Below are positions 1-64,000 of a stretch of DNA of 64,000 nucleotides, piece after piece. The stretch comes from a virus. Its lineage: Duplodnaviria; Caudoviricetes. The stretch lies in IMG/VR virus record IMGVR_UViG_3300030055_000003. One strand, 5' to 3'. Numbering within the stretch: position 1 is the stretch's first letter; the number at the start of each line of letters is the position of its first letter. The translations under genes were made by a program, and so were the position numbers. The notes under the pieces were generated by a model. That model did no database searches and was not told where the DNA came from. It saw only the letters and a list, made by a program, of their open reading frames with translations.

Positions 1-820
1 AGTGTGGTTGACAAAGATATTTCGAATCTGTTCCAAAATTATGATATGCTTCTTTATAATAAGTTGGTGATATATTCATAAAATCCTTCATTAATTCATA
101 TTTCCAAAACAAATAATCTTTTTGATTTTCCGCATGACTGACTATAAATATAGGTTGTGTTTCTCTTTTATCAACATGACCGTCTCCCAACAAAGAGCCA
201 ATAACTAAATCTTTTTGTATATCATTTAATTGTTTATGTATTTTTCTATATTCTTGGGTTAATTTATGTTTTTCACAACACCATTTCTCTATAACTCTTT
301 TACTGCACTTCGCTTCTTTAGCCATCTCTTCATGATTTAATCCTTCTGTCATATATTTTTGATAACACCAATCATAATCTTGATATATAGCTTTAAAATA
401 AATACTATTAATTGAATTAACATTAAAATTATATTCAAATTTAATATTTTCTATCTTTTCAACTTTGTCTAAGAATTTTCTATAAACACCTAATTGTTTA
501 CAAATATCCTCTTTCCCAAAACATTTATCTGGATTTTCTTTTATATATTTAATAAGTAATTCTAAATTATATTCATTTTGATTTAATTTATTTTTCCAAA
601 CTATTTTATTCTCGTTGGTTTTATTTCTGCTAACCTCAGTTCTTTCTTCTGAAGGACATGCAATAGCTCCTTTTTTAAAATGTGAATATTGTTTATTTTT
701 TACTATATAATTATTATATTCTGGAAACATAACATCTATATCACTTGTTTTTCTATACTCTACTATTATCATTTTACTTCCAAAGTTATTTAATCTTTCT
801 TCCCCAACTCTATCTGCCAC
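1..820 (-). CDS. LAGLIDADG-type homing endonuclease-like protein (runs off window edge; absent from ORF track)
   Basis: Hand translation from GTG at 820 (SD GAGGTGA) is open to base 1: MADRVGEERLNNFGSKMIIVEY...DLVIGSLLGDGHVDKRETQPIFIVSHAENQKDYLFWKY. GSLLGDG and H..Q.DYL.WK fit LAGLIDADG_2. Confidence 0.75.
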   Translation of the reverse strand, partial: MADRVGEERLNNFGSKMIIVEYRKTSDIDVMFPEYNNYIVKNKQYSHFKKGAIACPSEERTEVSRNKTNENKIVWKNKLNQNEYNLELLIKYIKENPDKCFGKEDICKQLGVYRKFLDKVEKIENIKFEYNFNVNSINSIYFKAIYQDYDWCYQKYMTEGLNHEEMAKEAKCSKRVIEKWCCEKHKLTQEYRKIHKQLNDIQKDLVIGSLLGDGHVDKRETQPIFIVSHAENQKDYLFWKYELMKDFMNISPTYYKEAYHNFGTDSKYLCQPH

Positions 821-846
821 ATATTTCACCTCTTTTACTTTTATAA

Positions 847-2472
847 TTAATTTATTATTTCAAAGTCAATAATTTCAATCTGACCTGTGTTGTTGTATGT
901 GTCCATAGTACACTTTCCAATTATATTTGCTTTTAATGACTGATTTAATAATTGTTCCTTTAGTACATTTGTTGGGAATTTTTTATTAAATTTAATTCCA
1001 TTTACAAAAAACACTATTCTAGTTCTTTTAATGTCATTTGCAACTATATTTAATTCTACATTTTCAAAAGCTATCAAAGGAGCATCTATCTTATTCCCAA
1101 ATTCATTTTCTAATAATGCTAATTCATTTACTATGTATTCATCTATTTCTGATTCATCTAATATAAAATCTACTAGATACTCCTTGCTGTCTACAATTTC
1201 TTTATCTTTATATAAATCATTTAAATAGTCTTTTAATTTGTTTAAATTATCTTTTTTTAATTGATAACCACCAGCCTGAGCATGTCCCTCTGAAAAAATA
1301 ACTAATTCACTATTAAGTATATCTAACCTTGTATTCTTAGAAATATTATCTATTCCTCTAAAGCTTCCTCCAATAATATCTTTTTTATCTTCTACACTTC
1401 TATATAATAATGTTGGAAGTTTATATTTATCTTCTATTTTTTGTGCTACTAATCCAGTATGTGATTGATTTAATGCTTTGCCTACATCTAATATAATACA
1501 CTTATCACCTTCAGCAATATTAATTTTAGGTTCTATTTTTTTCAAAGCTGATTTAACTGCATTGTCTTGTCTTGTCTTTACGTTTTTACACATCTTAGCT
1601 ATTTCTAAACAAAATTCATAATCATCTGATACAAAAGCTTGGTACATTTTCATTTTCTCTTCTTGTGTTCCACTTCTGATTGTTCCATTTAATTTAGGAG
1701 CTATTACCCATCCAATTTTATCTATATTATATTTACCTTCCAAGTCATATTCATTTACTTCCATTAATGCTTTAATAAATAAGTTGTTTATTTCTTTAAC
1801 ACCTTCATATACAAAATATCTAGTCTCTAACTCATGTAAATCCATCATATCAGCAACATTACCCAATGCAACTAAATCTTTATATTTGCTTGATTTATCT
1901 TCAAATAAATAATCATCTAAAGCTTTTATAAATTTATAAACTACACCAGCTCCAGCTAGATTTTTATTTGTTACACTTTTAGATAATTGATTATTTATTA
2001 CTACTGCATCTTTACTATAACCATCGTCACAATCATGATGATCTATAATAAGTACATCAATTCCTTTATCTTTTAATTCTTTATGTTGTATAAAATCATT
2101 ACTCGATGAATCTGTTAATACTACTAGATTTGTAACATCTTCAATAATAATATCTTCTGATAAACCATGTTGTTTATTTGTATGTATTTTTAATTCTATA
2201 TTTGCATTAGGAAATGATTCTTTTATTCTGTTATAAAATATAGAAAAACTTGTCATCCCATCAACATCACAATCCCCTATTGTTACTATTTTACTATTGT
2301 TTTCTAAGTGTTTTAATAATAATTCAATTCCTTCTTGCATATTATCATAGTTATTATAATCTTCTATAACCGACTTATCTAAATTAAATAAATCTTTTGT
2401 TATATTCCTATTCTCTAACACTGTTTCTACTGGAGAAAATGTGTAGTTATTTCCTATTAATTTATATTTCAT
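847..2472 (-). CDS. recJ: RecJ-like DHH-family ssDNA exonuclease (SPbeta YorK-like)
   Basis: Motifs DCDVDG, TDSS, IIDHH, LGNVAD and C-terminal GHAQAGG. Confidence 0.92.
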   Translation of the reverse strand: MKYKLIGNNYTFSPVETVLENRNITKDLFNLDKSVIEDYNNYDNMQEGIELLLKHLENNSKIVTIGDCDVDGMTSFSIFYNRIKESFPNANIELKIHTNKQHGLSEDIIIEDVTNLVVLTDSSSNDFIQHKELKDKGIDVLIIDHHDCDDGYSKDAVVINNQLSKSVTNKNLAGAGVVYKFIKALDDYLFEDKSSKYKDLVALGNVADMMDLHELETRYFVYEGVKEINNLFIKALMEVNEYDLEGKYNIDKIGWVIAPKLNGTIRSGTQEEKMKMYQAFVSDDYEFCLEIAKMCKNVKTRQDNAVKSALKKIEPKINIAEGDKCIILDVGKALNQSHTGLVAQKIEDKYKLPTLLYRSVEDKKDIIGGSFRGIDNISKNTRLDILNSELVIFSEGHAQAGGYQLKKDNLNKLKDYLNDLYKDKEIVDSKEYLVDFILDESEIDEYIVNELALLENEFGNKIDAPLIAFENVELNIVANDIKRTRIVFFVNGIKFNKKFPTNVLKEQLLNQSLKANIIGKCTMDTYNNTGQIEIIDFEIIN

Positions 2473-2476
2473 TTAA

Positions 2477-3517
2477 TCATCCCTCATATTTAAATTTACA
2501 ATTAGTATATAATTGCATAAATATCTCTTTGCCTTTATCGGTAACACTTTCTTTTCCTTGTAATAAGTCTAAATCATCATATATATAGTAAACATTACAT
2601 AACCCTTTTTTAAATTTCTTACATTCTACAAAAATATCATCTAAGATAACATCTTTGTCAAAGGCTAGTATTATATCTTTTCCTAGTTTAAGTAATTTTG
2701 TTAACTGTACTGGACTAATAACCTTTTTGCTTACTGCTACACAGTTATTAATATCCATATCATTACATTGCATAACTGACTTTTCTGCTTCGAATATGAA
2801 CACTTCATTAGATGATATAATATCAAAATAGTTTTCATATAAACCATATAAATAGAATTCTCCGACATACGGGTAATAGTAAAAATATTTTGGTATTCCT
2901 TTAATTTTATAATTACTATCCATCGTTCTTCCTTTGAATGTAAGTAATTCTCCATTATCATTTCTAATTGGAAAAACTACCCTATTATCTAATATGTCAT
3001 ATGAAACACCAAATTTAGTTTGTGTAGTCTTATTAATCCCATCTTGTAAAAATAAATCACATGTTTCTCTTATAAATCTCTGAGTGAAAGTTTCGTCCAA
3101 TATTAATTCATCATAATCGTCAAGTTTATTTATTTTATTTAAACTTCTTTTAAATTGTCTTAAAAAGCTATAACTAGAACTCTTTTCACTCTTTTTAATA
3201 TTGTTACTATATTTCAATCCACATTGTTTACATACAAACTGAATGGCTTCTGATAGACTATATTCATTTATGAATTGTATAAGAGTAAACACATCTTTAT
3301 ATTCGTATTTATCAAACTCACCTTTTCTTGAATATACTTCTGTTTTTAAATTATCATTTAATTTAATACTTATAGAAGTAAAGTTATCACCATCAGGCAA
3401 AGCACAAGTAATACGTTTTGAACTTTTTTTTATATGATGACAACCTATATTTTCTAATATATTTTCTATATATTGTGGATTCTCTTTTAGATATATCTTA
3501 AGTTCGTCCTTATCCAT
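2477..3517 (-). CDS. Phage DNA primase (YorJ-like)
   Basis: RVVFPIRN..G....KGR, IFEAEKSVM and TOPRIM LAFDKD; lies between dnaB and recJ. Confidence 0.85.
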   Translation of the reverse strand: MDKDELKIYLKENPQYIENILENIGCHHIKKSSKRITCALPDGDNFTSISIKLNDNLKTEVYSRKGEFDKYEYKDVFTLIQFINEYSLSEAIQFVCKQCGLKYSNNIKKSEKSSSYSFLRQFKRSLNKINKLDDYDELILDETFTQRFIRETCDLFLQDGINKTTQTKFGVSYDILDNRVVFPIRNDNGELLTFKGRTMDSNYKIKGIPKYFYYYPYVGEFYLYGLYENYFDIISSNEVFIFEAEKSVMQCNDMDINNCVAVSKKVISPVQLTKLLKLGKDIILAFDKDVILDDIFVECKKFKKGLCNVYYIYDDLDLLQGKESVTDKGKEIFMQLYTNCKFKYEG

Positions 3518-3532
3518 ATGCCTTACCTCCTT

Positions 3533-4930
3533 TTAATATGGTGAGTTTCCACCTTCTATATTAGAAAAGTTCTTAGCTTGAGTGATGATTGCTTTATCTC
3601 CCTCAAAAACAAAATTTAAATATTCTCCATCCTCCATTTGACCACCATTTCTATTATAATCAATTACTAATTTACAATTACCACTATCAATACCATCATT
3701 AAGCATTTCTTCTTTTGTCTTATGTATCCAATATGCTATAGTTGAAGCATATCTATTTATTTTATCGCTATCTGCTAATCTTTGTTCTTTTGGACTCATT
3801 TGACCACCTGCTATTATAGGTATATCTAATGCTCCACCTACCTTATTTTTTAAGAAATTAGTCATATCTCCTAATATATTATGTTCTTTATTGTCTCCAC
3901 CACCAGTATCATCTACTTTTATATAATCATAAATTAACAATCCTAAGTTCATAGATTGTTTTAGTTGTTTCGCTGTCATATAAATTTTATCTTTAGTCCA
4001 ACCAACATCATATTTGTGAACTAATGGCTTATTTTTTAACCATTCTTTAGCTTCTTCTACTGCCTTTTCTTCTTGTAATGAGTAATTACCATTCTTAACC
4101 TTTTTTATATCGACTCCAGACTTTAATGCTAAAAATCTTATCATCCATCTTTCATCACTCATTTCAGTATCAAATATAGCTACAGGAACTCCGTTTTCAA
4201 CCTTATGTATGGCTTCATTAAGAAAGAACATTGATTTACCACTTTTGGCTCTACCACCTATTACAACTAATTCTCCATTTTCATAAGTAAAATATTCATT
4301 TAGTCCTTTATATTTACTAGGTATACCTGCAAATCCTGAATCTGTTCTCCTACTTTTTATTAATTCCCACAATTCATCTGCCTTATCTCCTATCATTTGA
4401 ACATTAGTATCTACAATATAATCATCTGCAAATTTAGTTATATCAGTTTGAACTTTATAATTAATACTGTTTATATCTTCATTACTTGATAATACTCCAT
4501 TAGCCATTTCTCTTAGTTTTATGTATGTATCTCTTTTGAATGCATTAGATATTATATTATTAGCAATAAATTCATATCCTTCAATTTCAGACCTAGCTAC
4601 TAGCCTTAAATCATCTAACCATCCACATATATCTTTTGAAATATCATCAAATTCATTAATTATATTTTTAAAACCTTTATTACTCTCAACTTCAGTCATT
4701 ATTAAAAAGTTATCTATTTCTGTAATACCTTTTTCCATTAAGTTATTAACTATATGATAAATACATGCTAATTCTCTATTATAAAACTGATTCGGTTTCA
4801 GATATTCCGTTTTATAAATAAACTCTGGATGTACTAATATAGTTCCTATTACTCCTGTTTCTGAAATATCATCTTTAGGTAACTCTATATTATGTAATTT
4901 TTCGAACTTTTTAATGTCATTAGCTTTCAT
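3533..4930 (-). CDS. dnaB: DnaB-like replicative helicase (YorI-like)
   Basis: Walker A GGRAKSGKS, FDTEMS, IYDYIK, LADSDKI, YNRNG. Confidence 0.92.
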   Translation of the reverse strand: MKANDIKKFEKLHNIELPKDDISETGVIGTILVHPEFIYKTEYLKPNQFYNRELACIYHIVNNLMEKGITEIDNFLIMTEVESNKGFKNIINEFDDISKDICGWLDDLRLVARSEIEGYEFIANNIISNAFKRDTYIKLREMANGVLSSNEDINSINYKVQTDITKFADDYIVDTNVQMIGDKADELWELIKSRRTDSGFAGIPSKYKGLNEYFTYENGELVVIGGRAKSGKSMFFLNEAIHKVENGVPVAIFDTEMSDERWMIRFLALKSGVDIKKVKNGNYSLQEEKAVEEAKEWLKNKPLVHKYDVGWTKDKIYMTAKQLKQSMNLGLLIYDYIKVDDTGGGDNKEHNILGDMTNFLKNKVGGALDIPIIAGGQMSPKEQRLADSDKINRYASTIAYWIHKTKEEMLNDGIDSGNCKLVIDYNRNGGQMEDGEYLNFVFEGDKAIITQAKNFSNIEGGNSPY

Positions 4931-4941
4931 GATTTCACCAC

Positions 4942-5388
4942 CTATAATATGTCTGTTATTTTTTTATTTGTAGGAGTATAGGTAAATACAATACTATCAT
5001 CACTAGTGTTTAATTTGTTTGTATTAATGGTTTTATTGTATTCATCTCTAATAGTAATTTTTTTAAATTCATTCTTTAACTTATAGTCATTGGAATAATT
5101 AATTAATCCAAAAGGATTGTTTATAGGTTTATTATTTTTATGTATAAATTCTAATATAAATAAAATATAGTTTGTTGGATTATTATTTTCATGAATTAAT
5201 TGTTTAATAACTTTTCTTAGAATTTGTAAAGTACAAGATGGCATATTATTTAAATAATATTCTTCTATTTGTTGTTTTAATTCCTTCTCATGGTAACAAT
5301 CTTTATGAAAATATGAATTACCAATTTTAACCGCTTCTTCTTTTTTCACCTCACCTCCATGAGTACAATAAGAGTATTTGCATTTCAT
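4942..5388 (-). CDS. Replication-module protein with Cys/His N-terminus (YorH-like position)
   Basis: CKYSYC...FHKDCY; position upstream of helicase. Confidence 0.5.
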   Translation of the reverse strand: MKCKYSYCTHGGEVKKEEAVKIGNSYFHKDCYHEKELKQQIEEYYLNNMPSCTLQILRKVIKQLIHENNNPTNYILFILEFIHKNNKPINNPFGLINYSNDYKLKNEFKKITIRDEYNKTINTNKLNTSDDSIVFTYTPTNKKITDIL

Positions 5389-5446
5389 TTACATTCACCT
5401 ACCTTTAAAATTAGCCCATATCCAAACAGACATGGGCTGTGTTTTA

Positions 5447-6457
5447 TTATACTAATTCTTCAAATGCTGATATTACTTTTTCTGCAATTGTTTTATCTGT
5501 AATATCATTAGGGTTTGGACTATCATTTAAATCTTTTAAAGTTTGGATAACTTCTGCTCTCTTCCCATTATCAGACAACTCTTTACACTTAAGTAAAATA
5601 TCAGCCTTTAATTCATCTAAAGATAATTTGTTTTGTTGTTTCTTAGCTTTTTTTTCATTTTCTTGAACTATCTTTTTAACTTCTTCTTCTTGGTTTAATG
5701 CAATTTTTGTTTTAGCTTCTTCTTTAGCTTTTTCTAATTCATTTCGTTTAGATTTTACATCTCCACCAGTAGACCATTTATAAATTATATCTCCATCTTT
5801 TTCAGTTAATACATCATTTCTATTTTCAAAACAGTGTGTATTATCTTTTACTGATGTAAAAAAGTGAGTATCTTGCTCTACTGTTACAGCTACAGTAAAT
5901 AAGAATTCTAAATCATCTCTTTGTTGATAACCAATACCAACTTTTCTAGGTACTTGCTTTCCGTTTTGTTCTTCAAGTACATATTTATCTTTTCCTCTTA
6001 CTGTTGCTACAATGAATGCTTCTGAATCTAATATCTTATCTACAAATTTTTCATGTCTTGGTGTTAGCTTAGACCAGTTAGTATATGAATTTCCACTCAT
6101 TTTACTATGTATTTCTAACATCCCACCTTTTCCAGCCCATTCATTACTTATTTGGTCAATTACAATTACTTTATATCCAGCATCAATTGCTTCGTCAATC
6201 GCATCAACATAACTTTCAGGGGTAAAAGGTGCTTTTAGTTGCATTAAATCATAATCGAATTCGTCTGCATAATATTTATCTCTTGATCCTTCTGTCCCTA
6301 TGTAAGCAATTCTTTCTACATTACCAGTATCTTTACTTAATGCCTCGGTTAAACCTTTAGCAACTCTTAATGCTCCAAAACTTTTTCCACCACCAGAAGG
6401 TGCTATTGTTAAAACCTTTGCCCATATATTTTCTCTAACTGCTTTTTGAAATCCCAT
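5447..6457 (-). CDS. AAA-family ATPase (Sak4/YorG-like)
   Basis: Walker A APSGGGKS, Walker B VIVIDQIS. Confidence 0.8.
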   Translation of the reverse strand: MGFQKAVRENIWAKVLTIAPSGGGKSFGALRVAKGLTEALSKDTGNVERIAYIGTEGSRDKYYADEFDYDLMQLKAPFTPESYVDAIDEAIDAGYKVIVIDQISNEWAGKGGMLEIHSKMSGNSYTNWSKLTPRHEKFVDKILDSEAFIVATVRGKDKYVLEEQNGKQVPRKVGIGYQQRDDLEFLFTVAVTVEQDTHFFTSVKDNTHCFENRNDVLTEKDGDIIYKWSTGGDVKSKRNELEKAKEEAKTKIALNQEEEVKKIVQENEKKAKKQQNKLSLDELKADILLKCKELSDNGKRAEVIQTLKDLNDSPNPNDITDKTIAEKVISAFEELV

Positions 6458-6559
6458 ATTGATAATCTCCTTCTTATTTTAAATTATTTATTATTTTTTT
6501 ATCTATTAGCCCTAAAATCAAGGGCTTCATCTTTTGTATATAGTTTGTTATTTAATTTA

Positions 6560-7462
6560 TTAAAATGGCAAATCTTCGTCTGTAACTCCACCATTAGTAT
6601 CTTTAGACTTTGAGTCATCTTTTTTGATAATCACTTTATTTTCTACTAAATCTAATGCTTCTCTAATTTCATCTCTTGTATATTTACTCTTTTCATTTTT
6701 CTCAGTATCAATATCTATAACTGATAACACTAACTCTCTTTCTTTAATCTTTTTATAAGTTTTAGTATTATTTCCTCCGATAGTTTTTCCTTTTAATGTT
6801 TTTCTTTCCTTAGTTGGCTCACCACTTTCTACTTCTCCTTCTTCGTAAATAGGTCTGTTATCTACTTTGATAGTAGCATGTAGTAAATCTCCTACTTTTG
6901 CGTTTTCTTCTATGTATTCTTTTACTACATCATCTTCTAAAGATAATTCTAATTCAATCATTTCTCCTTTATATGTAGTTACACCAACTTTCACTAAACC
7001 ATTACTTGCCTTTTCTGTAATTATTATTGCTTGATTTAATTCATTAACTTCTTCAAAACCTTCCGCATTAAAGTCAATTACATCGCTTTTCTTATACATT
7101 TGGCTTACAATCCATGTTAATTTCTTATGATATGTATCAATATCAGCTCTTATATTTAAATATACACTATCACCATCTTTAAAGTTTCCCTTAACAAAAT
7201 CAATTGCTTCTTGTTCATTTAATTCAGTTACTTCATCATCTTGATTAGCTTTTAACTTAACATTAAGTTTTGAATTACTCCAATCTCCTACTTGTACATA
7301 ATTAGTGTTGGTTGTACTACTTTGTAATCCAAATGAAAGATTTCTTTTTACTGAATTAGTGAAAGGTTCTTTGTTGTTTAGTCCCCAAATTTTTCCTTCT
7401 AATCTTAAATATCCTTTAGTTTGTTCCATAATATTTCTCTCCTTCTGACGTTGGCTCGTCAC
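6560..7462 (-). CDS. Putative single-stranded DNA-binding protein (YorF-like)
   Basis: Beta-rich body, acidic tail ending DEDLPF, replication-block context. Confidence 0.55.
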   Translation of the reverse strand: MTSQRQKERNIMEQTKGYLRLEGKIWGLNNKEPFTNSVKRNLSFGLQSSTTNTNYVQVGDWSNSKLNVKLKANQDDEVTELNEQEAIDFVKGNFKDGDSVYLNIRADIDTYHKKLTWIVSQMYKKSDVIDFNAEGFEEVNELNQAIIITEKASNGLVKVGVTTYKGEMIELELSLEDDVVKEYIEENAKVGDLLHATIKVDNRPIYEEGEVESGEPTKERKTLKGKTIGGNNTKTYKKIKERELVLSVIDIDTEKNEKSKYTRDEIREALDLVENKVIIKKDDSKSKDTNGGVTDEDLPF

Positions 7463-7546
7463 CCTAATAATTTGTTTAATATTAATTTATTTATAATACG
7501 CATTTTAGTCTTACAAAACTAATCATTAATGCAATTTTATACTATA

Positions 7547-7843
7547 TTATCTAATTAAATTTTGAAAATTATCATCTGTTACTAAATAGTATTCAGAAGT
7601 ATAAATAATTCCAGATCCTCTAGTTATACTTACTCTTAAATGATGTTCGTCATTTATATCAGCAACTTTTATTTTACAATTTTTAGGCTTATGTATTCCT
7701 TCCATAGTGCCTATAAATTCTCTTTTAGTAGAGTCATCATTATTTAATATGTATTCTTTAAATTCTTCCCAAGTTAAATCTGTTACTTTATACATAATAC
7801 TTTGAAAGTCTTCCTTGTTAATATTACTTTGAATTATATACAT
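7547..7843 (-). CDS. Hypothetical protein
   Basis: ORF with SD, co-oriented. Confidence 0.6.
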   Translation of the reverse strand: MYIIQSNINKEDFQSIMYKVTDLTWEEFKEYILNNDDSTKREFIGTMEGIHKPKNCKIKVADINDEHHLRVSITRGSGIIYTSEYYLVTDDNFQNLIR

Positions 7844-7919
7844 CTAATCACCTTCTTAATATTATTTTTAGTTCTATTAATTTGTTGACTTACATTAAAA
7901 TTATTCATTTATTGGCTTT

Positions 7920-9225
7920 TTGTGAACATTATATGAACACAATTCCAATTTATAAGTCCATAAGTTATAACTCTTTAACAAGTCATACTAACTCTTATTG
8001 GATGTAAATGTACACCCTCTATTTCATCTACTTTAAAAGCTTCTGAAAATACCTTTTTAATTATATTATAAGCTCCATTAACATCTGAATTAATTAGTTT
8101 GTTTGTATTAGATTTAAATAAACCTCTTACTACACGTCTGCTTTTATTATATGTATCTTTACCTATTACTTCATTATCTAAAAAACTACAACCACTCGTA
8201 TAACTTTCGTTATTAGTTATTACTTTAATTCCTATATTAGAACACTTATATGTAATCATTTTTATTAATTTATCATATGGAATTGATATAAAATTCTGAT
8301 TAGCTGATTTGAATAAACCACTTTCCTGTTTCCAAGTTTTATTCAAACCAATTACTATGATCGTAATATTTAATCCTTCCGCATAAGTAACTATAGATTT
8401 ACTAGCATTATGTAAATAATAATTTATTTTATTATCTCTATCTTGTTGTAATTTATCTAACTTATTGCTCCAGTCCTTTTTATGTCGTTTCTTTAAATCC
8501 GACTGTAATTTAGCTTTCTTCTTATTGTAATATTGATTTATAGATTTGATAACTTTACCATTTATAATGATAGGTTGTACACCTACATTATTAACGCATG
8601 TAGCTAGGTTATCTACTCCTAAATCAATCCCTAATATTCTGTTATTGAATTCTTTAGGCTCTTGAACTTCAATCTCATAAACTATTTCTAATATGTAAGT
8701 TGAACCTTTTGGAATAATTCTAGTTTGTAATAGTTTATTTTTAACATTGGTTTTAAATAAGTTATTCAGTCCTTTTAGTGGTATAAAAGCAAAGTATAAA
8801 TATCCATCATATAAATGGGTTTGCATATTAGTCATTATAAAAATATGTCTACCATTTTTCTTTTTATATCTAGGTAATTTTGGTTTTCCAAGATATTTGT
8901 TTGGATGTTTCCAATAATCTTTTACACTTACTAAGAATGACTTCCAATCTTTACAAAGCAATCTCAATGTCATTTGTGCTGAATTTGAACCTATATCTTT
9001 GAAAGCCTCAGTCTTATTAAGTTCCTTTGACAACTCCACATATTGTAATATTGGACTACCTCTTACAAATAATTGTCTTTGAGTATAATTCGCTAGATTG
9101 TAAATGTTCTTAGCTTTAAAACAATACTCATCAAACAATTTCCATGCTTTGTGGTTTTTATCTATTATATGTCTTTCGACTCTTTGAGTTTTAATGTTAT
9201 CACCTCCTTTCAATCTTGTGTCATT
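7920..9225 (-). mobile_element. Lone-tnpB (IS1341-like) element; ends not resolved
   Basis: tnpB without tnpA; about 55 nt of 3' non-coding sequence ending near TTCAC is the candidate right end / omegaRNA region. Confidence 0.45.
7975..9213 (-). CDS. tnpB: IS200/IS605-family RNA-guided endonuclease TnpB
   Basis: RuvC-I LGIDLGVDNLA, IVIGLNKTWKQE, NESYTS, RuvC-III INSDVNGAYNI. Confidence 0.9.
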   Translation of the reverse strand: MKGGDNIKTQRVERHIIDKNHKAWKLFDEYCFKAKNIYNLANYTQRQLFVRGSPILQYVELSKELNKTEAFKDIGSNSAQMTLRLLCKDWKSFLVSVKDYWKHPNKYLGKPKLPRYKKKNGRHIFIMTNMQTHLYDGYLYFAFIPLKGLNNLFKTNVKNKLLQTRIIPKGSTYILEIVYEIEVQEPKEFNNRILGIDLGVDNLATCVNNVGVQPIIINGKVIKSINQYYNKKKAKLQSDLKKRHKKDWSNKLDKLQQDRDNKINYYLHNASKSIVTYAEGLNITIIVIGLNKTWKQESGLFKSANQNFISIPYDKLIKMITYKCSNIGIKVITNNESYTSGCSFLDNEVIGKDTYNKSRRVVRGLFKSNTNKLINSDVNGAYNIIKKVFSEAFKVDEIEGVHLHPIRVSMTC

Positions 9226-9234
9226 TTTCTTTAA

Positions 9235-9546
9235 TTACTCTACTTTTACTTCAACCCAATCTTCGGCTAATGTATCAGCTTGACTAGCATTCCAAGGAAT
9301 AACTGTATTTCCTGCTGTCTTTAATAATAAGAAATTTTCAAGTTTATATGTAGTTTTACCTACTCCTACTTCAACAATTCCTTGTAATTCAGAAACATCA
9401 TATAACTCTTCTGTAAAATTCTCATCAGCTTTCATTTTTAATGTTGAGAAATAGAAACTAAATACATGCATTCCTTTTCCATTCCAACCTTCTCTAGCTA
9501 TTGGTTTACCTTGTTTAGTTAATTCTACTGCTTTTCCAAAATTCAT
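9235..9546 (-). CDS. tad2: DUF2829 protein, Tad2-like anti-Thoeris/CBASS signal sponge
   Basis: MNFGKAVE...AREGWNGKGM...PWNASQADTLAEDW, the DUF2829 signature. Confidence 0.75.
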   Translation of the reverse strand: MNFGKAVELTKQGKPIAREGWNGKGMHVFSFYFSTLKMKADENFTEELYDVSELQGIVEVGVGKTTYKLENFLLLKTAGNTVIPWNASQADTLAEDWVEVKVE

Positions 9547-9598
9547 AATTTATTTCTCCTTTTCTTCTATTAATTTATTTAAGCATTCTTAATTTGTT

Positions 9599-9745
9599 AA
9601 TATGCTTTAAAGAATAGCTGAATTTACCGTTTCAGCACATTCTCCGATTTAAGCAATTGGTACTAACTTAAAAATCTTGGGTATCAACCTTTGAGAGTTC
9701 TTCTTTCCCTATTGAGTAGTCATTAGCTACTCTTTAAAACATATT
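9599..9745 (-). ncRNA. Candidate structured RNA / leader 1
   Basis: 21-bp closing stem (9599-9619 with 9725-9745); both mismatches are G-U pairs on the minus strand; internal hairpins; downstream of a sigma-A promoter. Confidence 0.5.
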
Positions 9746-9823
9746 ATCCTGTTTATATTAATTTATTTCACTTAATCTTTTATGTATGTTGTGGTAAAGG
9801 TGTTATTCTCTACCACAACTGTT

Positions 9824-9852
9824 ATTTTACTCTCTTATTTATTACTTGTCAA
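9824..9852 (-). promoter_or_regulatory. Sigma-A promoter
   Basis: TTGACA-17-TAAAAT. Confidence 0.7.
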
Positions 9853-9870
9853 CTACTTCTATTAATTTAT

Positions 9871-10263
9871 TTAATTGTCTAATTCATCTATCATCTTTTG
9901 AATTTCTTCTGCTGACTTACCTTTTAAATCCTCATTCTTTTTTAAGTCTAAAGCTTCTAATAATTTTTGCTTTTGTTCTTTTTTAGCTTTAGCATCTTCT
10001 CTTGATTTGGATTCAGCTTGTTTTATTTTAACTATATGTTTTACAATTTCAATTTTCATATCTAATTCTTCATCTTTTTGTGTTTTAGTATCTAATAAGC
10101 TTTCTTCCTCCACTTGTTTTAGTTGTGAATTCAATCCTTTAAAAATTGTATCTAAATCTTTAACTGATAATGACCATAACTCTTCTACTGGTTGTTGTCC
10201 TCTAAAATCAAACCTAAATTTATTCCTACTAGCTACCTCAAAAACATTCTTTTCTGTGTTCAT
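9871..10263 (-). CDS. Conserved large-phage hypothetical protein, coiled-coil C-terminus
   Basis: FEVASRNKFRF..RG...VEELW pattern; partner of the 683-aa gene. Confidence 0.6.
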   Translation of the reverse strand: MNTEKNVFEVASRNKFRFDFRGQQPVEELWSLSVKDLDTIFKGLNSQLKQVEEESLLDTKTQKDEELDMKIEIVKHIVKIKQAESKSREDAKAKKEQKQKLLEALDLKKNEDLKGKSAEEIQKMIDELDN

Positions 10264-10298
10264 AATTAATCATTCTCCTTCTTATTTATTAATTTATT

Positions 10299-12350
10299 TT
10301 AAAATTTAATTTTTAGTATACGTTCTGTTTGTCCTATTGCTTTAACTACCAATTCATTTCTTTTAGTAGAACTAAATCCTAATCCTGATAGTTGGTCATC
10401 AACTTCTTTTACTGCCATCTTACTACCCAATGCTTCAAATACTCTTTTTTGTTTCATTAAGTCTTCTTTTAAGAACTCGTTATAGAATCCATTTGGCTTC
10501 TCTGAATTAACACAATCTTTCAACATAAAGAAGTAATGTCTATGACCAATTCCTTGTTGTTCATCCCAGTAATTAGGTGAATACATAACAACTCCTGTTG
10601 GTATAAATTGATTTGTTTTTAAATTCCATACTTCTTTTGAAGAAACACTTGATGGTAATAACTCTTTAATAGTAAAACCTGTTTCTCTATTAAAATTGAC
10701 TTCTGCAACCATTACATTTTCTTTATTTTTTAATTCTCTATTATAATCAAAAGAGTATATTTGTCCATCAAATTCTATTTCTGCTTTAAATCCTGTTCTT
10801 CCTCCTCTATTAGCATAGTTATGAACAAAGAATTTATATGTCCCTTCTTTCATCTTATTTTTATCAGTCCATGTTATATTTTCAACTGCTGGAATTCCAT
10901 GTTTTGGACTTTGAATATCTATATCTAATTCTCCAGTAGTATTCCTATTACAACTATTACTAAAATAAATTTCATTTCCATTTGGTTCATAACAATGAGC
11001 ATCTAAATCATTTCCATCATATTCTTCATCATTCCATTGAATAGAAAATCTTAATATACCATCTACATTACCACCTGCTGATTTAACTCTATCTTTCATA
11101 GAACTGTCTGTTATATTACCTGAATAAGCCCAACTAAAAGGATTGTTCCATTTAAACATTGTCTTAGCATCTTTATTCTCTGGTGCTATCAATGAAACCA
11201 TATTGCTAGAATGTTTATTCTCAAGATAAACTTCAAGTTCCTTTGTTGTAGGTAATACATTCTTTACAAAATCTTCTATTGCAATTTCTTCAACCTTTGA
11301 GAATTTCTTAGGATTAATAGGAATTGAACTTGACATTTCATCAAATATATTTGTATTTTGTATTCTCTTAGCTGAGTCCTTGTTTGAGAATAATATATTA
11401 TTTACAGAAATATCATCTAAAGTTCCATGTCTTCTTGGTAAAGAATCTAAGTAGCCTAAATCTTCTATTGTTTTCTTAGCATCTTCTAACATTTTTTTAG
11501 TAAAAATAGCCTTTGGACGTTTGTAGTTTTCAGGAGCAATTATCGCTTCATATTTTCTTACTGCCGTATCTAAATCCATTCCTTCACTTATATTTATAAG
11601 TAATGTTCCTATTGAATGGTTTTTAATTCTTCCAATTGAACCACCAACTTTTACTGATTGTTCCCAAGCATAAGTTTCTTTCTCTTCTTGTGTTTGTAAT
11701 TCATCATAAGCTTTCTTGTATTTAAGGAATTCATTTAAAACGCCTTTCCATTCTTCACCTTTGTATAATGTATTAGATGATATTAATTCTAATACTGTTA
11801 AAAGTGATTCTTCTGAAATTTCATCTAATGACCTTTTAAATACATTTCTTGTATCTCTATAAGTTCCTTTTAAATCACCTTCTGATCTACTACTTCTATC
11901 AACAAATTTATCTGGTAATTCTAAGTAGAAATGTTCATATTTATTTATTGAACCGTCTTCTAATAATTCTCTATTACTATCAGTACCAATATTCTTAAAT
12001 TTGCTAATATAAATATCTGTAATGGCTTTTGATTTAACATATTCAGATAATGCATTTGCCACTGGTTGGAAGGTTGTACTATTTGCATCAAAATCCCATA
12101 TTGTAGTTAGTTCATTATTTTTAATAATAACTGCATTTCCAATACTCTTAATGAATTGTCTACAACAACTACAATCATATTCTCTTCTTTGTCTGTAAAG
12201 TTCATTTGTACCTTCTGGAAAACTGTCTAAGTAAATATTCCATAATTCATCTTTATCTACGTTCACCTCAAATAAGCAATCTGCATCCTTTGTGATTTGT
12301 TTAAAGTTTTCTTGTAACACCTTTTTAAAATTTTTAAATTCCATTTTCAT
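10299..12350 (-). CDS. Conserved large-phage protein with C-terminal YfaP/DUF2135-like domain
   Basis: N-terminal YDCSCCRQF; C-terminal LRFSIQWN...DLDAHC.EP.G..IYF...GELDID...VENITW. Confidence 0.5.
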
Positions 12351-12409
12351 TCACTCCTTTATTTTATATGTATATTTTATTTTCCCTTTAATTTATTGAG
12401 CATTTATTT

Positions 12410-12511
12410 AATATGCTTTGCTGAGTAGGTTAACTGTTACATTAACACTACTTTTGAAAGGAGTTTTCTATGAAACTTTTGAGTAGTTTATTCTACTCAG
12501 CAAAACATATT
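12410..12511 (-). ncRNA. Candidate structured RNA / leader 2
   Basis: 19-bp closing stem (12410-12428 with 12493-12511), one G-U; same AATATGTTTT...AAAGCATATT ends as element 1. Confidence 0.5.
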
Positions 12512-12538
12512 CTATTAATTTATTCTTACCACTCTTTA

Positions 12539-12567
12539 ACTATATCACATACAATTTCATTTGTAAA
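12539..12567 (-). promoter_or_regulatory. Sigma-A promoter
   Basis: TTTACA-17-TATAGT with TG extension. Confidence 0.6.
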
Positions 12568-12755
12568 GTGTTTATTTCTATTAATTTGTTAAGTCTTGCT
12601 AAAACATACTTTTTATTGGCTTTTTCGACTTCTACATCCTAGTGTTTAAGCCATTCTTAAAATCTGTTAATTTGATAATTCTTAGTATTTTTATTAATTT
12701 ATTAACAATTATATTTTATGTAAGTGGTAAGTTTGTTATTCCTTACCACTTCTTC

Positions 12756-12785
12756 ATCTTATCATATTTACTAATTACTTGTCAA
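12756..12785 (-). promoter_or_regulatory. Sigma-A promoter
   Basis: TTGACA-18-TAAGAT with TGn extension. Confidence 0.6.
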
Positions 12786-12863
12786 TATAATTTTATTAAT
12801 TTATTGATAATTAAATGTTATACAGGCTACATATATTAAACATAGCCCCCATTTTATAATATA

Positions 12864-13166
12864 TTATTTATCTTCAACTTTTCTTAATTCTTTATCTAAT
12901 TGTAATTTAACTAAGTTAATTAACCATAATGTATTCCTATTATCTCCTCTATTTATATATCTTTGGTCTACTTCATCATTGATAATAATATTATAATATT
13001 TAATAAACTCTTCATGCAACCATAATTTTAATTCAAATTTACTACTGTGGTCATAACAAGAACTTTCAGTTATTGCACAATACAATTTATCAAGATAATT
13101 CGTATTGCTACTGTGTCTACAAAAACTATCTAATAAATCTAATCTCTTTTCATCGTTCATATTCAT
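12864..13166 (-). CDS. Hypothetical protein
   Basis: Co-oriented ORF, tightly packed. Confidence 0.55.
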   Translation of the reverse strand: MNMNDEKRLDLLDSFCRHSSNTNYLDKLYCAITESSCYDHSSKFELKLWLHEEFIKYYNIIINDEVDQRYINRGDNRNTLWLINLVKLQLDKELRKVEDK

Positions 13167-13167
13167 A

Positions 13168-13602
13168 CTATATTGTTTCCTTTACTTGAATATTTGTTTT
13201 CATGATTTTTCTAAGTTCATCTATAAATTGCTTAATGCTACAATTCCTATAGAATGTATCTATTTCTCTATTAATCGTATTAATATTAAATTTATATTCA
13301 ATATTTCTTTTATTTAAACAATATAAAAGATTAAACATTGTTTGATATAGTGTTTCATGTGCGTTTTTAATATTTTCTATTGGCTCTTCGGTAAATGAAT
13401 CCCAATCAGTTGTAAATTGAGCATCTACAGATATCTCATAATTACCATTAAAATTGATTATATAACCTATAGAAACTATACTATTACATATTCCAATAAC
13501 TAGCTGACCAGTTGGACTATCTGATATAACTATGACATTATCTTCACCATCAAACCATTCTTTATAAATTTCATTATAACTTTTCATTAAACAACACTCC
13601 AA
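13168..13602 (-). CDS. Hypothetical protein
   Basis: Co-oriented ORF, tightly packed. Confidence 0.55.
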   Translation of the reverse strand: MECCLMKSYNEIYKEWFDGEDNVIVISDSPTGQLVIGICNSIVSIGYIINFNGNYEISVDAQFTTDWDSFTEEPIENIKNAHETLYQTMFNLLYCLNKRNIEYKFNINTINREIDTFYRNCSIKQFIDELRKIMKTNIQVKETI

Positions 13603-14411
13603 TCTTCTAATATCTCTGCATAATCATTTTTACCATCTTTAAACAAAGTTATTCTATCGCTAAATTCATTATTGTGTTGCCAGTTAACTTTTATTATATG
13701 TTTATATTCTGAATCATACTTATCTGTTATGATACTATTGATTCGATTAATAATACTCCAACCAAAATGTTCACAACCATCTGTATAAAAATAATAGCCT
13801 TTCTTTATATCACCAGTTCTTTTATTAAATCTAATTAACATTAGTTTATTTGTATTGTAGTCTGGATTTCTTAGGATATCTTGAATTTTATCTTTGTTTT
13901 CTTTAAATAATTCAACATCTTTATCTTTAACTCTATAAATATATTCTTGATATACTATATTTATATCTTCATTATTTACTTTTATATTATTTAAAGCATC
14001 TAATAATTGCCTACACTTATCTTCATTTTGGTTATCTAAGCAATATAGTATTTTATCAATATACTCCATTTGTTTGTTATCTAAGGGATTTATTCTATCA
14101 GCTATAGTTTTTCTTTTATTTAACAAACTAGATGCACTTACCATATGATCTTTATCACTTCTACCAAAATGATTAAAAACGAATCTTTCTTTTGCATCCC
14201 AAATTTGTTCATATTCAGCATGTTTCATTCCATCTGTTCCAATAAAGAATTTTTCCTCTAATCCAAAAAATTCACATAACTTTTTTAAATTATCTTTAGT
14301 TGGATTACTAACTTCTGAATCATATGATGACAACGTTGATGATGGTATTTTAGTAAAATACGATAAATCTTTAATTGATATATCAAACACATTTCTAACT
14401 GTTCTTAACAC
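13587..14411 (-). CDS. XRE-family HTH protein with long unknown C-terminal region
   Basis: LRTVR...ISIKDLS...IPSSTLSSYDSEVSNPTKDNLKKLCEFFGL. Confidence 0.75.
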   Translation of the reverse strand: MLRTVRNVFDISIKDLSYFTKIPSSTLSSYDSEVSNPTKDNLKKLCEFFGLEEKFFIGTDGMKHAEYEQIWDAKERFVFNHFGRSDKDHMVSASSLLNKRKTIADRINPLDNKQMEYIDKILYCLDNQNEDKCRQLLDALNNIKVNNEDINIVYQEYIYRVKDKDVELFKENKDKIQDILRNPDYNTNKLMLIRFNKRTGDIKKGYYFYTDGCEHFGWSIINRINSIITDKYDSEYKHIIKVNWQHNNEFSDRITLFKDGKNDYAEILEDWSVV

Positions 14412-14423
14412 ACTATTACCTCC

Positions 14424-14897
14424 TTAACAAAACTTTGCAGTAGATATATTGTCATTAAGTGCTTCTAGCCTATTTTTTAATTCTCGTCTACCTATTTCAT
14501 TCAATGATAACTCAAGTTTTGCAATAGGCTTTTCTGATTCATATATTTGTTCTTCATCTAAATCATCAATATATGAAGCAAAATCCTCAGATATAATTTC
14601 AAACATATCTTGCCCAGTTATTTCAATTTTATCTCCATCATAATTTTCTACTTCAATACTATAACTATGTTCCGATAACTCTTGTTCTATCCACTCTATA
14701 AAACTATATTCAGATACTCTATTATAGTTTTCACCTAGTATATTTTTTACTTCTTCTAAATTCTCATCTAGTGCTAAAAATTGAAAATTATCTGTATCTG
14801 CCTTTTTAATTAAATTTCTTTCTAAGCACTCATTTAATTCTGGTGGAATCCCATTTACTTCAAAAGTCCAGTCTGATAAATCTAAATACTTAAACAT
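14424..14897 (-). CDS. Acidic hypothetical protein
   Basis: ORF with SD GGAGGT. Confidence 0.6.
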   Translation of the reverse strand: MFKYLDLSDWTFEVNGIPPELNECLERNLIKKADTDNFQFLALDENLEEVKNILGENYNRVSEYSFIEWIEQELSEHSYSIEVENYDGDKIEITGQDMFEIISEDFASYIDDLDEEQIYESEKPIAKLELSLNEIGRRELKNRLEALNDNISTAKFC

Positions 14898-14953
14898 TTT
14901 ATTACCTCCTTAATGATTATTATTTTACCATATATTTACATACAAATACTATA

Positions 14954-15106
14954 CTAAATAACTATTATTTTAAATTCTCTGCCACACTTAGGACAGTATT
15001 CTTCACTATCTGTTTCAATTGGCTCTCCTGTAAAATCTTCAACTTCCGTGTGACAATATGGACATTCATACTGTGTATCCCCTTCTTCTATATATACTTC
15101 TCTCAT
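14954..15106 (-). CDS. 50-aa zinc-ribbon protein (absent from ORF track)
   Basis: MREVYIEEGDTQYECPYCHTEVEDFTGEPIETDSEEYCPKCGREFKIIVI; SD upstream. Confidence 0.7.
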   Translation of the reverse strand: MREVYIEEGDTQYECPYCHTEVEDFTGEPIETDSEEYCPKCGREFKIIVI

Positions 15107-15209
15107 ACAAATTCCCTTTCCTTTCAAACTAATTTTATATTACTATTATACCATTAATTTGAAATTATATACACATTATTTAAATATATTTATATTAATT
15201 TATTTATAT

Positions 15210-15629
15210 TTAATAATAACATTCACTACAATATAATATATAACCATTATCATCTTTACTAGGTAATTCATCATATCTTAAATCAAATTCTTCCATAAAT
15301 TCTTTTTTGCAACTGGGACAATGACATTTTATATATGCATTGTTTACATCAAAAGTAAGGTATCCAATATCTTTAGATAATATACTATACATCTTACAAT
15401 ATTTCATAAATTCATTAATATCATCAAATCCAATAAACTTACTATCATATAGCCCTTTATTAGTAATAAATAAGAATGGATTTTTAATATCTTGTATAGT
15501 TGGTTTTAATATTACTTTCACATATTCTTTATCTTTTAAATAATAATCTGCATCAGAACAGGCTATATATTGTTTTAAATTAGGTTCTGTTCTTAGTATT
15601 ATATTTTTAGTTTTCTTTATTAATTTCAT
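15210..15629 (-). CDS. Hypothetical protein with C-terminal CxxC pairs; near-duplicate at 54134-54556
   Basis: CHCPSC...YCSECYY; DNA-level similarity to the second copy. Confidence 0.7.
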   Translation of the reverse strand: MKLIKKTKNIILRTEPNLKQYIACSDADYYLKDKEYVKVILKPTIQDIKNPFLFITNKGLYDSKFIGFDDINEFMKYCKMYSILSKDIGYLTFDVNNAYIKCHCPSCKKEFMEEFDLRYDELPSKDDNGYILYCSECYY

Positions 15630-15690
15630 TACTTCACTTCCTTTATATATTTTTAGACTTTATTGTTTTGTTATTTTATTTATATATGTA

Positions 15691-17157
15691 TTAACAAGCC
15701 TGTACTAATTCTTGATTATGTAATCCGTTTAATTTGTTTTTAATATCATATTTTATGTATTCTTCAGGGGTTAAATCTTTTATGTATTTAAATGTATATC
15801 CTTTATATGTTTTACATTTTCCTTTACAATTTCTTGAAATCATACTACTATTGAATTTTACCCCAAATAATGCTTCACCTTTATCAACTAAATCACTAGC
15901 AGATTTAAATACCATTCCATTTGTTAAACATATTGTTTCCTTACTATTTCCATCTCCTTTGTATGTACATAATCCTCTTTCTGTTCCTCTTGTTAAATAA
16001 CTTCTAATGGTTCTTGGAGACATTTTTATATTTTTTGCTATATCATTTACATTATGTATTCCTGATTCCCACATTGTCCAAGCCATCTTAACAAAATTTA
16101 ATAAAGCAAATTCTTCAATTTTGTTCCAATCTATATTATTTAAATCAAACAATTTATTTAATTTATTATTATTAACTATATTCTGTCTTATGTAGTTAAA
16201 TCTGTTTTCTATATTAAGATAATCACAATCAATTCTTATAACTTCAATTCCTTGTTTTTCAGCTAATTTATCCTTTTCATCATCTATAAATTGACTTTTT
16301 TCCTTGGTTTGTCCACTCATAGAATTATCATGATTGTGAAATCCACCGTCCATCTCTAATATATATTTCTTATTGTTTAATTCGAAATAAAAATCATATG
16401 ACTTAGGTTTAATCCATTCTGGAGAGTATTCTGATACAAAATCTATATTCAATTGTTCCAATAAATTGAAGGCAAACTTATTTGGATATTTCACACTATT
16501 CCCACATGAGCATCCTATAGAGTGATATTTATAAATGTTAGCTATAATTACTTTAGTACTTTTAACTCTACCACAAACAGGACATATTGGATAAATCTTT
16601 TTACTGCTTGATTTAGTATATTTCTTAGCCTCATCATATCCACCTTGAAAGTAAGGTATCATCCAAGGTGCAGTTGTAGGTATGTCTTTTATACCTTCTA
16701 CTACTATTTGATTTTCACAACATGCACAATTTTGTCCTTTTAATAAATTACTTTCTAATATCCATCCTTCATATCCATCTTTATTACAATGATATTTGTA
16801 ATATTTTTTATTTCCATATGTATTACATCTTTTTCTATATTCTCTATCTATAATTATTAAATCCCTTCTTTCACTTTTAAATGTTGTATCTATATTTACT
16901 TTAAAATCTGATGTGTATATACCTAGCAATTTTCCCAAGTGACATTTTATAAATGCAGAAGTTGTTATTTTAAAAGGTGGATTATTCAAATATTTAATAA
17001 ATATATATGGCATTTTGTACGATATAATTTTAACTTCAAAATTTATATTATCGTAAACTCCTTTTACATTATAATCTATACTCTTTTTCCAATTTATGTA
17101 ACCTTTATTATTTTCTTTTTCATACCCAGGTAAATCGTCTAAAAACATTTTTCTCAT
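15691..17157 (-). CDS. Free-standing Vsr/EDxHD-like (DUF559-type) endonuclease with zinc ribbons and NUMOD1-like tail
   Basis: CxxC repeats, YDFYF...ILEMDGGFH, IRIDC, ICLTNGMVFKSA. Confidence 0.65.
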   Translation of the reverse strand: MRKMFLDDLPGYEKENNKGYINWKKSIDYNVKGVYDNINFEVKIISYKMPYIFIKYLNNPPFKITTSAFIKCHLGKLLGIYTSDFKVNIDTTFKSERRDLIIIDREYRKRCNTYGNKKYYKYHCNKDGYEGWILESNLLKGQNCACCENQIVVEGIKDIPTTAPWMIPYFQGGYDEAKKYTKSSSKKIYPICPVCGRVKSTKVIIANIYKYHSIGCSCGNSVKYPNKFAFNLLEQLNIDFVSEYSPEWIKPKSYDFYFELNNKKYILEMDGGFHNHDNSMSGQTKEKSQFIDDEKDKLAEKQGIEVIRIDCDYLNIENRFNYIRQNIVNNNKLNKLFDLNNIDWNKIEEFALLNFVKMAWTMWESGIHNVNDIAKNIKMSPRTIRSYLTRGTERGLCTYKGDGNSKETICLTNGMVFKSASDLVDKGEALFGVKFNSSMISRNCKGKCKTYKGYTFKYIKDLTPEEYIKYDIKNKLNGLHNQELVQAC

Positions 17158-17228
17158 TTACATTCACTCTCTTTCGTTCTATTAATTTGTTGCTAATCTA
17201 TATTAATTTTAATTATTTCCAAATTTAA

Positions 17229-17246
17229 GAGAAGCCGAAACTCCCC
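17229..17246 (-). terminator. Probable intrinsic terminator
   Basis: GGGGAGU-UUCG-GCUUCUC followed by UUAAAUUU. Confidence 0.55.
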
Positions 17247-17255
17247 ATGGTCATA

Positions 17256-17681
17256 TTAAGCATTCATATTAAAGAACGCATACATTAAACACTCATATTC
17301 ATAGTTCTCACTATTAATTTTATTGTCTCTTATATAATCTACTACCACTTCATTACCTTCTTTAAAGAATCTGTCATATATTTCTCTGCCTTGTCCTACT
17401 AACCAACTTGCAAAATCTAAATATACCGCATCTTTTGACTCTTGAATAAATCCACCATTTACTTTAAATAGTTCTTTAAATTCTTTACTACCAATGTACT
17501 CATTAACTATACAATTAAATTCTTGTAATAACATTTCAATATCATCAATTGAATAATTTTTCTTTAAGATAGTATGTAGATTATCAAATTGCTTTTGTGA
17601 ATTAAAATTAATACCTTTCTTTGATTCCTCTAATACCTTCCATAATTCTTTTCTAAAACATTTATCTAATATCATAATCAT
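17256..17681 (-). CDS. DUF4240-like protein
   Basis: YLDFASWLVGQGREIY motif. Confidence 0.55.
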   Translation of the reverse strand: MIMILDKCFRKELWKVLEESKKGINFNSQKQFDNLHTILKKNYSIDDIEMLLQEFNCIVNEYIGSKEFKELFKVNGGFIQESKDAVYLDFASWLVGQGREIYDRFFKEGNEVVVDYIRDNKINSENYEYECLMYAFFNMNA

Positions 17682-17708
17682 TCTCCTTTTTGTTATATTA
17701 GTTTATTT

Positions 17709-19052
17709 TTACAATTCAAACATATCCATTCCCATAATAAATCTTTGTATTTTTTCAGTTTCTATACTCATAGGTGTCAAGATATTGTTAATTTCATCTT
17801 GTGTGAAATCACCATCACATAAAACAACTCTACCTGTACAACCTAAATTACGTCTTGTAAATTTATCATCAAATTTCCTTATTTTTATTTCAGCTCCACT
17901 ATAAGTTAATGTAGCATTTGCATAACTAAAATTACTAGCATCTATTGTTGATTTATCAAATTGACATCTACATGAAATATCCTCAAATATTTCTTTTACA
18001 TTATCTTTTTTGGTTACTATTAAGATGACATTATTATAATTCAATTTTAAATCGTATTCTAATGCCTTTTTTACTACAAAATCCTTTAATTTATTTTCTA
18101 CAAATGATTTTAAATCCACTTCTCCTTTATTAATTGTCATTATTTTTTCTAATTCATTAAAGCAATTAAATTTACGTTCTATTTTCATAGTATTAGTTTC
18201 TTTAATTACTATTAGACTAAAACTTCTATTGACTTCTCTTTGAGTAGTTACTTTAAATTCTTCAGAATCAAATAAATCTTTAATATTTTGTAAATTTTCT
18301 TTTATTACATCATTATATTCTTTTACCTTGTTATTTCTATCTTTTTGTTCTTTTATTATTGCACTTTTAAAATCAATAGCATTACTAAAATCAGCACTTT
18401 CTTCATATAAATTTAATTTCCTTCTTAATCCTCTAACTGGTTTTTCTTCTTTAAACATATCTTTATATTCATTACAAATATCAAACCATTTGTTAAATTC
18501 TACATCTCCAAGTCTTTCTTTTGTATCTTTTATTTGTTCTTTTGTCAATATTCCACACTCTTCTAATTTTTTCAAACCTATTACATGATAACTAATATCT
18601 TTTCTACAATTGAACAAATTCATTATAGGATATTTGATGGTAAATACAGACACATATTTCTTAGCCTTAATATCTAATTGAGGTAATCCATCATCAAACA
18701 AAACCAAGTCAATAATTTCATCTTCATCAAATCTTTCATCCTTATCATATGCACTTATCGTTTCTCCTGTATTAAATTCAATAAATAACTTCTTTCTGGA
18801 GAAATTATAATACTTAATTGATTCTCTTATATCATCGTCTAAAGCAAATATTTCTTCAAAATGATCTTTTAAGATTCTTAATTGTCCCATATTACTATTT
18901 ATGTATAAGACTGTTTTTGGTTTATCATGTAATACTTTATTAGCTAATAGGAAAGTTTTACTACCTCTTCGGCTTATATTAGCCATTATTATTTTTGAGT
19001 CATCTGCTACAATGTCAGTTTGCCATTCATTTAATATCATTTTCTTTTCCAT
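17709..19052 (-). CDS. Protein with degenerate terminase-large-subunit ATPase-like domain(s)
   Basis: LNEWQ...ISRRGSKT...IEFNTG...LVLFDD...GILTKEQI; see findings. Confidence 0.5.
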   Translation of the reverse strand: MEKKMILNEWQTDIVADDSKIIMANISRRGSKTFLLANKVLHDKPKTVLYINSNMGQLRILKDHFEEIFALDDDIRESIKYYNFSRKKLFIEFNTGETISAYDKDERFDEDEIIDLVLFDDGLPQLDIKAKKYVSVFTIKYPIMNLFNCRKDISYHVIGLKKLEECGILTKEQIKDTKERLGDVEFNKWFDICNEYKDMFKEEKPVRGLRRKLNLYEESADFSNAIDFKSAIIKEQKDRNNKVKEYNDVIKENLQNIKDLFDSEEFKVTTQREVNRSFSLIVIKETNTMKIERKFNCFNELEKIMTINKGEVDLKSFVENKLKDFVVKKALEYDLKLNYNNVILIVTKKDNVKEIFEDISCRCQFDKSTIDASNFSYANATLTYSGAEIKIRKFDDKFTRRNLGCTGRVVLCDGDFTQDEINNILTPMSIETEKIQRFIMGMDMFEL

Positions 19053-19072
19053 TTTATCTCTCCTTTAATTTT

Positions 19073-19387
19073 TTAATCATAGTAATTTTCATATGATATA
19101 TCTTTATAATATTTGCTAATAGTGTCTCTAGATGTCTTCATATCTCCTACACATATTATGCTTCTTATTCCATCAATATCTGCTACTTCTCCGAGAATAT
19201 AATCTTGAGTAATTTCAATATCGTTATCTTCCTCATAATGCTCAATTGACATATACTCACTTAAATCTAGGTTTAATGCTTTTCCAAAACAATCTATATG
19301 TTCTCGTTCCTCATACAATTTATTATTCATTATAAGAAAAGCAGTTATTCTTTGTTCTTCCCAATCATAATCTTTTGGCTGATTCAT
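19073..19387 (-). CDS. Hypothetical protein
   Basis: Co-oriented ORF with SD. Confidence 0.55.
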   Translation of the reverse strand: MNQPKDYDWEEQRITAFLIMNNKLYEEREHIDCFGKALNLDLSEYMSIEHYEEDNDIEITQDYILGEVADIDGIRSIICVGDMKTSRDTISKYYKDISYENYYD

Positions 19388-19489
19388 AAATATAACCTTC
19401 TTTACAACTTATTTATCATTAATTTATTTTACATACTAATAAAAAGACACTAAAAATTAATCTAATTCCCTTATAATTAATATATAATT

Positions 19490-19849
19490 TTACATTCCCT
19501 TTAGAGTTATGATTTGATTATCTAATATCTTATCACCAGTAGTTTTATCTACTACAGTTAAATAGAATGTAGTCAAAGTATTAATATTAAGATTTTTAAT
19601 AGTAAAACTAGAATCTGTTTTCTTGACTATTGATATATTATTTTTACTCAACAGGGTTTGTCCAACTGAATCTAATTTATATTCAATAACTAAATCATTT
19701 TGAACAATACCGTTAACATATCTAAACGCTGAAATTTGACTACCTTCTTTTACTCTATAAACATATCCATTACTTGTTTGAATTTTGTCCAATATACTGC
19801 TAAAAGCGTCAACTACATTATGATTGACTTTAGCTAATTTTGTATTCAT
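19490..19849 (-). CDS. Hypothetical beta-rich protein
   Basis: ORF with SD AAGGAG. Confidence 0.55.
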   Translation of the reverse strand: MNTKLAKVNHNVVDAFSSILDKIQTSNGYVYRVKEGSQISAFRYVNGIVQNDLVIEYKLDSVGQTLLSKNNISIVKKTDSSFTIKNLNINTLTTFYLTVVDKTTGDKILDNQIITLKGM

Positions 19850-19877
19850 ATCTTATTACTCCTTCATTATTTATTTC

Positions 19878-20765
19878 TTATAATCTAATTCCTAATTTAC
19901 TTAATGTCCAAAACACGGTGTTAATTTTAGAGCAATCAATATCATTTAACTTTCTTTTGAATCTGATATTATTCCCCCTTTGAGTTACTTCAATTTCTAA
20001 ATTACTTAACTCAACACATAATTCTTTTATTAACTCTATATATTCTGGAGTTTGATTATCACACATAAATATTTTATATAACTTTTCTTTATTTTGAACT
20101 ATTCCTATACTATTTGTAATTGCTTCTCTGATATCTTCTTTGTTTATTTCAATAATATCAGTAAAATCTTTTGCATAAAAATAATCTAATATTCCAATTC
20201 TCGAAGCTGGATTAGGTATTATTAACTTGCAATTTTCATATTTAGAAACCTCATTTATAAGTTGATCTGCAATTTCATCTAGTTTATTTGAAGATATATT
20301 TATACTCTTAACTATTTTAATTCCCACATCTTTAGTTTCTTCAAAAAGCATTGCGTATTTTTCATCATTGCTATCATATCCCATATCAAAAAGCATATAA
20401 TTATTTGTTGCTTTATTTAATTCATTTAATCTTTTTCTTTCATCTCTTTGTATTTCTCTATCAATTTTATCCATACATCCACTTGTTCTGCCTGCCATGC
20501 TTAAAAATTCTGGTGTTGCTTTTTCATATTCTAATCCGTCATTTATACTTTTTAAAAACATATCTGAATTTTCTTTAGTAACTAAAAACTGAACTAGTAA
20601 TGATGTACAATCTGAACAAATATGATGTATTTTATCACCTAAATCTATTGTATCTTCCGATGGTTTTTCTTTTCCACAACAACTACATTTGGTATTAGTT
20701 GGAGTCAAATCCCCACTAAATCTTAATACATTAACCTTTAATTCTTCTCTATTTTTCCAAGCCAT
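19878..20765 (-). CDS. Zinc-finger N-terminus plus degenerate terminase nuclease-like C-terminus
   Basis: Likely ATG at 20765 (SD GGAGG); CSCC...CSDC; ELSNLEIEVTQRGNNIRFKR. Confidence 0.45.
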   Translation of the reverse strand: MAWKNREELKVNVLRFSGDLTPTNTKCSCCGKEKPSEDTIDLGDKIHHICSDCTSLLVQFLVTKENSDMFLKSINDGLEYEKATPEFLSMAGRTSGCMDKIDREIQRDERKRLNELNKATNNYMLFDMGYDSNDEKYAMLFEETKDVGIKIVKSINISSNKLDEIADQLINEVSKYENCKLIIPNPASRIGILDYFYAKDFTDIIEINKEDIREAITNSIGIVQNKEKLYKIFMCDNQTPEYIELIKELCVELSNLEIEVTQRGNNIRFKRKLNDIDCSKINTVFWTLSKLGIRL

Positions 20766-20766
20766 T

Positions 20767-21042
20767 TTACATTCCTCCTTCATTATTTTGTTCCATTTCA
20801 ATAAAAACACTGCCTTTCCAATCTATAGGTTTGAAATCATTATGTAGTTCTACAATTTTTCTTAATATTACATTAGTCGTGATATACTGTATTTCATTTT
20901 CTTCAATAGATTCAATCGCTTCCTTAACAATAGTCTTCCATTCATCAAAGGAATATTCCTTTTCTGATTGAAGTCCATCTCTTTGAATATCTTTTCTAGC
21001 TTCTTGACCTGTTATTCTAAAATCCAAACTATAATTATACAT
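20767..21042 (-). CDS. Hypothetical protein
   Basis: Co-oriented ORF with SD. Confidence 0.55.
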   Translation of the reverse strand: MYNYSLDFRITGQEARKDIQRDGLQSEKEYSFDEWKTIVKEAIESIEENEIQYITTNVILRKIVELHNDFKPIDWKGSVFIEMEQNNEGGM

Positions 21043-21074
21043 TTGTCTTCTCTCTCCTTTTTATTAATTTATTT

Positions 21075-21848
21075 TTATACTTTCAAATTATCATAGTAGT
21101 TTTTAATTTTTCCCATTTCTTCATTTTCTAATCTTTCTAGTTCTTTTAATTCTGAGTCCAAATTATTCATCTTTTCTTTATGTTCTTTATCAGTTTTATC
21201 ATTTAATTCTTTTAAATCTTGATTTATCCATTTAATAAAATTTTTAAAGTATTCTTCATATTTAGATACAATATCTTTAAAATTATCTAACTTGATAAAT
21301 AAAGGTTCTTTATAAAAATCTATATTTGTTCCCATAGGTTTTAAAAATTCTTCAATTTCATCCTGTGAAAAACCATCATCATAAATGATAACGTGTCCTC
21401 TATTAGCTTTTTGGCTTAACTCCCACTTATGTATATCAATAATAAACTGACCTCCAATAATCCTACCATAATCGTTTAAAGCAATCACTTTAGCATAATA
21501 TCTAACTTTTCTAGCCAAATCCTCAGTCACTTCTTTAATGTTATCTTCTTTAGTAAATACTTTAATTCTATATATTTTCATTATTTTATTCACCTCACAT
21601 GAGTATTTTATAATTAGTTTTCTATCATCTTCAGAAATATCATTCCATAAGGTTTTTATTTCTCTCATTAGTTGTGAATGTACTTTTGGTTCATCATCTG
21701 TAATAAAACCAAGTTCTCTTAATTTTAAAAGTAATTCATTTGTTTTATGTTCTGAAAATAATTGTGCATAAGATTCTGATACTGCACTACTAATAATTAA
21801 CATTCTCCATTCTTCACCTAAATCAATGTATCTATATTCATTTACCAT
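21075..21848 (-). CDS. Hypothetical protein sharing a domain with the 17709-19052 product
   Basis: VFTKEDNIKEVTEDL / GHVIIYDDGFSQDEIEEFLKPM. Confidence 0.6.
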   Translation of the reverse strand: MVNEYRYIDLGEEWRMLIISSAVSESYAQLFSEHKTNELLLKLRELGFITDDEPKVHSQLMREIKTLWNDISEDDRKLIIKYSCEVNKIMKIYRIKVFTKEDNIKEVTEDLARKVRYYAKVIALNDYGRIIGGQFIIDIHKWELSQKANRGHVIIYDDGFSQDEIEEFLKPMGTNIDFYKEPLFIKLDNFKDIVSKYEEYFKNFIKWINQDLKELNDKTDKEHKEKMNNLDSELKELERLENEEMGKIKNYYDNLKV

Positions 21849-21860
21849 TATTATTCTCCT

Positions 21861-22211
21861 TTATAATTTTAATTTATTAACACTTTCTAACTTATTTAGT
21901 TCTTCAATTTTTTCATCCAAAAGTGAATTTATTGACTCTTCATACTTTTGTCGTTCTTCTTGATTTATGTATTTTTTCTCTTTTAATAAGCCATAACAAG
22001 TTTCTATTTCTTTGTCTCTTAATTTAAATAATTCATTTTGTATAATTAATGACTTATATTCATGTACAGGCATTTCACCATTATAATTAGAAAAACTATC
22101 TACATCTATTTCTAACTTTTTTAATTTCTCATCTAATTCTTTTTCGCTATATCCTGAATAATCTTCGTAAAAATGAAGTTTGGCTCTTAATCCTCTTTGC
22201 ATTTTAATCAA
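21861..22211 (-). CDS. Hypothetical protein, paralog of 54722-54916
   Basis: RGLRAKLHFYEDYSGYSEKELDEKL. Confidence 0.65.
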   Translation of the reverse strand: MIKMQRGLRAKLHFYEDYSGYSEKELDEKLKKLEIDVDSFSNYNGEMPVHEYKSLIIQNELFKLRDKEIETCYGLLKEKKYINQEERQKYEESINSLLDEKIEELNKLESVNKLKL

Positions 22212-22255
22212 TCCCTTTCTTAATTTATTAATTTATTTAACTTTGGTATATCATT

Positions 22256-22284
22256 AGTTTACTACCATAATTTATATATGTCAA
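22256..22284 (-). promoter_or_regulatory. Sigma-A promoter
   Basis: TTGACA-17-TAAACT. Confidence 0.65.
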
Positions 22285-22291
22285 TACTTAA

Positions 22292-22708
22292 TTATATTAA
22301 TTTGTTTTTAATATCAATCCACACATTATATAGCCAATAGTCATTACCATAATCAATTTTTACTAATTTACCCTTCAGCAATCCAAAATTATTTTCTTTT
22401 ATATCATTAAATATTGGATGCCTAAATTCTATAAAACTTAAATCAAATTCATCTAAATCGTATACTGGCTGAACTCTTTTCATTACTACCATTAAACCTA
22501 GCAAATCATGAAATATTATGGGGCATAGATATTCTTTATATTGTTTGTATTTATACCAATTATGTATCTCATTCATATTTGCTAAATAACCTTTTATATC
22601 CAATGGTATTTTTATAGCTATATTTTTAAATACAAAAACTCTTCTCATAGTTCCTTTTAATATCCACATTGTTTCTCCTTCTATTACTATTAATTTATTA
22701 ACTTCCAA
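22292..22708 (-). CDS. Minimal protein-kinase-like protein
   Basis: IAIKIP, NEI, VVMKRV, DIKENNFG, VKIDYG. Confidence 0.65.
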   Translation of the reverse strand: MEVNKLIVIEGETMWILKGTMRRVFVFKNIAIKIPLDIKGYLANMNEIHNWYKYKQYKEYLCPIIFHDLLGLMVVMKRVQPVYDLDEFDLSFIEFRHPIFNDIKENNFGLLKGKLVKIDYGNDYWLYNVWIDIKNKLI

Positions 22709-22731
22709 TAAAAGACATCATTTAAAGGCTC

Positions 22732-22962
22732 TTAATAATCATCTACTTGCCAAGTTATTGTTTCAAATAATACTTTACCTACACCTTTATTAGTCAAACT
22801 AACTACACTTGTATCATTTTCATATAATTTACATTTAGTATTCCTATATGGGAATCTCGTATCATTATCTAGTTCTCTCTTATAACATGTATAACAACTA
22901 GATAATCCATATTCATCATCACTATCGTTACTGCAATGTCCACATAATAAACAGTTATGCAT
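22732..22962 (-). CDS. Small Cys-rich hypothetical protein
   Basis: CLLCGHC...CYTC...C; SD GGAGGT. Confidence 0.55.
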   Translation of the reverse strand: MHNCLLCGHCSNDSDDEYGLSSCYTCYKRELDNDTRFPYRNTKCKLYENDTSVVSLTNKGVGKVLFETITWQVDDY

Positions 22963-22973
22963 AAGACTACCTC

Positions 22974-23174
22974 CTATTTCAATCCTAATAATTTACTTGT
23001 AGCAGAAATATCACCTTTAGTTTCAAAGTAAGTATATGTTGCACTTGTTTTTATTGGTTCTCCTAACATACAAGCTATTTCAACTATTGCTGGTCTTTCT
23101 GATTTATTTGATAATTTAATTCTTGTATACTCTTCTTTATCTTTTTTAAATAATCTTAATTCCATTTTATTCAC
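22974..23174 (-). CDS. Hypothetical protein
   Basis: ORF with SD. Confidence 0.55.
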   Translation of the reverse strand: MNKMELRLFKKDKEEYTRIKLSNKSERPAIVEIACMLGEPIKTSATYTYFETKGDISATSKLLGLK

Positions 23175-23282
23175 TCCTTTTCTATTTTTATTTACTTTTA
23201 ATTTATTAAATCTTGATAAAATACATTTTTTATGTGCTTTTATAAGGGCTAGAACTATGTAATAGCCCCATTGTTGTTTTTA

Positions 23283-23537
23283 TTACTTTCGTTTCATTCT
23301 ATAATCATTTCCTATACTTACTTCACTTTCTCCTAGACTTAGGTAATATTTGGGAATCTTATTATATTCCTCAACTACTTTTTCATAACCTAATTTATTT
23401 AATAGTTCACATAAAAGTATATCTGCTTCACTGTGTTTTCTAAAGTTTACTTCAGGTTCTAATTTTTTAATTTTATCCACATAGATCTCTTCAAGTTTCA
23501 TTTTTAATTCCTCCTTTTTTCTTTTATTCAGTCTCAA
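23283..23537 (-). CDS. Hypothetical protein (true start probably MKLEE near 23501)
   Basis: SD AGGAGG precedes the internal ATG. Confidence 0.5.
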   Translation of the reverse strand: MRLNKRKKEELKMKLEEIYVDKIKKLEPEVNFRKHSEADILLCELLNKLGYEKVVEEYNKIPKYYLSLGESEVSIGNDYRMKRK

Positions 23538-24798
23538 CTATTTTACTTAATTCATCTAAAAATTCTGTCAATGTATCTTCTATGTATGTAAAAGTTCCAT
23601 TAATTGAATATGTATTAGTTTCTTCTTTGATTTCATTTTCTAAGCTTTCGTCATTTAATACATTATTTCTGCCTGCATATTCTGTAGTAGTTTGCTTTAC
23701 ATTTAATATACAATTATCTTTATCAATGTTTAAATTATATATTACTTCAAATTCATAGGTAGTTCCTACACCTCCAAAATGATAAGCATTATGATTTATT
23801 AAGACCTCATACTTTTTATAAATTTCAGCTCCAGTATAATGATTTATTTCGGCTAAATCACACATTCTATTATATTCATCAGTTTCTTCTGTTGTCGGTT
23901 CTCTATCATTATATTCTGATATATTCCAATATTCATATTTATAACTATCCGACATATCTGTAACATGGTCAAATTTTCTTTTATAGCTATCAAATAACCT
24001 TTCAATATCTTTATTATCATAATATCTTTCATCTTCAAGATATCCAATTTTACCTTCAATATGTTCAATATGTTTATTTATCATCTCTGCTAAAATATCT
24101 ATATCTTTCTCACTATTATAATTTGCAGAGTAACCAATATTTTTATTAAACATAGTGTCTTTTAAAATACTACTTAGAGATACATAGCACCCATAATCAT
24201 GACTAATTATTAAATATGATTTTATTTTAGGTTTGCTAGGTTGTGAAATTTCTAAATTCCCAATGCATCTAATTGGATTAAATGTAAAATCATTTTCTAT
24301 TACATCAAACCCTTTCTCTCTTAATAGTTTAGGTAATGTAAAATATAGTCCAAATTCTTCTTTTATATATTCATCATATGTATGATTTAGTAAATATTTA
24401 AATTGTTTAAATCTAGTATCACCTGTATTTTGACACCATAAATCACAATAGAAATCTACTACTTGTCCATCTGTTTTATTTGTTAATTCTAGAACTTGAA
24501 GTATTGTTCCTAAATCAGGATCATAAAGTAAGTTTCTAATTTTCACATTCCATTTGTCATTAGAACAATAGTAATATTCCTCAGCATCATAATAGTTACC
24601 ATCTGTATCTTGTGGTGTAAATTTATCTATTTTTAATCCTAATGATAAAATCATTTCAACTTCTCTTGAATCAATATCATATTCTGTAGTTGTTCTAGCT
24701 TCTACCTTTTCAGCTTCTTGTTTAATTTGCTTTTCTTCTATAATAGAATTTTCTTTTAATGATTCTGTAGTTCTTTGTAACATTTCTTTTAAATCCAT
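23524..24798 (-). CDS. Large acidic hypothetical protein
   Basis: 424-aa ORF with SD. Confidence 0.65.
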   Translation of the reverse strand: MDLKEMLQRTTESLKENSIIEEKQIKQEAEKVEARTTTEYDIDSREVEMILSLGLKIDKFTPQDTDGNYYDAEEYYYCSNDKWNVKIRNLLYDPDLGTILQVLELTNKTDGQVVDFYCDLWCQNTGDTRFKQFKYLLNHTYDEYIKEEFGLYFTLPKLLREKGFDVIENDFTFNPIRCIGNLEISQPSKPKIKSYLIISHDYGCYVSLSSILKDTMFNKNIGYSANYNSEKDIDILAEMINKHIEHIEGKIGYLEDERYYDNKDIERLFDSYKRKFDHVTDMSDSYKYEYWNISEYNDREPTTEETDEYNRMCDLAEINHYTGAEIYKKYEVLINHNAYHFGGVGTTYEFEVIYNLNIDKDNCILNVKQTTTEYAGRNNVLNDESLENEIKEETNTYSINGTFTYIEDTLTEFLDELSKIVETE

Positions 24799-24849
24799 AA
24801 TAATTCATTCTCCTTTAATTGTTTATATTTTATCTATATACTAAATTTA

Positions 24850-25146
24850 TTATTTCTTTCTATTTGAATAGCAATTTCTATCTTTGAATAAACAATATTT
24901 ATTTCTATAAAGATAGCTACATCTAGTTGGTATTTGATTACATTTTACAAATCCATATCTTAATGCAATAAAGAAATTAACTATAGGATTTCTTATATAT
25001 GTATACCATAGATTACTAACTGACGGGCATTCTTTCTCACATTTATAACAATAATCAAAATTGTTTTTATGTTTACAAAATACATGGTTAAATTTTTGAT
25101 TCATATGTATCATTCCTTTCCATTTTATATAATTTATTAAAAGCAC
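24850..25146 (-). CDS. Cys-rich hypothetical protein
   Basis: Co-oriented ORF. Confidence 0.45.
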   Translation of the reverse strand: MLLINYIKWKGMIHMNQKFNHVFCKHKNNFDYCYKCEKECPSVSNLWYTYIRNPIVNFFIALRYGFVKCNQIPTRCSYLYRNKYCLFKDRNCYSNRKK

Positions 25147-25208
25147 TTAAAACTAATAGTTTAACTGCTTGTACAAGTCTGTAAAGCTAGTAATAGAGCC
25201 ATTTTAAA

Positions 25209-25430
25209 TTATAACTTTCCCATTTGATTAAGTTTTTCTTTAGTTTTAATTTTATTTTCTTCATAAATGGTAATTATATCTTCAAATCCAATTTCATTTT
25301 TATAACTGTTAATATATTGGTCAGCAACTTCTTCTGTTATCTTACTCATCATAAATAACCCTAATATTGTAGTTGTAATTCCTTGTTTTATTCCATTATA
25401 GTAACTTTCTTTTACTAAATCATTATACAT
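25209..25430 (-). CDS. Hypothetical protein
   Basis: ORF with SD. Confidence 0.55.
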   Translation of the reverse strand: MYNDLVKESYYNGIKQGITTTILGLFMMSKITEEVADQYINSYKNEIGFEDIITIYEENKIKTKEKLNQMGKL

Positions 25431-25443
25431 AATCTGTTACTCC

Positions 25444-25698
25444 TTATATTTCATACTTAGTTATAATTTGTTTAGGTTGTGGAACTACTACTTGTCCTTT
25501 AATAATCATATAATATGAACCATCAACACTCCAAGGCATTTCTGTAGTTGTGTTATCTAAATATGTAGCACCTTCAGTCCAATCACTATTTAACCATGAT
25601 TCCAATTCCTGTTTATTATAATATGTGATTTTTGTTTCTCCATCATCGTTACAATATAATACCATATACTCTTTATTCATCTTAATTTTCCTCCTCAA
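25444..25698 (-). CDS. Hypothetical protein
   Basis: Co-oriented ORF. Confidence 0.55.
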   Translation of the reverse strand: MRRKIKMNKEYMVLYCNDDGETKITYYNKQELESWLNSDWTEGATYLDNTTTEMPWSVDGSYYMIIKGQVVVPQPKQIITKYEI

Positions 25699-25945
25699 CT
25701 TCTTCTATAACTCTAATATCTTCATTTTTTATTTTAATTTCACTAGGTTTAATCCCCATCTTAAATGCTAGACCTTCAATCAAATCTTTTCTATCTACAT
25801 CAGTAACAAAAGGCTCTCCATTTTTAATTGCAGTTAATGCTTCTTCTGTTAAATCATCTTCCTCTAGTTCTAATACTGCATCTATTACATAATCTAATCT
25901 ATATTTAATCTTCATTGCTATACCTCCTATTTGTGTACTGTTCAT
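25682..25945 (-). CDS. Hypothetical protein
   Basis: Co-oriented ORF, internal SD GGAGGT. Confidence 0.55.
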   Translation of the reverse strand: MNSTQIGGIAMKIKYRLDYVIDAVLELEEDDLTEEALTAIKNGEPFVTDVDRKDLIEGLAFKMGIKPSEIKIKNEDIRVIEEVEEEN

Positions 25946-26184
25946 TCAAAGTTATATTCATCATCATTATTATTTGATTCTATAATATTCCCAATCTCTT
26001 CATCGAATTTTAACGTATATATCCCATCTATTAATACACTTTTATCTGATATTTTCTTTATAGTATCACAGGTAATCCATGCATATCCTGTATACTCCCA
26101 TCCGTTTTGACTGATTTCTATTCTATATCTTTTCATAATTATATTCCTCCTTTGTTTTATATTCTTCAGCTCTTGATATGTCAT
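25942..26184 (-). CDS. Hypothetical protein
   Basis: Co-oriented ORF, internal SD. Confidence 0.5.
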   Translation of the reverse strand: MTYQELKNIKQRRNIIMKRYRIEISQNGWEYTGYAWITCDTIKKISDKSVLIDGIYTLKFDEEIGNIIESNNNDDEYNFE

Positions 26185-26359
26185 AATCTTTATATAAAGA
26201 ACTTTCTTTTACTTTTCCACAAATACAACATTTATATTGAATTGTATAATCAATATGTCCATTATGTATAAATTGTGATTTTTGTAATTTACATTTTGAT
26301 TTAGAAGGTATTTTTCTTTCACCACCTTCTACTTTATGCCAACAATGAAATAAATGCAT
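26123..26359 (-). CDS. Small Cys/His protein
   Basis: HCWH...YKCCICGKVK. Confidence 0.5.
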   Translation of the reverse strand: MHLFHCWHKVEGGERKIPSKSKCKLQKSQFIHNGHIDYTIQYKCCICGKVKESSLYKDYDISRAEEYKTKEEYNYEKI

Positions 26360-26388
26360 TCTTATTCACATCCTTTAATCACTCAAAT

Positions 26389-26628
26389 TTATATTATCTC
26401 ACTAAGACTATTATCTACTTTATTTAATTGTTCTCTAATATTGTTAACTGTAATTTCTAATCCACTTAATAAATATTTTACATCTCTTATATCAATATTA
26501 TCTTCTGCTAAATCAAGAATTTCTTTAAATTCATTTATTTCTTCATCCAACTTATTTATTAATCTCATATTCTCAACTCCCTTTAAAATATTCCTTTCAT
26601 TTGAACTTAATATAATCTTCAAATACAA
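26389..26628 (-). CDS. Hypothetical coiled-coil protein
   Basis: Co-oriented ORF. Confidence 0.45.
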   Translation of the reverse strand: MYLKIILSSNERNILKGVENMRLINKLDEEINEFKEILDLAEDNIDIRDVKYLLSGLEITVNNIREQLNKVDNSLSEII

Positions 26629-26724
26629 CCAAAATTTACTTGTATATTTATATTTTAAATGGGTTATAATATAAATATCTTCTTAGTCATGAAGTTGCAT
26701 TTAATAAATGTTACTGATTGATGT

Positions 26725-26760
26725 AAAAGGAATGAGAAGTAATGACCCTCATTTACTTTT
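26725..26760. terminator. Possible bidirectional terminator
   Basis: AAAAGGAATGAG...CTCATTTACTTTT inverted repeat. Confidence 0.4.
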
Positions 26761-26800
26761 ACAAACTAGAGTATCTTATTAATTTAAGGTACTCTTTTTA

Positions 26801-27007
26801 TTAAAGTATTGCTCTTCCATGTTCATCAGCTTTAGCCATTTTCTTTAAACATCTTTTACAAGTTACCTCAGTATCTTCTCCTATATATATTACATCACTA
26901 CAATCCATTCTTTGATTACACACACTATATACATCTATATCACCCATAACCTTTGCTTTAAACCCTACATGAGTAATTTTACCTCTTTTAATTAAATATA
27001 CCTTCAT
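26801..27007 (-). CDS. Small putative metal-binding protein
   Basis: H...SVCNQ...VTCKRC. Confidence 0.55.
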   Translation of the reverse strand: MKVYLIKRGKITHVGFKAKVMGDIDVYSVCNQRMDCSDVIYIGEDTEVTCKRCLKKMAKADEHGRAIL

Positions 27008-27074
27008 AATTTCGATTCTCCTTTATTCTTCTATTAATTTATTTAACTTACCTTAAAATCAAGATCTTATGTGC

Positions 27075-27470
27075 TTATTGTTCTATAATTATCCAATCAT
27101 CTAATATTTCTTCTGAAGATATTGACTCACATTCTTCAAATCCGAATCCTTCAACTACCAATAATAACTTCCTATTTTCTTTCTTATACCTATTATGTGT
27201 ACAAACACTTTCTATTTCTTTATTCTCATCCAATGACTTAAAAGCTTCTGTTGTATTCACTGTCTTTTGAATTGGAATAAACTTCGCCATTAAAATACTT
27301 TCACATAGCCATTCTTGACTTTTATCACTCCATTCAAAAAAACCATTAGGTAACTTCTTTATTGTCCTTTTATCATAATGTCCACAATCATATAACACCT
27401 TAAATTCTGTATATGATGGCATTTTTCTAGCTTCAATTATATTTAACTTCTCATTCATTCTATTTTTCAC
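27075..27470 (-). CDS. Hypothetical protein
   Basis: ORF with SD. Confidence 0.55.
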   Translation of the reverse strand: MKNRMNEKLNIIEARKMPSYTEFKVLYDCGHYDKRTIKKLPNGFFEWSDKSQEWLCESILMAKFIPIQKTVNTTEAFKSLDENKEIESVCTHNRYKKENRKLLLVVEGFGFEECESISSEEILDDWIIIEQ

Positions 27471-27511
27471 TCCTTAACATTGTGTAAAATTTCCATTTTA
27501 TTCCCAATATT

Positions 27512-28009
27512 CTACAATAAATACGTTACTGCTTTTAAGATTTGTTTTAAATTTGCTATTTCACCTTTTAACTTTTCTTCTATTCCTTTAAACTCTGCTA
27601 ATTGTATATTTGAATCCTTAATTCCTTTTCTATAATTATCTATTATTTCTCTTAAACTCTCTTCCGTCTTAGCTTGTTCCATTGATTGATATTCTAATTC
27701 TGATATGTATGATTTTTGTTTATCTACTTTTTCTTCAAGTGATACTCTAAAATTCCCCAATGATTTATTAGCAGACTTATAGTTTTCATTTTCTTCTAAT
27801 AAATTTTTGTATCCTTTTTTCATTTCTATATATTTATCATTTAATTCATAGAAATATTTATCTTTAAATTCTATTGCTTGATTCAATTGTTTATTTTCAG
27901 ATAGTAGTTTGAAAAAAACTTTATTATATATGTCTTCAAACTTTTCGCCTTTTAATCCTTGTATTCCTTCCTTTTTAGCTAATTCTAATAATTTTTCTTG
28001 ATAATTCAT
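27512..28009 (-). CDS. Coiled-coil hypothetical protein
   Basis: Heptad-rich ORF with SD. Confidence 0.6.
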   Translation of the reverse strand: MNYQEKLLELAKKEGIQGLKGEKFEDIYNKVFFKLLSENKQLNQAIEFKDKYFYELNDKYIEMKKGYKNLLEENENYKSANKSLGNFRVSLEEKVDKQKSYISELEYQSMEQAKTEESLREIIDNYRKGIKDSNIQLAEFKGIEEKLKGEIANLKQILKAVTYLL

Positions 28010-28039
28010 TTCTAACTCTCCTTTATTATATTAATTTAT

Positions 28040-28324
28040 TTATATTTTATCTAATGCTAAATCCCATTTATTATTGATGCAATTACTAAAACCATTTAAA
28101 ATATGTATGTATCTCTCGATAGTTCCTAATTTCTCTAAATACAGTGCCATGTCTGTAAAACCATTCTGATGCATCTCTAAATCAATATTTACGCCCCATT
28201 CTTCTTGATACACAACAGCCATCTTCTCATATACTTTTGAAATGTCTAAATTATTCTCCTTGCAAAATTCTTCAACTTTTTTAATTAGATATTCTGCTTT
28301 CATATTATTATCATTTCCTTTCAT
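28040..28324 (-). CDS. Hypothetical protein
   Basis: Co-oriented ORF. Confidence 0.55.
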   Translation of the reverse strand: MKGNDNNMKAEYLIKKVEEFCKENNLDISKVYEKMAVVYQEEWGVNIDLEMHQNGFTDMALYLEKLGTIERYIHILNGFSNCINNKWDLALDKI

Positions 28325-28352
28325 TTTTATCTTAATTTATTAACTTAAGATT

Positions 28353-28381
28353 ATCTTACTACTTGTACTAATTATTGTCAA
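28353..28381 (-). promoter_or_regulatory. Sigma-A promoter
   Basis: TTGACA-17-TAAGAT. Confidence 0.65.
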
Positions 28382-28405
28382 TAGTTTATTTGTGTTAATT
28401 TGTTA

Positions 28406-28624
28406 TTATATATAATAAACCATTTCCATCTCATTAATTGTATTTTCTAGTTCTTGTAAAGATATATAACATTCAAGTCCTCCTGATACTGTAATAGAAT
28501 CATTTTCATATACTATAGGACTTAAAAACACAGTATTTAAAGGATTTATATATCTAACTTTATATCTTTTATTATCATAAGTTATATTGTAATTTTCATA
28601 TTTATGCATTTTATAATCCTCCAC
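28406..28624 (-). CDS. Hypothetical protein
   Basis: Co-oriented ORF with SD. Confidence 0.5.
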   Translation of the reverse strand: MEDYKMHKYENYNITYDNKRYKVRYINPLNTVFLSPIVYENDSITVSGGLECYISLQELENTINEMEMVYYI

Positions 28625-28634
28625 TCCTATAAAA

Positions 28635-29051
28635 TTATTGTAAATAGTTCACATCCTCTATATATTTACTACCTATTAAACTTTCATTCAACTTAGGATT
28701 TAGTGCATTACATACATCATATAATGCTTTTAAATAATCACTTCTATCATTGAAATATATAGCATTATTTGCGATGGCAAAGGCTTTGTTGTTATTATTA
28801 ATCAATATAGTTTTTAAATTATTTCCAACATCTGTTTTAATATCAAAATATTCTTGCATAAAATCATCACTAAAAAAGAATCTGCCACTAGAATTTTCTA
28901 AAATAAACCCATGTTTTTCTGACGTCATTATTTTAAATAATTCTCCCAATTCAAATCCACTATATTTATAACATTGCTCATCTTGTGTTAATACAATTGA
29001 TTTATATTCTTTTGTTAACATAACATCATGTCCAATTTCAAAATGTTTCAT
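28635..29051 (-). CDS. Hypothetical protein
   Basis: ORF with SD. Confidence 0.55.
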   Translation of the reverse strand: MKHFEIGHDVMLTKEYKSIVLTQDEQCYKYSGFELGELFKIMTSEKHGFILENSSGRFFFSDDFMQEYFDIKTDVGNNLKTILINNNNKAFAIANNAIYFNDRSDYLKALYDVCNALNPKLNESLIGSKYIEDVNYLQ

Positions 29052-29108
29052 TTATTCATTCCTCCATTCTTTTAAAATTAAATTTTTATTAATAATACTA
29101 TGACTCAT

Positions 29109-29360
29109 TCACATATAATTGTTATCTATAACTTCATTATTTATTAGTAAGTCTCTAAATTCTTTATTTGAATGTATTTGTGAATTTATATACATCTTAT
29201 CTTCAAATTCTATAACTCCACAATCTGGATAGAAATTTGTGAAAAACATTAATATTTCTTTATCATTAGTAATAAAAATATGATAATTCTCATATTCAAG
29301 ATACTTTATTTGTTTATTATTTAACTGATTAAAATTTTCTAATATTACTAGTTCTTTCAT
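29109..29360 (-). CDS. Hypothetical protein
   Basis: ORF with SD GGGAGG. Confidence 0.55.
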   Translation of the reverse strand: MKELVILENFNQLNNKQIKYLEYENYHIFITNDKEILMFFTNFYPDCGVIEFEDKMYINSQIHSNKEFRDLLINNEVIDNNYM

Positions 29361-29419
29361 TTTTATTTTCCTCCCAATTTTATTGTTATTTTATGTTAAA
29401 TCTAAATATTTATATAGAC

Positions 29420-29656
29420 TTAATTTCTAGATAAATACTTTTTTATCATTTCTTCATTGCGTTCAATTATTTCAAAATGACTTCTTCTATATGCTTTATA
29501 AGATTCTCCTGTATCGTCAGTTAGATAATATAAAAACAAATCCATACTTTGAATATTATTATATATTTTCCCAACCGTTAAATTATCATCTGAATATTTA
29601 TAAGTACATTTCACTGCTGTTATATAAGTACTCATTACATACCTCCTATTTATCAC
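29420..29656 (-). CDS. Hypothetical protein (SH3-like LTVGKIY pattern)
   Basis: Co-oriented ORF. Confidence 0.5.
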   Translation of the reverse strand: MINRRYVMSTYITAVKCTYKYSDDNLTVGKIYNNIQSMDLFLYYLTDDTGESYKAYRRSHFEIIERNEEMIKKYLSRN

Positions 29657-30392
29657 TTGTAAAATATCTGATTAAATCGTCTTTAAATTCTCGCATTGCT
29701 TTTTCTGCTACTTCTTCAGATATAAAATAAGTTTCACTTATATATTTATAATCCCTAGTTTCATCAATAATTAATTCTTTACTGTCATAATTATAAGCTA
29801 TGCTGTATTTTAAAGAGTTATTGTTCCAATCAATTTCTCTTTCATTATTTTCAAAAGCAAACTTCTCTAAATTCCTATGTAGCAACTGTTCGAAAGCAAT
29901 TCTTTTAGCTTTGTCTTTGGTTTTATAATAATTTAAATTTTCAATACGTTGTTTGTTAAATTCGTCATCCTCATAACCTTGATAATACACTTTTCCATCT
30001 AAATGTATATACCAATATATTTCATTTTCTTTAGGAGTCCACCATTCTTTTTTATTATCTTCTTTCTCAATTTGTTTTTGTACATTTTCTATCTTTTCTT
30101 TAAATTCTTTTTTAATTTGCTCCAATTCATTTAATAATTGTTCTTTCTTTGACATATTATTACTCCCTTTTTCTAATATTTTAATATATTCTATAGCTTC
30201 TCTTGATAAGAAAGTTCCTCCCAGTTCTTTTGGGTAATCAATACCTATACAATTATCATCATTTTTTATTAGTTTGCCTTTAATAAATTTGCGTTTAAAC
30301 CTTGGTTCAGTCTTCATTATAACTTTTGTTCCTAAAGATATTTCCTGAACTAAACCATTTATAATGTCTTTTGCATAATATATATTTTTCAA
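29646..30392 (-). CDS. Conserved phage hypothetical protein
   Basis: WWTPKENEIYWYI...NYYKTK..A...YF.SEE.AEKA pattern. Confidence 0.6.
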   Translation of the reverse strand: MKNIYYAKDIINGLVQEISLGTKVIMKTEPRFKRKFIKGKLIKNDDNCIGIDYPKELGGTFLSREAIEYIKILEKGSNNMSKKEQLLNELEQIKKEFKEKIENVQKQIEKEDNKKEWWTPKENEIYWYIHLDGKVYYQGYEDDEFNKQRIENLNYYKTKDKAKRIAFEQLLHRNLEKFAFENNEREIDWNNNSLKYSIAYNYDSKELIIDETRDYKYISETYFISEEVAEKAMREFKDDLIRYFTSDK

Positions 30393-30430
30393 TTTTATCC
30401 CTCCTTAATTTTCCAAATAAAAGTAATATT

Positions 30431-30913
30431 TTACTGTATTAAATTTTGAAAGTCATTCCAATCAAACAAAAAATTTTCCTTTATATATCCACCATAATTA
30501 ATTAAGTCAGTTTTAAAATCTTGATGATTTTTTAAATATTCTTCAAGTCTATCAATTTCTCTATCTATTTGATTTGATGTTCCAGTTGCAGTAGGATAAA
30601 CACGGTCTTTACTTATGCAATACCAAAACTTACCTATAGAAGTATTAATTAAAAATATCCAACCATCTATCCACAAAGTTCCTATAACATCACTTGAAGA
30701 TTCAAATGTTTTATATTCTTTTGCTTTATTTAATATCTCATTACTGTTTAGTTTTATTCTATTTCTAAAAAATTCATTATATTTTCGTTCCATACATTTC
30801 TTTACCAAATCTATTTTTTTATCTTTGTAATTAAAACCGTACGTTCCTAATACCTTTTTTAATTCATTATTTTTATAACTTTTAATTTCGTTGTAATAAT
30901 CTAATATTTCCAT
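30431..30913 (-). CDS. Hypothetical protein
   Basis: ORF with SD. Confidence 0.55.
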   Translation of the reverse strand: MEILDYYNEIKSYKNNELKKVLGTYGFNYKDKKIDLVKKCMERKYNEFFRNRIKLNSNEILNKAKEYKTFESSSDVIGTLWIDGWIFLINTSIGKFWYCISKDRVYPTATGTSNQIDREIDRLEEYLKNHQDFKTDLINYGGYIKENFLFDWNDFQNLIQ

Positions 30914-30963
30914 ATCTATTTTCTAACCTCCAGTTTAATTTATTTCACCTTAAAAGAAGTAAT

Positions 30964-31167
30964 TTAAAGTCTTATCCATATCCCATCATTAAAATACCTT
31001 TCAACTTCTTTTGTGTCATATTCTACTTCATATTCCTCGTTTTCATATGTATATTTTATAATACTTTCTTCTTCGTTGATTTCTACAATATAATCTCCAA
31101 TGTATTCTCCAAAATCTATGGCTTGTTGTTGAAGTTCATCATTTAATTTAAATTCAATTATTTCCAT
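30964..31167 (-). CDS. Small acidic hypothetical protein
   Basis: ORF with SD GGAGGT. Confidence 0.55.
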   Translation of the reverse strand: MEIIEFKLNDELQQQAIDFGEYIGDYIVEINEEESIIKYTYENEEYEVEYDTKEVERYFNDGIWIRL

Positions 31168-31371
31168 TAATCATACCTCCTTAATATCTTATATACCCTA
31201 TTACACACCAGTTTGAACATTTCTAACTTTATAATCATAACAATCTTTACCTATGTATTCATATATATTAATGTCCATTTCTTGTGATTGTAGGAATAAT
31301 TTAAATTGCTCTGACATTTTTGATTTGTTTATAATTATCCACTTCCTTATATTAATTTATTTATAACCATA

Positions 31372-31400
31372 ATATTACTCTTATTATTTTATATTGTCAA
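31372..31400 (-). promoter_or_regulatory. Sigma-A promoter
   Basis: TTGACA-17-TAATAT. Confidence 0.65.
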
Positions 31401-31419
31401 TTAATTTCTGTTAATTTGT

Positions 31420-31662
31420 TTATAGACTTATGCTAACACTATTACAAACTCTTTTATCTTCATCGTCAGTAAATTCAACAAAACTAGATATATATTTATC
31501 CCATATCTGTCCTTCTATTTCAATTCCTAAATCAAACTTTGTAGCCTTGCTAATTGTTCCTATTGGTATATTATCTTTAATAATTGGTTTATTTATATAA
31601 CTTTCTGCTTCAATTTTATAATCATATATTACTGTTTTAATTGTCATAAAGAAATCCTCCAC
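31420..31662 (-). CDS. Hypothetical protein
   Basis: Co-oriented ORF. Confidence 0.5.
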   Translation of the reverse strand: MEDFFMTIKTVIYDYKIEAESYINKPIIKDNIPIGTISKATKFDLGIEIEGQIWDKYISSFVEFTDDEDKRVCNSVSISL

Positions 31663-31681
31663 TTACTCTAAATTCTTCATT

Positions 31682-32041
31682 TTAATATAACTCAACTCGT
31701 ATTTTTATACCTATTGTATATAAATTGTTATAGATTAATTTATATTTCTGATCTTCTAAAGTTCCTTCAATTTCAATTCTATATTTTTGTTTTTCTGTAA
31801 TCATATCATCTTTATCTTTTTTGTATTCTGGATAAATATGATATTGTATCTGTCCTATTATAAATCCCTTTGGTAATACAATTTCTTCATCAAAACAATT
31901 TAATGATGTTAATTTTATATCATCCCATCCTTCTAATACAAACTCTGCTGATTCAAATTTATTAGTAAAATCTTCTTTTAATTTATCTAATATTTCTTCT
32001 ATTTTTGTAAACCTTGTTGAATTTGTCGCTGTTATTTTCAT
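31682..32041 (-). CDS. Hypothetical protein
   Basis: ORF with SD. Confidence 0.55.
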   Translation of the reverse strand: MKITATNSTRFTKIEEILDKLKEDFTNKFESAEFVLEGWDDIKLTSLNCFDEEIVLPKGFIIGQIQYHIYPEYKKDKDDMITEKQKYRIEIEGTLEDQKYKLIYNNLYTIGIKIRVELY

Positions 32042-32043
32042 AA

Positions 32044-32247
32044 TTATTCCTCCTCATCTTCATTTAAATATAGTAAACAATCTGTGCTAATTTTTAAAGT
32101 TCCACACTTTGGACACGCTAATATCTCAACCTTTTCATCATATGTATCATCATCTCTGTTTTTCTTTTGAATTGTAGCTACTAGATTTATTTTTACAAAC
32201 TTATTATCAAAATCCCATGATTCATATTTACAAGCTTCACATTTCAT
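32044..32247 (-). CDS. Small zinc-ribbon protein
   Basis: MKCEAC...ACPKCGTL. Confidence 0.6.
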   Translation of the reverse strand: MKCEACKYESWDFDNKFVKINLVATIQKKNRDDDTYDEKVEILACPKCGTLKISTDCLLYLNEDEEE

Positions 32248-32261
32248 TATTATAACCTCTC

Positions 32262-32552
32262 TTATTTTAAATATTTTTCTAATTCATCACCAAGAAATTG
32301 AAAATCTTGTAAATCTCCACTCATTTCTGGTTTAGCAAATTTTACATCACTTTTCTCACTGGCTTTCTTATAGAATTTTTCAGCTATCATTTTCTTTAAT
32401 TGTTCAGTTTCTTCACTATCAGAATTGACTATTTCTTTAAATATATCTTTTCTTGTTAATTCTTCACATGAACATAATGCCGTCCACATTGACTCATTAG
32501 TGAATATTAATTGTTCTATAAAATCATCTGTTTCTTTTTTAGTAAATTTCAT
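32262..32552 (-). CDS. Hypothetical protein
   Basis: ORF with SD. Confidence 0.55.
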   Translation of the reverse strand: MKFTKKETDDFIEQLIFTNESMWTALCSCEELTRKDIFKEIVNSDSEETEQLKKMIAEKFYKKASEKSDVKFAKPEMSGDLQDFQFLGDELEKYLK

Positions 32553-32637
32553 AATTTTTATGCCTCCTAAAGTCCCTATTTAAGCCGTTCTTAAAACCTA
32601 ATATTACCATAAAATGGCTCTTTTAAAGCCTTTACAT

Positions 32638-32883
32638 CTATTCTTTCTTTGGAAATTCTATTAATTTTCCTTCTTTTTTAACTCCATTCATTTCATCTAT
32701 ATCTTCTTCTTCCATTCTTGTGTTCATTTGATCTTCTGCTTGCTGACTTATATGATTATCAATTAACCATATATTTATTTCTTCATGAATTTCAAAGCCA
32801 ATTGATATATCATCAGTATTAACCATTTTCTCCATTAATTTTTCATATTCCCTATATTGCACTTCAGTATATAATTTTTTCAT
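32638..32883 (-). CDS. Acidic hypothetical protein
   Basis: ORF with SD. Confidence 0.55.
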   Translation of the reverse strand: MKKLYTEVQYREYEKLMEKMVNTDDISIGFEIHEEINIWLIDNHISQQAEDQMNTRMEEEDIDEMNGVKKEGKLIEFPKKE

Positions 32884-32895
32884 ATTTAAATCCTC

Positions 32896-33378
32896 CTATA
32901 ATAACTCTTTAATAAACATATTATAATCACAACTATTAATTTCTAAACCTAATTTACTTATATATTCATATAATTCTTTTTCTTTCTCACTAAATATATT
33001 CTTTAATGCTGGAACATAATTAGCTTTTTCTAGGGCAAAATATAATTGTTGGCTATCTAATTCTGCAAAAATATAATATTGTATATTATATAATTTTGAT
33101 AATCTTCTAAGTTCTTTAACTTCGTATTTTGACAACGCAGTAACATCAATTACTTCATTCTTCTTATTAATAATAACGCAATGTCTAACTAAATAGTGGT
33201 CTTGCCCTCCAGTATAACAATAACCAATTTTATATTCTCCCTTATGGTAATCTTCTAATAATAGATTTGCCAATATGTTTATACAATTATTATAACAATG
33301 ACCTTTTTCAATTAAGTCTTTGGATTCTAAATACAACTCATATGTTTTATTTATATTTAATTTTAAATTTTTTATCAT
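32896..33378 (-). CDS. Putative transglutaminase/papain-like Cys-His-Asp protein
   Basis: GHCYNN...VRHCVI...VIDVT. Confidence 0.4.
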   Translation of the reverse strand: MIKNLKLNINKTYELYLESKDLIEKGHCYNNCINILANLLLEDYHKGEYKIGYCYTGGQDHYLVRHCVIINKKNEVIDVTALSKYEVKELRRLSKLYNIQYYIFAELDSQQLYFALEKANYVPALKNIFSEKEKELYEYISKLGLEINSCDYNMFIKELL

Positions 33379-33410
33379 TAGCTTTTCCCTTTCATTATAA
33401 ACTTATTGCT

Positions 33411-33638
33411 TTATTGACTTATATTTTTTATTAATTCTTTTATATTTATTTCAGATTCATAAATACTTTCTAATAAATTTAATGTCTTCTTTAATTGAAT
33501 ATCATCTAAAGTATTTAATAACAATACATTTTTATCTATTATAATATTTTGATTCTTTATATTAAAATTATGTTCATTTGTTTTGCAAATATAACCATCT
33601 AATAATTTTATATATTCCTGTATTTTTGTTTTACACAA
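33411..33638 (-). CDS. Hypothetical protein
   Basis: Co-oriented ORF. Confidence 0.45.
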   Translation of the reverse strand: MCKTKIQEYIKLLDGYICKTNEHNFNIKNQNIIIDKNVLLLNTLDDIQLKKTLNLLESIYESEINIKELIKNISQ

Positions 33639-33658
33639 TTTAAAATCACCTCTCTCAT

Positions 33659-33796
33659 TTATTGATATATTCCCTCAAAATAATCTTCTGTAATATCATT
33701 ATCTTGTTCATCATATATTAATTCACATTCTTCACATTCAAAGAAATCCAAATCTTCCATTTGCTTTAACTCATTGCCACATCTTTTACAATCCAT
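33659..33796 (-). CDS. 45-aa zinc-ribbon protein (absent from ORF track)
   Basis: MDCKRCGNELKQMEDLDFFECEECELIY...; SD GAGGTGA. Confidence 0.65.
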   Translation of the reverse strand: MDCKRCGNELKQMEDLDFFECEECELIYDEQDNDITEDYFEGIYQ

Positions 33797-33852
33797 TTTA
33801 CTCACCTCGCTTCAATTAAAAGATATTTTAACACTTTATTTTCAAATCTATT

Positions 33853-34260
33853 TTATAGCAACCATTTTCCTGTATTTAAATCAATGAATTTCGATAGTTT
33901 TATATCTGAATGAAATTCATCACCATATTCACCTGCTGAAGTCCGAGCATTTAATTTAAAGGGTATATTATATAATCTTCCACTTTTTGTTTTAGAAATA
34001 AGATTATTTTCAATAAAGTACAATAGAATCTTTTTATGTGTTCTGATATCATCACAATTAAGATAAAAACAAGTAACTCCTATTTCTTCATCTGTATGTT
34101 TTGATTCACCAACAATATTCTTTTTTATGGTATCCTCACATATTTTAGCTACAAATTCTTTATCTTTAAAGAAATACATCCATTTTCCAGATTTATTAGA
34201 ATCAAACTTATAAAATTCATCAACATAATGAATCCATCCACAACGTTTTATTATTTCCAT
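33853..34260 (-). CDS. Hypothetical protein, possible DUF1917/eIF4E-like fold
   Basis: SGKWMYFF...YNIPFK...T..GEYG. Confidence 0.35.
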   Translation of the reverse strand: MEIIKRCGWIHYVDEFYKFDSNKSGKWMYFFKDKEFVAKICEDTIKKNIVGESKHTDEEIGVTCFYLNCDDIRTHKKILLYFIENNLISKTKSGRLYNIPFKLNARTSAGEYGDEFHSDIKLSKFIDLNTGKWLL

Positions 34261-34344
34261 AATTGTATCTCCTTTTATGTTTTTATTTTTAATAAAAGAT
34301 AGAATTTATGTTAATAACAATTTTTTCCCTTCATGTTTTATCAT

Positions 34345-34611
34345 TTACAATTTCCCTTTCCAATATATAATACTTTTAAAATTAAAATATTCTTTGACTT
34401 CATATGGTTCTGTCAATACTCCATGTATTTCATTATCTTGAAAATAAAATGAATACTTCTTATCTAATATTTGAACCTTAATTGTTTGACCTTTTTTATC
34501 ACATTCTATAATTTTACCTTTTACACTAAAATATTCATCAAGTTCAAATAATTCTCTATTTGTTTCATTGATAAATTCTTCTATTTTCTTAACTATTTCT
34601 TTTTCTTCCAT
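34345..34611 (-). CDS. Hypothetical protein
   Basis: Co-oriented ORF. Confidence 0.55.
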   Translation of the reverse strand: MEEKEIVKKIEEFINETNRELFELDEYFSVKGKIIECDKKGQTIKVQILDKKYSFYFQDNEIHGVLTEPYEVKEYFNFKSIIYWKGKL

Positions 34612-34612
34612 T

Positions 34613-34810
34613 TTATAATTCCTCCCCTATTTTATAATTTAATTCTTCTTCCATATCTTTAACAATTCCAATTCGACAACATTCAAATATCTTATAAATT
34701 TTATCTTTAGAATCCTTTATAAATTCGTTACATTCTTCCATATCTTCAAACCATTCATAAGTAGTATATCCTTTCACATGTATATAAGTTAATAATATGT
34801 TTCTATCCAT
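34613..34810 (-). CDS. Hypothetical protein
   Basis: Co-oriented ORF. Confidence 0.5.
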   Translation of the reverse strand: MDRNILLTYIHVKGYTTYEWFEDMEECNEFIKDSKDKIYKIFECCRIGIVKDMEEELNYKIGEEL

Positions 34811-35091
34811 TATACTTCCTCCTCATATGCCCATATATTTAATACTTGATTACTGTATGGTAATTTTATACCTTTACTTTCAAAAAAATCTCTAATAAAT
34901 TTTTCACATTCTTTATTAGGATTAGGTAACATGTATTGTGAATCTATAAATTCATCTACTATTTGAAGTTTATAGCTTTTTACAATATTATTAACTTGAC
35001 CATCTCTGATTATTCTTAAACAAGTTCCTTTATCTTTTAATGTTGAATTTATTTCTTCTAATATTTCAGTTGTTATTAAATCTTTTTGCAT
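34810..35091 (-). CDS. Hypothetical protein
   Basis: ORF with SD. Confidence 0.55.
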   Translation of the reverse strand: MQKDLITTEILEEINSTLKDKGTCLRIIRDGQVNNIVKSYKLQIVDEFIDSQYMLPNPNKECEKFIRDFFESKGIKLPYSNQVLNIWAYEEEV

Positions 35092-35134
35092 TTCAATTCC
35101 TCCTAAATTTTGTTAAAATATAGTTTTTAAGGTC

Positions 35135-35542
35135 TTATTCACACTCTTTACCTTGCAATGCTCTTTCCAATATTTCTTTTAAATTAAATATATCTTCATA
35201 TGTCAAATTATTCTTAAAATATTTTTTATCTCTTGATGCTTTATTAAACAAGGTAAATAAATTTTCTTCAACTTCTATTATATTATACCAAGTTTTTAAT
35301 TCGTCAGTTACAACATAATATTTAGATTCCAAATGTTTTAGAAGTTCATTGTTATCTAACCTAATACTTCCTTTAGCGGTTCTTTTTATGATCTTTCTAT
35401 TCCTAACAGTATAACTATCACCCCAAGAGTTCCATTCAATTTCAACTAAAGTATCACCTTCTTTTAGATTGTTCCATATTACTTCTCTTTCTTCTTTACT
35501 TATTATTGGCAATTTTAAATCTTTCATTTGATTCCACTCCAT
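35135..35542 (-). CDS. Hypothetical protein
   Basis: Co-oriented ORF. Confidence 0.55.
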   Translation of the reverse strand: MEWNQMKDLKLPIISKEEREVIWNNLKEGDTLVEIEWNSWGDSYTVRNRKIIKRTAKGSIRLDNNELLKHLESKYYVVTDELKTWYNIIEVEENLFTLFNKASRDKKYFKNNLTYEDIFNLKEILERALQGKECE

Positions 35543-35712
35543 TTCATTATTAATATTATATCCAATTTATATGTATCTGTCATTCCTTATTAGCTTATCT
35601 TTAGTATAAATCTTCCAACCTAATAAGTCAATAGTCTTTCTATTAATTTATTTAAATAATATAAAAAGTTTCTAACAAATTTAATCTCTGCTAGAAACTT
35701 CTATGTTGTTAT

Positions 35713-35916
35713 TTAATTAAATCCTCCTAATATCCATTGAATTATTTTTATTGGTAACCAAAGTAACCACATTATTAGCCATACCCAAATAGGTATACAC
35801 AATGGAAAGAATCCATCTGAAAAATCTACCCATGTCCAATGAAAATCTCTTATATCTTTAGGTTTTATAAACCAAAAACCTATAAACATATAAATTCCAA
35901 AAGCTATGTACATCAT
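35713..35916 (-). CDS. Small membrane protein
   Basis: Two hydrophobic Trp-rich segments; SD GGAGGT. Confidence 0.6.
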   Translation of the reverse strand: MMYIAFGIYMFIGFWFIKPKDIRDFHWTWVDFSDGFFPLCIPIWVWLIMWLLWLPIKIIQWILGGFN

Positions 35917-35962
35917 ACAACCTCCTTTCTTCTGTTAATTTATTTACCTTCAAATTAGAATT

Positions 35963-36304
35963 TTAACAGAATACTTTTTCTAATTCAATTCTCTTAAATC
36001 TACATTCAATAAATTCATCTCCTACTTTTAAATTCACACTTATAGGATATTCAGGATATTTTACATCTACACCTAACACATATCCTATTTTACCTTTCAT
36101 ATTTTTTAAATCTTCTATTTCTATCTTGACCATTGCTTTGTCACCAATTAATAAATCGCCTAATAATTCTTTTTCGGCTAAAGTAGGTTCACAAAATTCT
36201 TGATAGAATATTCCTGTCATTTCATCTTCATTTATATCTTGTTTGACTTGTTCTTTTACTATTTTAGTAGCCCTTTTGGCTAAATCCCATAGATCTTTAC
36301 TCAT
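35963..36304 (-). CDS. Hypothetical protein
   Basis: ORF with SD. Confidence 0.55.
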   Translation of the reverse strand: MSKDLWDLAKRATKIVKEQVKQDINEDEMTGIFYQEFCEPTLAEKELLGDLLIGDKAMVKIEIEDLKNMKGKIGYVLGVDVKYPEYPISVNLKVGDEFIECRFKRIELEKVFC

Positions 36305-36320
36305 TACAATTTATCCTCCT

Positions 36321-36527
36321 TTAATAATCTATTTCATTGCCATCTTTATCTAAGCATCTTTCAGCACCATATGAAAATTGATAATATACTCCACATTCAC
36401 ACTCTAGTTCTTCTTCACAAGTCATAGGATTCAATAAAGACAATCCTTCCCAATGAATCTGTTTCATTTCTTTGCCACACTTTGGACAATTCATAATCTC
36501 ACTTCCTTTCAACTTCCAATGAAACAT
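36321..36527 (-). CDS. Small zinc-ribbon protein
   Basis: MNCPKCGK...LECECG. Confidence 0.55.
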   Translation of the reverse strand: MFHWKLKGSEIMNCPKCGKEMKQIHWEGLSLLNPMTCEEELECECGVYYQFSYGAERCLDKDGNEIDY

Positions 36528-36543
36528 TTATTTTATTTGCTTT

Positions 36544-37011
36544 TTAATTTGAACACTCTATCATATTTTTAATAACTGTTACTGTGTTTTTCAAAGCTTT
36601 ATTTAATATTTCCTCATTAATTTCAACATCTCTTACATCACCACTTCTAGACATTCCAGCACATACACAATCTGTTATCATTTCTAATACATCAAGTAAA
36701 TTTACATCTTCAGGACAATTAGATAATAGATGATGTCTTTCTTTGGCTATATGTAGTTGATACCATTCGTTATTAACAAAATCAGTTCCTTCATTCATTG
36801 TTGATAAAAGGTTATTATAAAATAGTTCTTCATCAGTTTTCTTCGTAATATCATGAGAGAAACCTATATCCATTATCATATAAGCTAACTCTTTCATGAC
36901 ATTTTTAACATCTCGCCTATGCATATCATTTGCTTGTTGAAATTCCTCAAAACTTACATCTTTTTTAGCCGTTCTTGTGTCTCCATTTGGATTTTTATAA
37001 ATTTTTACCAT
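36544..37011 (-). CDS. HD-domain phosphohydrolase-like protein (DUF5662-like)
   Basis: H...V...HD.TK...H...ERHH...D.LEMITD. Confidence 0.6.
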   Translation of the reverse strand: MVKIYKNPNGDTRTAKKDVSFEEFQQANDMHRRDVKNVMKELAYMIMDIGFSHDITKKTDEELFYNNLLSTMNEGTDFVNNEWYQLHIAKERHHLLSNCPEDVNLLDVLEMITDCVCAGMSRSGDVRDVEINEEILNKALKNTVTVIKNMIECSN

Positions 37012-37059
37012 ATACTCTCCTCCTTATATTTACCATAAAATAACATATCTATCGTGTTT

Positions 37060-37359
37060 TTAATCCCATTTAAATTTTTTACAACTTATTTTACTAGGTA
37101 TAAAAGAAACATCGCTTTCTATTGGCTTTAATATATCAATAGGCAACTCTTTTGTATAATTACAACCCCTAAGTTTGCAATCTTTACATATAGTAACTCT
37201 AAATTCATCAGCTCTTTCGTCATAGGATTTAGAGTTATATTCTTTAATCATATATTTATATAACAATTTTGACATTGTTTCTTTGTCTTTTTGTAAATAT
37301 TCATATTTAGTTTTTATTGTTCTTAATTCTTCTATTTCTTTAATTAATTCATCAATCAT
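37060..37359 (-). CDS. Hypothetical protein
   Basis: ORF with SD. Confidence 0.55.
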   Translation of the reverse strand: MIDELIKEIEELRTIKTKYEYLQKDKETMSKLLYKYMIKEYNSKSYDERADEFRVTICKDCKLRGCNYTKELPIDILKPIESDVSFIPSKISCKKFKWD

Positions 37360-37605
37360 TTTCCTATCTCCTTTTTATAATTTATTAATATTCCATTCAA
37401 ATCCATATTTTATTGCCTTTTTATTTATTAAAAGTCTCTTTATATAATTTATCTATTTTCTTTTCTAAAGAATTACTAGCTTCTGAGCCATCAGATTCAC
37501 CACACATCATATCACTTAACCATAATATTTCTGAATCAGATAATTCTAATACTTTAATTTTATTTTTTAATTCATTATACATATTAATATCCTCCCATCT
37601 TTTAA

Positions 37606-37908
37606 TTAAACATTTAAAACCGTTGGAAATCCTAAATATTGTACACTGTCCACATCTTCTTGTTCCTCATATGTTTTAATAGTTTCTTCAATGCTATTAT
37701 GATTTATTTCTTCAATGTCATCATCGCCATCAGTATAATTAATTAGTATTAATGGTTTGCTTTTATTATCTATAATTTCTGGCAAACTACCATAATGTTT
37801 TCCTTGACCAATAAAATTACTATTTATGAAACTCTTAATTACCTCATAATTTTCACCTCTTATATCAAAAAATTGTTCTCCATCTAAATCTAAAAACATT
37901 CTCTTCAT
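37606..37908 (-). CDS. Hypothetical protein
   Basis: ORF with SD. Confidence 0.55.
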   Translation of the reverse strand: MKRMFLDLDGEQFFDIRGENYEVIKSFINSNFIGQGKHYGSLPEIIDNKSKPLILINYTDGDDDIEEINHNSIEETIKTYEEQEDVDSVQYLGFPTVLNV

Positions 37909-38019
37909 CTTAATCTCTCCTTTATATTTTCTATTAATTTATTCTATTAAAATCAACCATTTACGGTAATTTCCTAGAACTGATTTTTATTTTTAATTCT
38001 AGGAAGTTATCTGTTTTTA

Positions 38020-38430
38020 TTATTTTAAAAATTCTGCAATTTCATCTAGTTCTAATTCAGTTTTCTTTTCATCAGATAATAACTTATCTAATTTAGACTC
38101 CATAACTTTAAGTTTTATTTCTTCATCTTTTCTAGAAAGAATATCTAATTTGGTTCTGACATCTACTATCCATTCGCCCACCTTGTATCCACTTATTTTA
38201 TAATCATCTAACATGCCTAAATCTTTAGCTGATAACATATAACAGTTTAATCTAACCATAAGTGGAATCAGTTGTTCTTTTTGCAAAGTATTAAGATTGA
38301 GTCTAACACCATCTAATTCTATAGAACAATTTGTTATAGGTATAAATCTGTTAACACCTTCTAATTTATTTTTCTTTTCTGCAATTTGTTTCTTTAACTC
38401 CATTATCTTTTTATCATTTATATTACTCAT
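38020..38430 (-). CDS. Conserved phage hypothetical protein
   Basis: PITNCSIELDG..LNL...KLDKLLSDEKK; coupled to upstream gene. Confidence 0.6.
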   Translation of the reverse strand: MSNINDKKIMELKKQIAEKKNKLEGVNRFIPITNCSIELDGVRLNLNTLQKEQLIPLMVRLNCYMLSAKDLGMLDDYKISGYKVGEWIVDVRTKLDILSRKDEEIKLKVMESKLDKLLSDEKKTELELDEIAEFLK

Positions 38431-38433
38431 TAT

Positions 38434-39537
38434 TTATCTCTCCCTTTCATATAGCTTTCCATTTTGTAAGTATTTATTTTTATACATTGGTTGGAATTCG
38501 TCATATATTTCTTTTAGTGTTGTATTCTTTATAAATCCGTTTTTATAAGTATCTGATTTATTATAAATATTATAATCATCAGTATCGTATTCACCTTGTT
38601 CATCTCTTCTTTTATCTAATTCCATTCTATTGTTTTCGCCACTATAAAAATAAAACCACCTTCTTTTATCTGCATCTTCTTTAAATTCTTTAAAAGTATA
38701 TTTAAATAATTTATCTTTACTTTCATCATAAGGGGAGTATTCAGTTTTTCTTTCTAGTCTATCAAATAAATCAGCATAGTTTTCAACACATTCTGAAGAT
38801 ACTATATCTATAAATTTATCTCCTAATGATTTTAATATTAATGTTTCTAAATAAGGCTCATCTCTGTAATTCAAAGACTCCTTCACAAAGAAATGATGTT
38901 TACCTTTATTTACATCTTTATAGATATAATCATAGTCATAACCATATCTGCTATTGTTTCTATATACTTTTTCTGAATCTCTTGACCATTTATCAAATCT
39001 TCCCATGTAAATCCATTCGTTCATTGATTTATCTTTATATGTAGCACCTATTATTAAGTCTTTTGCTTTAAATTTTTTATTCTCAAATAATACATCATTA
39101 AACTTTTGAATTTCTTGATAATCTGGAGATGATGTAGGAATTAATATTAAATCTTTTCCGTCCCATCCATATACAAATTCCCCTTCAAGCCCTTTTCCTT
39201 TTATTGCACTAGTATTTTCTAATATATATAATAGGTTTTCTATAGTTATCTCAAATTCAAAATCACGACTATCATAGATTCTTACATATGCTTGTCTATG
39301 ATCCCAACCATTTGAGTAATCCCCTACTTTCTTGTTTAAAACAAAACCTTCAGTTGGAACATTATCATATATTATGTTGTCTATTTCATCATCCCTCCAA
39401 CTATTCCATGAAGTTTCTTTTCTTAAAACTCCTTTATTGTCAAAATAAATAACATAAGCTAATTTCTTTGTATATGTATCTTCTCTATTTCGAAATCCTA
39501 CATTTATTTGTTTTGGTATAAAAATATTACTTTTCAT
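38434..39537 (-). CDS. Conserved phage hypothetical protein
   Basis: KLAYVIY.D.KG.LRKE.SW..WRD...N.PTEGFVLNKK. Confidence 0.65.
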   Translation of the reverse strand: MKSNIFIPKQINVGFRNREDTYTKKLAYVIYFDNKGVLRKETSWNSWRDDEIDNIIYDNVPTEGFVLNKKVGDYSNGWDHRQAYVRIYDSRDFEFEITIENLLYILENTSAIKGKGLEGEFVYGWDGKDLILIPTSSPDYQEIQKFNDVLFENKKFKAKDLIIGATYKDKSMNEWIYMGRFDKWSRDSEKVYRNNSRYGYDYDYIYKDVNKGKHHFFVKESLNYRDEPYLETLILKSLGDKFIDIVSSECVENYADLFDRLERKTEYSPYDESKDKLFKYTFKEFKEDADKRRWFYFYSGENNRMELDKRRDEQGEYDTDDYNIYNKSDTYKNGFIKNTTLKEIYDEFQPMYKNKYLQNGKLYERER

Positions 39538-39591
39538 TTACTCATTTCCTTTCTTCTATTAATTTATTTAACACTTGTTAAAATTAACTAT

Positions 39592-40050
39592 TTATCTGCT
39601 TTGATATCTTTCAAATAATTCAACCATAGACATATGATTATATCTAGCTAAATCAACTGCTACTGCACATATATTACTTTCCGTAGAAACACCTAAACAA
39701 TAACATAAATAATCTAATAAGTGGTCATATTCCATATCATCAATCTCTTCATCATCTTCATATAATGGTTGCCTTAATGAACTAAAACATTCTAAAGCTT
39801 TGCCATTAATTATCTTTTGAGTATTTAGACTTCCCATATTACTGCCTTCAGCATATCTCCAACAACTATCAAGCCAATCATTTTCTGAATATTTATCATC
39901 ACATAATATATCAAATTCGTCTCTAGTTATACAATAAACTCTTATTTCTTCAGTTTCTTTCCAATCATACCCTTTCCAAGTTAATTTAGGGTTTATATTT
40001 AATCTTTTGAATTCTTTCTTTGGATTTCCCCATATTAATATTTCTATCAT
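39592..40050 (-). CDS. Hypothetical protein
   Basis: Co-oriented ORF. Confidence 0.55.
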   Translation of the reverse strand: MIEILIWGNPKKEFKRLNINPKLTWKGYDWKETEEIRVYCITRDEFDILCDDKYSENDWLDSCWRYAEGSNMGSLNTQKIINGKALECFSSLRQPLYEDDEEIDDMEYDHLLDYLCYCLGVSTESNICAVAVDLARYNHMSMVELFERYQSR

Positions 40051-40340
40051 TTATTACTCTCCTCTAACATTTCATTGATTTGATTTATTTGTTCTTCTAA
40101 ATCTTTTCTAATTGTTATAAAGTCTGTTTCTTCAATAACTTTACCTTTTTCATCCAATACAACATCATAAATAATTTTTAACTTCAGCTCTCTATATGTA
40201 AACTCTTTATTTTCACAGTTCCAAATTTTATTCTTAAAATCTTCATACCAAAATATTAAAACTTCTTTTATACTTCTAAACTCTAAATCCACACCTGAAC
40301 CTACATTCATTTTTATAACTTCTTTTAACATTTTAATCAT
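40047..40340 (-). CDS. Hypothetical protein
   Basis: Co-oriented ORF. Confidence 0.5.
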   Translation of the reverse strand: MIKMLKEVIKMNVGSGVDLEFRSIKEVLIFWYEDFKNKIWNCENKEFTYRELKLKIIYDVVLDEKGKVIEETDFITIRKDLEEQINQINEMLEESNK

Positions 40341-40452
40341 TCTCCTTCATACTTATATATTATTATCTTAATTTATTATTTATGCTTTTCTGTAAAATGA
40401 ACTATTAAGAATAAAGCTATTGACACACCTACAGAAAACATTATTGCTTGCA

Positions 40453-40656
40453 TTATTCTTGTTCTTCTAAAATCCATTTATCTTGCATATACAAAAATAC
40501 TGGACATGGTCTATAAGTTCCATTAAGTTCTATCATCAAATCTCCATATACGCCTTTGAAGAGTTTGAATTTATCATCACCAACTCTTTTAAATTTTCTA
40601 TCCTTATTTGAAAGTTTATTTAAAAATGCTATTACTTGAAACATCGTACATTCCAT
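40453..40656 (-). CDS. Hypothetical protein
   Basis: ORF with SD. Confidence 0.5.
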   Translation of the reverse strand: MECTMFQVIAFLNKLSNKDRKFKRVGDDKFKLFKGVYGDLMIELNGTYRPCPVFLYMQDKWILEEQE

Positions 40657-40661
40657 TTATT

Positions 40662-41216
40662 TTAATCCTCCTTTATAAATCCATCTAATAATGTGTAATT
40701 CAAGAAATTTTTATCTCTAAAATAAATATACATTTCATCATTATTTTTAAAATTCAAATCTCCTTTAAACCCTTTAAACTCACTCATTTCATATGTTAAC
40801 CTTTTAATAATATTAGATATACTATCCCCTCGTCTAATCATTCTAAATATTCTTATATACCAAGGCGTTTTTATATATAATGTTTTAATTTGAACATCTA
40901 TATTTTTTTCTTTTAAACTTTTTACTCCTGTAGGGAATAATAAATAAAAGTCTTTATTTTTTAAATCTTCTTCTATAGTATAATACCTATCTATTTTATC
41001 TTTATTTGGAACGGGTTGTCTTGCAATTGCTATAGCCCATTCCTCATTAGCTTGTTCTTCAGAAACAAATAAATGTGTATTTTCTCCTTTAAATCTTGGT
41101 TTACGTGTAGTTCTGCTGATTACTTTTTTCATATTGAAATCTTGGCATATTTTATCAGTGATATAATCTTTACCTGCTCCAGACTTTCCTACTGGTACAT
41201 ATAATATGTTACTCAT
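40662..41216 (-). CDS. Guanylate-kinase-like protein
   Basis: VGKSGAGKD and SRTTRKPR..GE...H.FV. Confidence 0.8.
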   Translation of the reverse strand: MSNILYVPVGKSGAGKDYITDKICQDFNMKKVISRTTRKPRFKGENTHLFVSEEQANEEWAIAIARQPVPNKDKIDRYYTIEEDLKNKDFYLLFPTGVKSLKEKNIDVQIKTLYIKTPWYIRIFRMIRRGDSISNIIKRLTYEMSEFKGFKGDLNFKNNDEMYIYFRDKNFLNYTLLDGFIKED

Positions 41217-41578
41217 TATATTTCACCTCCAAAAACTGAAATATAAATTCCTTTTATTTTGTCTTTTTCTTTATAATGGATTCTGCCACATCTGTTGCTT
41301 TTACTATTATGTATTTCTGTAATTGTATTTGTTCTATTATCTTTGACTATTTTGAGGTAGCCATAATAACAAATATCTCTATCTTCATTAATACTATCAG
41401 TACTTGAACTATAAAACCCTCTGTTTAATTTGTACTGGATTTCAAAATCTGTAAGGTTATGACTTTTATTAGTAGTCTCTCTGTACTTATTAATTACATC
41501 TTTTTTAACTTTCAGCCAAGGAAAACCATTCTCAGTTAATTTACTTTTTAATTGTGATTTTTTAAATAATTTAAACAT
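41216..41578 (-). CDS. Hypothetical protein
   Basis: Co-oriented ORF. Confidence 0.55.
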   Translation of the reverse strand: MFKLFKKSQLKSKLTENGFPWLKVKKDVINKYRETTNKSHNLTDFEIQYKLNRGFYSSSTDSINEDRDICYYGYLKIVKDNRTNTITEIHNSKSNRCGRIHYKEKDKIKGIYISVFGGEI

Positions 41579-41613
41579 TTCTTTAACCTCTTTCTTCTAT
41601 TAATTTATTTGAA

Positions 41614-42117
41614 TTACTTTCCATACATATTTCCATAACCCTTACACCATGTTCTTGTATAATCATCTTTAATTATTTTTCCATCTCGTATTAACAAATA
41701 TCTACTCATACTTCCTTTATTATCTTCTTGATAATACCCAGGATTACTCTCAGTTTCTTTTTCTTCTTCATAATTAATATCTTCCCAATAATTTTCTTCC
41801 TCATATTGAAAATCAATTCGACCTTCAGCATTTGGAAAATATTTAAGTAAAAACTTTATCCATTCATAAGCTGGATTTCCATAATTCTTTAATTCTGTTC
41901 CAAAAAATATGTATACTGAACCATTTCCTCCACCATTAGCTATAGTGTCATGACATACCCATTTTCTTTCTAGTGTATCATTATCTGAATCTTTTAAAGT
42001 TGCATCTGATTCAAAATATTCTTTTGCTTGTTCTAATTTACTTTGTATTTCTCCTAAATTGTCACATCCTATACTATCAACATTTAACCATCCTCTTACT
42101 TGTGTATACATTCCCAT
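41614..42117 (-). CDS. Hypothetical protein
   Basis: MGMYTQVRG start; SD. Confidence 0.6.
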   Translation of the reverse strand: MGMYTQVRGWLNVDSIGCDNLGEIQSKLEQAKEYFESDATLKDSDNDTLERKWVCHDTIANGGGNGSVYIFFGTELKNYGNPAYEWIKFLLKYFPNAEGRIDFQYEEENYWEDINYEEEKETESNPGYYQEDNKGSMSRYLLIRDGKIIKDDYTRTWCKGYGNMYGK

Positions 42118-42269
42118 TTTTCATTTCTCCTTTTCTCATTAATCTATCATTTTTGTAATTTGTTCAATTTTAAACTCTCTCATACTTCCATATACTCACT
42201 CATACTCTTGTTTTCAAGTCTAACTTTTAATTAAAATCAGTATTTAAAAATGAAAATGATTATCAATTG

Positions 42270-42884
42270 TTAATTCTCTTCTAAGTACCACTTTGCTTCT
42301 TCCAAAACAGTTCTAAATTCAGATTCTGTTAATTTCCAAGGTAAAACTGCCAGTATGTTTCTTAATGGTAAATACTTTCCTTCTAACAACAACTTATAAT
42401 CCTTGTTAATACATTCTTCTCTACATGGCAAGACATCCTTACATAAGCAATTTACTATTTCATGATCAATTCTACACAACTTTCCTGACTTAATTATGTT
42501 CATAAAGTTTACAGGTGTTCCTACTTTAATAAATCTTTGATTTGTATTTACTCCTACAGAATCATTTTTAGCACCATTAAAGATAAATTTAATATTTCCA
42601 TTCACTTTTTTAATTGATTTAATTTCCCATAGTGGACTATCACTCTTATATTCTTCTCCATCTTCAATATTATTAATTACTTCTTGTAACTTATACTCTT
42701 TCACTTGCTTGTCCTCCTTAATTCTTTCAAATCTACCCTTGTTATACCAACAGTTACCTTTATTATCTTTTACGTTATATTCTGTTTCATCTTCTTCTAA
42801 AACTTCATACATACTTTGTTTTGTTAAATTTTCAAAACATCCATTGTTGTTTACGCACATAACTTTGAACAAATTATCACTCAT
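42270..42884 (-). CDS. Hypothetical protein
   Basis: Co-oriented ORF. Confidence 0.55.
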   Translation of the reverse strand: MSDNLFKVMCVNNNGCFENLTKQSMYEVLEEDETEYNVKDNKGNCWYNKGRFERIKEDKQVKEYKLQEVINNIEDGEEYKSDSPLWEIKSIKKVNGNIKFIFNGAKNDSVGVNTNQRFIKVGTPVNFMNIIKSGKLCRIDHEIVNCLCKDVLPCREECINKDYKLLLEGKYLPLRNILAVLPWKLTESEFRTVLEEAKWYLEEN

Positions 42885-43076
42885 ATTCTTTTTAACTCCT
42901 TTACTATTCTAAACTTTTCGTTTAATTTGTTATAGACTCTATTTATAGCTTCCTGTCTTATGTATGGTTGTCTTTTATCTTCTGGAATTTCACTTAAACA
43001 TCTTTTCATAAATATTACCTCCTTAATCATATCTTACAACTTTTCTTATTGCTTGTCTATATTTATATTAATTTAT

Positions 43077-43322
43077 TTATATTAAATCTTTATCTAAACC
43101 ATACTTTAATATTATTTTATTAATATCTAGTCCATTAGACAAATCAGTATGAATTATATTTAAAGCCATAGCATAAGAATTTGAGGTTCTAGTATTTATA
43201 TCCTTGCATAATTTTTGTAAATATATTTCACTAATATTAAATTCTTGCGATAGGCTTTTTATGATATTATCATATGTAATTAATTGTGATTTTGCTTGAG
43301 ATTGCAAATCTATTAAACTCAT
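43077..43322 (-). CDS. Hypothetical protein
   Basis: Coupled to upstream gene. Confidence 0.5.
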   Translation of the reverse strand: MSLIDLQSQAKSQLITYDNIIKSLSQEFNISEIYLQKLCKDINTRTSNSYAMALNIIHTDLSNGLDINKIILKYGLDKDLI

Positions 43323-44035
43323 AATTCTCCATTCTCCTTTAACAAAATTTCTAAATCATTTATAACTTCTTCTAGTTCTTTATTGTCTTCATTCTGCTTC
43401 AACCTGCGTTCACAAACTAATTTAATTCTATTTATTCTAGACTTAGGCAAATAATCACTAGGATTTTCAATTTTATCTTTTATAAAAAATAATTCATTAC
43501 TTGCTTCTATTCTTCTTGATTCCATTTCCTTATAAGATTTTTCTAGCTTAACAATTCTTTTCTTTAATTTATTTATGTATTTTTCATCACAAGTATTATA
43601 AAACTTTGTTACTTCTCTACTTAATGATCTTATCATAGAATTCTTTAGAATATCCATTTCTACTTTTAGTTCTCGTTTCTTTGGTTTCTTTAATAATGTT
43701 AAACATATATTATCTCTACATTCATAACTACCATATACACCTATTTCTTTGGGGATTTCATCTTTAATTTGCTCATATAATTCTTTAGGCATAACATAGT
43801 AGTTATAGTGACCTACAAAATTATGACCATGTTCGCTATGAAAATCTGACTTACTTATCTTAATCTCGTAGCATCTAAAAATATCTTTTGTGTCCATCGT
43901 CATATAATCTACTCTACCTTTGCCATACCATCCTAGAGTCACTTCAAAACAACCAAAGATTGCTCTAATAGAGGTTTCTTTATATATGGTTTGTTCAATT
44001 TTCTCAGTTAATTCTGTTTTAGCTATTTTAATCAC
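43319..44035 (-). CDS. PD-(D/E)xK nuclease-like protein (MmcB-like)
   Basis: EVT...GRVDYM...CYEIKISKSDF. Confidence 0.65.
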   Translation of the reverse strand: MIKIAKTELTEKIEQTIYKETSIRAIFGCFEVTLGWYGKGRVDYMTMDTKDIFRCYEIKISKSDFHSEHGHNFVGHYNYYVMPKELYEQIKDEIPKEIGVYGSYECRDNICLTLLKKPKKRELKVEMDILKNSMIRSLSREVTKFYNTCDEKYINKLKKRIVKLEKSYKEMESRRIEASNELFFIKDKIENPSDYLPKSRINRIKLVCERRLKQNEDNKELEEVINDLEILLKENGEL

Positions 44036-44040
44036 CTTCC

Positions 44041-44238
44041 TTATATTTCTTTACCTTCAAATTCATATAATTTTTTAGCACAATGAGTTTTAAAATTATC
44101 TACAGTATTCACAGTCCAATAACAATCTAAACTTTTATCTTCCCAAACCATAACTCTTACGCCTTTTGCATAACACCTACTATTCCATGATAAATCTACT
44201 TCTTCAATTATTTCCACAATATAATATTTTGGTATCAT
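44041..44238 (-). CDS. Hypothetical protein
   Basis: ORF with SD. Confidence 0.5.
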   Translation of the reverse strand: MIPKYYIVEIIEEVDLSWNSRCYAKGVRVMVWEDKSLDCYWTVNTVDNFKTHCAKKLYEFEGKEI

Positions 44239-44310
44239 ATTTTTTCTCCTTTCTAATTGATAATAATTCCCATTAAAACACGTCTTTTAACAAAATTTTA
44301 CATTTAATCA

Positions 44311-45417
44311 TTAGCCTAAACTTACCTTAATTTTATTTATTACATCTTTAACAATAGGAATTACTTTATTTACTCTATCTCCTGTATTATAATCCATATC
44401 AAATTCATGTTCATCTCTACACATCCACGTTCTATCAATTATAGCTTCTTTATACTTATTCAATAATAGTTCTATATTACAGTTTTTAAACTCTTCTCTT
44501 TCCTCCTTTGATAGAATACTTAAAAAGTCTTCTGCTATTTCATTTTCTTTATACTTTAACTTTTCATCAATTATATCATCCATAATATAAACTATAGAAT
44601 CTAAAGTAACAACTTCACCACTTTCTAAAATCAAATTATTATCTTTTATTTTTGATATTTTAGCCTTATAATACTCATATTGCTTATTATTAACTAATGT
44701 TGTTATATCTAAAATATCTCCTATAATATAAATGGACTCTACTCTATTCTTATCCAATGTATTATTATCAGCATAACATTCATAGATTTTATTATATTTT
44801 ATTTCAAATCTATTCTTCCAGTTTTCATTTTCTACATTATGCTTATCTAATGAATATTGAACAAAACTAGATACACATTTAAATAGTTCCTCAATAGCTT
44901 TTCTATCTACATATGGAGTTCTAATTCCAGCACTATTTAGATCGCCTTGACAATTAAAAGTAGTTCCACAATAAACTATATATCTTTCATCTTTTCCTTC
45001 TGAATCTACACTCTTGTTTATCTCATAGAAATCATCACAAGCGAATCCTTCAGTTGTTTGTACTTTTGAATATCTAATATCTCCACTTTGATATTCATGT
45101 TTTTGACCATCTATTCTAGTGTCATCATTTAATTGATAATCAAGAATCCATTTTAAATCCAATATCATAGGAAAATCATGAGTACATCTACTACCTACTA
45201 ATTTCCATTTTATAATTTCATTGTCGTTATCATCCCAATCTACTACTATCTTCTTAAATACTTTTACTGTATAGTAATAATACATAATTCCTTTTTCACT
45301 TGTTAAGTTTATATAGTCATCAAACCCTTGTATTGATGGATTTGAAAATTCTAAAATCATAAAATCGCTTTCCCATCTGAACCTATTCTTTATTCTTTTA
45401 AATTTAAAACCTTTCAT
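44311..45417 (-). CDS. Large hypothetical protein
   Basis: 368-aa ORF with SD. Confidence 0.65.
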   Translation of the reverse strand: MKGFKFKRIKNRFRWESDFMILEFSNPSIQGFDDYINLTSEKGIMYYYYTVKVFKKIVVDWDDNDNEIIKWKLVGSRCTHDFPMILDLKWILDYQLNDDTRIDGQKHEYQSGDIRYSKVQTTEGFACDDFYEINKSVDSEGKDERYIVYCGTTFNCQGDLNSAGIRTPYVDRKAIEELFKCVSSFVQYSLDKHNVENENWKNRFEIKYNKIYECYADNNTLDKNRVESIYIIGDILDITTLVNNKQYEYYKAKISKIKDNNLILESGEVVTLDSIVYIMDDIIDEKLKYKENEIAEDFLSILSKEEREEFKNCNIELLLNKYKEAIIDRTWMCRDEHEFDMDYNTGDRVNKVIPIVKDVINKIKVSLG

Positions 45418-45422
45418 AGTTT

Positions 45423-45905
45423 CTATGCCTCCATTAATTTATTTATATTTACATATATTTCTTTATTCTTGTCTAAATTATAATCTGTTTCTACTATTTC
45501 ATAATCATCTAATACTTTTGATTTTTTAATTTTATTATATATTATATCTTCTTCATCTAAAAACATATTTTGATACTTTTCATATCCTAATTTATCTACT
45601 GATAATTTATGTATAAACGACATATTTAACATATTTTTATCGTTATCTATAAATGGATTTTCAAAATTAAATTCATTTTCAAATTTCCATGTAGATTTTC
45701 CTCCTTTAAATATTTTTATTTTTGCTATTACATTAAAACTACATGGTGTAAGATATTCATATTTTGTTGGATTTACCCATGCATTGCTTCTTATACGACA
45801 ACTCGTAACTGTTAAAAGATAGCCTTCTATAGAAGATTGTTCTTCTTTTAATGGAATAAATATTCTCTCTACAGATCCGTTATATTTTAATTCTATCACT
45901 TTCAT
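45423..45905 (-). CDS. Hypothetical protein
   Basis: ORF with SD. Confidence 0.55.
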   Translation of the reverse strand: MKVIELKYNGSVERIFIPLKEEQSSIEGYLLTVTSCRIRSNAWVNPTKYEYLTPCSFNVIAKIKIFKGGKSTWKFENEFNFENPFIDNDKNMLNMSFIHKLSVDKLGYEKYQNMFLDEEDIIYNKIKKSKVLDDYEIVETDYNLDKNKEIYVNINKLMEA

Positions 45906-45943
45906 TTTTAATTCCTCCTAAATATTACCATAAAATATCACTT

Positions 45944-46270
45944 CTATTCAATTTTATTTCTTCTTCCATATTTCTTAGCATCTCTTAAATAATTATAATC
46001 ATCTTTTACTCTACATTCTTTACAAGCATCCCATAAAAGACTTTCTTGCGTATAATCGGTATATCCTAAATATTCACATGTATAAACTATATCACGACAT
46101 GAATTTCTTGGAGTTGTCCAACATTCTTCATTGCAATTATTGGCATGTTCACAATTTGTTTTGTTTCTTTTTATAGTTGTTATGTATTTTCTCCAAGGAC
46201 ATTTTGCTTTTGGGTTATAACAATAACAAGTATCTTTAGGAATCCATTTCTTCATTGCTCTCTTTTTCAT
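45944..46270 (-). CDS. Cys-rich hypothetical protein
   Basis: IPKDTCYCY...CPWR...WDACKEC. Confidence 0.55.
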   Translation of the reverse strand: MKKRAMKKWIPKDTCYCYNPKAKCPWRKYITTIKRNKTNCEHANNCNEECWTTPRNSCRDIVYTCEYLGYTDYTQESLLWDACKECRVKDDYNYLRDAKKYGRRNKIE

Positions 46271-46316
46271 ATTATCACTTCCTTATGTATTTCTATTAAT
46301 TTGTTTGTCTAAACTA

Positions 46317-46345
46317 ATATTATCATAAACTACCAATCAATGCAA
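46317..46345 (-). promoter_or_regulatory. Sigma-A promoter flanked by two motif-A copies
   Basis: TTGCAT-17-TAATAT; motif A at 46291 and 46352. Confidence 0.55.
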
Positions 46346-46390
46346 TAGTAATTCTATTAATTTATTTAAATATTTTAAAAAGCAATAAAA

Positions 46391-46420
46391 GAGAACTATA
46401 AAAATTCAATTATAGTTCTC
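46391..46420 (-). terminator. Intrinsic terminator
   Basis: GAGAACTATAA...TTATAGTTCTC perfect 11-bp stem followed by UUUUAUU. Confidence 0.75.
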
Positions 46421-46429
46421 ACAACTCTG

Positions 46430-47866
46430 TTATTTAGTATTTTCTATAGCATAATTAATTCTATTTAACAAATTGCTTATGGTAACATGCTCCATAAACT
46501 GATACTTTTCATTCCTAACCTCATTATTAACGTAGTAGTCTTTTGCATTCTCTATTAAAGTATTTATATAATGTCTTGAAGTTCCAGTACAACATATAAC
46601 TACATCATAACTCACTAATTTTGAAATAATCTTTAGTGGACTTTCTGAATAGGTATCAAATCCACTAACTTTTAAATTATATTTCTTTAACTCACTTATA
46701 TATAATTTTTGATTAAATGAATTAATAATCAATACTTTTTGATTATTAAAATTTTCATAATTGATGTATTCTTTTTTTATATTCCCTGTTCTAATCACTT
46801 TAAGCTTATTATCTTTTCTTAAATTCATTTCATAAAGATGGCTAATCAACTCTTCTTTACTTTCAATATAAGGATATATATTTGTAATTACATATTCATT
46901 ATTTTCATCATTAAATTCAGCTACGCAAAAGACTTCTTCTAAATCTTCTATATAATACTTACTAGCATTTACATTATCAAAAGTATTCCCATTATAGTCT
47001 ATATAAATGTATTTATCATCGTTATTCTTTAACATACCCATAGATTCTTTTATTTTAACTAGAACATGTCTAGGATTATCTGATTTTATACTTAGTTTAT
47101 TTTCTTTTGTAGTATCGACTACAATTTCTTTTACTTTTTCAGTAGGTTCATATATTTCTAATTTTTTTCTTAAATTTTGATTTTCCACACTTAAGCTATA
47201 CTTATCATTTTCCAATGATTCTATTTGTTGCTTATACAAATTACTATATCCATCAAGTTTATTGATTCTTAAACTGTCTACATCCTTAATTAACGTTGAA
47301 ATAATTTCAGTTTTACCACCTAATTGAGTCCTTAAGTCTCTGTTTGAAACTGATAATAATTCTAATTTTTCACTAAGTTTTCTAAGCATGTTTTGTTGCC
47401 CTATCTGTCGCTTGTATTTATAATATTCTTTTGATAAATCTTTATGAACTTTTTGTAATATATAATATTGTAATTTAATATCATCATATTTTTCTTTTAA
47501 GTTCACAAGGTTAGTCTTGTTTATATTTATATCATCATTTAACTTCTTATTAGTATTAGCATATGATAAAATTTTCTTTTCTAATTTTTTAGATTTTGTA
47601 ATAGCTAATGTTTTTTCAACTTTTAATACTTTCATTTGATTTTTAAGTATCTTTAGTTGTTCAGCATGTTTATTAATCTGAATTTTGTCATTGTTGCTAT
47701 CCTCCTTATTATCAACTTCAATAATCTCATTATTTTTAGTCAATTCCTTAGATTTTTCCTCAAATTGTTTCTTTAATAACTCTCTCTTTTCTTCCATGAG
47801 TTTTTTATTTTTATCTACTATATCTGGTGGTTTTCCAAAGTTTTTTATTATTATTCCATAGCCCAT
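46430..47866 (-). CDS. Long coiled-coil protein with C-terminal DUF2325-like domain
   Basis: Heptads across residues ~15-240; KVLII...YDVVICCTGTSRH. Confidence 0.55.
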   Translation of the reverse strand: MGYGIIIKNFGKPPDIVDKNKKLMEEKRELLKKQFEEKSKELTKNNEIIEVDNKEDSNNDKIQINKHAEQLKILKNQMKVLKVEKTLAITKSKKLEKKILSYANTNKKLNDDININKTNLVNLKEKYDDIKLQYYILQKVHKDLSKEYYKYKRQIGQQNMLRKLSEKLELLSVSNRDLRTQLGGKTEIISTLIKDVDSLRINKLDGYSNLYKQQIESLENDKYSLSVENQNLRKKLEIYEPTEKVKEIVVDTTKENKLSIKSDNPRHVLVKIKESMGMLKNNDDKYIYIDYNGNTFDNVNASKYYIEDLEEVFCVAEFNDENNEYVITNIYPYIESKEELISHLYEMNLRKDNKLKVIRTGNIKKEYINYENFNNQKVLIINSFNQKLYISELKKYNLKVSGFDTYSESPLKIISKLVSYDVVICCTGTSRHYINTLIENAKDYYVNNEVRNEKYQFMEHVTISNLLNRINYAIENTK

Positions 47867-47968
47867 TAATGTACACCTCCTTAATCTATATTATAGACTA
47901 AGATAGTATTAATATTCACTATATACCATTTTTCAATCTAATATATCATACAAAAATAAGGAAAGCAT

Positions 47969-49261
47969 TTAACCCTCCTTACGTAATTCTGTTCCATCAA
48001 TGATTAAATTAACTTTTCTACAATCTAACTTATCTTCATTTCTATATTTTATATCATAATAATCATTTATATCCAATACAAAATTAGACAAATGCCATAT
48101 TCTAGTTACTCCATCTTTGTTAATTCTAGTAATTATAAATCCACTTATATTGATTAACCATTGATATTTTGACACTTTTGAAATATCTTCTTTATCTATA
48201 ATCACTTTTACTTCGCTATTATTTCTTTTAATGGATATATATGCAATATCACCACATTCAATAATTAAATTTTTATGAACCTTTGTATGTTTTGTTTCTT
48301 CATTATTAAGCAAATTTAGTTCTTTTTTAACCTTTTTCCTTCTGTCGTATTCAATCTCAACTGCACCTAACCAATTAAAAAATATATGCATTATTTTATA
48401 TATATTAGCTTTACATATTATTTCTTTTGGATACCATATTTTAAATTTTTCTTCTATGGTTACAAAATCTATATCATATTTCCCATTATATAATTCATAT
48501 AAATAATCCATTCTTGCAGAACTCTCTAAATCATATAGTGCTATTCTCTTTATATTTATAACCTTACACGCCTTGTAAATTCTAGAATTAAGTGTATCAT
48601 AATTAACAATTTCATGGTTTTTGCCTTTTATTATATGAAAAATGTTTTTGTTAAAATCAATATATTTCTTTTTATGGATTTCCTTTGCTAAATCCATCCA
48701 TTTTAAGAAATCAGAATCCACACTAATATGCAGAATTATTTCTTCTTCTTCATTAAATATAATCACTTCTTTATTTTTAAAATCTATATCTTTCCACTTT
48801 ATTTGCCTAGCATATATCATCTTCTGACCAGTAATACCGTATCTAGCTAATATTAAAGGTAAAACATTGTCTATGCCATTTGCTTCAAAAATTTTTCTAC
48901 ACAAATTAAAAAAATTATACTTAGAAATATACCAAGAATTATCTACTTTGTTTTTTCGTTTTAATTTAAATTCTTTGAGTTCTTTATGATAACTTTTAGA
49001 ATACCATTTTAAATAAAATTTAATAAAAGAATTAAATGTATATAATATACTGTCACTTAAGTCTGTGACTTTTTCATTACATTTTTTAATTTCATCTTCT
49101 CCAAAATCATATAAGTCTTTATTAGATTCATTTTCAATGTCAGCTATATAATTCATATACAAGTTCCAATTTGTAATTTCAGTAGATTTAGAGTAATTAG
49201 AACCTTTAAAAAATAAATATTTATTTACTTGAAATTGACTAGGTATAGGCATAAATTCCAA
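47969..49261 (-). CDS. MrpR/tyrosine-recombinase-like protein fused to a degenerate HNH-like domain
   Basis: E....KDLYDF...EI, LARYG, IKWKDIDF; C-terminal IIDKED...KYQW...WHLSNFVL...DKLDCRKVNL. Confidence 0.6.
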   Translation of the reverse strand: MEFMPIPSQFQVNKYLFFKGSNYSKSTEITNWNLYMNYIADIENESNKDLYDFGEDEIKKCNEKVTDLSDSILYTFNSFIKFYLKWYSKSYHKELKEFKLKRKNKVDNSWYISKYNFFNLCRKIFEANGIDNVLPLILARYGITGQKMIYARQIKWKDIDFKNKEVIIFNEEEEIILHISVDSDFLKWMDLAKEIHKKKYIDFNKNIFHIIKGKNHEIVNYDTLNSRIYKACKVINIKRIALYDLESSARMDYLYELYNGKYDIDFVTIEEKFKIWYPKEIICKANIYKIMHIFFNWLGAVEIEYDRRKKVKKELNLLNNEETKHTKVHKNLIIECGDIAYISIKRNNSEVKVIIDKEDISKVSKYQWLINISGFIITRINKDGVTRIWHLSNFVLDINDYYDIKYRNEDKLDCRKVNLIIDGTELRKEG

Positions 49262-49622
49262 TTAAATCACCTCCAATGGTTATATTATTGCCAAAAAACA
49301 TTAACAATATAACCATTTTTGATAAAATTTTTATCCTTTATTAAAATAAATTAAAGTAATTTTTAAGTATCAAATATTTATTAAACTTAATGTATATTTA
49401 TTTTTATATTACACATAATACTATTGTAATGAAATAACAAAAACATGGTTATATTTATAGCTATTGTTATTGCTATTTCATACATAAAATTAAGCCTGTT
49501 GGATATTTATTTTCTAAGCAATTATATTTTATCCTACAGGCTGTTTTATATTTAATATTTTATGTTTATTAATTGAAAATCAATTTAAAATGCAAATTTT
49601 ATTTGGTTTTTAGCAAAAGTTA

Positions 49623-49647
49623 AAAGGCTATAACTTAGTCATAGCCT
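49623..49647 (-). terminator. Probable terminator
   Basis: AAGGCTAT...ATAGCCTT stem followed by U residues. Confidence 0.55.
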
Positions 49648-49664
49648 TATTCTTGTTTTTTTTA

Positions 49665-50921
49665 CTATTCTTGAAAAGATAAAGCAAACCTAGCTTCTTT
49701 ATCAACTATCCCAATTTTTTGTTCAAGTCTTACTATGTATGATTTAAAGTCTATTTCCTTATTGTCATCTAATTTAAATGATTTGATTACATTTTGTAAG
49801 GTGTCTTTTTGTTCTTGTGTTAGTTCATCTATTATTAAAGTTATTCTTAAACTGATTTCAAATGATTTACATAATTCTTTTTCAAATTTTCTGTCAACTT
49901 CTCTTTCTTTAATATTAGGATATATATTTTCCATCCATACTTTTATTTTTCTTCTTAAGTTTTCATTTTCATTTACATACTCAATTATCTTATCTGTCCA
50001 ATTATTAATAGTATCTCTCCTTATGTTATTATCAGTAACAATACTAAAATTAGATGCAAACCTCATTAATTGAGGGATTATATGACCATTAAAATATTCA
50101 AATTTTTCTTTACTTTTTAATTTCCCTTCTCCATAGCATTCATACTCTATTAAATTTACTTTAAAAGGAGAATTGTTGTTTTTATTATAGATTATCATTA
50201 TTGCATCTGGTATAGTTTCGATTCCAATAACTCTATCTTTGTTTGAATTTTTAATTGATGTAGTTTTAAACTTTCTATTATCTGAAATCAAAATACTATC
50301 TTCCTCTTGGAAATGGGTAAATAAATTGTAAAAATTATCACTAACTAACCCTTCTAATCCCATAACTTTATCAGTTTCATTTTTGAATTTAATAGTTTGA
50401 AAAGTTCCCATTATATCTAGTTTTTCATTGTTTTCTTCACAAATTTCTTCAGTATCAATACTATTATTAGAATCTTCCTCCTTTTGTTGAATTTCTTTTT
50501 TATATTCATCAAATATGAAAACATTATTAATTTTGTTTTCATTGAATGTATTGTTTAATAAATCTACAGTAGTTTCGTTTTTAATAGTTTTAGACATTTG
50601 TAATATTTTTGCTCCCCAGTATTTCCCTTCGTATTGTTTGACTATATTTATGGCAAAAGGTTGACAATATTCCAAATTAATAATATTAAAGCATTGAACA
50701 TATTTATCTGCATCTTCCCAAGGTTTGTAATCGGTAGGTGCGTCAAGAATTCCTCTAGCACCACAAACTGTAACTTTATCCACTTTAACTACAATATATA
50801 TAATATCTCCTTTTTCTGCTATTCTTTGTGCAAAACCTGCTACTTTTTCATTAATACATAAATAATAATTATCTATCATTTTAGAACAATTTAAAACTCT
50901 AGCACTTACCATAATAATCAC
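49665..50921 (-). CDS. Putative EVE/PUA-like domain plus PD-(D/E)xK-like nuclease
   Basis: N-terminal N...C...VAG...GDIIY...CGARG...PW.D; C-terminal IPDAIMI...LIEYE. Confidence 0.45.
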   Translation of the reverse strand: MIIMVSARVLNCSKMIDNYYLCINEKVAGFAQRIAEKGDIIYIVVKVDKVTVCGARGILDAPTDYKPWEDADKYVQCFNIINLEYCQPFAINIVKQYEGKYWGAKILQMSKTIKNETTVDLLNNTFNENKINNVFIFDEYKKEIQQKEEDSNNSIDTEEICEENNEKLDIMGTFQTIKFKNETDKVMGLEGLVSDNFYNLFTHFQEEDSILISDNRKFKTTSIKNSNKDRVIGIETIPDAIMIIYNKNNNSPFKVNLIEYECYGEGKLKSKEKFEYFNGHIIPQLMRFASNFSIVTDNNIRRDTINNWTDKIIEYVNENENLRRKIKVWMENIYPNIKEREVDRKFEKELCKSFEISLRITLIIDELTQEQKDTLQNVIKSFKLDDNKEIDFKSYIVRLEQKIGIVDKEARFALSFQE

Positions 50922-51011
50922 TCTTTTCCTTATTTATGTATTAATACTATCAGATTTTACCTATAAAATAAATATAAATTATATTTGATATGTTTATTTA
51001 TGTATTTTAAT

Positions 51012-51740
51012 TTATTTTTTATATGTAAATAGCTTTTCAGTTCTGATATTCTTACCATCACCAGCTACTTTATTACTATCAATGTTTACTATAATTTCTT
51101 TCTGCCATATACATTCAAATTCTTCAGGCATATTATATTCACTTATTAAAACTGTATTATGTACGCTCATATCTTTTACCCATTTATAAAATTCTTCATA
51201 TGGAAACTTTTCTGTTTTATATTTTGTAGTGTCTCTATATGGTATGTCACAATAGATGATGTAGTTATTAATTTTATCCAATGGTAAATCTAAAAAGCTT
51301 GTACATTTGAAATCAATACCTTCTAAGTTAGGAGCTTGTTTTTTTAGATTTTTAATTGCACCTGCTGACCATTTACCACTATTATCATCTTTACTATCTC
51401 TAGCGTATCCACCAAAATACTTAGCACTAAAACTAGCACAGAATCCAACTAAACCCACAAACCATTTTTCATATTTATCCTTATTATTTTTGACTTCTAT
51501 GTACTTATCTTCTAATATTCTTTCGGGCAATAAACCACTAAATTCTTGTGCATATTTTAATAGTTCAATTAATTCCTCATGTATATCACAACCTATACGT
51601 TTCTTACATTGTATTTTATCAATCATATTTGCCCCACCTACGAATGGTTCTAAATATCCCTTAGTATTTTGGGTTATGTATGATTGTATAATTGGTGCTA
51701 ATTCTTTGCTTAATTTATTTTTACTTCCTACATATCTCAT
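51012..51740 (-). CDS. D12-class N6-adenine DNA methyltransferase (Dam-like)
   Basis: RYVGSK, EPFVGGANM, YCDIPY, LISEY. Confidence 0.85.
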   Translation of the reverse strand: MRYVGSKNKLSKELAPIIQSYITQNTKGYLEPFVGGANMIDKIQCKKRIGCDIHEELIELLKYAQEFSGLLPERILEDKYIEVKNNKDKYEKWFVGLVGFCASFSAKYFGGYARDSKDDNSGKWSAGAIKNLKKQAPNLEGIDFKCTSFLDLPLDKINNYIIYCDIPYRDTTKYKTEKFPYEEFYKWVKDMSVHNTVLISEYNMPEEFECIWQKEIIVNIDSNKVAGDGKNIRTEKLFTYKK

Positions 51741-51743
51741 TTA

Positions 51744-52499
51744 TTATATTCCTTCTTTCTTTATTATTTCTATTAATTTATTTCTATAGCTATTATGTAT
51801 AAATAATTTTTCTGTATCTTGTTTTCTGCTATTCTTATCTAATGTAGTAGTTAAAGTCTTTTCATAGATGCATTTAAAATCGTCTGGGGCATTATATTCA
51901 CTGACCAATACTATATTAGTTTCACTCCATTCTCTAACCTTGTCCCAAAATAATTCATAATCAAAATCTTTGCTAGAACCATATTTTGTTGTTCCTTGAT
52001 ATGGAGGATCACAATATATTAGATTGCTTGTTGGATTTAATTCTGTATAATCTGAATGTATAAATTTAGTATCTAATAATCTATCTCTTTGTTTTAATAT
52101 ATTTCTTATAGCTTCATCATAATAATCTCTAATAGTTCCTATTTTAGTATTTACTTTTCCTGCATATCCTCCAAACCATTTAGAATTATATGTAGCACAG
52201 AATCCAGCTATAGCAACTAATGATTGTCCATATTCATCTTTATTATTTTTAATGTTATTATACATTTCTCTACTCATTTCTGAAGGTGGATTCCAACCAT
52301 CTATTAAATCATTCCATAAAGCCATTAGATATTTATTATTATCATAACCTATTTTATTTTTGCATTGAATATGTTCCATCATATTAGCACCACCAACAAA
52401 AGGTTCTATGTACGCATCAACATTATTCTCTTTTATTAATTTATTTATTATTGGAGATATATCTTTTGACAATCTCGCTTTGCTACCCATATATTTCAT
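51744..52499 (-). CDS. D12-class N6-adenine DNA methyltransferase (Dam-like)
   Basis: KYMGSK, EPFVGGANM, YCDPPY, LVSEY. Confidence 0.88.
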   Translation of the reverse strand: MKYMGSKARLSKDISPIINKLIKENNVDAYIEPFVGGANMMEHIQCKNKIGYDNNKYLMALWNDLIDGWNPPSEMSREMYNNIKNNKDEYGQSLVAIAGFCATYNSKWFGGYAGKVNTKIGTIRDYYDEAIRNILKQRDRLLDTKFIHSDYTELNPTSNLIYCDPPYQGTTKYGSSKDFDYELFWDKVREWSETNIVLVSEYNAPDDFKCIYEKTLTTTLDKNSRKQDTEKLFIHNSYRNKLIEIIKKEGI

Positions 52500-52609
52500 T
52501 TATATTATTCGCTCCTTTTATATTTATTTTAATTTATTATCACTTGATAAAATAGCCATTTTATGTAAATATTTGAGAGCTACAGACTAGCTATAGCCTC
52601 ATTATATCA

Positions 52610-53224
52610 TTATCCAACTTGTTCTGTAAATTTAATATCTGAAATTTTTATTTTTCCAGTAATTAACCTATCCCATTGTTCAATATACGCCTTGACAAAA
52701 TCATTTGGGGTATTTATACCATTAGGATACTTATCTTCTTCTATGGAAAATCCTCTTTCTACTGATCCTCCGTCAGTCTGTTTAAGTAAACTTAATAAAT
52801 ACTTAGATATTTCTGAATTAGAATTTAATTCAATTTTCCATTCTAAAAATGATAAAGGAATAACATATAACATTTCATTATTTATAATTATAAAATCTAT
52901 ACCTCTATTCTTATCAAATGTATTTGCTTTATTAACCATATTTACAATGGTTTTTAACATTTTTATCACATTAAATTCATTGTTGATACATTCCTTAATT
53001 AACCACTGAGAATATTTTGTATGAAATCTTACATATTCAACCATTCCTTTTTTCATATTTTGAATATTATACCTTTTACATAAATCTTGAGATTTTCTTT
53101 TTTCATTCAACATATTAATATTGAATTCAGATAATAAAGCTTCTTGTATAAAATCCTTAGACATTTTAAAATTATCACTTATCATAGGACTATTTATCCA
53201 ATATTCGCTCATAATTAAGCACAT
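52610..53224 (-). CDS. Hypothetical protein
   Basis: 204-aa co-oriented ORF. Confidence 0.55.
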   Translation of the reverse strand: MCLIMSEYWINSPMISDNFKMSKDFIQEALLSEFNINMLNEKRKSQDLCKRYNIQNMKKGMVEYVRFHTKYSQWLIKECINNEFNVIKMLKTIVNMVNKANTFDKNRGIDFIIINNEMLYVIPLSFLEWKIELNSNSEISKYLLSLLKQTDGGSVERGFSIEEDKYPNGINTPNDFVKAYIEQWDRLITGKIKISDIKFTEQVG

Positions 53225-53300
53225 CCTTTCAAATTAATCAATGTTATTATATCCGCATATTTGAAAGAATATACATATTTCCAATTTTTCTTATTTTTAA

Positions 53301-54080
53301 TTAATTTATTTTAATATATTCTTTCTTTTTAAAGTCTATTGGTTTAAATAAATCTATGTCCTCTATAATATCTATAATTGTTCTTTTTTCACATCTATTT
53401 AACTTTGTATATCCTTGTAAGAATCCTTTAACTTTCCATAACCATTCATTATTCTCCAGTAAAGAATTATAAGTATCCTTTTTATAATTCTTTTTAAATT
53501 CTTCTGCCTGTATCAAAGTCAAGAATACATATTTTACTGGAATAGCTTTTTTATATTCTCTTGTATAGATTTGTTTACACTCAATTCTATCAATTGTATT
53601 TAAAAAAATATCATTCCAACGTTCAGAATATATCCAAACTTGAAGTCTACTAACTAAAACTTGATTATCAGATTTTTCACATTCTCTCTTTTGAATTTCC
53701 ACATACTTGAATTGCAATTCATCAAATAAACAAATATATTCATCATCTTCTTTATTGAAAGAATAATAGTAATTACCTTCATTATTCTTATAAACTTTTT
53801 TAGTTTCACTGTCTTCAATCTGCTTTTCCAAATAAATTGTTATTATAGGTCTATAACTTCTTCCTTTATCATCAGTTTTTCTAGCCTTAGCTTTTTTTAA
53901 CATTACTTTTTCATTATTGATAGAAACTCTTGTTCCTCCTACTTTGACCGATATAAATTCATCTATGTAACCTAAAAGGTTATTATTATTATCAATTATG
54001 CAATAATAATCATTAGATAATATTTCATAATCTTGTATTAATATGTAGTCCATTTTTACGCATCTCCTTATTAATATCAC
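53301..54080 (-). CDS. Hypothetical protein
   Basis: Co-oriented ORF; SD before MDYIL. Confidence 0.55.
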   Translation of the reverse strand: MILIRRCVKMDYILIQDYEILSNDYYCIIDNNNNLLGYIDEFISVKVGGTRVSINNEKVMLKKAKARKTDDKGRSYRPIITIYLEKQIEDSETKKVYKNNEGNYYYSFNKEDDEYICLFDELQFKYVEIQKRECEKSDNQVLVSRLQVWIYSERWNDIFLNTIDRIECKQIYTREYKKAIPVKYVFLTLIQAEEFKKNYKKDTYNSLLENNEWLWKVKGFLQGYTKLNRCEKRTIIDIIEDIDLFKPIDFKKKEYIKIN

Positions 54081-54133
54081 AATTTTAGATTAAATTATAA
54101 TTTATTTTTATATTCACTTAACATTTTACTTAC

Positions 54134-54556
54134 TTATATATAACATTCGGTACAATATAACATATAACCATTCTCAGTTTTAGTTGGTAACTCATCTTTG
54201 TATCTTAAATCAAAATCTTCATAAAATTCTTTCTTACAACTAGGACAATAACATTTTATAGATGTTGTATTTATATTAAATGTTACATAACCAATATCTT
54301 GAGCTTTAATATTGTACACATTACAATATTTCATAAATTCATTAATATCATCAAATCCAATAAATTTACTATCATATAATCCTTTATTGGTAATAAATAA
54401 GAATGGATTTTTAATATCTTATATAGTTGGTTTTAATATTACTTTCACATATTCTTTATTTTTTAAATAATAATCTGTATCAAAACAGGCTATATATTGT
54501 TTAAAATTAGGTTCTGTTCTTAGTATTATATTTTTAGTTTTCTTTGTTAATTTCAT
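54134..54556 (-). pseudogene. Nonsense-interrupted copy of the 15210-15629 gene
   Basis: ATG at 54556 (MKLTKKTKNIILRTEPNF...); CAA-to-TAA at 54419-54421; frame continues to CTECYI. Confidence 0.8.
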
Positions 54557-54721
54557 CAGTTCCTCCTTTAATAATTACGAATATCTTTAAATTTAACCGA
54601 TATATTCACTCCATATTCTTTTAACCTTTTAATTTTCTTTTGACATTTAATGTACTTCTTAACCTTTTTATAAAATCTTATTGGATTTAATATCATTCAA
54701 TCACCGCTTACTTCTATTAAT

Positions 54722-54916
54722 TTATTTAGTTCTTAATTTAAATAACTCATTTTGTATAATTAATGATTTAAATTCATATATAGGCATGTCATCATTATAG
54801 TTAGAAAAACTATTTATATCTATCCCTAAAGCTACTAACTTTTCATCCAACTCCTTTTCACTATATCCTGAATAATCTTCATAAAAATTACATTTAGATC
54901 TTAATCCTCTTTTCAT
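54722..54916 (-). CDS. Short paralog of 21861-22211
   Basis: RGLRSKCNFYEDYSGYSEKELDEKL...KSLIIQNELFKLR. Confidence 0.65.
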   Translation of the reverse strand: MKRGLRSKCNFYEDYSGYSEKELDEKLVALGIDINSFSNYNDDMPIYEFKSLIIQNELFKLRTK

Positions 54917-54917
54917 A

Positions 54918-55325
54918 TTATTCGCCTTCTCTCAAATAATCAAACCTTTTTAAATATATATATTTCTTTTTAAAGTCATTAGGTAGCTTACTCCATTGTT
55001 CATCTGAATATATTTCATGTTGTCTTCCTTTAACTCTATGACCTACAAAATATCCATATCCTCCACATTTAGGGCAATACTCATCATCTTCATTGTCTAT
55101 ACTAGATGACTCTTGATAGCCACAACTATCACAATAAGCTATTTCTTCTATATTTTCTTTAGTAATATCTATGATTATTTTCTTGCCTTTATAATACCAA
55201 GTTGGCTTTCTACCCTTTAATTTAGTTACCATTTCAAACAATATTCTTTCTACAACAGCAGTATCTTTAGAACTATGAATATAATTTTGAAAATTTTTAA
55301 TTTCTGATAAGTTTACTGTTTCCAT
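54918..55325 (-). CDS. Hypothetical zinc-finger protein
   Basis: YCDSCG...YCPKCGG. Confidence 0.6.
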   Translation of the reverse strand: METVNLSEIKNFQNYIHSSKDTAVVERILFEMVTKLKGRKPTWYYKGKKIIIDITKENIEEIAYCDSCGYQESSSIDNEDDEYCPKCGGYGYFVGHRVKGRQHEIYSDEQWSKLPNDFKKKYIYLKRFDYLREGE

Positions 55326-55386
55326 CTTTGTACCTCATACTTTCTATTAGTTTATTTCCTTTTAAAATTCACCATTTATTGGAATG

Positions 55387-55578
55387 TTATTTAGACTTTA
55401 ATTTATCTTCTATTTCTTTCAAAGTATATCCATCACATATGTACTCCATATCCTTATCAAAGCATGTCCAAAATGAACTACCACTATCAAATCCAAATGC
55501 TTTATCAAGTATACAATTATATTTATTTTCAATACTTTTCTTTGTTAAACTCATAATTATCTCCTTCCTACATTCCAT
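55387..55578 (-). CDS. Hypothetical protein
   Basis: Co-oriented ORF. Confidence 0.5.
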   Translation of the reverse strand: MECRKEIIMSLTKKSIENKYNCILDKAFGFDSGSSFWTCFDKDMEYICDGYTLKEIEDKLKSK

Positions 55579-55835
55579 AGTAAATTATTTTTCTTATATA
55601 TCGTTTCTAATAATATTTTTTGATACCATTTTAATTTAATACCTAAATAATCTTCGGCAAAATCTACTTGACTCTTGTATTTATTCTTAAACTTTATAAA
55701 TTCTTCTTTCCATATTTTATCTGTAATTTCTTCACAAATACTTCTATATTTTTCTTTAGAATAGTAATATGTACTTGAAATAATGTTATCTAACTCTTTA
55801 GAGAAATTCCATAATTCAAGCCTTTCTTCATTCAT
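55557..55835 (-). CDS. Small protein ending in a terminase N-terminal-like motif
   Basis: DFAEDYLGIKLKWYQKILL...LLWNVGRR. Confidence 0.55.
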   Translation of the reverse strand: MNEERLELWNFSKELDNIISSTYYYSKEKYRSICEEITDKIWKEEFIKFKNKYKSQVDFAEDYLGIKLKWYQKILLETIYKKNNLLWNVGRR

Positions 55836-55837
55836 AT

Positions 55838-56212
55838 CTATCTCACTCCTTCAATCTTCTTGATTTTATTCATTAATGATTCCTGCTTATATATTTCAAC
55901 CTCTAATCGTAAATTGTAATTCGCTTTAAGAATACTATCATATTCTTTTCTTAACCCCTTATAAGCCTTATCAAATCCATTTTTGATCTCATCTATGTAT
56001 TCTAAGTCATTAATCTTAATTGACTTAACTATAGGGTTTATTTCCTGTTTGTTTGCTTGATTCTTTAACATTACATTAGTAAAAGTCAGTTTCTTTATAC
56101 TCTTATCTTTCTCCTTAATCTTATCTTGAATCAGTAAACATAAGTTTTCTGAGTGCATATTGATTCCTAGTACATTTGCTATTCTTTGTAATTCATTTGT
56201 CATTTTAATCAT
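55838..56212 (-). CDS. Coiled-coil hypothetical protein
   Basis: Co-oriented ORF. Confidence 0.55.
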   Translation of the reverse strand: MIKMTNELQRIANVLGINMHSENLCLLIQDKIKEKDKSIKKLTFTNVMLKNQANKQEINPIVKSIKINDLEYIDEIKNGFDKAYKGLRKEYDSILKANYNLRLEVEIYKQESLMNKIKKIEGVR

Positions 56213-56397
56213 CCTTCTTTCATTTATTATTATCTTAATTTGTTTCCTTTGAATATTTAGCTTTCAAATCATAAACCCTATTGCATATTGTTTTTTCATT
56301 AATCATTTCATTATATGCACATTTATAACAGCTATTAAATTTACATTCTTTGTCAATAATTCTATCAGCTTCTAATATTAATTCTTTAATCATATAT

Positions 56398-56820
56398 TTA
56401 TTCCTCCTCTAAGAACTTATTACATACAAAATTATTATAATCTTTTATTTGTGTATATAATCCTATTAAATCTTCCATAACTTTATCCTTGACATAACAT
56501 CCAGCAAAAGTATCTAATTGAAATTGCCCTATTATTTCATCTGTAGCCTTTGGACATGATTTTAATAATCTTTCTTTAGCCAATTCATCAGCTTGATTCT
56601 TATTTAAAAATGGTTTTATTCTTTTTTCTATTACTTTAGATATAAATTTTCTTTTATCTTTAAAGTAATTAATTGTTTCTAATTTTAATTCATTTTGTTC
56701 ATATTTTGTATTTAGTAAATCACACAATTCTTCTGTTATTTGTTCTCCATAATAATATTTGTCTTTATATTCAATCCAACTGCCTATAGTTAATCCAAAT
56801 CTTATTTTACTTTTATTCAT
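56398..56820 (-). CDS. Hypothetical protein
   Basis: ORF with SD. Confidence 0.55.
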   Translation of the reverse strand: MNKSKIRFGLTIGSWIEYKDKYYYGEQITEELCDLLNTKYEQNELKLETINYFKDKRKFISKVIEKRIKPFLNKNQADELAKERLLKSCPKATDEIIGQFQLDTFAGCYVKDKVMEDLIGLYTQIKDYNNFVCNKFLEEE

Positions 56821-57021
56821 TTTATATTCCTCCTCACTCTTCTTAAAATCTCAATTTATTTAGTTATATTTCTATTAATTTATTGACTACCATACTATTT
56901 TTAATTCTTCTTGGATTTCTTGGTCAATGTTATTTATAGTAATATATACTTTAAATAAGCCACTTAACACAATCAATCCAAATGTAAACATTATTAATTT
57001 TAACATACTTTTATCCTCCTC

Positions 57022-57687
57022 TTAATGATTAGTTACACTCTTTTTTCTATCAATGAATTCTATATACTGTTCTTTTTCATTGATTATATATCTTTTATAA
57101 GCTGACTTCCTATTCTCAATTACATTATTTTTATTCTTTTCTGAAGTATATCTTAATTTAATATTACTACCTTTAAATTTAGGGACTCTTTCAGATGCTT
57201 CATATATTTTACTTTCATCTGAATTAAATTCATTCAAATCATCACTTGCTTTTTTACTATAAACAATATTGTTAACTATATTTTCTACTTCTTCTAAAAT
57301 ATCCCCAGTCATTTCTAATTGCCTTTTATGATATCCGTTTTCAAAATTCAATTTTTCCAAACTATTTGCTTGTCCATTAATGTTTGATTCTTTTATAGAA
57401 AATCCTCCTAATTGTTTAATTAATAATTCCATAGTTTTTAACTCATTCTTTGTTGTTCTCCTTGCTTTTCTTAATTTGTTTAATGCTTTGCAAAACTTCC
57501 ATCCAGTATACAAACTAAACTTTTCTAACCCTTCAATCTTATGTAATAAATCCTGTTGAACATCATTAAATACTTTATCTTTTATCCTAAGTTTATTATA
57601 ATATTCTTTAGCTTCTGTAATTTGTTTATTAATTTCATTGGCATAATCTACTGCAATACACATTTTCATCTTTCCTTTCACTATCAT
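57022..57687 (-). CDS. Helical hypothetical protein, first gene after a promoter
   Basis: QQDLLHKIE...LRKARR..KNEL. Confidence 0.6.
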   Translation of the reverse strand: MIVKGKMKMCIAVDYANEINKQITEAKEYYNKLRIKDKVFNDVQQDLLHKIEGLEKFSLYTGWKFCKALNKLRKARRTTKNELKTMELLIKQLGGFSIKESNINGQANSLEKLNFENGYHKRQLEMTGDILEEVENIVNNIVYSKKASDDLNEFNSDESKIYEASERVPKFKGSNIKLRYTSEKNKNNVIENRKSAYKRYIINEKEQYIEFIDRKKSVTNH

Positions 57688-57710
57688 TCTATTAATTTGT
57701 TTATATTAAC

Positions 57711-57739
57711 AGTATAGTCTTGCCACATCTAAATGTCAA
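57711..57739 (-). promoter_or_regulatory. Sigma-A promoter
   Basis: TTGACA-17-TATACT. Confidence 0.7.
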
Positions 57740-57768
57740 TAGATTTCATGTTATTTTATATTAATTTA

Positions 57769-59364
57769 TTAAATATGTATTGATCTATTATCATATTGAA
57801 AATGCAATCCCTTGTATTCCTGTCCTGTATTGCAAGCATGAGTTATTCCTTTTCTATAAAGTTTTATTCCAAATTCTTTTTCACTATTTGTATAACATTC
57901 ATTTATTGATGTAAATTCTTTATTATACTCTATATTTATAATTGATTTTTTACTAGAATCTCTTATAAATTTCTTATATTCTATTAATCCCTCATCTTCC
58001 GCTTGTTTTAAATAATCTCCTATTACTGTATTATCTAAATTAAGTAGTCTACCTATTTCAGAAGCATTATGTATTCCATTATTCCATAATTCAATTGCAT
58101 TAATTACATTTTTATCATGAATTTCTACTGCTGATATATAATTGCATAGATTATATTCTCTTGCCCTTTTTAAGTACCTCTTAACAGTTTTAAAATCTAT
58201 ATCCATTATTTTAGCAATCTCCATATGTCCTACTCCTTGATTATAATATTCACAAGCTTTAACTAAATACGAACTTAAAGATTCTTGTTCACATAAATTC
58301 CAATTAATTTTAGATATATCAAATAGTTTATTAATTTTTTCATTGTTTAATATATTATTTTTTATGTATTCAAATTTACTATACCTACAGTCAATTACTA
58401 TGTAATTTTCTTCTTTTATATTATTACTTAAAGCTAGTTTTTCTTTTAATTTATCATTTTCAGACTCTTCGTAATAACTTCTTCTAGAAAAACTACATTC
58501 TTCATAATGCTGAAGTCCATTTGTTTCTATCACAATGTTATTATGTTCTATATAAAAATCATATTCTTTGTTACCACATAAAGACTCTATTTCTGATAAT
58601 ACATTTTTAGACCAATCAAAATGTTTATGTCTTTTTATTTGTAAATTTAATTGTTTAAGTAGATTATATGTAAATTTTTCACCATAACTAAATCCGTCAG
58701 AACAAACTTGACAACAAATATCTTTTTCTCGATATAATGTAGATATTGCCATATTATCTCTTGGAACTTTACAAATCGGACAATGTAATAATCCTTTGTC
58801 TTGGCTTCCAAATGTTCTTGATTCTGCATCTTTAGTATTTTTAAAAAACTTAACCATCCACGGGTCTGTATCAGCGATTGTATTAATTCCTAAAACTGGT
58901 ACTTTATTAGAGCAACATCCACAACCTTGTTTCTTTTTCAAATTTCCCTCATTTATTCTTCCATTTTCCCAACCACATTCTAAGCATTCAAATATATATT
59001 CTTTTGTATTATCATTTTTATTTCTTGATTGTTCTTTAATCTTTATTTTTCCAGTAGATACTTCGATAATATCTCCTACATTGTAATAATGTTTACGTGT
59101 ATTTATTCCTAATAATTCACCTAATTGGCAATTCTGAAAATTACCTGTCCATATGTAAAATATATCTTTATTTAAATATTTTAAACCTAATATAGTTAGA
59201 CTATTTTCTCTTTTTACTTCTACAATTTCAACCCAACCTTCTTTATCATAATAAATAAATTTAACTTTATGACTTTTACATTCAAACCAATTTATTAAAC
59301 TATTGTTATTCTTTTTTCTAGGTAAATTTTCTAAAAATACTTTTCTAATTTTATTTTCTTTCAT
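57769..59364 (-). CDS. Free-standing Vsr/EDxHD-like endonuclease with zinc ribbons, HTH and NUMOD1-like tail; paralog of 15691-17157
   Basis: RKVFLENLP...INW, CxxC repeats, YDFYI...IETNGLQHY, IVIDC. Confidence 0.65.
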   Translation of the reverse strand: MKENKIRKVFLENLPRKKNNNSLINWFECKSHKVKFIYYDKEGWVEIVEVKRENSLTILGLKYLNKDIFYIWTGNFQNCQLGELLGINTRKHYYNVGDIIEVSTGKIKIKEQSRNKNDNTKEYIFECLECGWENGRINEGNLKKKQGCGCCSNKVPVLGINTIADTDPWMVKFFKNTKDAESRTFGSQDKGLLHCPICKVPRDNMAISTLYREKDICCQVCSDGFSYGEKFTYNLLKQLNLQIKRHKHFDWSKNVLSEIESLCGNKEYDFYIEHNNIVIETNGLQHYEECSFSRRSYYEESENDKLKEKLALSNNIKEENYIVIDCRYSKFEYIKNNILNNEKINKLFDISKINWNLCEQESLSSYLVKACEYYNQGVGHMEIAKIMDIDFKTVKRYLKRAREYNLCNYISAVEIHDKNVINAIELWNNGIHNASEIGRLLNLDNTVIGDYLKQAEDEGLIEYKKFIRDSSKKSIINIEYNKEFTSINECYTNSEKEFGIKLYRKGITHACNTGQEYKGLHFQYDNRSIHI

Positions 59365-59404
59365 TAACTATTCTCCTCTATTAATTTATTTTTAATATTA
59401 CAAA

Positions 59405-59439
59405 GAACACAAACCAAGATTACTCCTAGTTTGTGTCTT
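59405..59439 (-). terminator. Terminator closing the MazF-peptide operon
   Basis: AGACACAAACUAGG-AGUAAU-CUUGGUUUGUGUUCU then UUGU; G-U pairs on the minus strand. Confidence 0.6.
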
Positions 59440-59469
59440 GTTGTTATGTATTTGTTTTAGTTACAATTC

Positions 59470-59574
59470 CTAGCCTCTACCAGAGCTAATTGCGTAACAA
59501 CTTATTTGACTAGCCATTGTAGCGATTGCTATTACTGCCATTAAAACAAATACTTTTACTTTTGATTTATTCAT
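59470..59574 (-). CDS. 34-aa secreted signalling-peptide precursor, AimP/Phr-like (absent from ORF track)
   Basis: SD AAGGAGGTGA; MNKSKVKVFVLMAVIAIATMASQISCYAISSGRG* with basic N-region, hydrophobic core and short polar tail. Confidence 0.75.
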   Translation of the reverse strand: MNKSKVKVFVLMAVIAIATMASQISCYAISSGRG

Positions 59575-59668
59575 TTGTACTTCACCTCCTTCATATGCAT
59601 CTTTTCAACACAAAATATATTTATGCTGAAGTATGCATATGAATAGAAGGATAACATTTAGTTATTTA

Positions 59669-60325
59669 TTAGCATGTACCATATTTTACTTTTATTTGTT
59701 GTTGCAATAACAATATTTTCTCACACAATATAATATTTATATTGTTTACCTCCTTTATTAATTCTTGAAAAGCCTCATCATATTGTGATGAATTGTTATG
59801 TATTAGCATGTCCTCTGCAACCACAAGGACATTACTAAAATTTTTTTCTAATAAACTTAAATTTAGTTTAGCAATAAGCTTTTCTAAATAACCTTCAACA
59901 TTATATGGATCACATCTTTTATAAGTTTCATAACAAAATTTATAAATTTTTATTAATTCTTCATTTGATAATTCTTTTTTATAGCAATGAACATAATTAT
60001 TTAAAGCTTTTGCATAGTCTTGTTTATGTCTTTGTGTGGTTAAATAATTAGGATAGTTCTCTAATTTTTCTTTAAGTTCTTTTGAATATAATCTAGCCGA
60101 GGTTATACTACCATTTAAATTTTGTTCAATACATTTTATTTCAGCATTTGTTAAATCACTTAATAATAATCTTATTTCATCTATATCTTTTAATGAATCT
60201 ATTTCTTGAAACCTCATTTTTTTTAGCATATTCCTAGCTTTTTCCACTCCATTTATCTCATTATCCCATTTATGATATACATCACTTTCTATCCTATCTG
60301 TTACGCTTCTTCTCTTATTTATCAT
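59669..60325 (-). CDS. Predicted all-helical (TPR-like) protein; candidate peptide receptor or antitoxin
   Basis: Amphipathic helices such as DYAKALNNYVHCY; lies between MazF and the peptide gene. Confidence 0.45.
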   Translation of the reverse strand: MINKRRSVTDRIESDVYHKWDNEINGVEKARNMLKKMRFQEIDSLKDIDEIRLLLSDLTNAEIKCIEQNLNGSITSARLYSKELKEKLENYPNYLTTQRHKQDYAKALNNYVHCYKKELSNEELIKIYKFCYETYKRCDPYNVEGYLEKLIAKLNLSLLEKNFSNVLVVAEDMLIHNNSSQYDEAFQELIKEVNNINIILCEKILLLQQQIKVKYGTC

Positions 60326-60350
60326 TTTCTCATCCCCATTCCACCATAAG

Positions 60351-61154
60351 TTATATTGCTATCACTTCTTTTTCTTTCTCACATTGCATATAAAATTCCC
60401 TGTAATTTAGATTATTATCTTCACAATATATTTGTAATTCATATAATAAATCACTTCTTTCTTTTCGCAGAAGGTCGATTAAACTTTCTGTTTTGGTTTC
60501 TATAATTAATTCTTCACAATTCTTAATAGCATTTAATCGTTTGTTTATTTTATTTTGCATATATCTAGGCAGTTTTTCAAGTGGAGTCTTTTCTTGTAAT
60601 TCATTCATTGAAATATCTTTTGCTATTTTAATTTTCTTTTTTGTTATATCATCAAGTACTCCAACTCTGCTTTTAATTCTTCTTTTATCTAAAGTTCTTA
60701 CTTGCTCTAGCATAACTATTGAATCTTTAGGTAATCCAAATTGACCTGCTGAAATCTCGACATGCGTTGGAAGTTTACTTTTAGTTTGTTGGCTTGTAAC
60801 AAATGCTACTATAACAGTAGGAGAATACTTATTTCCAATTTCGTTCTGTATACAAATAGCGAATCTGTCATTATTTTGTTCGCTCCATCGCCCCCCATCT
60901 AAATTGACATATAATACCTCACCCCATTCAATATCCTTTAAATCTATATTATTATTTATTTTATTATCAGCAATATTTCTATTGCTATGTACATTGTTAA
61001 CTTCTATTTTTACTTGTTTAATTTGTTTATTAATATCTAGGTCTTTAACTTCTATCTTTGCTTCAATTAACTTATTATCATTCTTTAATTCCTCTTTATC
61101 CATTTCCAACTTAATCATCATTAGTTGTTCTCTTAACTCTAACATTACAACCAC
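60351..61154 (-). CDS. mazF: PemK/MazF-family endoribonuclease with N- and C-terminal extensions
   Basis: WGEVLYVNL...SEQ...R...IQNEIGNKYSPTVIVA.VT...KLPTHVEI...DSIVMLEQVRTLDK.R; likely ATG at 61145. Confidence 0.9.
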   Translation of the reverse strand: MVVMLELREQLMMIKLEMDKEELKNDNKLIEAKIEVKDLDINKQIKQVKIEVNNVHSNRNIADNKINNNIDLKDIEWGEVLYVNLDGGRWSEQNNDRFAICIQNEIGNKYSPTVIVAFVTSQQTKSKLPTHVEISAGQFGLPKDSIVMLEQVRTLDKRRIKSRVGVLDDITKKKIKIAKDISMNELQEKTPLEKLPRYMQNKINKRLNAIKNCEELIIETKTESLIDLLRKERSDLLYELQIYCEDNNLNYREFYMQCEKEKEVIAI

Positions 61155-61226
61155 CTTCCTCTAATTATTAAATCCCTTTAAAATTACTTTTTTATTATAT
61201 TAATTTGTTCCTGTTTCTATACTCTT

Positions 61227-61434
61227 ATGTTACATCTTATTTCCAAACTTGTCAATACTTTTTTTAAAATATTTATTTATTTCTTTTAATTTATTGACTT
61301 GTTCCTTATGAATATTATCCTACCACCATGTGGTAACTCTGTCAATACTTTTTTAAATTTATTTTTGTTCTTTTATTAATTTGTTTGTATCTCTTCTATG
61401 ACCTAATAATATACCCTACGGAATATAATGTCAA
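61227..61434 (-). promoter_or_regulatory. Three tandem sigma-A promoters
   Basis: TTGACA at 61250, 61340 and 61429, each 17 nt from TAACAT, TAGGAT or TATTAT and preceded by AAAAGT(A/G). Confidence 0.75.
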
Positions 61435-61525
61435 CACTTTTATCAAAATAATTTGTAGTTCTGTTAATTTATTTTAAACACTCCTTAAACATAGCAAATA
61501 AGCCAAATAAATAAACAAAAAGAAA

Positions 61526-61548
61526 AGGTTGGATGCTTGCTCCAACCT
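61526..61548 (-). terminator. Intrinsic terminator after the MrpR-like gene
   Basis: AGGTTGGA-GCAAGCA-TCCAACCT followed by TTTCTTTTTG. Confidence 0.8.
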
Positions 61549-62656
61549 AGCTCTCTATCTTTTCTGAATCAATACTTACTTCTAATTCAGATGATAATTC
61601 AATTTCTATCTCTTTATTTTCAACTTTAGAAATATTTTTATTAGTTCTCTTTTTTGTTTTTATATCTAATCCTGATATTAATTGAAAATCTCTTCGGACT
61701 CTTGAGTTTTTATTTACTGTAAACGTATTGTCATATATTTCATTTACATCATCTATATCAATATTTGTAACCATATCATTTTGTTTATATTTTTCAAATA
61801 ATAAATCAAATCTTCTATTCATATTTAAATTAGGTACACTTATTCTATTAATTCCATTACTTTTTGAAAGATTTCCTAGTTTATTATATACATCTTCGGC
61901 ACTCATATGTTGCCAATCAACTCTTTCAGTTGTTTTAATAATAAATCCTATATCTAAATAATTAATGTCTTCCATTTCTGTTTCTTTTTTATTAACTCTT
62001 TTCAAACTTGCTTTTGATTGTTTTCTTGGTTTAGTAAAACAATTTTTAGCTGAATCTATAAATCTTATAAATGAATTATCAATCGGCAATTCCAACAAAC
62101 CTTTTTCTTCTGAATAAACATTTAAAATTTTCTTTTCTCTATCTACATCTTCCCATTTTATAGTTCCCACATTATCTATAGGAACTCCATATCTTAACAA
62201 TGTCAACATTGCCCTGTCTACATCTGTACAATCTAATCCATATATAAATTCATTAAATTCTTGAAGTGTCTTGTACTGTTGTTTCTTAGCTTCATCACTA
62301 ACATCAAATAAACCAGTTGTATCAATTGAATCACATGGATTCCCTACATAGTTATAACCTTTTTTATATGCCCAACCTATATAATTTGATATTGTAGTAA
62401 ATAACATACTTTTTGTTGTCATTGAAGTTGTTGCAGTAGTTTTTATTGCTTGAATTATCTCTTGTTTAGTCCAATTATACAATTCTTTCTCTTTGTTTAA
62501 TTCTAAGAAATTGACTCTAGTATTTAACAAAATCCAGTAAGTTCTTTTTGTAGTATCTGAATATCTATCTTCGACTTCTTCTAACCAATCAGCTTTTCTT
62601 TTTAGATATTCATTTAAACCATCATATTTTACATCTTCATCTAAGAATTCATACAT
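61547..62656 (-). CDS. MrpR/YopR-like phage repressor (catalytically degenerate tyrosine-recombinase fold)
   Basis: E....KELYNW...EI, LLRYGV, IKWEDVD; no intact HxxR; follows a YopQ-like gene. Confidence 0.65.
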   Translation of the reverse strand: MYEFLDEDVKYDGLNEYLKRKADWLEEVEDRYSDTTKRTYWILLNTRVNFLELNKEKELYNWTKQEIIQAIKTTATTSMTTKSMLFTTISNYIGWAYKKGYNYVGNPCDSIDTTGLFDVSDEAKKQQYKTLQEFNEFIYGLDCTDVDRAMLTLLRYGVPIDNVGTIKWEDVDREKKILNVYSEEKGLLELPIDNSFIRFIDSAKNCFTKPRKQSKASLKRVNKKETEMEDINYLDIGFIIKTTERVDWQHMSAEDVYNKLGNLSKSNGINRISVPNLNMNRRFDLLFEKYKQNDMVTNIDIDDVNEIYDNTFTVNKNSRVRRDFQLISGLDIKTKKRTNKNISKVENKEIEIELSSELEVSIDSEKIES

Positions 62657-62657
62657 T

Positions 62658-63998
62658 CTACATTACCTCCTTAGCTATCTTTTCAAAATATTCATATATG
62701 TGTTTTACATTACAATCTTTTATATCTAATTTAAATTTTTTATTTAAATCTTCATTAATTTTTATTAGCTTATCAGCCACATCTCCAGCTAATAATCTTG
62801 AATTTTCATTGTTTTTTAATACGTTCGCTATTGCAAGATAACCAACAAACATATTAGGTTTTAATAAAAAGTTATGTTCTTTCATTACTTCTATATCGTC
62901 ACCAAAGTATTGAGACGATAAATATTCAATTAACATATCTATAATATTAGATATTTTTCTTGCTTCTCTTTCAGATGTTACGTCATTATCTATTTTTTCA
63001 ATATCCATAAACTCTACACTATCATTAAGAACACTTAGATAAGTTAATGATTTTTTTACTTTACATTCGCTAATAATATTTGCAACCTTATTTTTTAATG
63101 TTTTTGAATTAGTAGTTACATATTGTATAAATCTATTTTCTGGTGTATCTTTTAAAGTTTTTGCATAGGTTTTATCTGTTGAATTTTGTTCAAAAGTATC
63201 GGAAGTATATTGTTTTGCTTCACTTGGACTCATTAAAAAGAAAAATACACCTAATCCTTCATCTTCAACTTCTGTGTCTTCAAAATAAGCGTCCGCTAAA
63301 GCAGTAGATCTATGATTTCCATCATTTATTATCATTGGAGTATAATTAATTGAATTACTATCAAAATTTGGAGTAACTTCTAGTCTTCCAAACTTCTTCT
63401 TATACTCAGGAATAAATTTAACTTGTGGTTCTTTATTAGGCATATCTAAAACAGTAAAAGTTATAGCTGTTGGTTTTATATTGTGTTTTTTAAATCTTTG
63501 AATTAAAGAATTAATTCCATCTTTATTTACATTGATTTTTTCAATCTCTTCACCATTTGGAAGTTTTACAATTTTTCTAGCTCTTTGAATCCCTTCAAAA
63601 TTTCCCAACTTATTATTTTCTTTTATTTGCGCAAGTTGTTTAGCTTTGATGAAAAACCAATAAGCATTATTTCCAACCTTTTGACAATCTTCAAATACAA
63701 TTGTTTTTAATTCTTCTTGCTTTTCAGCTTCTTGATATACCTCATAATTCGTTAATACTGTACCTGTAAAATAATCTGTTGGATTTATATTAACTCCTAA
63801 ATTCTTTTCATTAGCTTTTGCAAAATTAAAAATTGATTTTGATAAAGCTATTAATACATTTTCATTTTTTATTTCATGTACTGTTAGCCCTTTATTGAAT
63901 AGTAATGCTGGAATATCTAAATTTAATCCTTTAGCACTAAATTCTTTATTGATATCTTGTTGTAATCTCATATTCGCTATTTCATTTTGAATAACCAA
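62658..63998 (-). CDS. DndB/ParB-like (DGQHR-type) protein, YopQ-like (start may lie outside window)
   Basis: IINDGNHRSTAL; AITF; context upstream of the MrpR-like gene. Confidence 0.6.
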   Translation of the reverse strand: MVIQNEIANMRLQQDINKEFSAKGLNLDIPALLFNKGLTVHEIKNENVLIALSKSIFNFAKANEKNLGVNINPTDYFTGTVLTNYEVYQEAEKQEELKTIVFEDCQKVGNNAYWFFIKAKQLAQIKENNKLGNFEGIQRARKIVKLPNGEEIEKINVNKDGINSLIQRFKKHNIKPTAITFTVLDMPNKEPQVKFIPEYKKKFGRLEVTPNFDSNSINYTPMIINDGNHRSTALADAYFEDTEVEDEGLGVFFFLMSPSEAKQYTSDTFEQNSTDKTYAKTLKDTPENRFIQYVTTNSKTLKNKVANIISECKVKKSLTYLSVLNDSVEFMDIEKIDNDVTSEREARKISNIIDMLIEYLSSQYFGDDIEVMKEHNFLLKPNMFVGYLAIANVLKNNENSRLLAGDVADKLIKINEDLNKKFKLDIKDCNVKHIYEYFEKIAKEVM

Positions 63999-64000
63999 TG

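Follow-up and report, generated by a model that had tools for sequence, protein, structure and literature searches.

The known systems closest to the one studied here are those of the Bacillus phages SPbeta and phi3T. The repressor MrpR binds a 15-bp element, as demonstrated by ChAP-seq, EMSA and reporter assays (Kohm et al. 2023, PMC10516654). This element is the SPbeta repeated element, SPBRE (Lazarevic 1999, as cited in PMC10516654). The SPbeta boxes that are adjacent to an SD, those of yopM and yopV, are also ChAP-seq peaks of this DNA-binding repressor (PMC10516654). In phi3T, SroF sits as a monomer on an asymmetric 26-bp A-tract box that recurs at many sites of the genome (bioRxiv 10.1101/2025.11.27.690993).

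Both box sets were re-derived in the present analysis. For SPbeta we obtained 11 + 1 copies, all of them oriented as their genes (12/12). They lie 7 nt before a -35 (one copy, at aimR), in promoter spacers, or past the -10 and ahead of the SD; two boxes 64 bp apart bracket the yonX promoter. The phi3T set comprises 21 forward and 2 reverse copies over the early arm, which abut -35 boxes or SDs.

A strand-polarised 15-bp word in the early arm

The DNA described here is from an SPbeta-like phage from peat with a probably Clostridium-like rather than Bacillus host. We analysed one stretch of 64,000 nucleotides, the window, to which coordinates refer unless the record is named, along with the full record of 140,944 bp (about 141 kb). 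The record represents the early/replication arm and carries genes for a DnaB-like helicase, a primase, a RecJ-like exonuclease and a DNA polymerase, as well as for a topoisomerase II, a ribonucleotide reductase, a ligase and an integrase. The late/structural arm lies off the record, so the motif census is a census of the early arm.

An earlier note on the window had described 17 exact copies of a 15-bp motif, all in the coding orientation and far more than expected by chance. A search of both strands bears this out. AAYAAATTAATAGAA is found in 17 exact copies, 17/17 on the minus strand, and since every long ORF of the window is on that strand, the orientation is indeed the coding one. In 100 dinucleotide-preserving shuffles of the window, exact matches averaged 0.07 and never exceeded 1. 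When as many as 2 mismatches were tolerated, 59 matches were seen, 59/59 on the minus strand, compared to 12.6 expected on both strands. Counting exact and one-mismatch copies, 37/37 are co-oriented with the genes.

The full record has 32 exact copies (27 forward and 5 reverse) and a further 47 with one mismatch, 79 in total, spread over record positions 1,350-137,276; the expectation per strand is ∼0.05 exact and ∼2 one-mismatch copies. The presence of 5 reverse exact copies means that the polarity is strong, not absolute. Altogether 69/79 copies are co-oriented with the genes, and the 10 inverted ones are all outside the window. Most copies are intergenic (66/79, ∼84%), in a record of which 15% is intergenic. 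The flanks are weakly conserved, with T-T-A before the 15-mer and A at the third base after it.

Placement at promoters and gene starts

The 66 intergenic copies of the record fall into several classes. Eighteen are upstream of a -35, mostly by 4-11 nt, 10 are downstream of a -10, 8 overlap a promoter, 20 are directly before an SD and 10 are placed otherwise. In a random intergenic control, 7.8% of positions were upstream of a -35, 8.4% downstream of a -10 and 8.7% overlapped a promoter. The 10 inverted copies lie between record positions 1350 and 29697, each of them either inside a forward sigmaA-type promoter or -2 to 11 nt upstream of one, which argues that the element acts on DNA and not on RNA. 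For about 45% of the intergenic copies no promoter could be recognised in the vicinity; these are all sense-oriented and directly before an SD. Folding of the surrounding 80-nt stretches revealed no RNA structure (mean z -0.14).

The exact copies of the window, all on the minus strand, illustrate these classes. Two copies lie upstream of a promoter: 9857..9871 at a distance of 4 nt from the -35 of TTGACA-17-TAAAAT (9824-9852), and 35638..35652 at 6 nt from that of TTGACT-17-TATACT (35603-35631). Other promoters are bracketed by a pair. The promoter TTTACA-17-TATAGT (12539-12567) has one copy 8 nt upstream of its -35 (12576..12590) and one 14 nt downstream of its -10 (12510..12524), 66 bp apart. 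Likewise, TTGCAT-17-(TG)TAATAT (46317-46345) lies between a copy 6 nt upstream of the -35 (46352..46366), which follows a terminator-like hairpin, and one 11 nt downstream of the -10 and 20 nt before an ATG (46291..46305); the two are 61 bp apart. At TTGACA-17-TATACT (57711-57739) the copy 57687..57701, 9 nt downstream of the -10, pairs with a one-mismatch copy (57756-57770) that is 16 nt upstream of the -35. The positions that the earlier note gave relative to promoters, just before the -35 for 9857, 12576 and 46352 and just past the transcription start for 12510, 46291 and 57687, all hold.

A further group is found directly before an SD. It consists of 7872..7886, an AAC variant 28 nt before the ATG of ORF 7547-7843; 9565..9579, 18 nt before that of ORF 9235-9546; 17177..17191, 19 nt before that of ORF 15691-17157; 27029..27043, 21 nt before an ATG; 37929..37943, 20 nt before an ATG; and 39554..39568, 16 nt before that of ORF 38434-39537. 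The copy 41595..41609 starts 4 nt past a stop codon and is 16 nt before the next ATG. The four copies that the earlier note had placed after a stop codon and ahead of the following SD (9565, 27029, 39554, 41595) do lie there, 16-21 nt before an ATG. The copy 51768..51782 is translated in frame as NKLIE, as had also been noticed, within the final codons of an ORF for a D12-class adenine methyltransferase (51744-52499), and is 27 nt before the ATG of ORF 51012-51740. No nearby promoter was recognised for 54712..54726, which overlaps the stop of ORF 54722-54916, or for 56870..56884, 49 nt before the ATG of ORF 56398-56820.

In 14 copies of the record a dyad lies 9-10 nt upstream of the box. In the window, TAAAT-N6-TTTTA (7896-7911) is found 9 nt upstream of the copy at 7872 and the exact dyad TAAAAAGTATGTTTTA (12600-12615) 9 nt upstream of that at 12576. 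Dyads with 1 mismatch are present 10 nt upstream of the copies at 27029 (27054-27069) and 39554 (39579-39594) and 4 nt upstream of that at 37929 (37948-37963).

One-mismatch copies are found in two settings. Four of them form an array with three promoters at 61195..61473 (minus strand), ahead of a MazF-like gene and directly downstream of a gene for a 369-aa protein. The boxes start at 61195, 61281, 61371 and 61459 and are interleaved with TTGACA-17 promoters at 61227-61255, 61317-61345 and 61406-61434, with a period of ∼88 bp. The other 16 are scattered over 9753..59390 on the same strand, starting at 9753, 12689, 12791, 15190, 21059, 22292, 22685, 28026, 31347, 31406, 35930, 43063, 52431, 55342, 57756 and 59376. 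Most carry G13T or T11C, and their placements are as for the exact copies.

MrpR-like proteins and distribution of the word

The 369-aa protein (61547..62656, minus strand) was assigned to the MrpR/SroF family of integrase-fold proteins, which combine CB and CAT domains, on the basis of Pfam, hhalign and the fold of its AF2 model. It matches PF22822 at 27 bits, which exactly equals the cut-off, and its homologues carry PF22822 together with PF22823. Alignment to YopR of SPbeta with hhalign gave a probability of 94% and an E-value of 9e-8 over 240 columns; in sequence the two are remote, with 16-18% identity. The AF2 model (pLDDT 83) has as its top Foldseek matches 9rd5 (phi3T SroF bound to DNA), 8a0a (MrpR) and 8bj6 (YopR), with E-values of ∼2e-12 and ahead of true recombinases. 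A possible loss of the catalytic tyrosine and the recombinase motifs was looked at in the sequences: PF00589 gave no match in this protein, and a family alignment of 39 sequences has no invariant or near-invariant Tyr C-terminal of residue 238. Directly upstream is a YopQ-like (DndB-like) gene (62658..63998, minus strand; BLASTP against SPbeta YopQ, E-value 1e-8 over 382 aa), so that the order yopQ-yopR is as in SPbeta. A second paralogue of the family, of 430 aa, is encoded at 47969..49261 on the minus strand. It matches PF22822 at 25.9 bits and the family alignment with an hhalign probability of 98% and an E-value of 6e-15.

Co-variation of box and repressor was followed in six relatives, each represented by 11-21 kb. 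In the one whose repressor is 85% identical the word is retained: its 12.6 kb contain 7 copies with no more than 1 mismatch, some of them at orthologous places. Relatives whose repressors are 71%, 64% and 45% identical have 0 copies; other AT-rich repeats occupy the same places after their repressor genes. In this small sample, the box word thus appears to be specific to its cognate repressor. IMG/VR returned at least 116 matches to the word, and a 20-mer extension had 29 matches in 185,579 species genomes. All of the latter, and all among the IMG/VR matches listed, are single copies, and no array of the word was seen among them.

Candidate operator function and alternative readings

We consider it probable that the box is the counterpart of SPBRE and Phi3TRE, a DNA docking site of an MrpR (YopR/SroF)-family integrase-fold master repressor. 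The earlier note had named a repressor operator tied to MrpR-like proteins as one candidate role, and this role is well supported, as both genes are real and the anatomy of SPBRE and Phi3TRE is reproduced. What the analysis shows is how often the word occurs and where it is placed, what the protein is homologous to and how it folds, and how closely SPbeta and phi3T run in parallel. We infer that the boxes are actually bound, most likely by the 369-aa protein, and likewise the role of the copies without a promoter; the 430-aa paralogue could be an alternative or additional binder. Most likely, the known SPbeta/phi3T switch extends to the present phage, which would then not have a new kind of system.

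The similarity to SPBRE is extensive. Both are 15-bp asymmetric AT-rich words that are intergenic, spread across the early arm and co-oriented with transcription, and both occur ahead of the -35, within promoters or in the stretch from the -10 to the SD. The bracketing direct pair at yonX in SPbeta compares with 46291/46352, 12510/12576 and 57687/57756 here, the integrase-fold repressor is encoded after a YopQ-like gene in both phages, and a core ACAAAT..AATA is partly common to the two words. The words themselves differ, however (ACAAATACAAAWAATATGTAT in SPbeta, AAYAAATTAATAGAA here), as do the copy numbers (∼12 compared to ∼79). SPbeta boxes are mostly inside the spacer or the -10, whereas those described here are mostly beside promoters or before SDs. 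Inverted copies number 0 in SPbeta and 10 here, the upstream dyad accompanies 1 copy (aimR) there and 14 here, and the present phage has two repressor paralogues.

Like Phi3TRE, the box is found mainly in two places, right against the -35 or right against the SD. In phi3T, pairs are ∼88 bp apart, comparable to the array after the repressor gene, and SroF (PDB 9rd5) is the best structural match of the 369-aa model. The phi3T box is 24-26 bp long, whereas strict conservation here covers 15 bp with weak flanks. We identified no antirepressor (Sar) gene or LexA box here, and only four GAAC-N4-GTT words were found.

If the repressor works as SroF of phi3T does, a single monomer would clamp each box, which would account for the directionality of the box and its missing dyad symmetry. 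Boxes that adjoin, overlap or closely follow a host-type sigmaA promoter would silence the early/replication arm in the lysogen, often through pairs 59-69 bp apart that bracket the promoter. Intergenic boxes directly before an SD may be extra anchoring or roadblock sites. The promoter-less copies of this kind fit the operator model less readily and could be accommodated in this way, by analogy, as SPbeta and phi3T have the same class.

Could the word instead work at the RNA level? As part of the leader it might enhance translation or serve as a translational operator, mark a site of RNase processing or act like a nut signal. Around 30 of the 66 intergenic copies are sense-oriented past a -10 or a stop codon and ahead of the SD, usually at 16-21 nt from the ATG, inverted copies in such leader places number 0, and the word is A/U-rich and resembles S1-type enhancers. 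However, the equivalent SD-adjacent boxes of SPbeta (yopM, yopV) are repressor peaks in ChAP-seq (PMC10516654), the 80-nt stretches showed no RNA structure, and neither the 18 copies upstream of a -35 nor the 10 inverted ones can be in the sense leader of the downstream gene. We therefore regard a leader element as very improbable.

Even less probable, in our view, is a phage-specific middle or late promoter read by a phage sigma factor or RNA polymerase, often in tandem with host-type early promoters. The word is conserved and oriented and precedes many start codons by a short and fairly constant distance, which is how phage promoters of the T4 and T7 type typically look, and a 531-aa protein with an HTH and weak sigma-region-4-like matches is encoded near the boxes. 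Yet no such polymerase and no clear sigma gene were found on the record, and if transcription started at or after the word, the SD-adjacent class would have nearly no leader. Inverted copies would yield antisense RNA, yet each is in register with a forward sigmaA promoter. In homologous phages, moreover, experiments have shown that words of this kind are bound by a repressor.

An equally slight chance is given to the idea that the word exists mainly as a PeSL-like homology joint, where word and SD provide short homology for cassette exchange. Compared with the closest relative (L014), 4/5 starts of homology blocks are no more than 20 nt away from a box copy. One cassette swap between the two, which puts a 322-aa gene in place of the 531-aa HTH gene, is flanked by a box-like word and SD on the left and by a box on the right; a homologue of the 322-aa gene elsewhere on the record is likewise behind a box-like word. 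Moreover, a 33-bp stretch of box and SD is 94% identical between unrelated places. These coincidences bear on the test of gene gain and loss breakpoints that the earlier note had proposed, and come from a single sufficiently close relative. They do not discriminate, since gene starts carry boxes and mosaic boundaries fall at gene boundaries in any case, so that they are expected without causation. L017 has cassette boundaries at the same places despite a different word, and this reading leaves unexplained why the boxes keep so closely in register with -35 and -10 elements. A role as a recombination joint would hence be at most secondary or a by-product, and as the primary role it is set aside.

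Two further known elements compare less well. The reading as a lambda-type nut site, also suggested previously, is rejected. Such a site too has an orientation and lies in early transcripts past the promoter, but the box has no boxB-like hairpin, RNA structure or excess folding energy, many copies are inverted, upstream of promoters or otherwise outside transcribed leaders, where they cannot act in the sense transcript, and the copy number is far too high. The T4-type PeSL (promoter-early stem-loop) repeat is also a co-oriented regulatory word at gene starts and near mosaic boundaries, but such a unit combines an early promoter with a stem-loop, whereas the box has no stem-loop, only about half of its copies have a promoter (∼45% are promoter-less), and the word matches the repressor-box family rather than a promoter.

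A polarised box family on an SPbeta-like early arm

The earlier note had reported 17 exact copies of a 15-bp word, all in the coding orientation, and had estimated less than one by chance. Both statements held: AAYAAATTAATAGAA gave the same 17 exact matches in the window, 17/17 on the '-' strand, compared with a mean of 0.07 in 100 dinucleotide-preserving shuffles of the window. With up to two mismatches, 59 matches were found (59/59 on '-'), against 12.6 expected. All long ORFs of the window also lie on '-', the GC content is ∼25% and the skew is constant. The window corresponds to positions 39,600–103,599, reversed, of a 140,944-bp IMG/VR virus record, which as a whole contains 27 forward and 5 reverse exact copies. 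When copies with one mismatch are included the number rises to 79, 69 co-oriented and 10 inverted; the strand polarity is complete in the window and incomplete in the whole record. The first-order Markov expectation per strand of the record is 0.05 exact and ∼2 one-mismatch copies. Most copies (66 of 79) are intergenic, in a record of which 15% is intergenic by a rough ORF map, and the most frequent variants are G13T (AATAAATTAATATAA) and T11C. The repeat family is thus confirmed as real, and is bigger than first noticed. Elsewhere in IMG/VR the exact word was found, among the matches listed, only as single chance-like copies without any array. The same was seen when a 20-mer extension of the word was compared with species genomes, and neither scan identified the host or a further close relative.

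PHROG and Pfam searches of the record revealed a DnaB-like helicase, a primase, a RecJ-like exonuclease, a 1,104-aa DNA polymerase, topoisomerase II, ribonucleotide reductase, an NAD ligase, methyltransferases and an integrase. The large proteins scanned included no structural ones, and the record carries no tRNA genes. The record represents the early/replication arm of an SPbeta-like phage. A 412-aa ORF in this arm (window 7975–9213) matches the phage transposase family phrog_506 (E 1e-44) and may be an insertion element.

Candidate repressors

A YopQ-like ORF is located at window 62658–63998 (BLASTP E 1e-8 over 382 residues). The next ORF, 61547–62656, encodes a 369-aa protein of the MrpR/YopR/SroF family, whose match to PF22822 (27 bits) is exactly at the cut-off. 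A profile of 39 homologues matched SPbeta YopR with a probability of 94% (E 9e-8, 240 columns). The best fold matches of its AlphaFold model (pLDDT 83) were 9rd5 ("Phi3T SroF bound to DNA"), 8a0a (MrpR) and 8bj6 (YopR), with E ∼2e-12, compared with 1e-6 or worse for true tyrosine recombinases. Direct BLASTP of the MrpR-like protein against SPbeta YopP gave no match. A second paralogue of 430 aa is encoded at window 47969–49261 (family profile probability 98%, with a weak Phage_integrase match). A search for a separate repeat family that could serve as its own box returned only variants with the same core, e.g., AATAAATTAAGATAA. The paralogue in the yopQ-yopR position, next to an array of boxes and promoters, is the better candidate for the box-binding protein. 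The named homologues belong to Clostridium gelidum and C. beijerinckii, in keeping with the base composition, and the host is probably clostridial. A search for LexA (Cheo) boxes, tallied irrespective of gene position, gave four GAAC-N4-GTT words, none of them clearly associated with an antirepressor gene, and a Sar-like antirepressor was likewise not detected.

Box placement and comparison with SPbeta and phi3T

The SPbeta element SPBRE, a 15-bp repeat predicted in 1999, is bound by the master repressor MrpR, as determined by ChAP-seq, EMSA and lacZ fusions (PMC10516654). SroF, the MrpR homologue of phi3T, clamps as a monomer around a 26-bp asymmetric A-tract box (bioRxiv 10.1101/2025.11.27.690993). 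We re-derived both box sets from public records. SPbeta has ∼12 copies of ACAAATACAAAWAATATGTAT, all oriented with their genes. They are found 7 nt 5′ of the -35 (aimR and the first yonX copy), between the -10 and the SD (the second yonX copy, yopV and yopM) or, for the others, in the spacer or -10 of TAGACA-17-TATAAT promoters; the two yonX boxes are 64 bp apart. In phi3T, (A/T)AGAATAAAAATAAAAT(T/A)A occurs 21 times in the forward and twice in the reverse orientation; the copies adjoin either a -35 or an SD, with pairs ∼88 bp apart.

The same placement classes recur among the 66 intergenic boxes of the studied record, which supports the repressor operator, one of the roles proposed in the earlier note. 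Eighteen of them precede the -35 of a forward sigmaA-type promoter, mostly by 4–11 nt, compared with only 7.8% of random intergenic positions in the same sense. Ten are 9–24 nt downstream of a -10, another 8 share sequence with a promoter (in part a weakly called one), 20 immediately precede an SD without a recognisable promoter, and 10 are in other positions. Direct box pairs bracket promoters at window 46352/46291 (61 bp apart), 12576/12510 (66 bp) and 57756/57687 (69 bp). Directly 3′ of the gene for the 369-aa candidate repressor and 5′ of a MazF-like gene, four box variants are interleaved with three near-consensus TTGACA-17 promoters with a period of ∼88 bp (window 61195–61473). The ten inverted boxes are all outside the window, within the leftmost 30 kb of the record (G000:C1:1350–29697). 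Each is either inside the spacer of a forward sigmaA-type promoter or upstream of such a promoter at a distance of -2 to 11 nt, a placement that makes sense for a protein-binding DNA site and not for a sense-RNA signal or an independent promoter.

A dyad, TAAAW-N6-TTTTA, was detected 0–15 nt upstream of 22 co-oriented boxes with up to two mismatches, against 5% in the intergenic control. The gap between dyad and box is exactly 9–10 nt in 14 of these 22 copies, and the linker is semi-conserved (a-y-a-A-G-r-G-T-T). The resulting composite of ∼40 nt consists of stop codon, dyad, box and SD, in this order; its dyads are found at window 12600–12615, 7896–7911, 27054–27069, 39579–39594 and 37948–37963, with about ten more on the record. 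SPbeta (5′ of aimR) and phi3T have such a composite only once each, with a gap of 8, whereas it is frequent in the studied phage. Inverted boxes often have a dyad 5′ of them as well, giving the order dyad, inverted box, promoter in the left arm. We rejected the word GATTTTA 5′ of the box as a -35-like element of a bipartite promoter: this word forms the dyad's right arm, and a -10-like hexamer is missing at any workable spacing.

By analogy with phi3T SroF, each asymmetric box would be clamped by one repressor monomer, which would explain why the boxes have a direction but no dyad symmetry. RNA polymerase would be kept from binding or escaping by boxes that lie next to or within a sigmaA promoter, with pairs bracketing the promoter, and promoter-less boxes 5′ of SDs may act as roadblocks to read-through or raise local repressor occupancy. 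The box array is a candidate operator array of the SPBRE/Phi3TRE class and is no new kind of system. It differs from the known members in its own word, more copies and inverted boxes 5′ of promoters; in addition, the phage encodes two repressor paralogues and its host is probably clostridial. The assignment gives a predicted function to ∼80 intergenic sites, which is useful for annotation, and identifies a probable lysogeny master switch for a peat phage that is abundant and uncultured and has repressor relatives in Clostridium genomes. The inverted boxes 5′ of the -35, the many promoter-less SD boxes, the fixed dyad-box composite and the two paralogues are leads beyond SPbeta and phi3T.

Relatives, gene junctions and peat metagenomes

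No close relatives were found by a single-protein search of IMG/VR or an alignment-based search of genome_contigs, and the alignment-based search of IMG/VR returned only two distant loci. In the closest relative, L014 (repressor 85% identical), the word is kept, with 7 copies (up to one mismatch) in 12.6 kb that include the orthologous pair flanking a TTGAC promoter. L015, L016 and L017 (repressors 71, 64 and 45% identical) have no copy. In these three, equivalent sites 5′ and 3′ of the repressor gene and ahead of SDs are occupied by different AT-rich repeats, ATAAATACAACAAATTA(W)AAA, CAAAAATAAATTAHAAAT and AGATAAAATATA; an ACAAAT / AATAAA(A)T theme is common to these words and the SPbeta and phi3T boxes. 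Because L014 keeps the word and the other three have different words at equivalent sites, this comparison of sequences from short loci supports a box specific to its cognate repressor. In each phage the box appears to have a sequence of its own, fitted to the repressor of that phage, and the results suggest that an integrase-fold MrpR/SroF repressor with a dispersed one-directional box array also exists outside Bacillus phages. L013, a distant relative with a repressor of 46% identity, has three copies of TTCATGAAAC surrounding a single TTGACA promoter (L013:4437–4523), suggesting an operator of a different, palindromic type.

The earlier note also considered the motif as a homology joint for gene shuffling. 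Four of the five homology-block starts relative to L014 are no more than 20 nt away from a box. At window 57769–59364 a 531-aa multi-HTH gene is replaced in L014 (8121–9089) by a 322-aa gene; homology restarts at a box-like word and SD on the left side and 10–15 nt ahead of a box on the right side. The homologue of the 322-aa gene elsewhere in the studied record (G000:C1:37342–38310) again has a box-like word and SD 5′ of it. These ends are compatible with boxes serving as short homology for cassette exchange. However, boxes are located at gene starts, and L017 has boundaries at equivalent places despite its different word; we therefore regard the joint as a possible by-product and not the function. 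That dyad and box form an integron-like gene-junction cassette, combining repressor docking with a crossover or homology site for cassette swapping, is very improbable; swapping would then perhaps be aided by the second MrpR-like paralogue or the record's intact tyrosine recombinase, and an integron-like shuffling system would have been made from a repressor array. A nut-like antitermination site, also proposed earlier, is not borne out, as 80-nt stretches around exact boxes show no excess RNA structure (mean folding z -0.14) and inverted boxes occur at forward promoters. The repressor operator is the reading we retain as the most likely.

The DNA contigs of four peat metagenome runs yielded no usable structural variants; they show only breaks and short-sided joints at box copies, e.g., 46352, since repeats break assemblies. 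Across 24 peat runs, 98–100% of the sampled words from window 44000–63900 were present, with a word depth of up to ∼160 in the runs compared by contig, so that either the phage or its lysogen is abundant in these samples.

What the first reader, a model, noticed from the sequence alone, without database searches (positions are those of the whole stretch)
9599..9745. Structured RNA candidate 1 with alternative pairings
On the minus strand, AAUAUGUUUUAAAGAGUAGCU pairs with AGCUAUUCUUUAAAGCAUAUU over 21 bp, and both deviations are G-U, which favours an RNA role. GAGUAG can instead pair locally with CUACUC, and the 3' arm can form GCUGAA/UUCAGC. An internal CCAAGAUUUUUAAGU/GCUUAAAUCGG stem is also present. 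This suits a bistable leader or a processed sRNA.
Basis: partly seen in the sequence, partly recalled or inferred. Interest (0 to 1): 0.65.

Follow-up and report, generated by a model that had tools for sequence, protein, structure and literature searches.

The report
Structured leader RNA in phage cassette
The reported element is a real folded non-coding RNA module, one of two diverged copies in an uncultured peat phage and a member of a small undescribed family placed behind early promoters in front of swappable accessory genes (here a Tad2-like anti-defence gene). Its constant feature is a helix of about 20 bp that most likely acts as an RNA-processing or stability signal, though nothing has been tested experimentally.

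Summary
On the minus strand, 9745-9599 folds into a multibranch structure closed by a 21-22 bp helix whose only deviations are two G-U pairs. No ORF overlaps it and no Rfam family matches it. The helix alone is only marginally beyond chance: shuffled genomes reach 17-21 bp.

The decisive evidence is comparative. A 102-nt paralogue lies at 12511-12410. Five further copies occur in related peat-phage contigs, in three sequence types plus a 55-nt mini form. They share the outer 10 bp of the helix. Five pairs in the closing helix and two in a conserved inner hairpin show compensatory changes, with no broken pairs in the full-size copies. Single-sided changes all give G-U on the gene-sense strand.

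Every copy follows a sigma-70-like early promoter cassette and precedes a different small gene. One close relative has the same cassette without the element.

The helix-free state is 10-19 kcal/mol less stable, so thermodynamic bistability is not supported. A different toggle is conserved: the 3' strand AAGCAU can re-pair with a downstream AUGCU(U).

Best reading, at moderate confidence, is a host RNase III-type processing and stability module in an early leader. Another agent of this scan reported the paralogue (same genome) with a similar reading.

The parts
9599..9745 (-). Element E1, the finding: a 147-nt structured RNA module closed by helix P1.
   Evidence: Fold. Longest long-range stem of the genome. 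Homologous to E2 and to five copies in other contigs. Matched by covariance models R1 and R2.
9725..9745 (-). 5' arm of closing helix P1. The outer 10 nt, AAUAUGUUUU, are conserved across the family.
   Evidence: Positions 11-16 covary between sequence types.
9599..9619 (-). 3' arm of closing helix P1. The outer 10 nt, AAAGCAUAUU, are identical in all copies.
9617..9636 (-). Helix P3 (GCUGAA-loop-UUCAGC), abutting the 3' arm of P1.
   Evidence: flags it only as weakly terminator-like. The homologous hairpin is kept with 2 compensatory pairs and one G-U in the other copies. It is identical in L318.
9581..9607 (-). Conserved alternative 3' hairpin. AAGCAU (9607-9602, part of the P1 3' arm) can pair with AUGCUU (9586-9581).
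   Evidence: The pairing potential is kept in all 7 copies with loops of 5-15 nt. It forms in silico once the outer 10 bp of P1 are opened, in the four 102-nt copies tested; for E1 a different alternative fold was predicted.
9824..9852 (-). Sigma-70-like early promoter P1b (TTGACA-17-TAAAAT).
   Evidence: 11 of 12 consensus matches. The hexamers are kept while the spacer varies in L318 and L321.
9788..9819 (-). Hairpin at the predicted transcription start (GUGGUAGAGAAUAACACCUUUACCAC), part of the promoter cassette.
   Evidence: (I6). Paralogous copy at 12724-12749. Conserved in 6 other contigs.
9756..9768 (-). Gene-junction motif AAAUAAAUUAAUA, upstream copy. It forms a direct repeat with 9568-9580.
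   Evidence: (D1, D7).
9567..9580 (-). Gene-junction motif, downstream copy, followed by the RBS AAGGAG and the Tad2-like start codon.
   Evidence: Relative to L321, the stretch between the two motif copies is an exact indel.
9235..9546 (-). Downstream gene: Tad2-like (DUF2829) protein of 103 aa.
   Evidence: Pfam PF11195, E = 2.5e-21.
12410..12511 (-). Paralogue E2: a 102-nt three-way junction with a 19-bp closing helix.
   Evidence: (z = -7.61).
12539..12567 (-). Promoter P2 (TTTACA-N14-TGA-TATAGT, extended -10), about 25 nt upstream of E2.
   Evidence: Read. Conserved promoter features in G002, L292 and G001.
12724..12785 (-). Paralogous promoter P1a plus start-site hairpin of the E2 locus.

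Best explanation
E1 is a transcribed, cis-located structured RNA module.

What it is:
- It is a diverged second copy, a distinct sequence type, of a family found once per genome in a small clade of AT-rich peat phages.
- Host RNA polymerase starts at a sigma-70-like early promoter cassette, transcribes a 5'-terminal hairpin, then E1, then the Tad2-like gene.
- The constant part of the family is a closing helix of about 19-21 bp with a fixed outer 10 bp, plus a downstream AUGCU(U).
- The interior is type-specific: 13-109 nt between the 19-nt arms.

Most likely mechanism (inferred, not shown):
- The long perfect helix is a substrate for the host double-strand-specific RNase III.
- Cleavage separates the promoter-proximal leader, and the excised core, from the downstream message.
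- The freed 3' strand AAGCAU then re-pairs with AUGCUU to give the new mRNA a 5'-terminal hairpin that protects it from 5'-end-dependent decay.
- The module, bracketed by the phage's gene-junction motif, also travels as a unit when accessory genes are shuffled.
For: Shown:
- A family of 7 copies in 5 sequence forms, with 5 compensatory pairs in P1, 2 in P3, and 100% of the P1 cells and 99% of all tested cells paired in the full-size copies.
- Five single-sided changes all give G-U on the sense strand and none gives A-C. This points to a sense-strand RNA.
- Every copy lies downstream of a conserved sigma-70-like promoter and upstream of an RBS, with no ORF inside it.
- Helix length stays at 19-21 positions while the interior ranges from 13 to 105 nt. 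The mini form is a plain long hairpin with a 2x2 internal loop.
- The AAGCAU/AUGCU(U) pairing is kept in all copies. It appears in silico when the outer helix is opened, in the four 102-nt copies tested; for E1 a different alternative fold was predicted.
- The cassette's own transcript also starts with a hairpin.
- The downstream genes differ in every locus, and one relative has the same cassette without the element.

Background:
- B. subtilis RNase III cleaves stable stem-loops in mRNAs and in phage SP82 early RNA (PMC4838370 and its refs 19, 20).
Against: - There is no transcription or cleavage data. No RNA run holds the locus.
- The host is unknown, so its RNase set is inferred.
- None of the three phage records searched (G000, G001, G002; 34-88% complete by CheckV) encodes an RNase III, so a host enzyme must be assumed.
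- The three G-type copies are 98% identical over all 102 nt, loops included, while their flanks are 57-84% identical. That is more constraint than a mere cleavage helix needs, unless it reflects recent exchange.
- The outer 10 bp are sequence-conserved, which RNase III does not obviously require.
- With 3-5 independent lineages the covariation statistics are weak.
Confidence: 0.4

Rival explanations
1. Excised, type-specific non-coding RNA with a function of its own. The closing helix only serves to release a stable core of about 100-150 nt, as rRNA processing stems do. The core then binds a protein or pairs with targets, possibly in anti-defence or early regulation.
For: - The G-type copies are 98% identical over the whole 102 nt, including loops, while flanks are 57-84% identical.
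- E occupies a 'gene slot' between two gene-junction motifs.
- The element comes in discrete sequence types, and sister phages G000 and G002 carry different types.
- C-rich loop motifs (UCCC, CUCC, CCCC) occur in a genome that is poor in C.
Against: - The interior differs completely between types and is nearly absent in the mini copy.
- No conserved loop sequence runs across the types.
- There is no terminator of its own, and no partner protein was identified. No TROVE or RT domain was found.
- The high identity could equally reflect recent exchange.
Confidence: 0.22
2. Kinetic switch or attenuator-type leader. A 5'-arm:CUACUC hairpin plus the AAGCAU:AUGCUU hairpin (state B) competes co-transcriptionally with the long helix (state A) to set expression of the downstream gene.
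For: - The four-segment 1-2-3-4 topology is present in E1, L318, E2 and even in the mini copy.
- The local hairpin forms in silico before the 3' arm is made, in E1 and E2 but not in the three G-type copies.
- The 3:4 pairing is conserved in all copies.
Against: - State A wins by 10-19 kcal/mol, with p of 0.93 or more.
- The 1:2 pairing is weakened in the G type.
- Neither state hides the RBS or forms a conserved U-tract terminator. The terminator-like P3 plus UAUUCUUU is specific to the E1 type and weak.
- No conserved ligand-pocket-like core is present.
Confidence: 0.12
3. Promoter-proximal antitermination site of the nut or put kind. The RNA acts in cis on the transcribing polymerase, alone or with a phage protein, so that early transcription reads through into the accessory and replication genes.
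For: - There are one or two copies per genome, each 25-80 nt downstream of an early promoter and upstream of a long co-oriented gene block that includes the replication module.
- The discrete sequence types resemble the specificity types of nut sites. This is a comparison from general knowledge and was not tested.
Against: - No terminators to be overridden were identified.
- There is no similarity to put. Rfam gave no match at all, though whether it holds a put model was not checked.
- A 19-22 bp helix is unlike boxB or put stems.
- No candidate partner protein was found.
Confidence: 0.08
4. DNA-level element: a single-strand hairpin used as an initiation or recombination site near the replication module, or a small mobile inverted-repeat element.
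For: - It lies 2-5 kb upstream of the AAA_24, DnaB, primase and DHH genes.
- It shows presence/absence polymorphism flanked by 13-bp direct repeats.
- OMEGA-type transposons, TnpB here and IscB in G003, sit next to the cassette.
Against: - The arms do not abut the direct repeats. They are 10 and 18 nt away.
- There are only 1-2 copies per genome, always in the same orientation and context.
- The inner hairpins covary.
- All wobble changes are G-U on the transcribed sense strand.
- It is placed exactly between a promoter and an RBS.
Confidence: 0.08

Closest known systems
RNase III processing hairpins of phage early and polycistronic mRNAs (T7 R sites; Bacillus phage SP82 Bs-RNase III sites, PMC4838370 refs 19 and 20), and the long-range stems that flank 16S/23S rRNA
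   Same: - Helix of about 20 bp in a leader or intercistronic position of a phage early transcript.
- The helix is formed by sequences flanking a structured insert, as in rRNA precursors.
- The mini copy is a long hairpin with a small internal loop.
   Different: - Cleavage is untested.
- The outer 10 bp are sequence-conserved.
- There are type-specific three-way-junction interiors.
- There is a conserved downstream re-pairing partner.
- No sequence similarity to any known site.
PeSL (promoter-early stem-loop) cassettes of T4-like phages (PMC2839356, PMC4122927)
   Same: - A sigma-70-like early promoter plus stem-loop forms a small cassette at the edge of hypervariable accessory-gene slots.
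- Neighbouring genes are swapped between close relatives.
- There are presence/absence variants.
   Different: - The PeSL stem-loop is a terminator. Here the short hairpin sits at the transcript start and has no U tract.
- Only 2 cassettes occur per 141 kb rather than many.
- The long-helix element E has no PeSL counterpart.
- The phage lineage and probable host phylum differ.
HK022 put and lambda nut sites
   Same: Cis-acting RNA elements just downstream of early promoters, in one or two diverged copies per genome with covarying stems.
   Different: - Size and shape differ.
- There is no sequence or Rfam similarity.
- There is no evidence of terminators or of an effect on polymerase.
hok-type mRNAs with 5'-3' closure and refolding after processing
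   Same: A long-range 5'-3' helix closes the RNA, and a conserved alternative pairing could form after the helix is removed.
   Different: - No conserved toxin ORF lies inside E.
- No antisense partner was found.
- E is a leader of unrelated genes.

Membership tests
Any Rfam 15 family (riboswitches, ribozymes, sRNAs, HEARO/omega RNAs, Y RNA, 6S, group I introns) | A covariance-model match at or near the gathering score. | tested here: not met
   There were 0 gathering-level matches in the window. Nothing overlapped E1, E2, the G-type or the L318 copy at E up to 10, 5 and 1 respectively. The only hits were an unrelated miRNA-like chance match and a HEARO RNA elsewhere in L318.
RNase III processing site | A double-stranded helix of about two turns (roughly 20 bp) on the transcript. 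| tested here: met
   Helices of 19-22 bp occur in all full-size copies. The mini copy has 19 pairs plus a 2x2 internal loop. The helix probability is 0.93 or more.
RNase III processing site | RNase III-dependent cleavage in vivo or in vitro. | not testable with these tools
No phage-encoded RNase III was found.
PeSL-type mobile regulatory cassette | A strong sigma-70-like promoter joined to a stem-loop. | tested here: met
   TTGACA-17-TAAAAT plus the GUGGUA..UACCAC hairpin, conserved in 8 loci (the two of the window and 6 contigs) with variable spacers.
PeSL-type mobile regulatory cassette | The stem-loop is an intrinsic terminator, and many copies flank ORFans in hyperplastic regions. | tested here: not met
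   No U tract follows the hairpin. There are only 2 cassettes in the 141 kb held. Gene swapping next to the cassette is seen.
Riboswitch | A conserved ligand-binding core joined to an expression platform (terminator or RBS sequestration). | tested here: not met
   The interior differs between types and is almost absent in the mini copy. The RBS is free in all folds. No conserved terminator is present.
Thermodynamically bistable RNA switch | Two mutually exclusive folds of comparable stability. | tested here: not met
   The alternative conformer has p about 0.057 in E1. The helix-free state is 10-19 kcal/mol less stable in all copies.
Retron msr-msd, Y RNA | An adjacent or co-resident reverse transcriptase, or a Ro (TROVE) protein. 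| tested here: not met
   No RVT_1 or TROVE match was found in G000, G001 or G002. These records are incomplete.
MITE-like transposable element | Terminal inverted repeats that abut a target-site duplication, with many near-identical copies. | tested here: not met
   The arms lie 10 and 18 nt from the 13-bp direct repeats. There are 1-2 diverged copies per genome.

The most novel reading that the evidence does not exclude
E elements are excised, type-specific non-coding RNAs, or nut-like specificity sites, that head the phage's early accessory and anti-defence slot. They act beyond their own message, for example as a regulator or decoy RNA that works with early anti-defence genes such as the adjacent Tad2. 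The discrete 'alleles' (E1, E2 and G types) would mark different specificities.
Probability: 0.15. Interest if true: 0.7.

Novelty: new variant of a known kind. Interest (0 to 1): 0.45.

Why it matters
Structured RNAs of phages are poorly catalogued. This one is absent from Rfam, from 50,697 cultured-phage records and from 185,579 species-representative genomes.

It sits at the head of the early accessory-gene slot, where anti-defence genes such as Tad2 are exchanged. It could therefore show how large Firmicute-type phages control or stabilise the first messages they make, and how promoter, leader and gene modules are shuffled.

If the helix proves to be an RNase III site with a self-installing 5' hairpin, it would be a compact, portable mRNA-processing and stabilising module. 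If instead the core acts in trans, it would be a new phage ncRNA class with discrete specificity types.

Tried and rejected
- Rfam, at gathering and at permissive E-values, on E1, E2, the G type and L318: nothing on the element.
- Model R1 (E1 + E2) over 80 loci around homologues of the 683-aa gene: only weak AT-rich hairpins, no homologue.
- The pattern with GAGTAG/CTACTC in viral contigs: 0 hits.
- Exact-termini patterns: 100 viral and 118 metagenome hits, almost all chance. Only L103, L133, L292, L306 and L307 were real.
- Two scans of genome contigs: 0 hits.
- BLAST of both intergenic regions against cultured phages: no non-coding match.
- Relatives of the 300-aa neighbour gene: only the same two contigs.
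- RNA evidence: no RNA holder was listed.
- Small ORF in the 5' arm (AUG UUU UAA; MFC; 20 aa in the G type): not conserved and without a consistent SD. Rejected.
- Anti-SD idea: E2 holds ACUCCUUU, complementary to its gene's RBS, but the other types do not. Rejected as a family feature.
- Intrinsic terminator (P3 plus UAUUCUUU): specific to the E1 type and weak. Rejected.
- Hammerhead or other ribozymes: no Rfam signal.
- Retron, Y RNA and phage RNase III: no RT, TROVE or RNase III genes.
- Element X between the two promoters: a conserved sequence but no conserved fold.
- MAFFT misaligned E1 with the 102-nt types. The model-made alignment A8 contained antisense rows. Pair counts were therefore made on A5 and A7 only.
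- A hard-constraint fold of E1 was not enforced by my script.

Full report
**Setting.** The window is the reverse strand of G000:C1:39600-103599, an IMG/VR virus record of 140,944 bp that CheckV rates about 57% complete. It has about 25% G+C, and practically all genes lie on the window's minus strand. The DNA occurs in 21 peat-metagenome runs. Core genes are far from cultured phages. The DnaB-like helicase is 32% identical to a Clostridium phage protein, and a laterally shared 683-aa protein is 67% identical to Bacillus phage proteins. A Firmicute host is therefore probable but only inferred.

**The observation.**
- On the minus strand, 9745-9725 pairs with 9619-9599 over 21 bp, or 22 bp with the flanking U-A. 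The only deviations are U7-G and G16-U.
- The fold has MFE -37.4 kcal/mol and z = -3.86.
- No ORF of at least 20 aa overlaps it, and Rfam has nothing.
- It is the longest long-range stem of the genome. However, 12 dinucleotide shuffles of the genome reach 17-21 bp. The stem alone is suggestive, not proof.

**Context, reading along the minus strand.**
- A 130-aa gene ends at 9871.
- It is followed by the motif AAAUAAAUUAAUAG.
- Next comes a TTGACA-17-TAAAAT promoter at 9852-9824, matching 11 of 12 consensus positions.
- A hairpin lies at the predicted start, 9819-9788.
- The motif occurs again, followed by E1.
- After E1 come AUGCUU, the motif a third time, and the RBS.
- The downstream gene is a Tad2-like (DUF2829) gene at 9546-9235, with E = 2.5e-21.
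- A TnpB gene follows at 9213-7975.
- Further downstream lies the replication module: AAA_24, DnaB, primase and DHH.

**A paralogue.** The 513-nt spacer at 12351-12863 repeats the promoter-hairpin cassette at 74% identity. It also holds a 102-nt element, E2, at 12511-12410 with the same ten terminal bases on each side, a 19-bp closing helix and z = -7.61. E2 is preceded by a second promoter with an extended -10 (TTTACA-N14-TGA-TATAGT).

**Homologues elsewhere.** Pattern scans followed by inspection found the following copies.

| Copy | Source | Form |
|---|---|---|
| G type | G001 (218 kb), G002 (84 kb) and metagenome contig L292 | 102 nt, three near-identical copies |
| E1 type | G003 (L318, 130 kb) | 147 nt |
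| Mini | L319/L320 | 55 nt |

- Whole-record searches with model R2 give one copy per record, except two in G000.
- Nothing was found in 80 loci of phages that share the 683-aa gene, in cultured phages or in species-representative genomes.

**Structure and covariation.**
- The 102-nt copies each fold on their own into the same three-way junction. P1 has 19 bp, P2 is CUACU/AGUAG plus AAAAG/CUUUU, and P3 has 5-6 bp.
- Across types, P1 keeps 100% pairing with double changes at 5 of 16 testable pairs. Position 12 shows AU, UA and CG.
- Shifting the partner by 1-3 columns drops pairing to 42-55%.
- On the 102-nt set, 6 pairs have double changes (4 in P1, 2 in P3). 99% of cells are paired, against 35-48% when slid.
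- Single-sided changes are all wobble on the sense strand. They are U7-G versus C7-G in L318, G16-U in the E1 type, G4-U and others in the mini copy, and G-U in P3 of G001. None is A-C within the helices of full-size copies.
- With only 3-5 independent lineages these numbers are supportive, not conclusive. They do argue for a sense-strand single-stranded nucleic acid, and given promoter and RBS placement, for RNA.

**What is constant and what varies.**
- Constant features: helix length (19-21 positions), its outer 10 bp, and a downstream AUGCU(U) that can pair with AAGCAU of the 3' arm. That loop is 5-15 nt.
- Variable feature: the interior, from 13 nt in the mini copy to 109 nt between the 19-nt arms in the E1 type.
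- Within a type, conservation is extreme. G001, G002 and L292 are 98% identical over 102 nt while their promoter flanks are 61-84% identical and the 40 nt after E are 57-74% identical.
- Conversely, the sister phages G000 and G002 have flanking proteins 88-99% identical but carry different E types, only 62% identical.
- E1 and the L318 copy share identical P1 (bar position 7) and identical P3, with a diverged middle.

**Modularity.**
- The gene after E differs in every locus. They are the Tad2-like gene, a 683-aa protein, and small ORFans in G001, G002/G003 and L292.
- Contig L321 has the 683-aa and 130-aa genes and the same promoter-hairpin cassette, but goes straight from the junction motif to the RBS. 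Relative to it, E1 plus one motif copy (188 bp) is an exact indel between two 13-bp direct repeats.
- The 12-mer AATAAATTAATA occurs 53 times on the sense strand and 7 times on the antisense strand of the 141 kb. It usually lies just after a stop codon and before an RBS or a TTGACA promoter.

**Alternative pairings.**
- In E1's ensemble, P1 pairs have p = 0.94-1.0 for pairs 2-20 (0.54 and 0.84 for the two terminal pairs).
- With flanks, P1 has p of 0.93 or more in all full-size copies, and a state without arm-arm contact costs 10-19 kcal/mol.
- Before the 3' arm is synthesised, the local hairpin does form in E1 and E2; in the three G-type copies the 5' arm pairs elsewhere in the interior. If the outer 10 bp are held open, the four 102-nt copies form AAGCAU/AUGCU(U), whereas E1 is predicted to take a different alternative fold.
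- Alternative states can therefore matter only kinetically, or after the helix is cut or unwound.

**Interpretation.**
- The identity is well supported: a transcribed, structured leader module belonging to an undescribed family inside a promoter cassette that resembles the PeSL cassettes of T4-like phages (PMC2839356, PMC4122927).
- The mechanism is inferred. I favour a host RNase III processing site whose 3' product refolds into a 5'-terminal hairpin. This accounts for the constant helix length, the dispensable interior, the conserved re-pairing partner and the phage's use of a 5' hairpin at the cassette's own start. It has precedents in Bacillus phage SP82 and in B. subtilis mRNAs (PMC4838370).
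- The near-perfect within-type conservation is the main observation this does not explain. It keeps open a trans-acting excised RNA or a nut/put-like specificity site.
- DNA-level readings are disfavoured by the wobble asymmetry, the copy number and the geometry of the repeats.

**Relation to earlier notes.** Another agent of this scan examined E2 (e1-5411187) and reached a similar reading. I arrived at the family, the covariation and the cassette independently before reading it, and I do not count it as evidence.

Noticed in passing
whole genome; e.g. window 9859-9872, 9756-9768, 9567-9580, 12511-12523: The 12-mer AATAAATTAATA occurs 53 times on the gene-sense strand and 7 times on the other strand of the 141-kb record, against about 1 expected by my own composition-based estimate, not a tool result. 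It sits just after stop codons and before an RBS or a TTGACA promoter. It could be a phage-specific junction signal (processing site, UP-like element or recombination motif).
   Followed up: partly
window 12596-12660 (minus); L133, L103, L292, L319: A conserved block of about 65 nt, 'X' (AAGAAUGGCUUAAACACUAGG ... AAAAAGUAUGUUUUA), lies between the two promoters of the E2-type cassette. It is 86-91% identical across phages but has no conserved fold (alifold -4.2). Its 3' end mimics the 5' arm of E.
   Followed up: partly
window 7975-9213 (minus); L318:715-2220: OMEGA-type nuclease elements sit next to the cassette in two phages. Here a TnpB (OrfB_IS605 + TNB) lies right after the Tad2-like gene. 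In G003 an IscB (RRXRR + HNH) with its HEARO RNA (Rfam 90 bits) lies immediately upstream of the promoter.
   Followed up: partly
window 9871-12350 (minus): The 683-aa (phrog_1735) and 130-aa genes between E2 and E1 are absent from the syntenic slot of G001 and G002. They are shared at 63-86% identity with many phages of about 150 kb, and at 67% with Bacillus phages of the TsarBomba/BCP78 kind. They look like a laterally acquired insert bracketed by two cassette copies.
   Followed up: partly
window 9788-9819 and 12724-12749 (minus): The cassette transcripts are predicted to begin with a hairpin (GUGGUA..loop GAAUAACA..UACCAC) followed by ACAUA(C)AUAAAA. The P2 transcript starts with the same GUGGUAAGAAUAA but lacks the complementary half.
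   Followed up: no
L292:995-1876: In metagenome contig L292 the second gene after the element is a radical-SAM protein, and the first is a 112-aa ORFan. The slot after E holds unrelated cargo in every phage.
   Followed up: no

Follow-up and report, generated by a model that had tools for sequence, protein, structure and literature searches.

A covarying leader RNA family in the promoter cassettes of SPbeta-like phages

The SP82 Bs-RNase III and T7 R sites are RNase III processing hairpins of phage early mRNAs, and a perfect duplex of 19–21 bp in an early leader is well suited to a double-strand-specific RNase. In the lambda N leader, anti-SD pairing masks the ribosome-binding site, which is opened by RNase III. 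PMC4838370 cites conserved RNase III sites in the early mRNA of the Bacillus phage SP82. Mobile regulatory cassettes have been described in T4-type phages as promoter-early stem-loops, or PeSLs (Arbiol et al. 2010, PMC2839356); their stem-loops are terminators, they are present in many copies, and they undergo modular shuffling (PMC2839356).

Here we describe a leader RNA element that is present twice in the genome of an SPbeta-like phage. Like the SP82 and T7 sites, it is a conserved long stem repeated in early-transcript leaders or intergenic regions under the host RNA polymerase, and it lies inside the transcript, between a promoter and a gene (with the gene start 29–71 nt downstream in all 14 copies known). 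Those sites, too, occur in several copies per phage with shared sequence and structure, and the length of the stem found here would suit a double-strand-specific nuclease. In contrast to the simple or bulged hairpins of SP82 and T7, the stem is the closing helix of a three-way junction whose loop is variable; moreover, there is neither sequence similarity to those sites nor an Rfam match, and an RNase III site is here predicted from the sequence alone. The likeness to PeSLs concerns the surroundings of the element. [quoted passage not shown] Unlike in PeSLs, the stem lacks a U-run and is located downstream of the promoters within the leader, the cassette measures about 400 nt, and there are only one or two copies per genome. 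Finally, as in anti-SD leaders such as that of lambda N, subtypes a and b of the element have an upstream pyrimidine tract complementary to the SD sequence and start codon, which competes with a helix; in contrast to such leaders, the tract does not co-vary with the cognate start site and is absent from most family members. The family is best classed with the phage early-leader elements that control processing or translation, as a variant carried by a shuffled promoter cassette, its function being put forward as a proposal.

The DNA analysed here (the window, 64,000 nucleotides) is the reverse complement of bases 39600–103599 of a virus record of 140,944 bp (25% G+C). About 220 of the 236 ORF-level genes of the record lie on one strand, the minus strand of the window, and we therefore read the element under study, copy 2, on the minus strand from 12511 to 12410; window coordinates below refer to this strand unless stated otherwise. 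Copy 2 is located inside a 513-nt gap between a 100-aa ORF (12864–13166) and a 683-aa ORF (10299–12350), the product of which is a DUF8224 protein (PF26675). The element precedes this ORF, as stated in the original prediction, and the distance between them is 59 nt. The gene bears the SD sequence GGAG (12354–12357) and two in-frame AUGs 6 nt apart (12348–12350 and 12342–12344). The second AUG has the normal 9-nt spacing to the SD and matches the MEFK start of homologues; therefore, the protein probably comprises 681 aa. In relatives, the neighbours include YorF, YorH, DnaB and AAA_24, which is consistent with an SPbeta-like phage.

A covarying leader RNA in 14 copies

Both copies were expected to share their termini and a local GAGUAG-loop-CUACUC hairpin, and both features were indeed found on the minus strand. 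Copy 2 (subtype a, 102 nt, 12410–12511), defined by its fold and a covariance model as a three-way junction, starts with AAUAUGUUUU (12511–12502) and ends with AAAGCAUAUU (12419–12410), with the local hairpin at 12498–12481. Copy 1 (subtype d, 147 nt, 9745–9599), which forms the leader of a Tad2-like gene, has the same ends and local hairpin and, as anticipated, a different interior. The distal CUACUC was confirmed in copy 2 (12428–12423), but copy 1 reads CUAUUC at the corresponding box. On the 3′ side, copy 2 is followed by the expected AAUGCU and a near-copy of the AAUAAAUUAA motif (12404–12386).

The shared terminal 10-mers form the base of a perfect 19-bp helix with one U·G wobble, which encloses 64 nt in copy 2; in copy 1 a 21-bp helix encloses 105 nt. 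The 10-bp stem base is identical in the two copies, and above it the differences are compensatory on both strands. The minimum free energy (MFE) of copy 2 calculated by RNAfold was −33.1 kcal/mol compared to −12.4 ± 2.7 for shuffled sequences (z = −7.6; 0 of 200 shuffles as good), and copy 1 gave z = −3.9. Among the 95 inverted repeats within 200 nt in the whole window, the two copies (I1 and I11) are the longest or best matched. The 10-mers by themselves are not enriched within the window; the signal is their pairing and the shared architecture, not 10-mer frequency.

Relatives were reached via the 683-aa DUF8224 protein and the pattern AATATGTTTT-N3-G-N2-TAG-N5-7-CTACTC, and a covariance model, R1, was built from six short copies. 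In this genome R1 finds exactly two copies, both in sense (113.7 bits for copy 2 and 34.2 bits for copy 1); two other large records yielded a single copy each, and three more distant records yielded none. Altogether, 14 distinct copies are present on at least nine contigs from related uncultured SPbeta-like phages, all of them AT-rich, phage-like and also carrying the gene-upstream motif of this phage. The original prediction had envisaged a small family with a conserved scaffold and a variable interior and had proposed a covariance-model search for further copies as the test by which this idea might fall. The pattern search and the model together yielded 12 further distinct copies in related phage contigs, with compensatory changes in the helices P1 and P3, so that the family stands.

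Other searches delimit it. Rfam gave no match at the gathering score in the whole window and nothing relevant at E ≤ 5 in 7600–13000, and a search for tRNA and tmRNA found none. A first 16-base pattern of the 5′ end returned 38 matches in IMG/VR, all by chance and in coding DNA; gapped end-to-end patterns returned about 230, mostly by chance, with one true copy; a pattern scan of genome contigs returned three, none of them real. A weak R1 match in the genome G005 was rejected as an ordinary terminator palindrome. Taken together, the results define a family of leader RNAs that is real, covarying, previously undescribed and narrowly distributed.

In the consensus of the ten short copies, P1, P2 and P3 meet in a three-way junction. 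The P1 arms of copy 2 lie at 12493–12511 (5′ arm; its first 10 nt are invariant in 14/14 copies and its positions 11–16 covary) and 12410–12428 (3′ arm; it ends in 10 invariant nt and provides the G of the U·G wobble in all copies). Of the 19 pairs in the P1 consensus, ten at the start and three at the end are invariant; four of the six pairs in between covary (G-C/A-U, U-A/C-G, G-C/A-U and G-C/A-U), and inclusion of the long forms adds a fifth covarying pair, with five P1 sequence variants across the 14 copies. The length of P1 ranges from 19 to 21 bp in the family. P2, made of CUACU and AGUAG, shows no variation: the CUACUC box (12481–12486) is invariant in 14/14 copies, and the AGUAG box (12448–12452) provides the 3′ strand. 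P3 (12429–12447) is a variable 5-bp hairpin with compensatory changes in all five pairs across copies. In the alignment 98.6% of cells pair, nine pairs show changes on both sides, and 0 of 500 shuffles match this, while pairing falls to about 40% in a control where the partners were slid. The four long copies retain P1 and P3 and possess an extra internal hairpin.

All copies stand in the sense orientation 5′ of a start codon. The U·G wobble is fixed in 14/14 copies, and the opposite strand would have an A-C mismatch at this position; the antisense of copy 2 scores 45.5 bits with R1 compared to 113.7 bits in sense. The fixed wobble together with the strand-asymmetric scores argues for an RNA with the sense of the coding strand and against an antisense RNA or a DNA cruciform.

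Several other candidate features of this stretch were rejected. A 40-codon ORF on the opposite strand (12470–12592, plus), with a strong RBS inside the element, was considered as a possible type I toxin, but it is reduced to 3 and 17 codons in relatives; because it is not conserved, and its "RBS plus ATG" merely mirrors the anti-SD/anti-AUG segment described below, it is not a gene. The mini-ORF starting from the AUG of the 5′ arm lacks an SD and is 2–22 codons long. A hammerhead or another ribozyme core was dismissed, as CUGAGUAG of copy 2 is not conserved in the other copies.

The promoter cassette and the genes behind it

A conserved cassette of about 400 nt with two sigma-A-type promoters, which stands before at least eight unrelated genes, ends with the element as its 3′ module. 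Nine cassettes align over about 350–400 nt despite their different downstream genes; in this genome the cassette is found only at the two element loci (two in the 141-kb record). It starts with a motif, AAYAAATTAATAKAA, followed by the distal promoter (TTGACA, 17–18 nt, TAAGAT-like), a transcript-start hairpin and UACAUAAAA; then come the middle block ending in AGUAUGUUUU, the motif, the proximal promoter and the motif again; and finally the element, the short P4 hairpin, the motif and the SD. At copy 2, the proximal promoter, of the sigma-70/sigma-A type with 10/12 matches (TTTACA, 17 nt, TATAGT with TG; 12539–12567), ends about 28 nt 5′ of the element, and its predicted start lies about 20 nt upstream of it, in agreement with the promoter distance given originally; its hexamers are conserved in the nine aligned cassettes. 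The distal promoter (TTGACA, 18 nt, TAAGAT) is located at 12756–12785, with a hairpin at the start of its transcript (12724–12749) and a UACAU at 12718–12722.

At both distal promoters (12718–12749 and 9782–9819), the start hairpin GUGGUAAG/CUUACCAC is followed by UACAUAAAA, and this stem covaries in the relative contig L122. The UACAU, a MazF-type site, is found again at 12368–12372, about 11 nt 5′ of the SD of the 683-aa gene, where it is kept in four orthologous leaders and in L382. The middle block, of about 90 nt (12595–12690), is common to eight cassettes. It ends in AGUAUGUUUU (12601–12610), a near-copy of the 5′ arm of the element that could pair with the 3′ arm. The block may form a structured RNA of its own or offer the element another partner for pairing. 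A possible GGCUU/AAGCC stem was also noticed within it.

The 15-nt motif AAYAAATTAATAKAA has 121 occurrences with at most one mismatch on the coding strand of the 141-kb record, and in the window 61 were observed vs. about 20 expected. It is nearly always intergenic, usually 14–30 nt 5′ of a start codon or 7–9 nt before a −35 box (examples are 9568–9579, 10287–10298, 12513–12524 and 15193–15204). The example directly 5′ of copy 2 (12513–12524) is a copy of this roughly 100-fold gene-upstream motif, in the form AATAAATTAATA, and a near-copy lies 3′ of P4 (12386–12397). A −35-like partner of the motif was looked for and not found; an operator, an RNA signal and a recombination linker are candidates for its role. 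That the flanking motif might be a YonO-type phage promoter was rejected, since in SPbeta YonO relies on just one late promoter (PMC5467207).

The genes downstream of the 14 copies are unrelated: four encode DUF8224 proteins, one a Tad2-like protein, one TnpB, two Y04K-family proteins, and six small proteins without a clear family. In the stretch behind copy 1 (7975–9546), the Tad2-like gene is followed after 21 nt by a TnpB gene. In L122 (6654–8074; 96% identical), the same element stands directly before TnpB, without Tad2, and in L124 and L125 it precedes a Y04K-family gene. These arrangements, when compared to copy 1, indicate that the leader stays constant while the cargo genes behind it are swapped. 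On the upstream side of the DUF8224 cassette, L122 (422–3665) carries instead an RtcB RNA ligase, a 127-aa ORF and an RRXRR-HNH endonuclease, a gene replacement which is a further sign of module exchange at the cassette. Two further functions were rejected: a retron ncRNA, as there is no adjacent reverse transcriptase among these genes (DUF8224, Tad2-like, TnpB, Y04K and small unknowns), and processive antitermination of the put/nut type, as there are no downstream terminators to overcome.

The element itself can be present or absent at the same site, and this holds for both closer and more distant relatives. In L022 the promoter, hairpin and motif of copy 1 run straight into the gene without the element; compared to copy 1, the indel comprises the element and one copy of the motif and has motif repeats at its borders. 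In L001/L023, L002, L123 and the Clostridioides phage pCD1602_4, a short gap without the element precedes the DUF8224 gene. Such a pattern could be expected if the element acted as DNA, either as a MITE-like insert or as an inverted repeat for recombination or protein binding. The terminal inverted repeats of 19–21 bp, the flanking direct copies of the 12–15-bp motif, the presence/absence at the sites of copy 1 (lacking in L022) and copy 2 (lacking in L001, L002, L123 and pCD1602_4), and a TnpB nearby in two contigs all fit this explanation. However, the inner positions of the "terminal repeats" covary rather than being conserved, and the asymmetric T/C position, which gives U·G only on the sense strand, is fixed in 14/14 copies. 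The orientation and the distance to the gene start are fixed as well, with one or two copies per genome, whereas a MITE shows conserved terminal repeats, multiple copies and either orientation. Furthermore, the unit common to the loci is the whole cassette of about 400 nt, and most copies have no TnpB nearby. A DNA-level role is therefore highly unlikely.

Predicted alternative folds and possible masking of the ribosome-binding site

In copy 2 and four relatives, the P2 loop, or "cargo" (12453–12480 in copy 2), contains UUUCAU (12470–12475) and ACUCCUUUC (12456–12464), complementary to AUG(A/G)AA and AAAGGAGU of the start site, respectively. In copy 2 the loop can form 8 bp plus 6–9 bp with the SD and start of the 683-aa gene, and the duplex of loop and start site has −15.1 kcal/mol compared to −7.9 ± 2.2 for shuffles (3 of 1000 as good). 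This anti-SD/anti-AUG loop is restricted to the five copies of subtypes a and b and is absent from nine of the 14, including copy 1. The cognate pairing is no better than that with 220 other phage start sites (fractions 0.12–0.97), so the complementarity to the SD is of a generic kind. Among the five copies, the anti-SD nonamer does not vary, while its flanks do.

A loop of this kind might also work in trans, for instance at ribosome-binding sites, if the element were a free-standing small RNA, transcribed from the proximal promoter or cut from the leader. It has a promoter of its own 20 nt upstream and a stable closed stem with a variable exposed loop, which in subtypes a and b matches a generic SD plus AUG. 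It has no terminator, however, and no loop-specific antisense match was found elsewhere in the phage genome beyond the generic SD complementarity, so that a small RNA appears very improbable. The individual trans targets considered in the phage genome were discarded: they were generic SD matches, and two longer same-strand matches inside genes were due to chance.

In the leader itself, an alternative fold is predicted, comprising H1, H2/P3, P4 and the loop paired to the SD and AUG. P4 (12399–12417) is a hairpin formed by AAGCAU of the 3′ arm and the downstream AUGCUU; it excludes the base of P1, and the partner that it needs is kept in 13/14 copies. Thus, the base of the 3′ arm has two partners, the 5′ arm (in P1) or the downstream AUGCUU (in P4); for the top of the 5′ arm the choice is between the 3′ arm, giving P1, and CUACUC, giving H1; CUACUC itself can form P2 with AGUAG or bind the 5′ arm; and AGUAG can bind CUACUC or, in H2, the CUAC of the 3′ arm. 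RNA segments with two possible partners are invariant, whereas single-partner positions covary, a pattern that suggests an RNA using both pairing sets.

The calculated energies place the two folds close to each other in the subtype of copy 2. In copy 2, the fold without P1 lies only 2.8 kcal/mol above the MFE, and in copy 2 and the four relatives the alternative either lies within 2.8–6.6 kcal/mol of the P1 structure or has the MFE. The latter applies to four related copies and to the 418-nt transcript from the distal promoter. The predicted probability of P1 is 0.79 in copy 2, 0.52 in L124 and about 0 in three b-type copies, where P1 has a G·A mismatch; in the other nine copies it is 0.91–1.00, and their start sites are predicted to be open. 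The switch proposed originally is therefore upheld only partly: alternative pairings exist and the folds are close in the subtype of copy 2, but where the 5′ arm differs, the compensating change is found in the 3′ arm and not in the local CUACUC box, so that H1 is not kept by compensation, and nine of the 14 copies are predicted to adopt the long-stem form. In subtype c, H1 contains an A-C mismatch.

These data bear on the idea of a nuclease-free translational riboregulator, in which the leader would toggle between the P1 form with an open ribosome site and a multi-hairpin form with the SD and AUG paired to the loop, depending on co-transcriptional folding, temperature, the promoter used or an RNA chaperone. 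It would account for the near-isoenergetic folds in subtypes a and b, for the boxes UAG, CUAC, GUAG and CUA, which permit an exchange between H1 plus H2 and P1 plus P2, and for the invariant anti-SD nonamer amid varying flanks in the five copies. Nevertheless, it fits only subtypes a and b, since nine of the 14 copies have no such loop and a P1 probability of about 1; moreover, the loop and its own start site do not co-vary, and H1 is broken in subtype c without compensation. As a general explanation, toggling by itself is rather unlikely.

The attenuator suggested in the original prediction found no support as far as transcription is concerned. Neither P1 nor P4 is followed by a U-run, and the stretch from the element to the gene contains no terminator site, which excludes attenuation of transcription at an intrinsic terminator.

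Processing of the leader as the preferred explanation

The element probably controls the processing or translation of the downstream message. Our best explanation, still a tentative one, is a cis-acting leader whose long stem would serve as an RNase III-type processing site, complemented by a translational gate in the subtype of copy 2. The long stem is the property common to the whole family, and P1 with its uninterrupted 19 bp (copy 2) or 21 bp (copy 1) amounts to about two helical turns. Such a perfect helix of 19–21 bp may be a processing site for the double-strand-specific RNase III of the host. No RNase III or dsRBD domain is encoded in G000 or G001, the two phages searched, and any RNase III would therefore be that of the host. 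A cut in P1 would detach everything upstream, including the loop segment able to mask the ribosome site, and would give the message the same 5′ end irrespective of which promoter was used; the 3′ half of the stem, once released, would fold into P4, a small hairpin, at the 5′ end thus created. In the subtype of copy 2, the gate would add a second layer, such that only molecules reaching the P1 fold would be translated and processed.

Binding of a protein would explain the invariant stem base just as well. A phage or host RNA-binding protein other than RNase III might dock at the stem base and junction and co-regulate all the cassette genes. The base of 10 bp with its U·G, the UAG/CUA top and the CUACU/AGUAG helix are all invariant in the 14 copies next to covarying pairs, which is consistent with a docking site, and since the downstream genes are unrelated, any common factor, such as the single reader imagined in the original prediction, must act on the leader and not on the product. 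On the other hand, no candidate protein was identified, and the invariance is also explained by the two pairing partners of each invariant segment; we consider such docking decidedly unlikely.

A bolder version of the processing model combines it with strand exchange. Two hairpins would exchange strands through UAG, CUAC, GUAG and CUA to give the long and the inner stem, and only the long-stem form would expose the ribosome site, to be fixed in the ON state by an RNase III cut. Such a phage "expression gate" in a portable cassette would provide any gene placed behind it, e.g., the anti-defence Tad2, with an in-built delay at the post-transcriptional level or with protection from leaky expression in the lysogen. 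We regard this version as quite doubtful.

If leader processing with translational gating is correct, SPbeta-like phages carry a portable unit of promoter and folded leader which sets the processing and translation of early and accessory genes, an anti-Thoeris sponge and the TnpB nuclease among them, and which moves between genes by recombination. To our knowledge, only protein repressors and arbitrium signalling are known in the lysis–lysogeny control of this group, to which the unit would add an RNA layer; it would also be a compact natural part for RNA engineering. If the element is only an RNase III site, it would be a modern counterpart of the SP82 and T7 sites, of modest interest.

A possible reduced relative of the element, missed by the covariance model, was noticed outside the window at G000:C1:10970–11045, just 5′ of a gene. 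It consists of AGUAUGU, an 8-bp hairpin, AAGCAUAUU, the P4 partner AAUGCU and the motif, and it might represent a minimal version of the element or what is left of one.

Follow-up and report, generated by a model that had tools for sequence, protein, structure and literature searches.

In a 64,000-nt window of an IMG/VR virus record (IMGVR_UViG_3300030055_000003), the stretch of DNA analysed here and part of a 141-kb phage record, the minus strand carries a compact unit in the order three promoter boxes, extended MazF/PemK gene, 218-aa gene, leader hairpin, 34-aa ORF and terminator. Every sequence element that an earlier note on this DNA had claimed for the unit was found on that strand when ORFs, promoters, hairpin and terminators were re-examined. 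The window DNA, at 25% G+C, comes from peat metagenomes (each of the 24 runs listed for it, any of which may have supplied the contig, is DNA of a peat metagenome). The related phages come from peat and from other metagenomes, and all data on the cassette are metagenomic. The features, in coordinates of the window, are the following.

59406..59437, minus strand: intrinsic terminator closing the unit, a 14-pair stem followed by a T-run, 42 nt before the next gene
59470..59574, minus strand: 34-aa pre-peptide with basic N-terminus, hydrophobic core, CYA site and the tail ISSGRG
59585..59650, minus strand: conserved RNA leader hairpin, -32.8 kcal/mol, z -5.5
59669..60325, minus strand: orphan protein of 218 aa, TPR-like with five hairpins in an AlphaFold model, candidate peptide receptor
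60351..61145, minus strand: extended MazF/PemK endoribonuclease homolog, 264 aa, Pfam PF02452 at 1.3e-24
61227..61441, minus strand: three sigma-A-type promoters in tandem, spaced by about 90 nt, with an extended box AAAAGTRTTGACA in each
61548-61526, minus strand: terminator after the MrpR/SroF-like gene, from the terminator scan
61547..62656, minus strand: MrpR/SroF (YopR)-like repressor-type gene, Pfam MrpR_N_CB at 27.0 bits, exactly at the cut-off
62658..63998, minus strand: YopQ/SroE-like (DndB-type) gene, BLASTP to SPbeta YopQ with E 1e-8 over 382 aa

In the window the cassette stands first in a long run of early and replication genes that share its strand, and its placement after YopQ-like and MrpR-like genes, as the earlier note had it, is borne out by BLASTP, Pfam and the related loci (L numbers below), with a YopQ/SroE-like and an MrpR/SroF-like gene preceding the unit. 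The YopQ/SroE-like gene, which probably starts beyond the window edge, matches Pfam DndB at 2.5e-6, slightly below the cut-off; in L018 and L024 a gene of this type likewise lies two genes 5' of the MazF-like gene, and L002 and L017 have a large gene at that position with no Pfam match on record. The MrpR/SroF-like gene also matches an integrase family (phrog_5830, 9e-15), and its product has no tblastn match in GenBank phages. Such a gene lies immediately 5' of the MazF gene in the window and in L002, L012, L017, L018, L024, L028 and L029, a count of eight loci among those where upstream DNA is visible. Judged by gene content, the host phages appear to be large temperate phages of SPbeta type, in the sense of having SroE/SroF-type repressors, and the cassette would accordingly occupy their lysis-lysogeny control region.

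The three promoters have TTGACA-N17 -10 sites at 61434-61406, 61345-61317 and 61255-61227, each inside a 13-nt box AAAAGTRTTGACA, and the spacer of the middle one contains a 15-nt palindrome, TACCACATGGTGGTA, at 61335-61321. Three exact copies of the box fall within a 400-nt spacer, and with up to one mismatch it matches four times in the 64-kb window against 0.79 expected. One to three copies also stand ahead of the MazF gene in seven related loci (L001, L002, L012, L013, L016, L017 and L018). The promoter assignment rests on this shared extended box and its conservation, because the promoter scan as a whole did not exceed chance (14 found, 17.4 expected). Terminator-like sites numbered three in the scan against 0.2 expected, and terminator-like hairpins follow the peptide ORF on its 3' side in the flanking sequence of other loci too.

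The extended MazF and the TPR-like protein

Translation of the MazF-like gene is taken from ATG 61145, behind the Shine-Dalgarno sequence (SD) GGAAGG, to the end at 60351, the program-made ORF beginning at GTG 61154. Its identification as a MazF homolog holds: the PF02452 match scores 87 bits against a cut-off of 23.1, and the catalytic Arg and Thr are kept. Because that match covers only aa 78-176, the protein has both N- and C-terminal extensions, and its layout comprises a variable N-terminal helix with a disordered stretch (1-72), the MazF domain (about 73-180), a linker holding a conserved KTPLE.LP motif, and a C-terminal three-helix domain (194-262). MazF/EndoA entries in the PDB match the MazF domain at 1e-25 with about 50% identity; R94 and T117 align with R25 and T48 of Bacillus cereus MazF (7BXY), whose catalytic role is documented (PMC7354611), and both are invariant in nine family members.

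The C-terminal domain, modelled with pLDDT 84-90, is the best-conserved part of the MazF-like protein and turned up exclusively on PemK proteins belonging to this family. An Atlas structure look-up with it returned only short three-helix look-alikes of mixed families, and the MazF family profile had no match in SPbeta YopM or YopN. A 97-aa product encoded 5' of the receptor gene in L020 was considered as a stand-alone C-terminal domain and set aside, its ORF reaching the contig end and possibly being a truncated MazF-like gene.

Between the upstream terminator and the MazF gene there is no coding-strand ORF of at least 25 aa, and therefore no adjacent MazE. The absence of a neighbouring MazE-like gene, already remarked on in the earlier note, extends by ORF list and profile searches to the rest of the record: neither PF04014 nor PF01402 has a match in the 141 kb, nor does PF04014 (MazE-type) in three related phage records, the four records spanning 115-218 kb.

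Exactly 25 nt past the MazF stop begins the 218-aa ORF, and the corresponding gaps across loci are 9-32 nt. The AlphaFold model of its product (pLDDT 90, pTM 0.84) has 10 helices forming five helix hairpins, and the structural matches (VIA) are a TPR protein at Z 13.7, RapI at 11.7, the TPR part of PlcR at 11.2, NprR at 10.1 and phi105 Rap at 9.8. With RapI, PlcR, NprR and phi105 Rap the Z values (9.8-11.7) do not exceed those reached with unrelated TPR proteins, which score best; the modelled match is thus generic, and a helical-repeat Z below about 13 may reflect common arrangement only. Foldseek against the PDB, AFDB clusters and BFVD, together with the ESM Atlas, likewise gave generic TPR or Sel1 matches only. 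The prediction of a helical protein without HTH thus agrees with a TPR-type fold, in the model and its structural matches, and with the lack of any HTH family match. Of the description as "Rap-like", what stands is the generic TPR fold, no sequence relation to Rap or AimR being detectable.

By sequence, the protein belongs to a family of 42 representatives of about 200-230 aa. Its conserved Tyr and Asn residues include Y104, Y111 and N155, which may line the groove. The window member has no Pfam, PHROG or PADLOC match, no tblastn match in GenBank phages and no match by pattern scan in GTDB species genomes, and Pfam TPR matched none of 38 family members. The family profile matched no PDB sequence, reached an hhalign probability of 0.3% with SPbeta AimR and had no hhalign relation to SPbeta YopN; no AimR homolog was found in the window's 141-kb record. 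P0032 and P0036 retrieved nothing from IMG/VR, and a metagenome scan yielded no contig beyond two already in the set. A complex prediction with two copies of MazF-like residues 70-264 and the TPR protein scored 0.30 against a mark of 0.32, a value that weighs on neither side of the binding question.

A conserved cassette, its peptide tail and its leader

The synteny anticipated in the earlier note is kept in every related locus recovered: the order MazF-like gene, TPR gene, small ORF recurs in 13 further distinct loci, with receptor identities to the window protein of 21 to 70%. The receptor family was never seen without an extended MazF directly upstream (13/13 further loci consistent).

Wherever sequence is available 3' of the receptor gene, it holds a small ORF, which encodes a pre-peptide of about 30-38 aa; in the window this ORF is preceded at 7 nt by a strong SD, AAGGAGGTGA. 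The signal parts diverge between loci, and a C-terminal tail of 6-7 residues is kept. In the window peptide the tail boundary is CYA|ISSGRG, and an AxA-type site stands directly ahead of the tail in most loci. Eleven loci have a tail of the form xxxxRG, with R-G invariant at the final two positions; two have GWG and one has TINP, both in more distant receptor clades. The tail codons vary synonymously (Ser as AGC, AGT, TCT, TCA and TCG; Arg as AGA, CGT and CGA; Gly as all four), and, judged from such comparisons, the tail is under protein-level selection. Co-variation of tail and receptor, another expectation of the earlier note, is present as a Mantel r of 0.71 (p 1e-4), with tail class shifting with receptor clade, a correlation that can come from shared descent alone. 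As a precursor of AgrD or lipoprotein type the small ORF was rejected, there being no lipobox, no conserved Cys and no AgrB-like gene.

The small ORF is preceded by the leader hairpin. None of 200 shuffles was as stable as the window hairpin, whose 3' arm holds and pairs the SD AAGGAGG of the peptide ORF. Equivalent hairpins occur in nine other loci (z -4.6 to -8.3); L029 has only a weak one and L028 none. L028 is from IMG/VR record UViG_2872351278_000001, a number format that would suggest an isolate genome. Compensatory changes affect 11 of the 20 consensus pairs, G-U pairs indicate that the sense RNA is the folded form, and Rfam contains no match.

Proposed circuit and competing readings

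The reading that we tentatively favour, as a plausible account that falls short of probable, is that a new, minimal receptor of TPR type senses a peptide signal resembling that of arbitrium and acts, at the post-translational level, on the MazF that the phage itself encodes. The strong tandem promoters would drive transcription of the genes for the MazF-like protein, the TPR protein and the peptide; the pre-peptide would be exported and, in most loci, cut just after the AxA-type signal-peptidase site to leave a short xxxxRG peptide. This peptide would build up with the number of infections, be re-imported and fit the groove of the TPR protein, which, because it has no HTH, would work protein-to-protein. 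Its likeliest partner would be the co-translated MazF-like protein, contacted through the conserved linker or the C-terminal domain, so that the receptor would be a peptide-sensitive antitoxin or gate. Arbitrium of phi3T works through host MazF (PMC10769878; 10.1101/2025.11.27.690993), and free host MazF pushes that phage to lysogeny. By analogy with phi3T, receptor loaded with peptide would release the phage MazF when phages are dense and so tip the outcome towards lysogeny, although which way the switch turns is a guess. The SD-masking leader hairpin would add translational control over peptide production.

A fuller version of this account, which as a joint claim we consider doubtful, would make the cassette a new class of phage-phage communication, in which a hexapeptide is released directly by signal peptidase and an HTH-less five-TPR receptor is the antitoxin of a phage MazF. 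In that joint version the receptor would dock on the family-specific C-terminal domain or the KTPLE.LP linker, population density would be converted into RNase activity and so into lysis versus lysogeny with no transcription-factor step, and a single operon, in phages of low-G+C anaerobes, would in effect condense the phi3T axis from arbitrium to host MazF. Two considerations are counted against these readings: against signalling, the hydrophobic small ORF and SD-masking hairpin also fit a type I toxin-like membrane peptide, and against MazF as target, the strict MrpR-like linkage fits a repressor-directed receptor equally well. A further point against them concerns processing: two loci of RG type, L001 and L013, have no AxA-type site immediately before the six-residue tail; in L013 such a site is absent altogether, and in L001 the nearest (after ISSA) would leave an 11-residue peptide.

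The fit with a repressor-directed receptor belongs to a rather unlikely alternative, a Rap-Phr-like cassette with another target, either the MrpR/SroF- or SroE-like repressor, the receptor then being a peptide-sensitive antirepressor, or a host regulator. The MazF-like protein would in that case be the product of an independent early gene that merely shares the operon and would serve host shut-off, anti-defence or superinfection exclusion. Phage HTH-less TPR receptors with adjacent exported peptides do exist, with phi105 Rap among the structural matches; an MrpR-like gene precedes the cassette wherever upstream DNA is visible; most arbitrium systems use small antirepressors of a phage repressor (10.1101/2025.11.23.689978); and stand-alone MazF/PemK genes are common in phages. 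Against this alternative stand the constant presence of the MazF-like gene upstream of the receptor in the 13 further loci, a C-terminal MazF domain not seen outside the TPR pairing, the short MazF-TPR spacing, which suggests co-production, and the TPR protein being the sole antitoxin candidate found.

Improbable, in our judgement, is a plain toxin-antitoxin pair without signalling, in which the TPR protein acts constitutively as an antitoxin of unconventional kind and the small ORF encodes an unrelated membrane peptide, type I toxin-like or holin-modulator-like, its translation kept low by the SD-masking hairpin. An SD hidden by a structured 5' leader is a hallmark of type I toxin mRNAs, and the small ORF has such a leader. 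The gene order is also that of such a pair, with the toxin first, a tightly spaced partner next and no MazE found, and the small ORF encodes a hydrophobic product whose Kyte-Doolittle mean over 12 aa peaks at 2.3-2.9. No AxA-type site, moreover, occurs in L013. Conservation is nonetheless centred on the short polar tail and not on the hydrophobic part, unlike in a type I toxin-like membrane peptide. Against an unrelated membrane peptide also stand the position of the tail, immediately behind signal-peptidase-type sites in most loci, and its change of class from one receptor clade to another. A TPR groove, besides, is a module that binds peptides, and the promoter scan revealed no antisense promoter facing the peptide ORF.

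Also improbable, and slightly more so, is a MazF-like protein that serves as a sequence-specific RNA-processing regulator of early phage transcripts, its own leader included, with the TPR-peptide pair tuning its specificity or stability and no antitoxin logic: phi3T MazF spares the sroF operon and degrades other phage mRNAs (10.1101/2025.11.27.690993), the operon holds a conserved structured leader in which, for seven of the nine loci aligned, ACA immediately precedes the start codon AUG, and the unit stands at the head of the early/replication block, but the idea is speculation and the MazF domain shares about 50% identity with genuinely toxic MazF/EndoA proteins.

Significance and comparison with known systems

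To our knowledge, phage peptide communication has so far involved AimR-type and Rap-type receptors only, almost all of them in Bacillus. What the cassette suggests is a separate, independent family of receptors among uncultured large phages of apparently temperate type. The route by which arbitrium acts on the lysis-lysogeny switch is concerned as well, the phi3T link running via host MazF and a phage MazF here sharing an operon with the candidate sensor. Three small genes and a synthetic hexapeptide would be enough to examine a direct link from peptide to RNase, and if the TPR protein is an antitoxin, the MazF family would gain a ligand-gated antitoxin of a new type.

With PlcR-PapR the cassette shares an adjacent pre-peptide gene, whose product is predicted to be exported, and the 218-aa model can be superposed over its full length on residues 104-286 of PlcR, the five-TPR part that binds the peptide (Z 11.2). 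Unlike PlcR and the other RRNPP(A) receptors, the cassette protein has neither an HTH nor a Pfam TPR match. RRNPP receptors are defined and detected at 250-500 aa with a TPR HMM match (RRNPP_detector, PMC10075063), so that RRNPP_detector would skip the 218-aa receptor because of its length, and current detectors would miss the family because its members are too short and lack a TPR HMM match.

The Rap-Phr systems, including the phage Rap of phi3T and that of phi105 (PDB 8RTE), resemble the cassette in pairing an HTH-less TPR protein with an adjacent peptide gene. In Rap-Phr itself the receptor acts by protein-protein contact and the C-terminal 5-6 residues of the exported peptide are the signal, as proposed for the cassette. 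Rap proteins, however, have about 350-380 aa, with an N-terminal helix bundle and about seven TPRs, whereas the cassette protein has five hairpins only; there is no sequence similarity, and the likely target is MazF in the cassette as against response regulators for Rap.

As in MazEF, the RNase component has a MazF domain close to that of Bacillus MazF/EndoA, with the catalytic residues kept. MazEF modules usually have an antitoxin gene of MazE/PemI type (AbrB-type or RHH) upstream; the cassette lacks MazE, its toxin gene comes first and encodes N- and C-terminal extensions, and a TPR protein takes the place of candidate partner. Modulation of MazF activity by short extracellular peptides has been reported (PMC3668371); these EDF peptides reportedly bind MazF directly, whereas the cassette peptide is encoded beside the toxin with its own signal sequence.

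With arbitrium of SPbeta and phi3T the cassette has both likenesses and differences. Both are phage-encoded and lie in the lysogeny control region beside yopQ/yopR (sroE/sroF)-type genes; both have a downstream pre-peptide, with a predicted signal sequence in the cassette and a conserved C-terminal part containing Arg-Gly (clade-2 AimP peptides being xxxRGA (PMC13220667) and the cassette tail xxxxRG); and both have a TPR-type intracellular partner and, as proposed for the cassette, a MazF RNase in the circuit. The cassette differs in that no aimX-type output gene was recognised in it, the genes after the terminator varying between loci, and in its position downstream of the repressor genes, here the yopQ-yopR-like pair, and not upstream, as SPbeta aimR-aimP stand to yopM-R. 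Its receptor has 218 aa and no HTH, whereas AimR has 386 aa with HTH and TPR; its MazF is phage-borne, extended and co-transcribed, whereas arbitrium uses host MazEF; and its tail comes immediately after a signal-peptidase-type site, whereas in SPbeta AimP about 20 more residues precede the mature peptide.

Cassette layout and genomic setting

Comparison of the window with related loci shows a conserved operon in which an intact-looking MazF RNase with a private C-terminal domain is joined by an HTH-less TPR protein and an exported-type small ORF, whose selected part is a short tail. The whole case is built on sequence comparison and structure prediction. The earlier note had described promoters, an extended MazF gene, a 218-aa ORF 25 nt further on, a hairpin, a 34-aa ORF and a terminator, all of which were recovered, and it had correctly placed the unit directly after YopQ-like and MrpR-like genes. 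The two genes are related to SPbeta yopQ (sroE) and yopR (mrpR/sroF), as indicated by a BLASTP match to YopQ (E 1e-8) and a score at the cut-off of Pfam MrpR_N_CB.

Features of the cassette and its upstream flank
62658-63998, minus strand: YopQ/SroE-like gene; Pfam DndB 27.2 bits, just below the cut-off of 29.1; weak PADLOC DndB match
61548-61526, minus strand: terminator of the MrpR-like gene (terminator scan)
Between that terminator and the MazF gene, minus strand: 400-nt spacer with three promoter-like sites spaced by about 90 nt (promoter scan)
61145 (ATG) to 60351, minus strand: MazF/PemK homolog, 264 aa; most likely start, behind GGAAGG
60325-59669, minus strand: 218-aa ORF (TPR protein), beginning 25 nt past the MazF stop
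59650-59585, minus strand: stable hairpin (-32.8 kcal/mol, z -5.5) whose 3' arm pairs with the SD AAGGAGG of the peptide ORF
59574-59470, minus strand: 34-aa ORF (pre-peptide; ORF reading)
59437-59406, minus strand: terminator at the cassette end (terminator scan)

The true start of the YopQ/SroE-like gene probably lies beyond the window, since only 2 nt separate its listed TTG start from the edge; for the MazF-like gene, a database gene call of equal length is on record. Each of the three spacer promoters is enclosed by an extended box, AAAAGTRTTGACA, present there in three exact copies; at one mismatch or fewer, it has four matches in the entire 64-kb window against 0.79 expected, and seven further loci have the box ahead of their MazF gene, in one to three copies each. 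Two elements within the promoters look like operator sites, with MrpR-like or SroE-like proteins perhaps as candidate binders: a perfect 15-nt palindrome, TACCACATGGTGGTA, in the spacer of the middle promoter (61321-61335), common to the related locus L016, and TTGGAAAT.AG in that of the proximal promoter (61227-61255), kept in L001, L002 and L012.

The IMG/VR virus record measures 141 kb (CheckV completeness 57%; G+C 25%), and related records span 115-218 kb, one of them with direct terminal repeats. All listed DNA sources are peat metagenomes, and a Clostridiales host is a guess. All genes downstream of the cassette share its strand and lead into replication genes (DnaB-type helicase, DHH), so that the cassette heads an early transcription block. 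Within the replication-gene region lies a 412-aa TnpB-type gene (OrfB_IS605 and a Cas12f1-like TNB domain; 7975-9213, minus strand).

Conservation of the gene order and of its two larger products

Close relatives of the 218-aa protein are very few (four); a profile search widened the family to 42 cluster representatives, mostly of about 200-230 aa. Thirteen distinct loci were retrieved besides the window (L001, L002, L008, L009, L012, L013, L015, L016, L017, L018, L019, L020 and L024). Two IMG/VR loci, L028 and L029, carry receptors 59% and 49% related to those of L018 and L019, and each pair was counted once. The resulting 14 receptor-peptide contexts are a small set, all metagenomic or from uncharacterised prophages, with receptor identities to the window protein from 70% down to 21%. 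Every locus with flanks has a PemK/MazF-like gene (216-300 aa), a TPR gene 9-32 nt on and then a small ORF, without exception, and early-ending contigs are compatible; the three-gene synteny proposed for checking is therefore kept throughout.

Wherever the DNA reaches further upstream (window, L002, L012, L017, L018, L024, L028, L029), the gene ahead of MazF is MrpR-like. A DndB/YopQ-like gene with a Pfam match stands ahead of the MrpR-like gene in the window, L018 and L024, and a large gene without a Pfam match on record occupies that position in L002 and L017. On the downstream side, the next gene in the window encodes 531 aa (57769-59364, minus strand) and matches phrog_4538, homing-endonuclease/HNH PHROGs and HTH_28/HTH_40. 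The L029 peptide ORF is directly followed by a homolog (3456-4079) of the window's 221-aa gene (57022-57687), so that the 531-aa gene has the look of a mobile element of homing-endonuclease type, inserted after the cassette and ahead of the next conserved gene; L002 has the insertion too. Several loci carry, some hundreds of bases further downstream, a second conserved small hydrophobic ORF of 34-39 aa, with a strong SD and an ..EELKII[KW]-like end (window 56887-57006, minus strand; L008:1382-1501; L009:1107-1226; L013:2273-2377), whose product may be a small early-region membrane protein.

The central domain of the MazF-like protein shares about 50% identity with Bacillus MazF/EndoA (E 1e-25). 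Its R94 and T117 (264-aa numbering), aligned to Arg25 and Thr48, whose catalytic role is documented (PMC7354611), are invariant in nine of nine aligned family members. By sequence, the cassette contains a true MazF family member without being a MazEF module: the earlier note's statement that no MazE-like gene is adjacent extends to the entire, incomplete record, which holds no AbrB-type or RHH gene of this kind, and three related records contain no AbrB-type MazE. An AimR homolog is likewise absent from the window's record; being incomplete, the records do not make either absence proof. The N-terminal extension is variable (a predicted helix, then disorder) and missing in L017. Best conserved is the C-terminal part, a KTPLE.LP linker motif and a three-helix domain (pLDDT 84-90), which in searches on its own matched only PemK-domain proteins of this family and had no recognisable relative by structure look-up. 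Neither SPbeta YopM nor SPbeta YopN resembles the family. At the most distant receptor locus (L020:5-298; L021:39-254), the gene ahead of the receptor encodes a product whose alignment to the MazF-like proteins is limited to their linker and C-terminal domain (..KTALERLP.. to end); at the contig end, a stand-alone domain protein and a truncated MazF-like gene cannot be told apart.

For the 218-aa protein, AlphaFold (five-sequence alignment) predicts ten helices forming five hairpins (pLDDT 90, pTM 0.84). Every structural search returned TPR proteins. VIA-align ranks an unrelated TPR protein highest (Z 13.7), and RRNPP receptors fall in the same range (RapI 11.7; PlcR TPR part, residues 104-286, 11.2; NprR 10.1; phi105 Rap 9.8). 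The prediction is thus of a TPR-like fold as large as the sensor domain of PlcR, and structure cannot place the protein within RRNPP. None of 38 family members matches a Pfam TPR or HTH family, the family profile matches no PDB sequence, and hhalign to SPbeta AimR gives a probability of 0.3%. The protein thus belongs, as far as its sequence tells, to an orphan family without a DNA-binding domain. Of the "HTH-less, Rap-like" receptor suggested previously, the first term stands; the second applies as far as a generic TPR fold goes, with no sequence match and with structural scores no better than those of unrelated TPR proteins.

The pre-peptide, its tail and its leader

In all loci, the small ORF begins with 2-4 Lys/Arg followed by a hydrophobic core; in most, an AxA-type site (AFA, ASA, AMA, VFA, CYA) then directly precedes 6-7 polar residues. 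Eleven loci have RG-type tails (ISSGRG twice, IGSGRG, TGSSRG, TTGSGRG twice, SSGSGRG, IGSSRG, GTMGRG, GTSPRG, TGSVRG), in which the final R-G is invariant and Ser at -4 nearly so; upstream of the tail, conservation is no higher than expected of any hydrophobic segment. Tail codons vary freely (Ser AGC, AGT, TCT, TCA, TCG; Arg AGA, CGT, CGA; Gly all four), so the constraint is on the peptide and not on the DNA. In L001 and L013, processing may differ, as no AxA site lies directly before the RG-type tail.

The more distant receptors of L028 and L029 come with tails GNGWG and GGGWG, and the most distant, that of L020, with TINP; the class of tail goes with the receptor clade. Receptor and tail identity are correlated (Mantel r 0.71, p 1e-4), a relation that shared descent alone could produce without specificity. 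The co-variation raised in the earlier note is accordingly present between class and clade, and need not imply specificity.

Downstream of the TPR gene and ahead of the peptide ORF, a hairpin occurs in ten loci including the window (z -4.6 to -8.3); L029 has a weak form and L028 none, and Rfam gives no match. When nine sequences are aligned, 11 of the 20 consensus pairs retain pairing via changes on both sides, and several pairs are G-U on the sense strand, which speaks for a structured RNA and against a palindrome bound by protein. The hairpin lacks a U-tract and is therefore no terminator; the SD is masked by its 3' arm, and it would control peptide synthesis at the level of translation. Separately, ACA, the cleavage site of some MazF enzymes, stands 1-3 nt ahead of the peptide-ORF AUG in seven of nine aligned loci (window 59575-59582; L001, L002, L009, L012, L013, L015), which may reflect shared ancestry or, in DNA this AT-rich, chance.

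Possible mechanism and relation to known systems

A peptide-TPR signalling pair is probable. The tail would be freed by signal peptidase, directly in most loci, re-imported and taken up by the groove of the TPR protein, on the pattern of RRNPP systems. The receptor, unable to bind DNA, would have to act on a protein, and the MazF-like protein would be the most economical target because it is always adjacent and no other antitoxin is in sight. The full chain, MazF as target included, is a serious possibility held tentatively. Less likely is a Rap-like receptor with the neighbouring MrpR-like or SroE-like repressor, or a host regulator, as its target. A plain MazF-TPR toxin-antitoxin pair beside an unrelated membrane peptide would suit the lack of MazE and the hydrophobic core, and is improbable in view of the tail's conservation. 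Slightly less probable again is a role for the MazF-like protein in processing early transcripts, which would fit the cassette's position.

What is known of phi3T lends appeal to MazF as the target. There, arbitrium works through host MazF (PMC10769878; 10.1101/2025.11.27.690993), which is inhibited by AimX and YosL; a phage whose own MazF sits next to a peptide sensor could take a phi3T-like decision without AimR or AimX. In SPbeta, the order on a single strand is aimR-aimP-(aimX)-yopM-N-O-P-Q-R, and the cassette therefore lies in the same control region, on the opposite side of the repressor pair. The proposed mode of working is like that of arbitrium and Rap-Phr; by sequence the cassette belongs to neither, with no AimR or Rap homology and no HTH. 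Validated RRNPP receptors measure 285-473 aa (PMC10075063), all longer than the 218-aa protein, which would go unreported by RRNPP_detector. The literature searched holds no combination of phage MazF, TPR protein and peptide signalling. The cassette would represent phage peptide communication that relies on a new receptor family and probably has a new output; should the receptor prove to be a peptide-gated antitoxin, the system would be categorically new.
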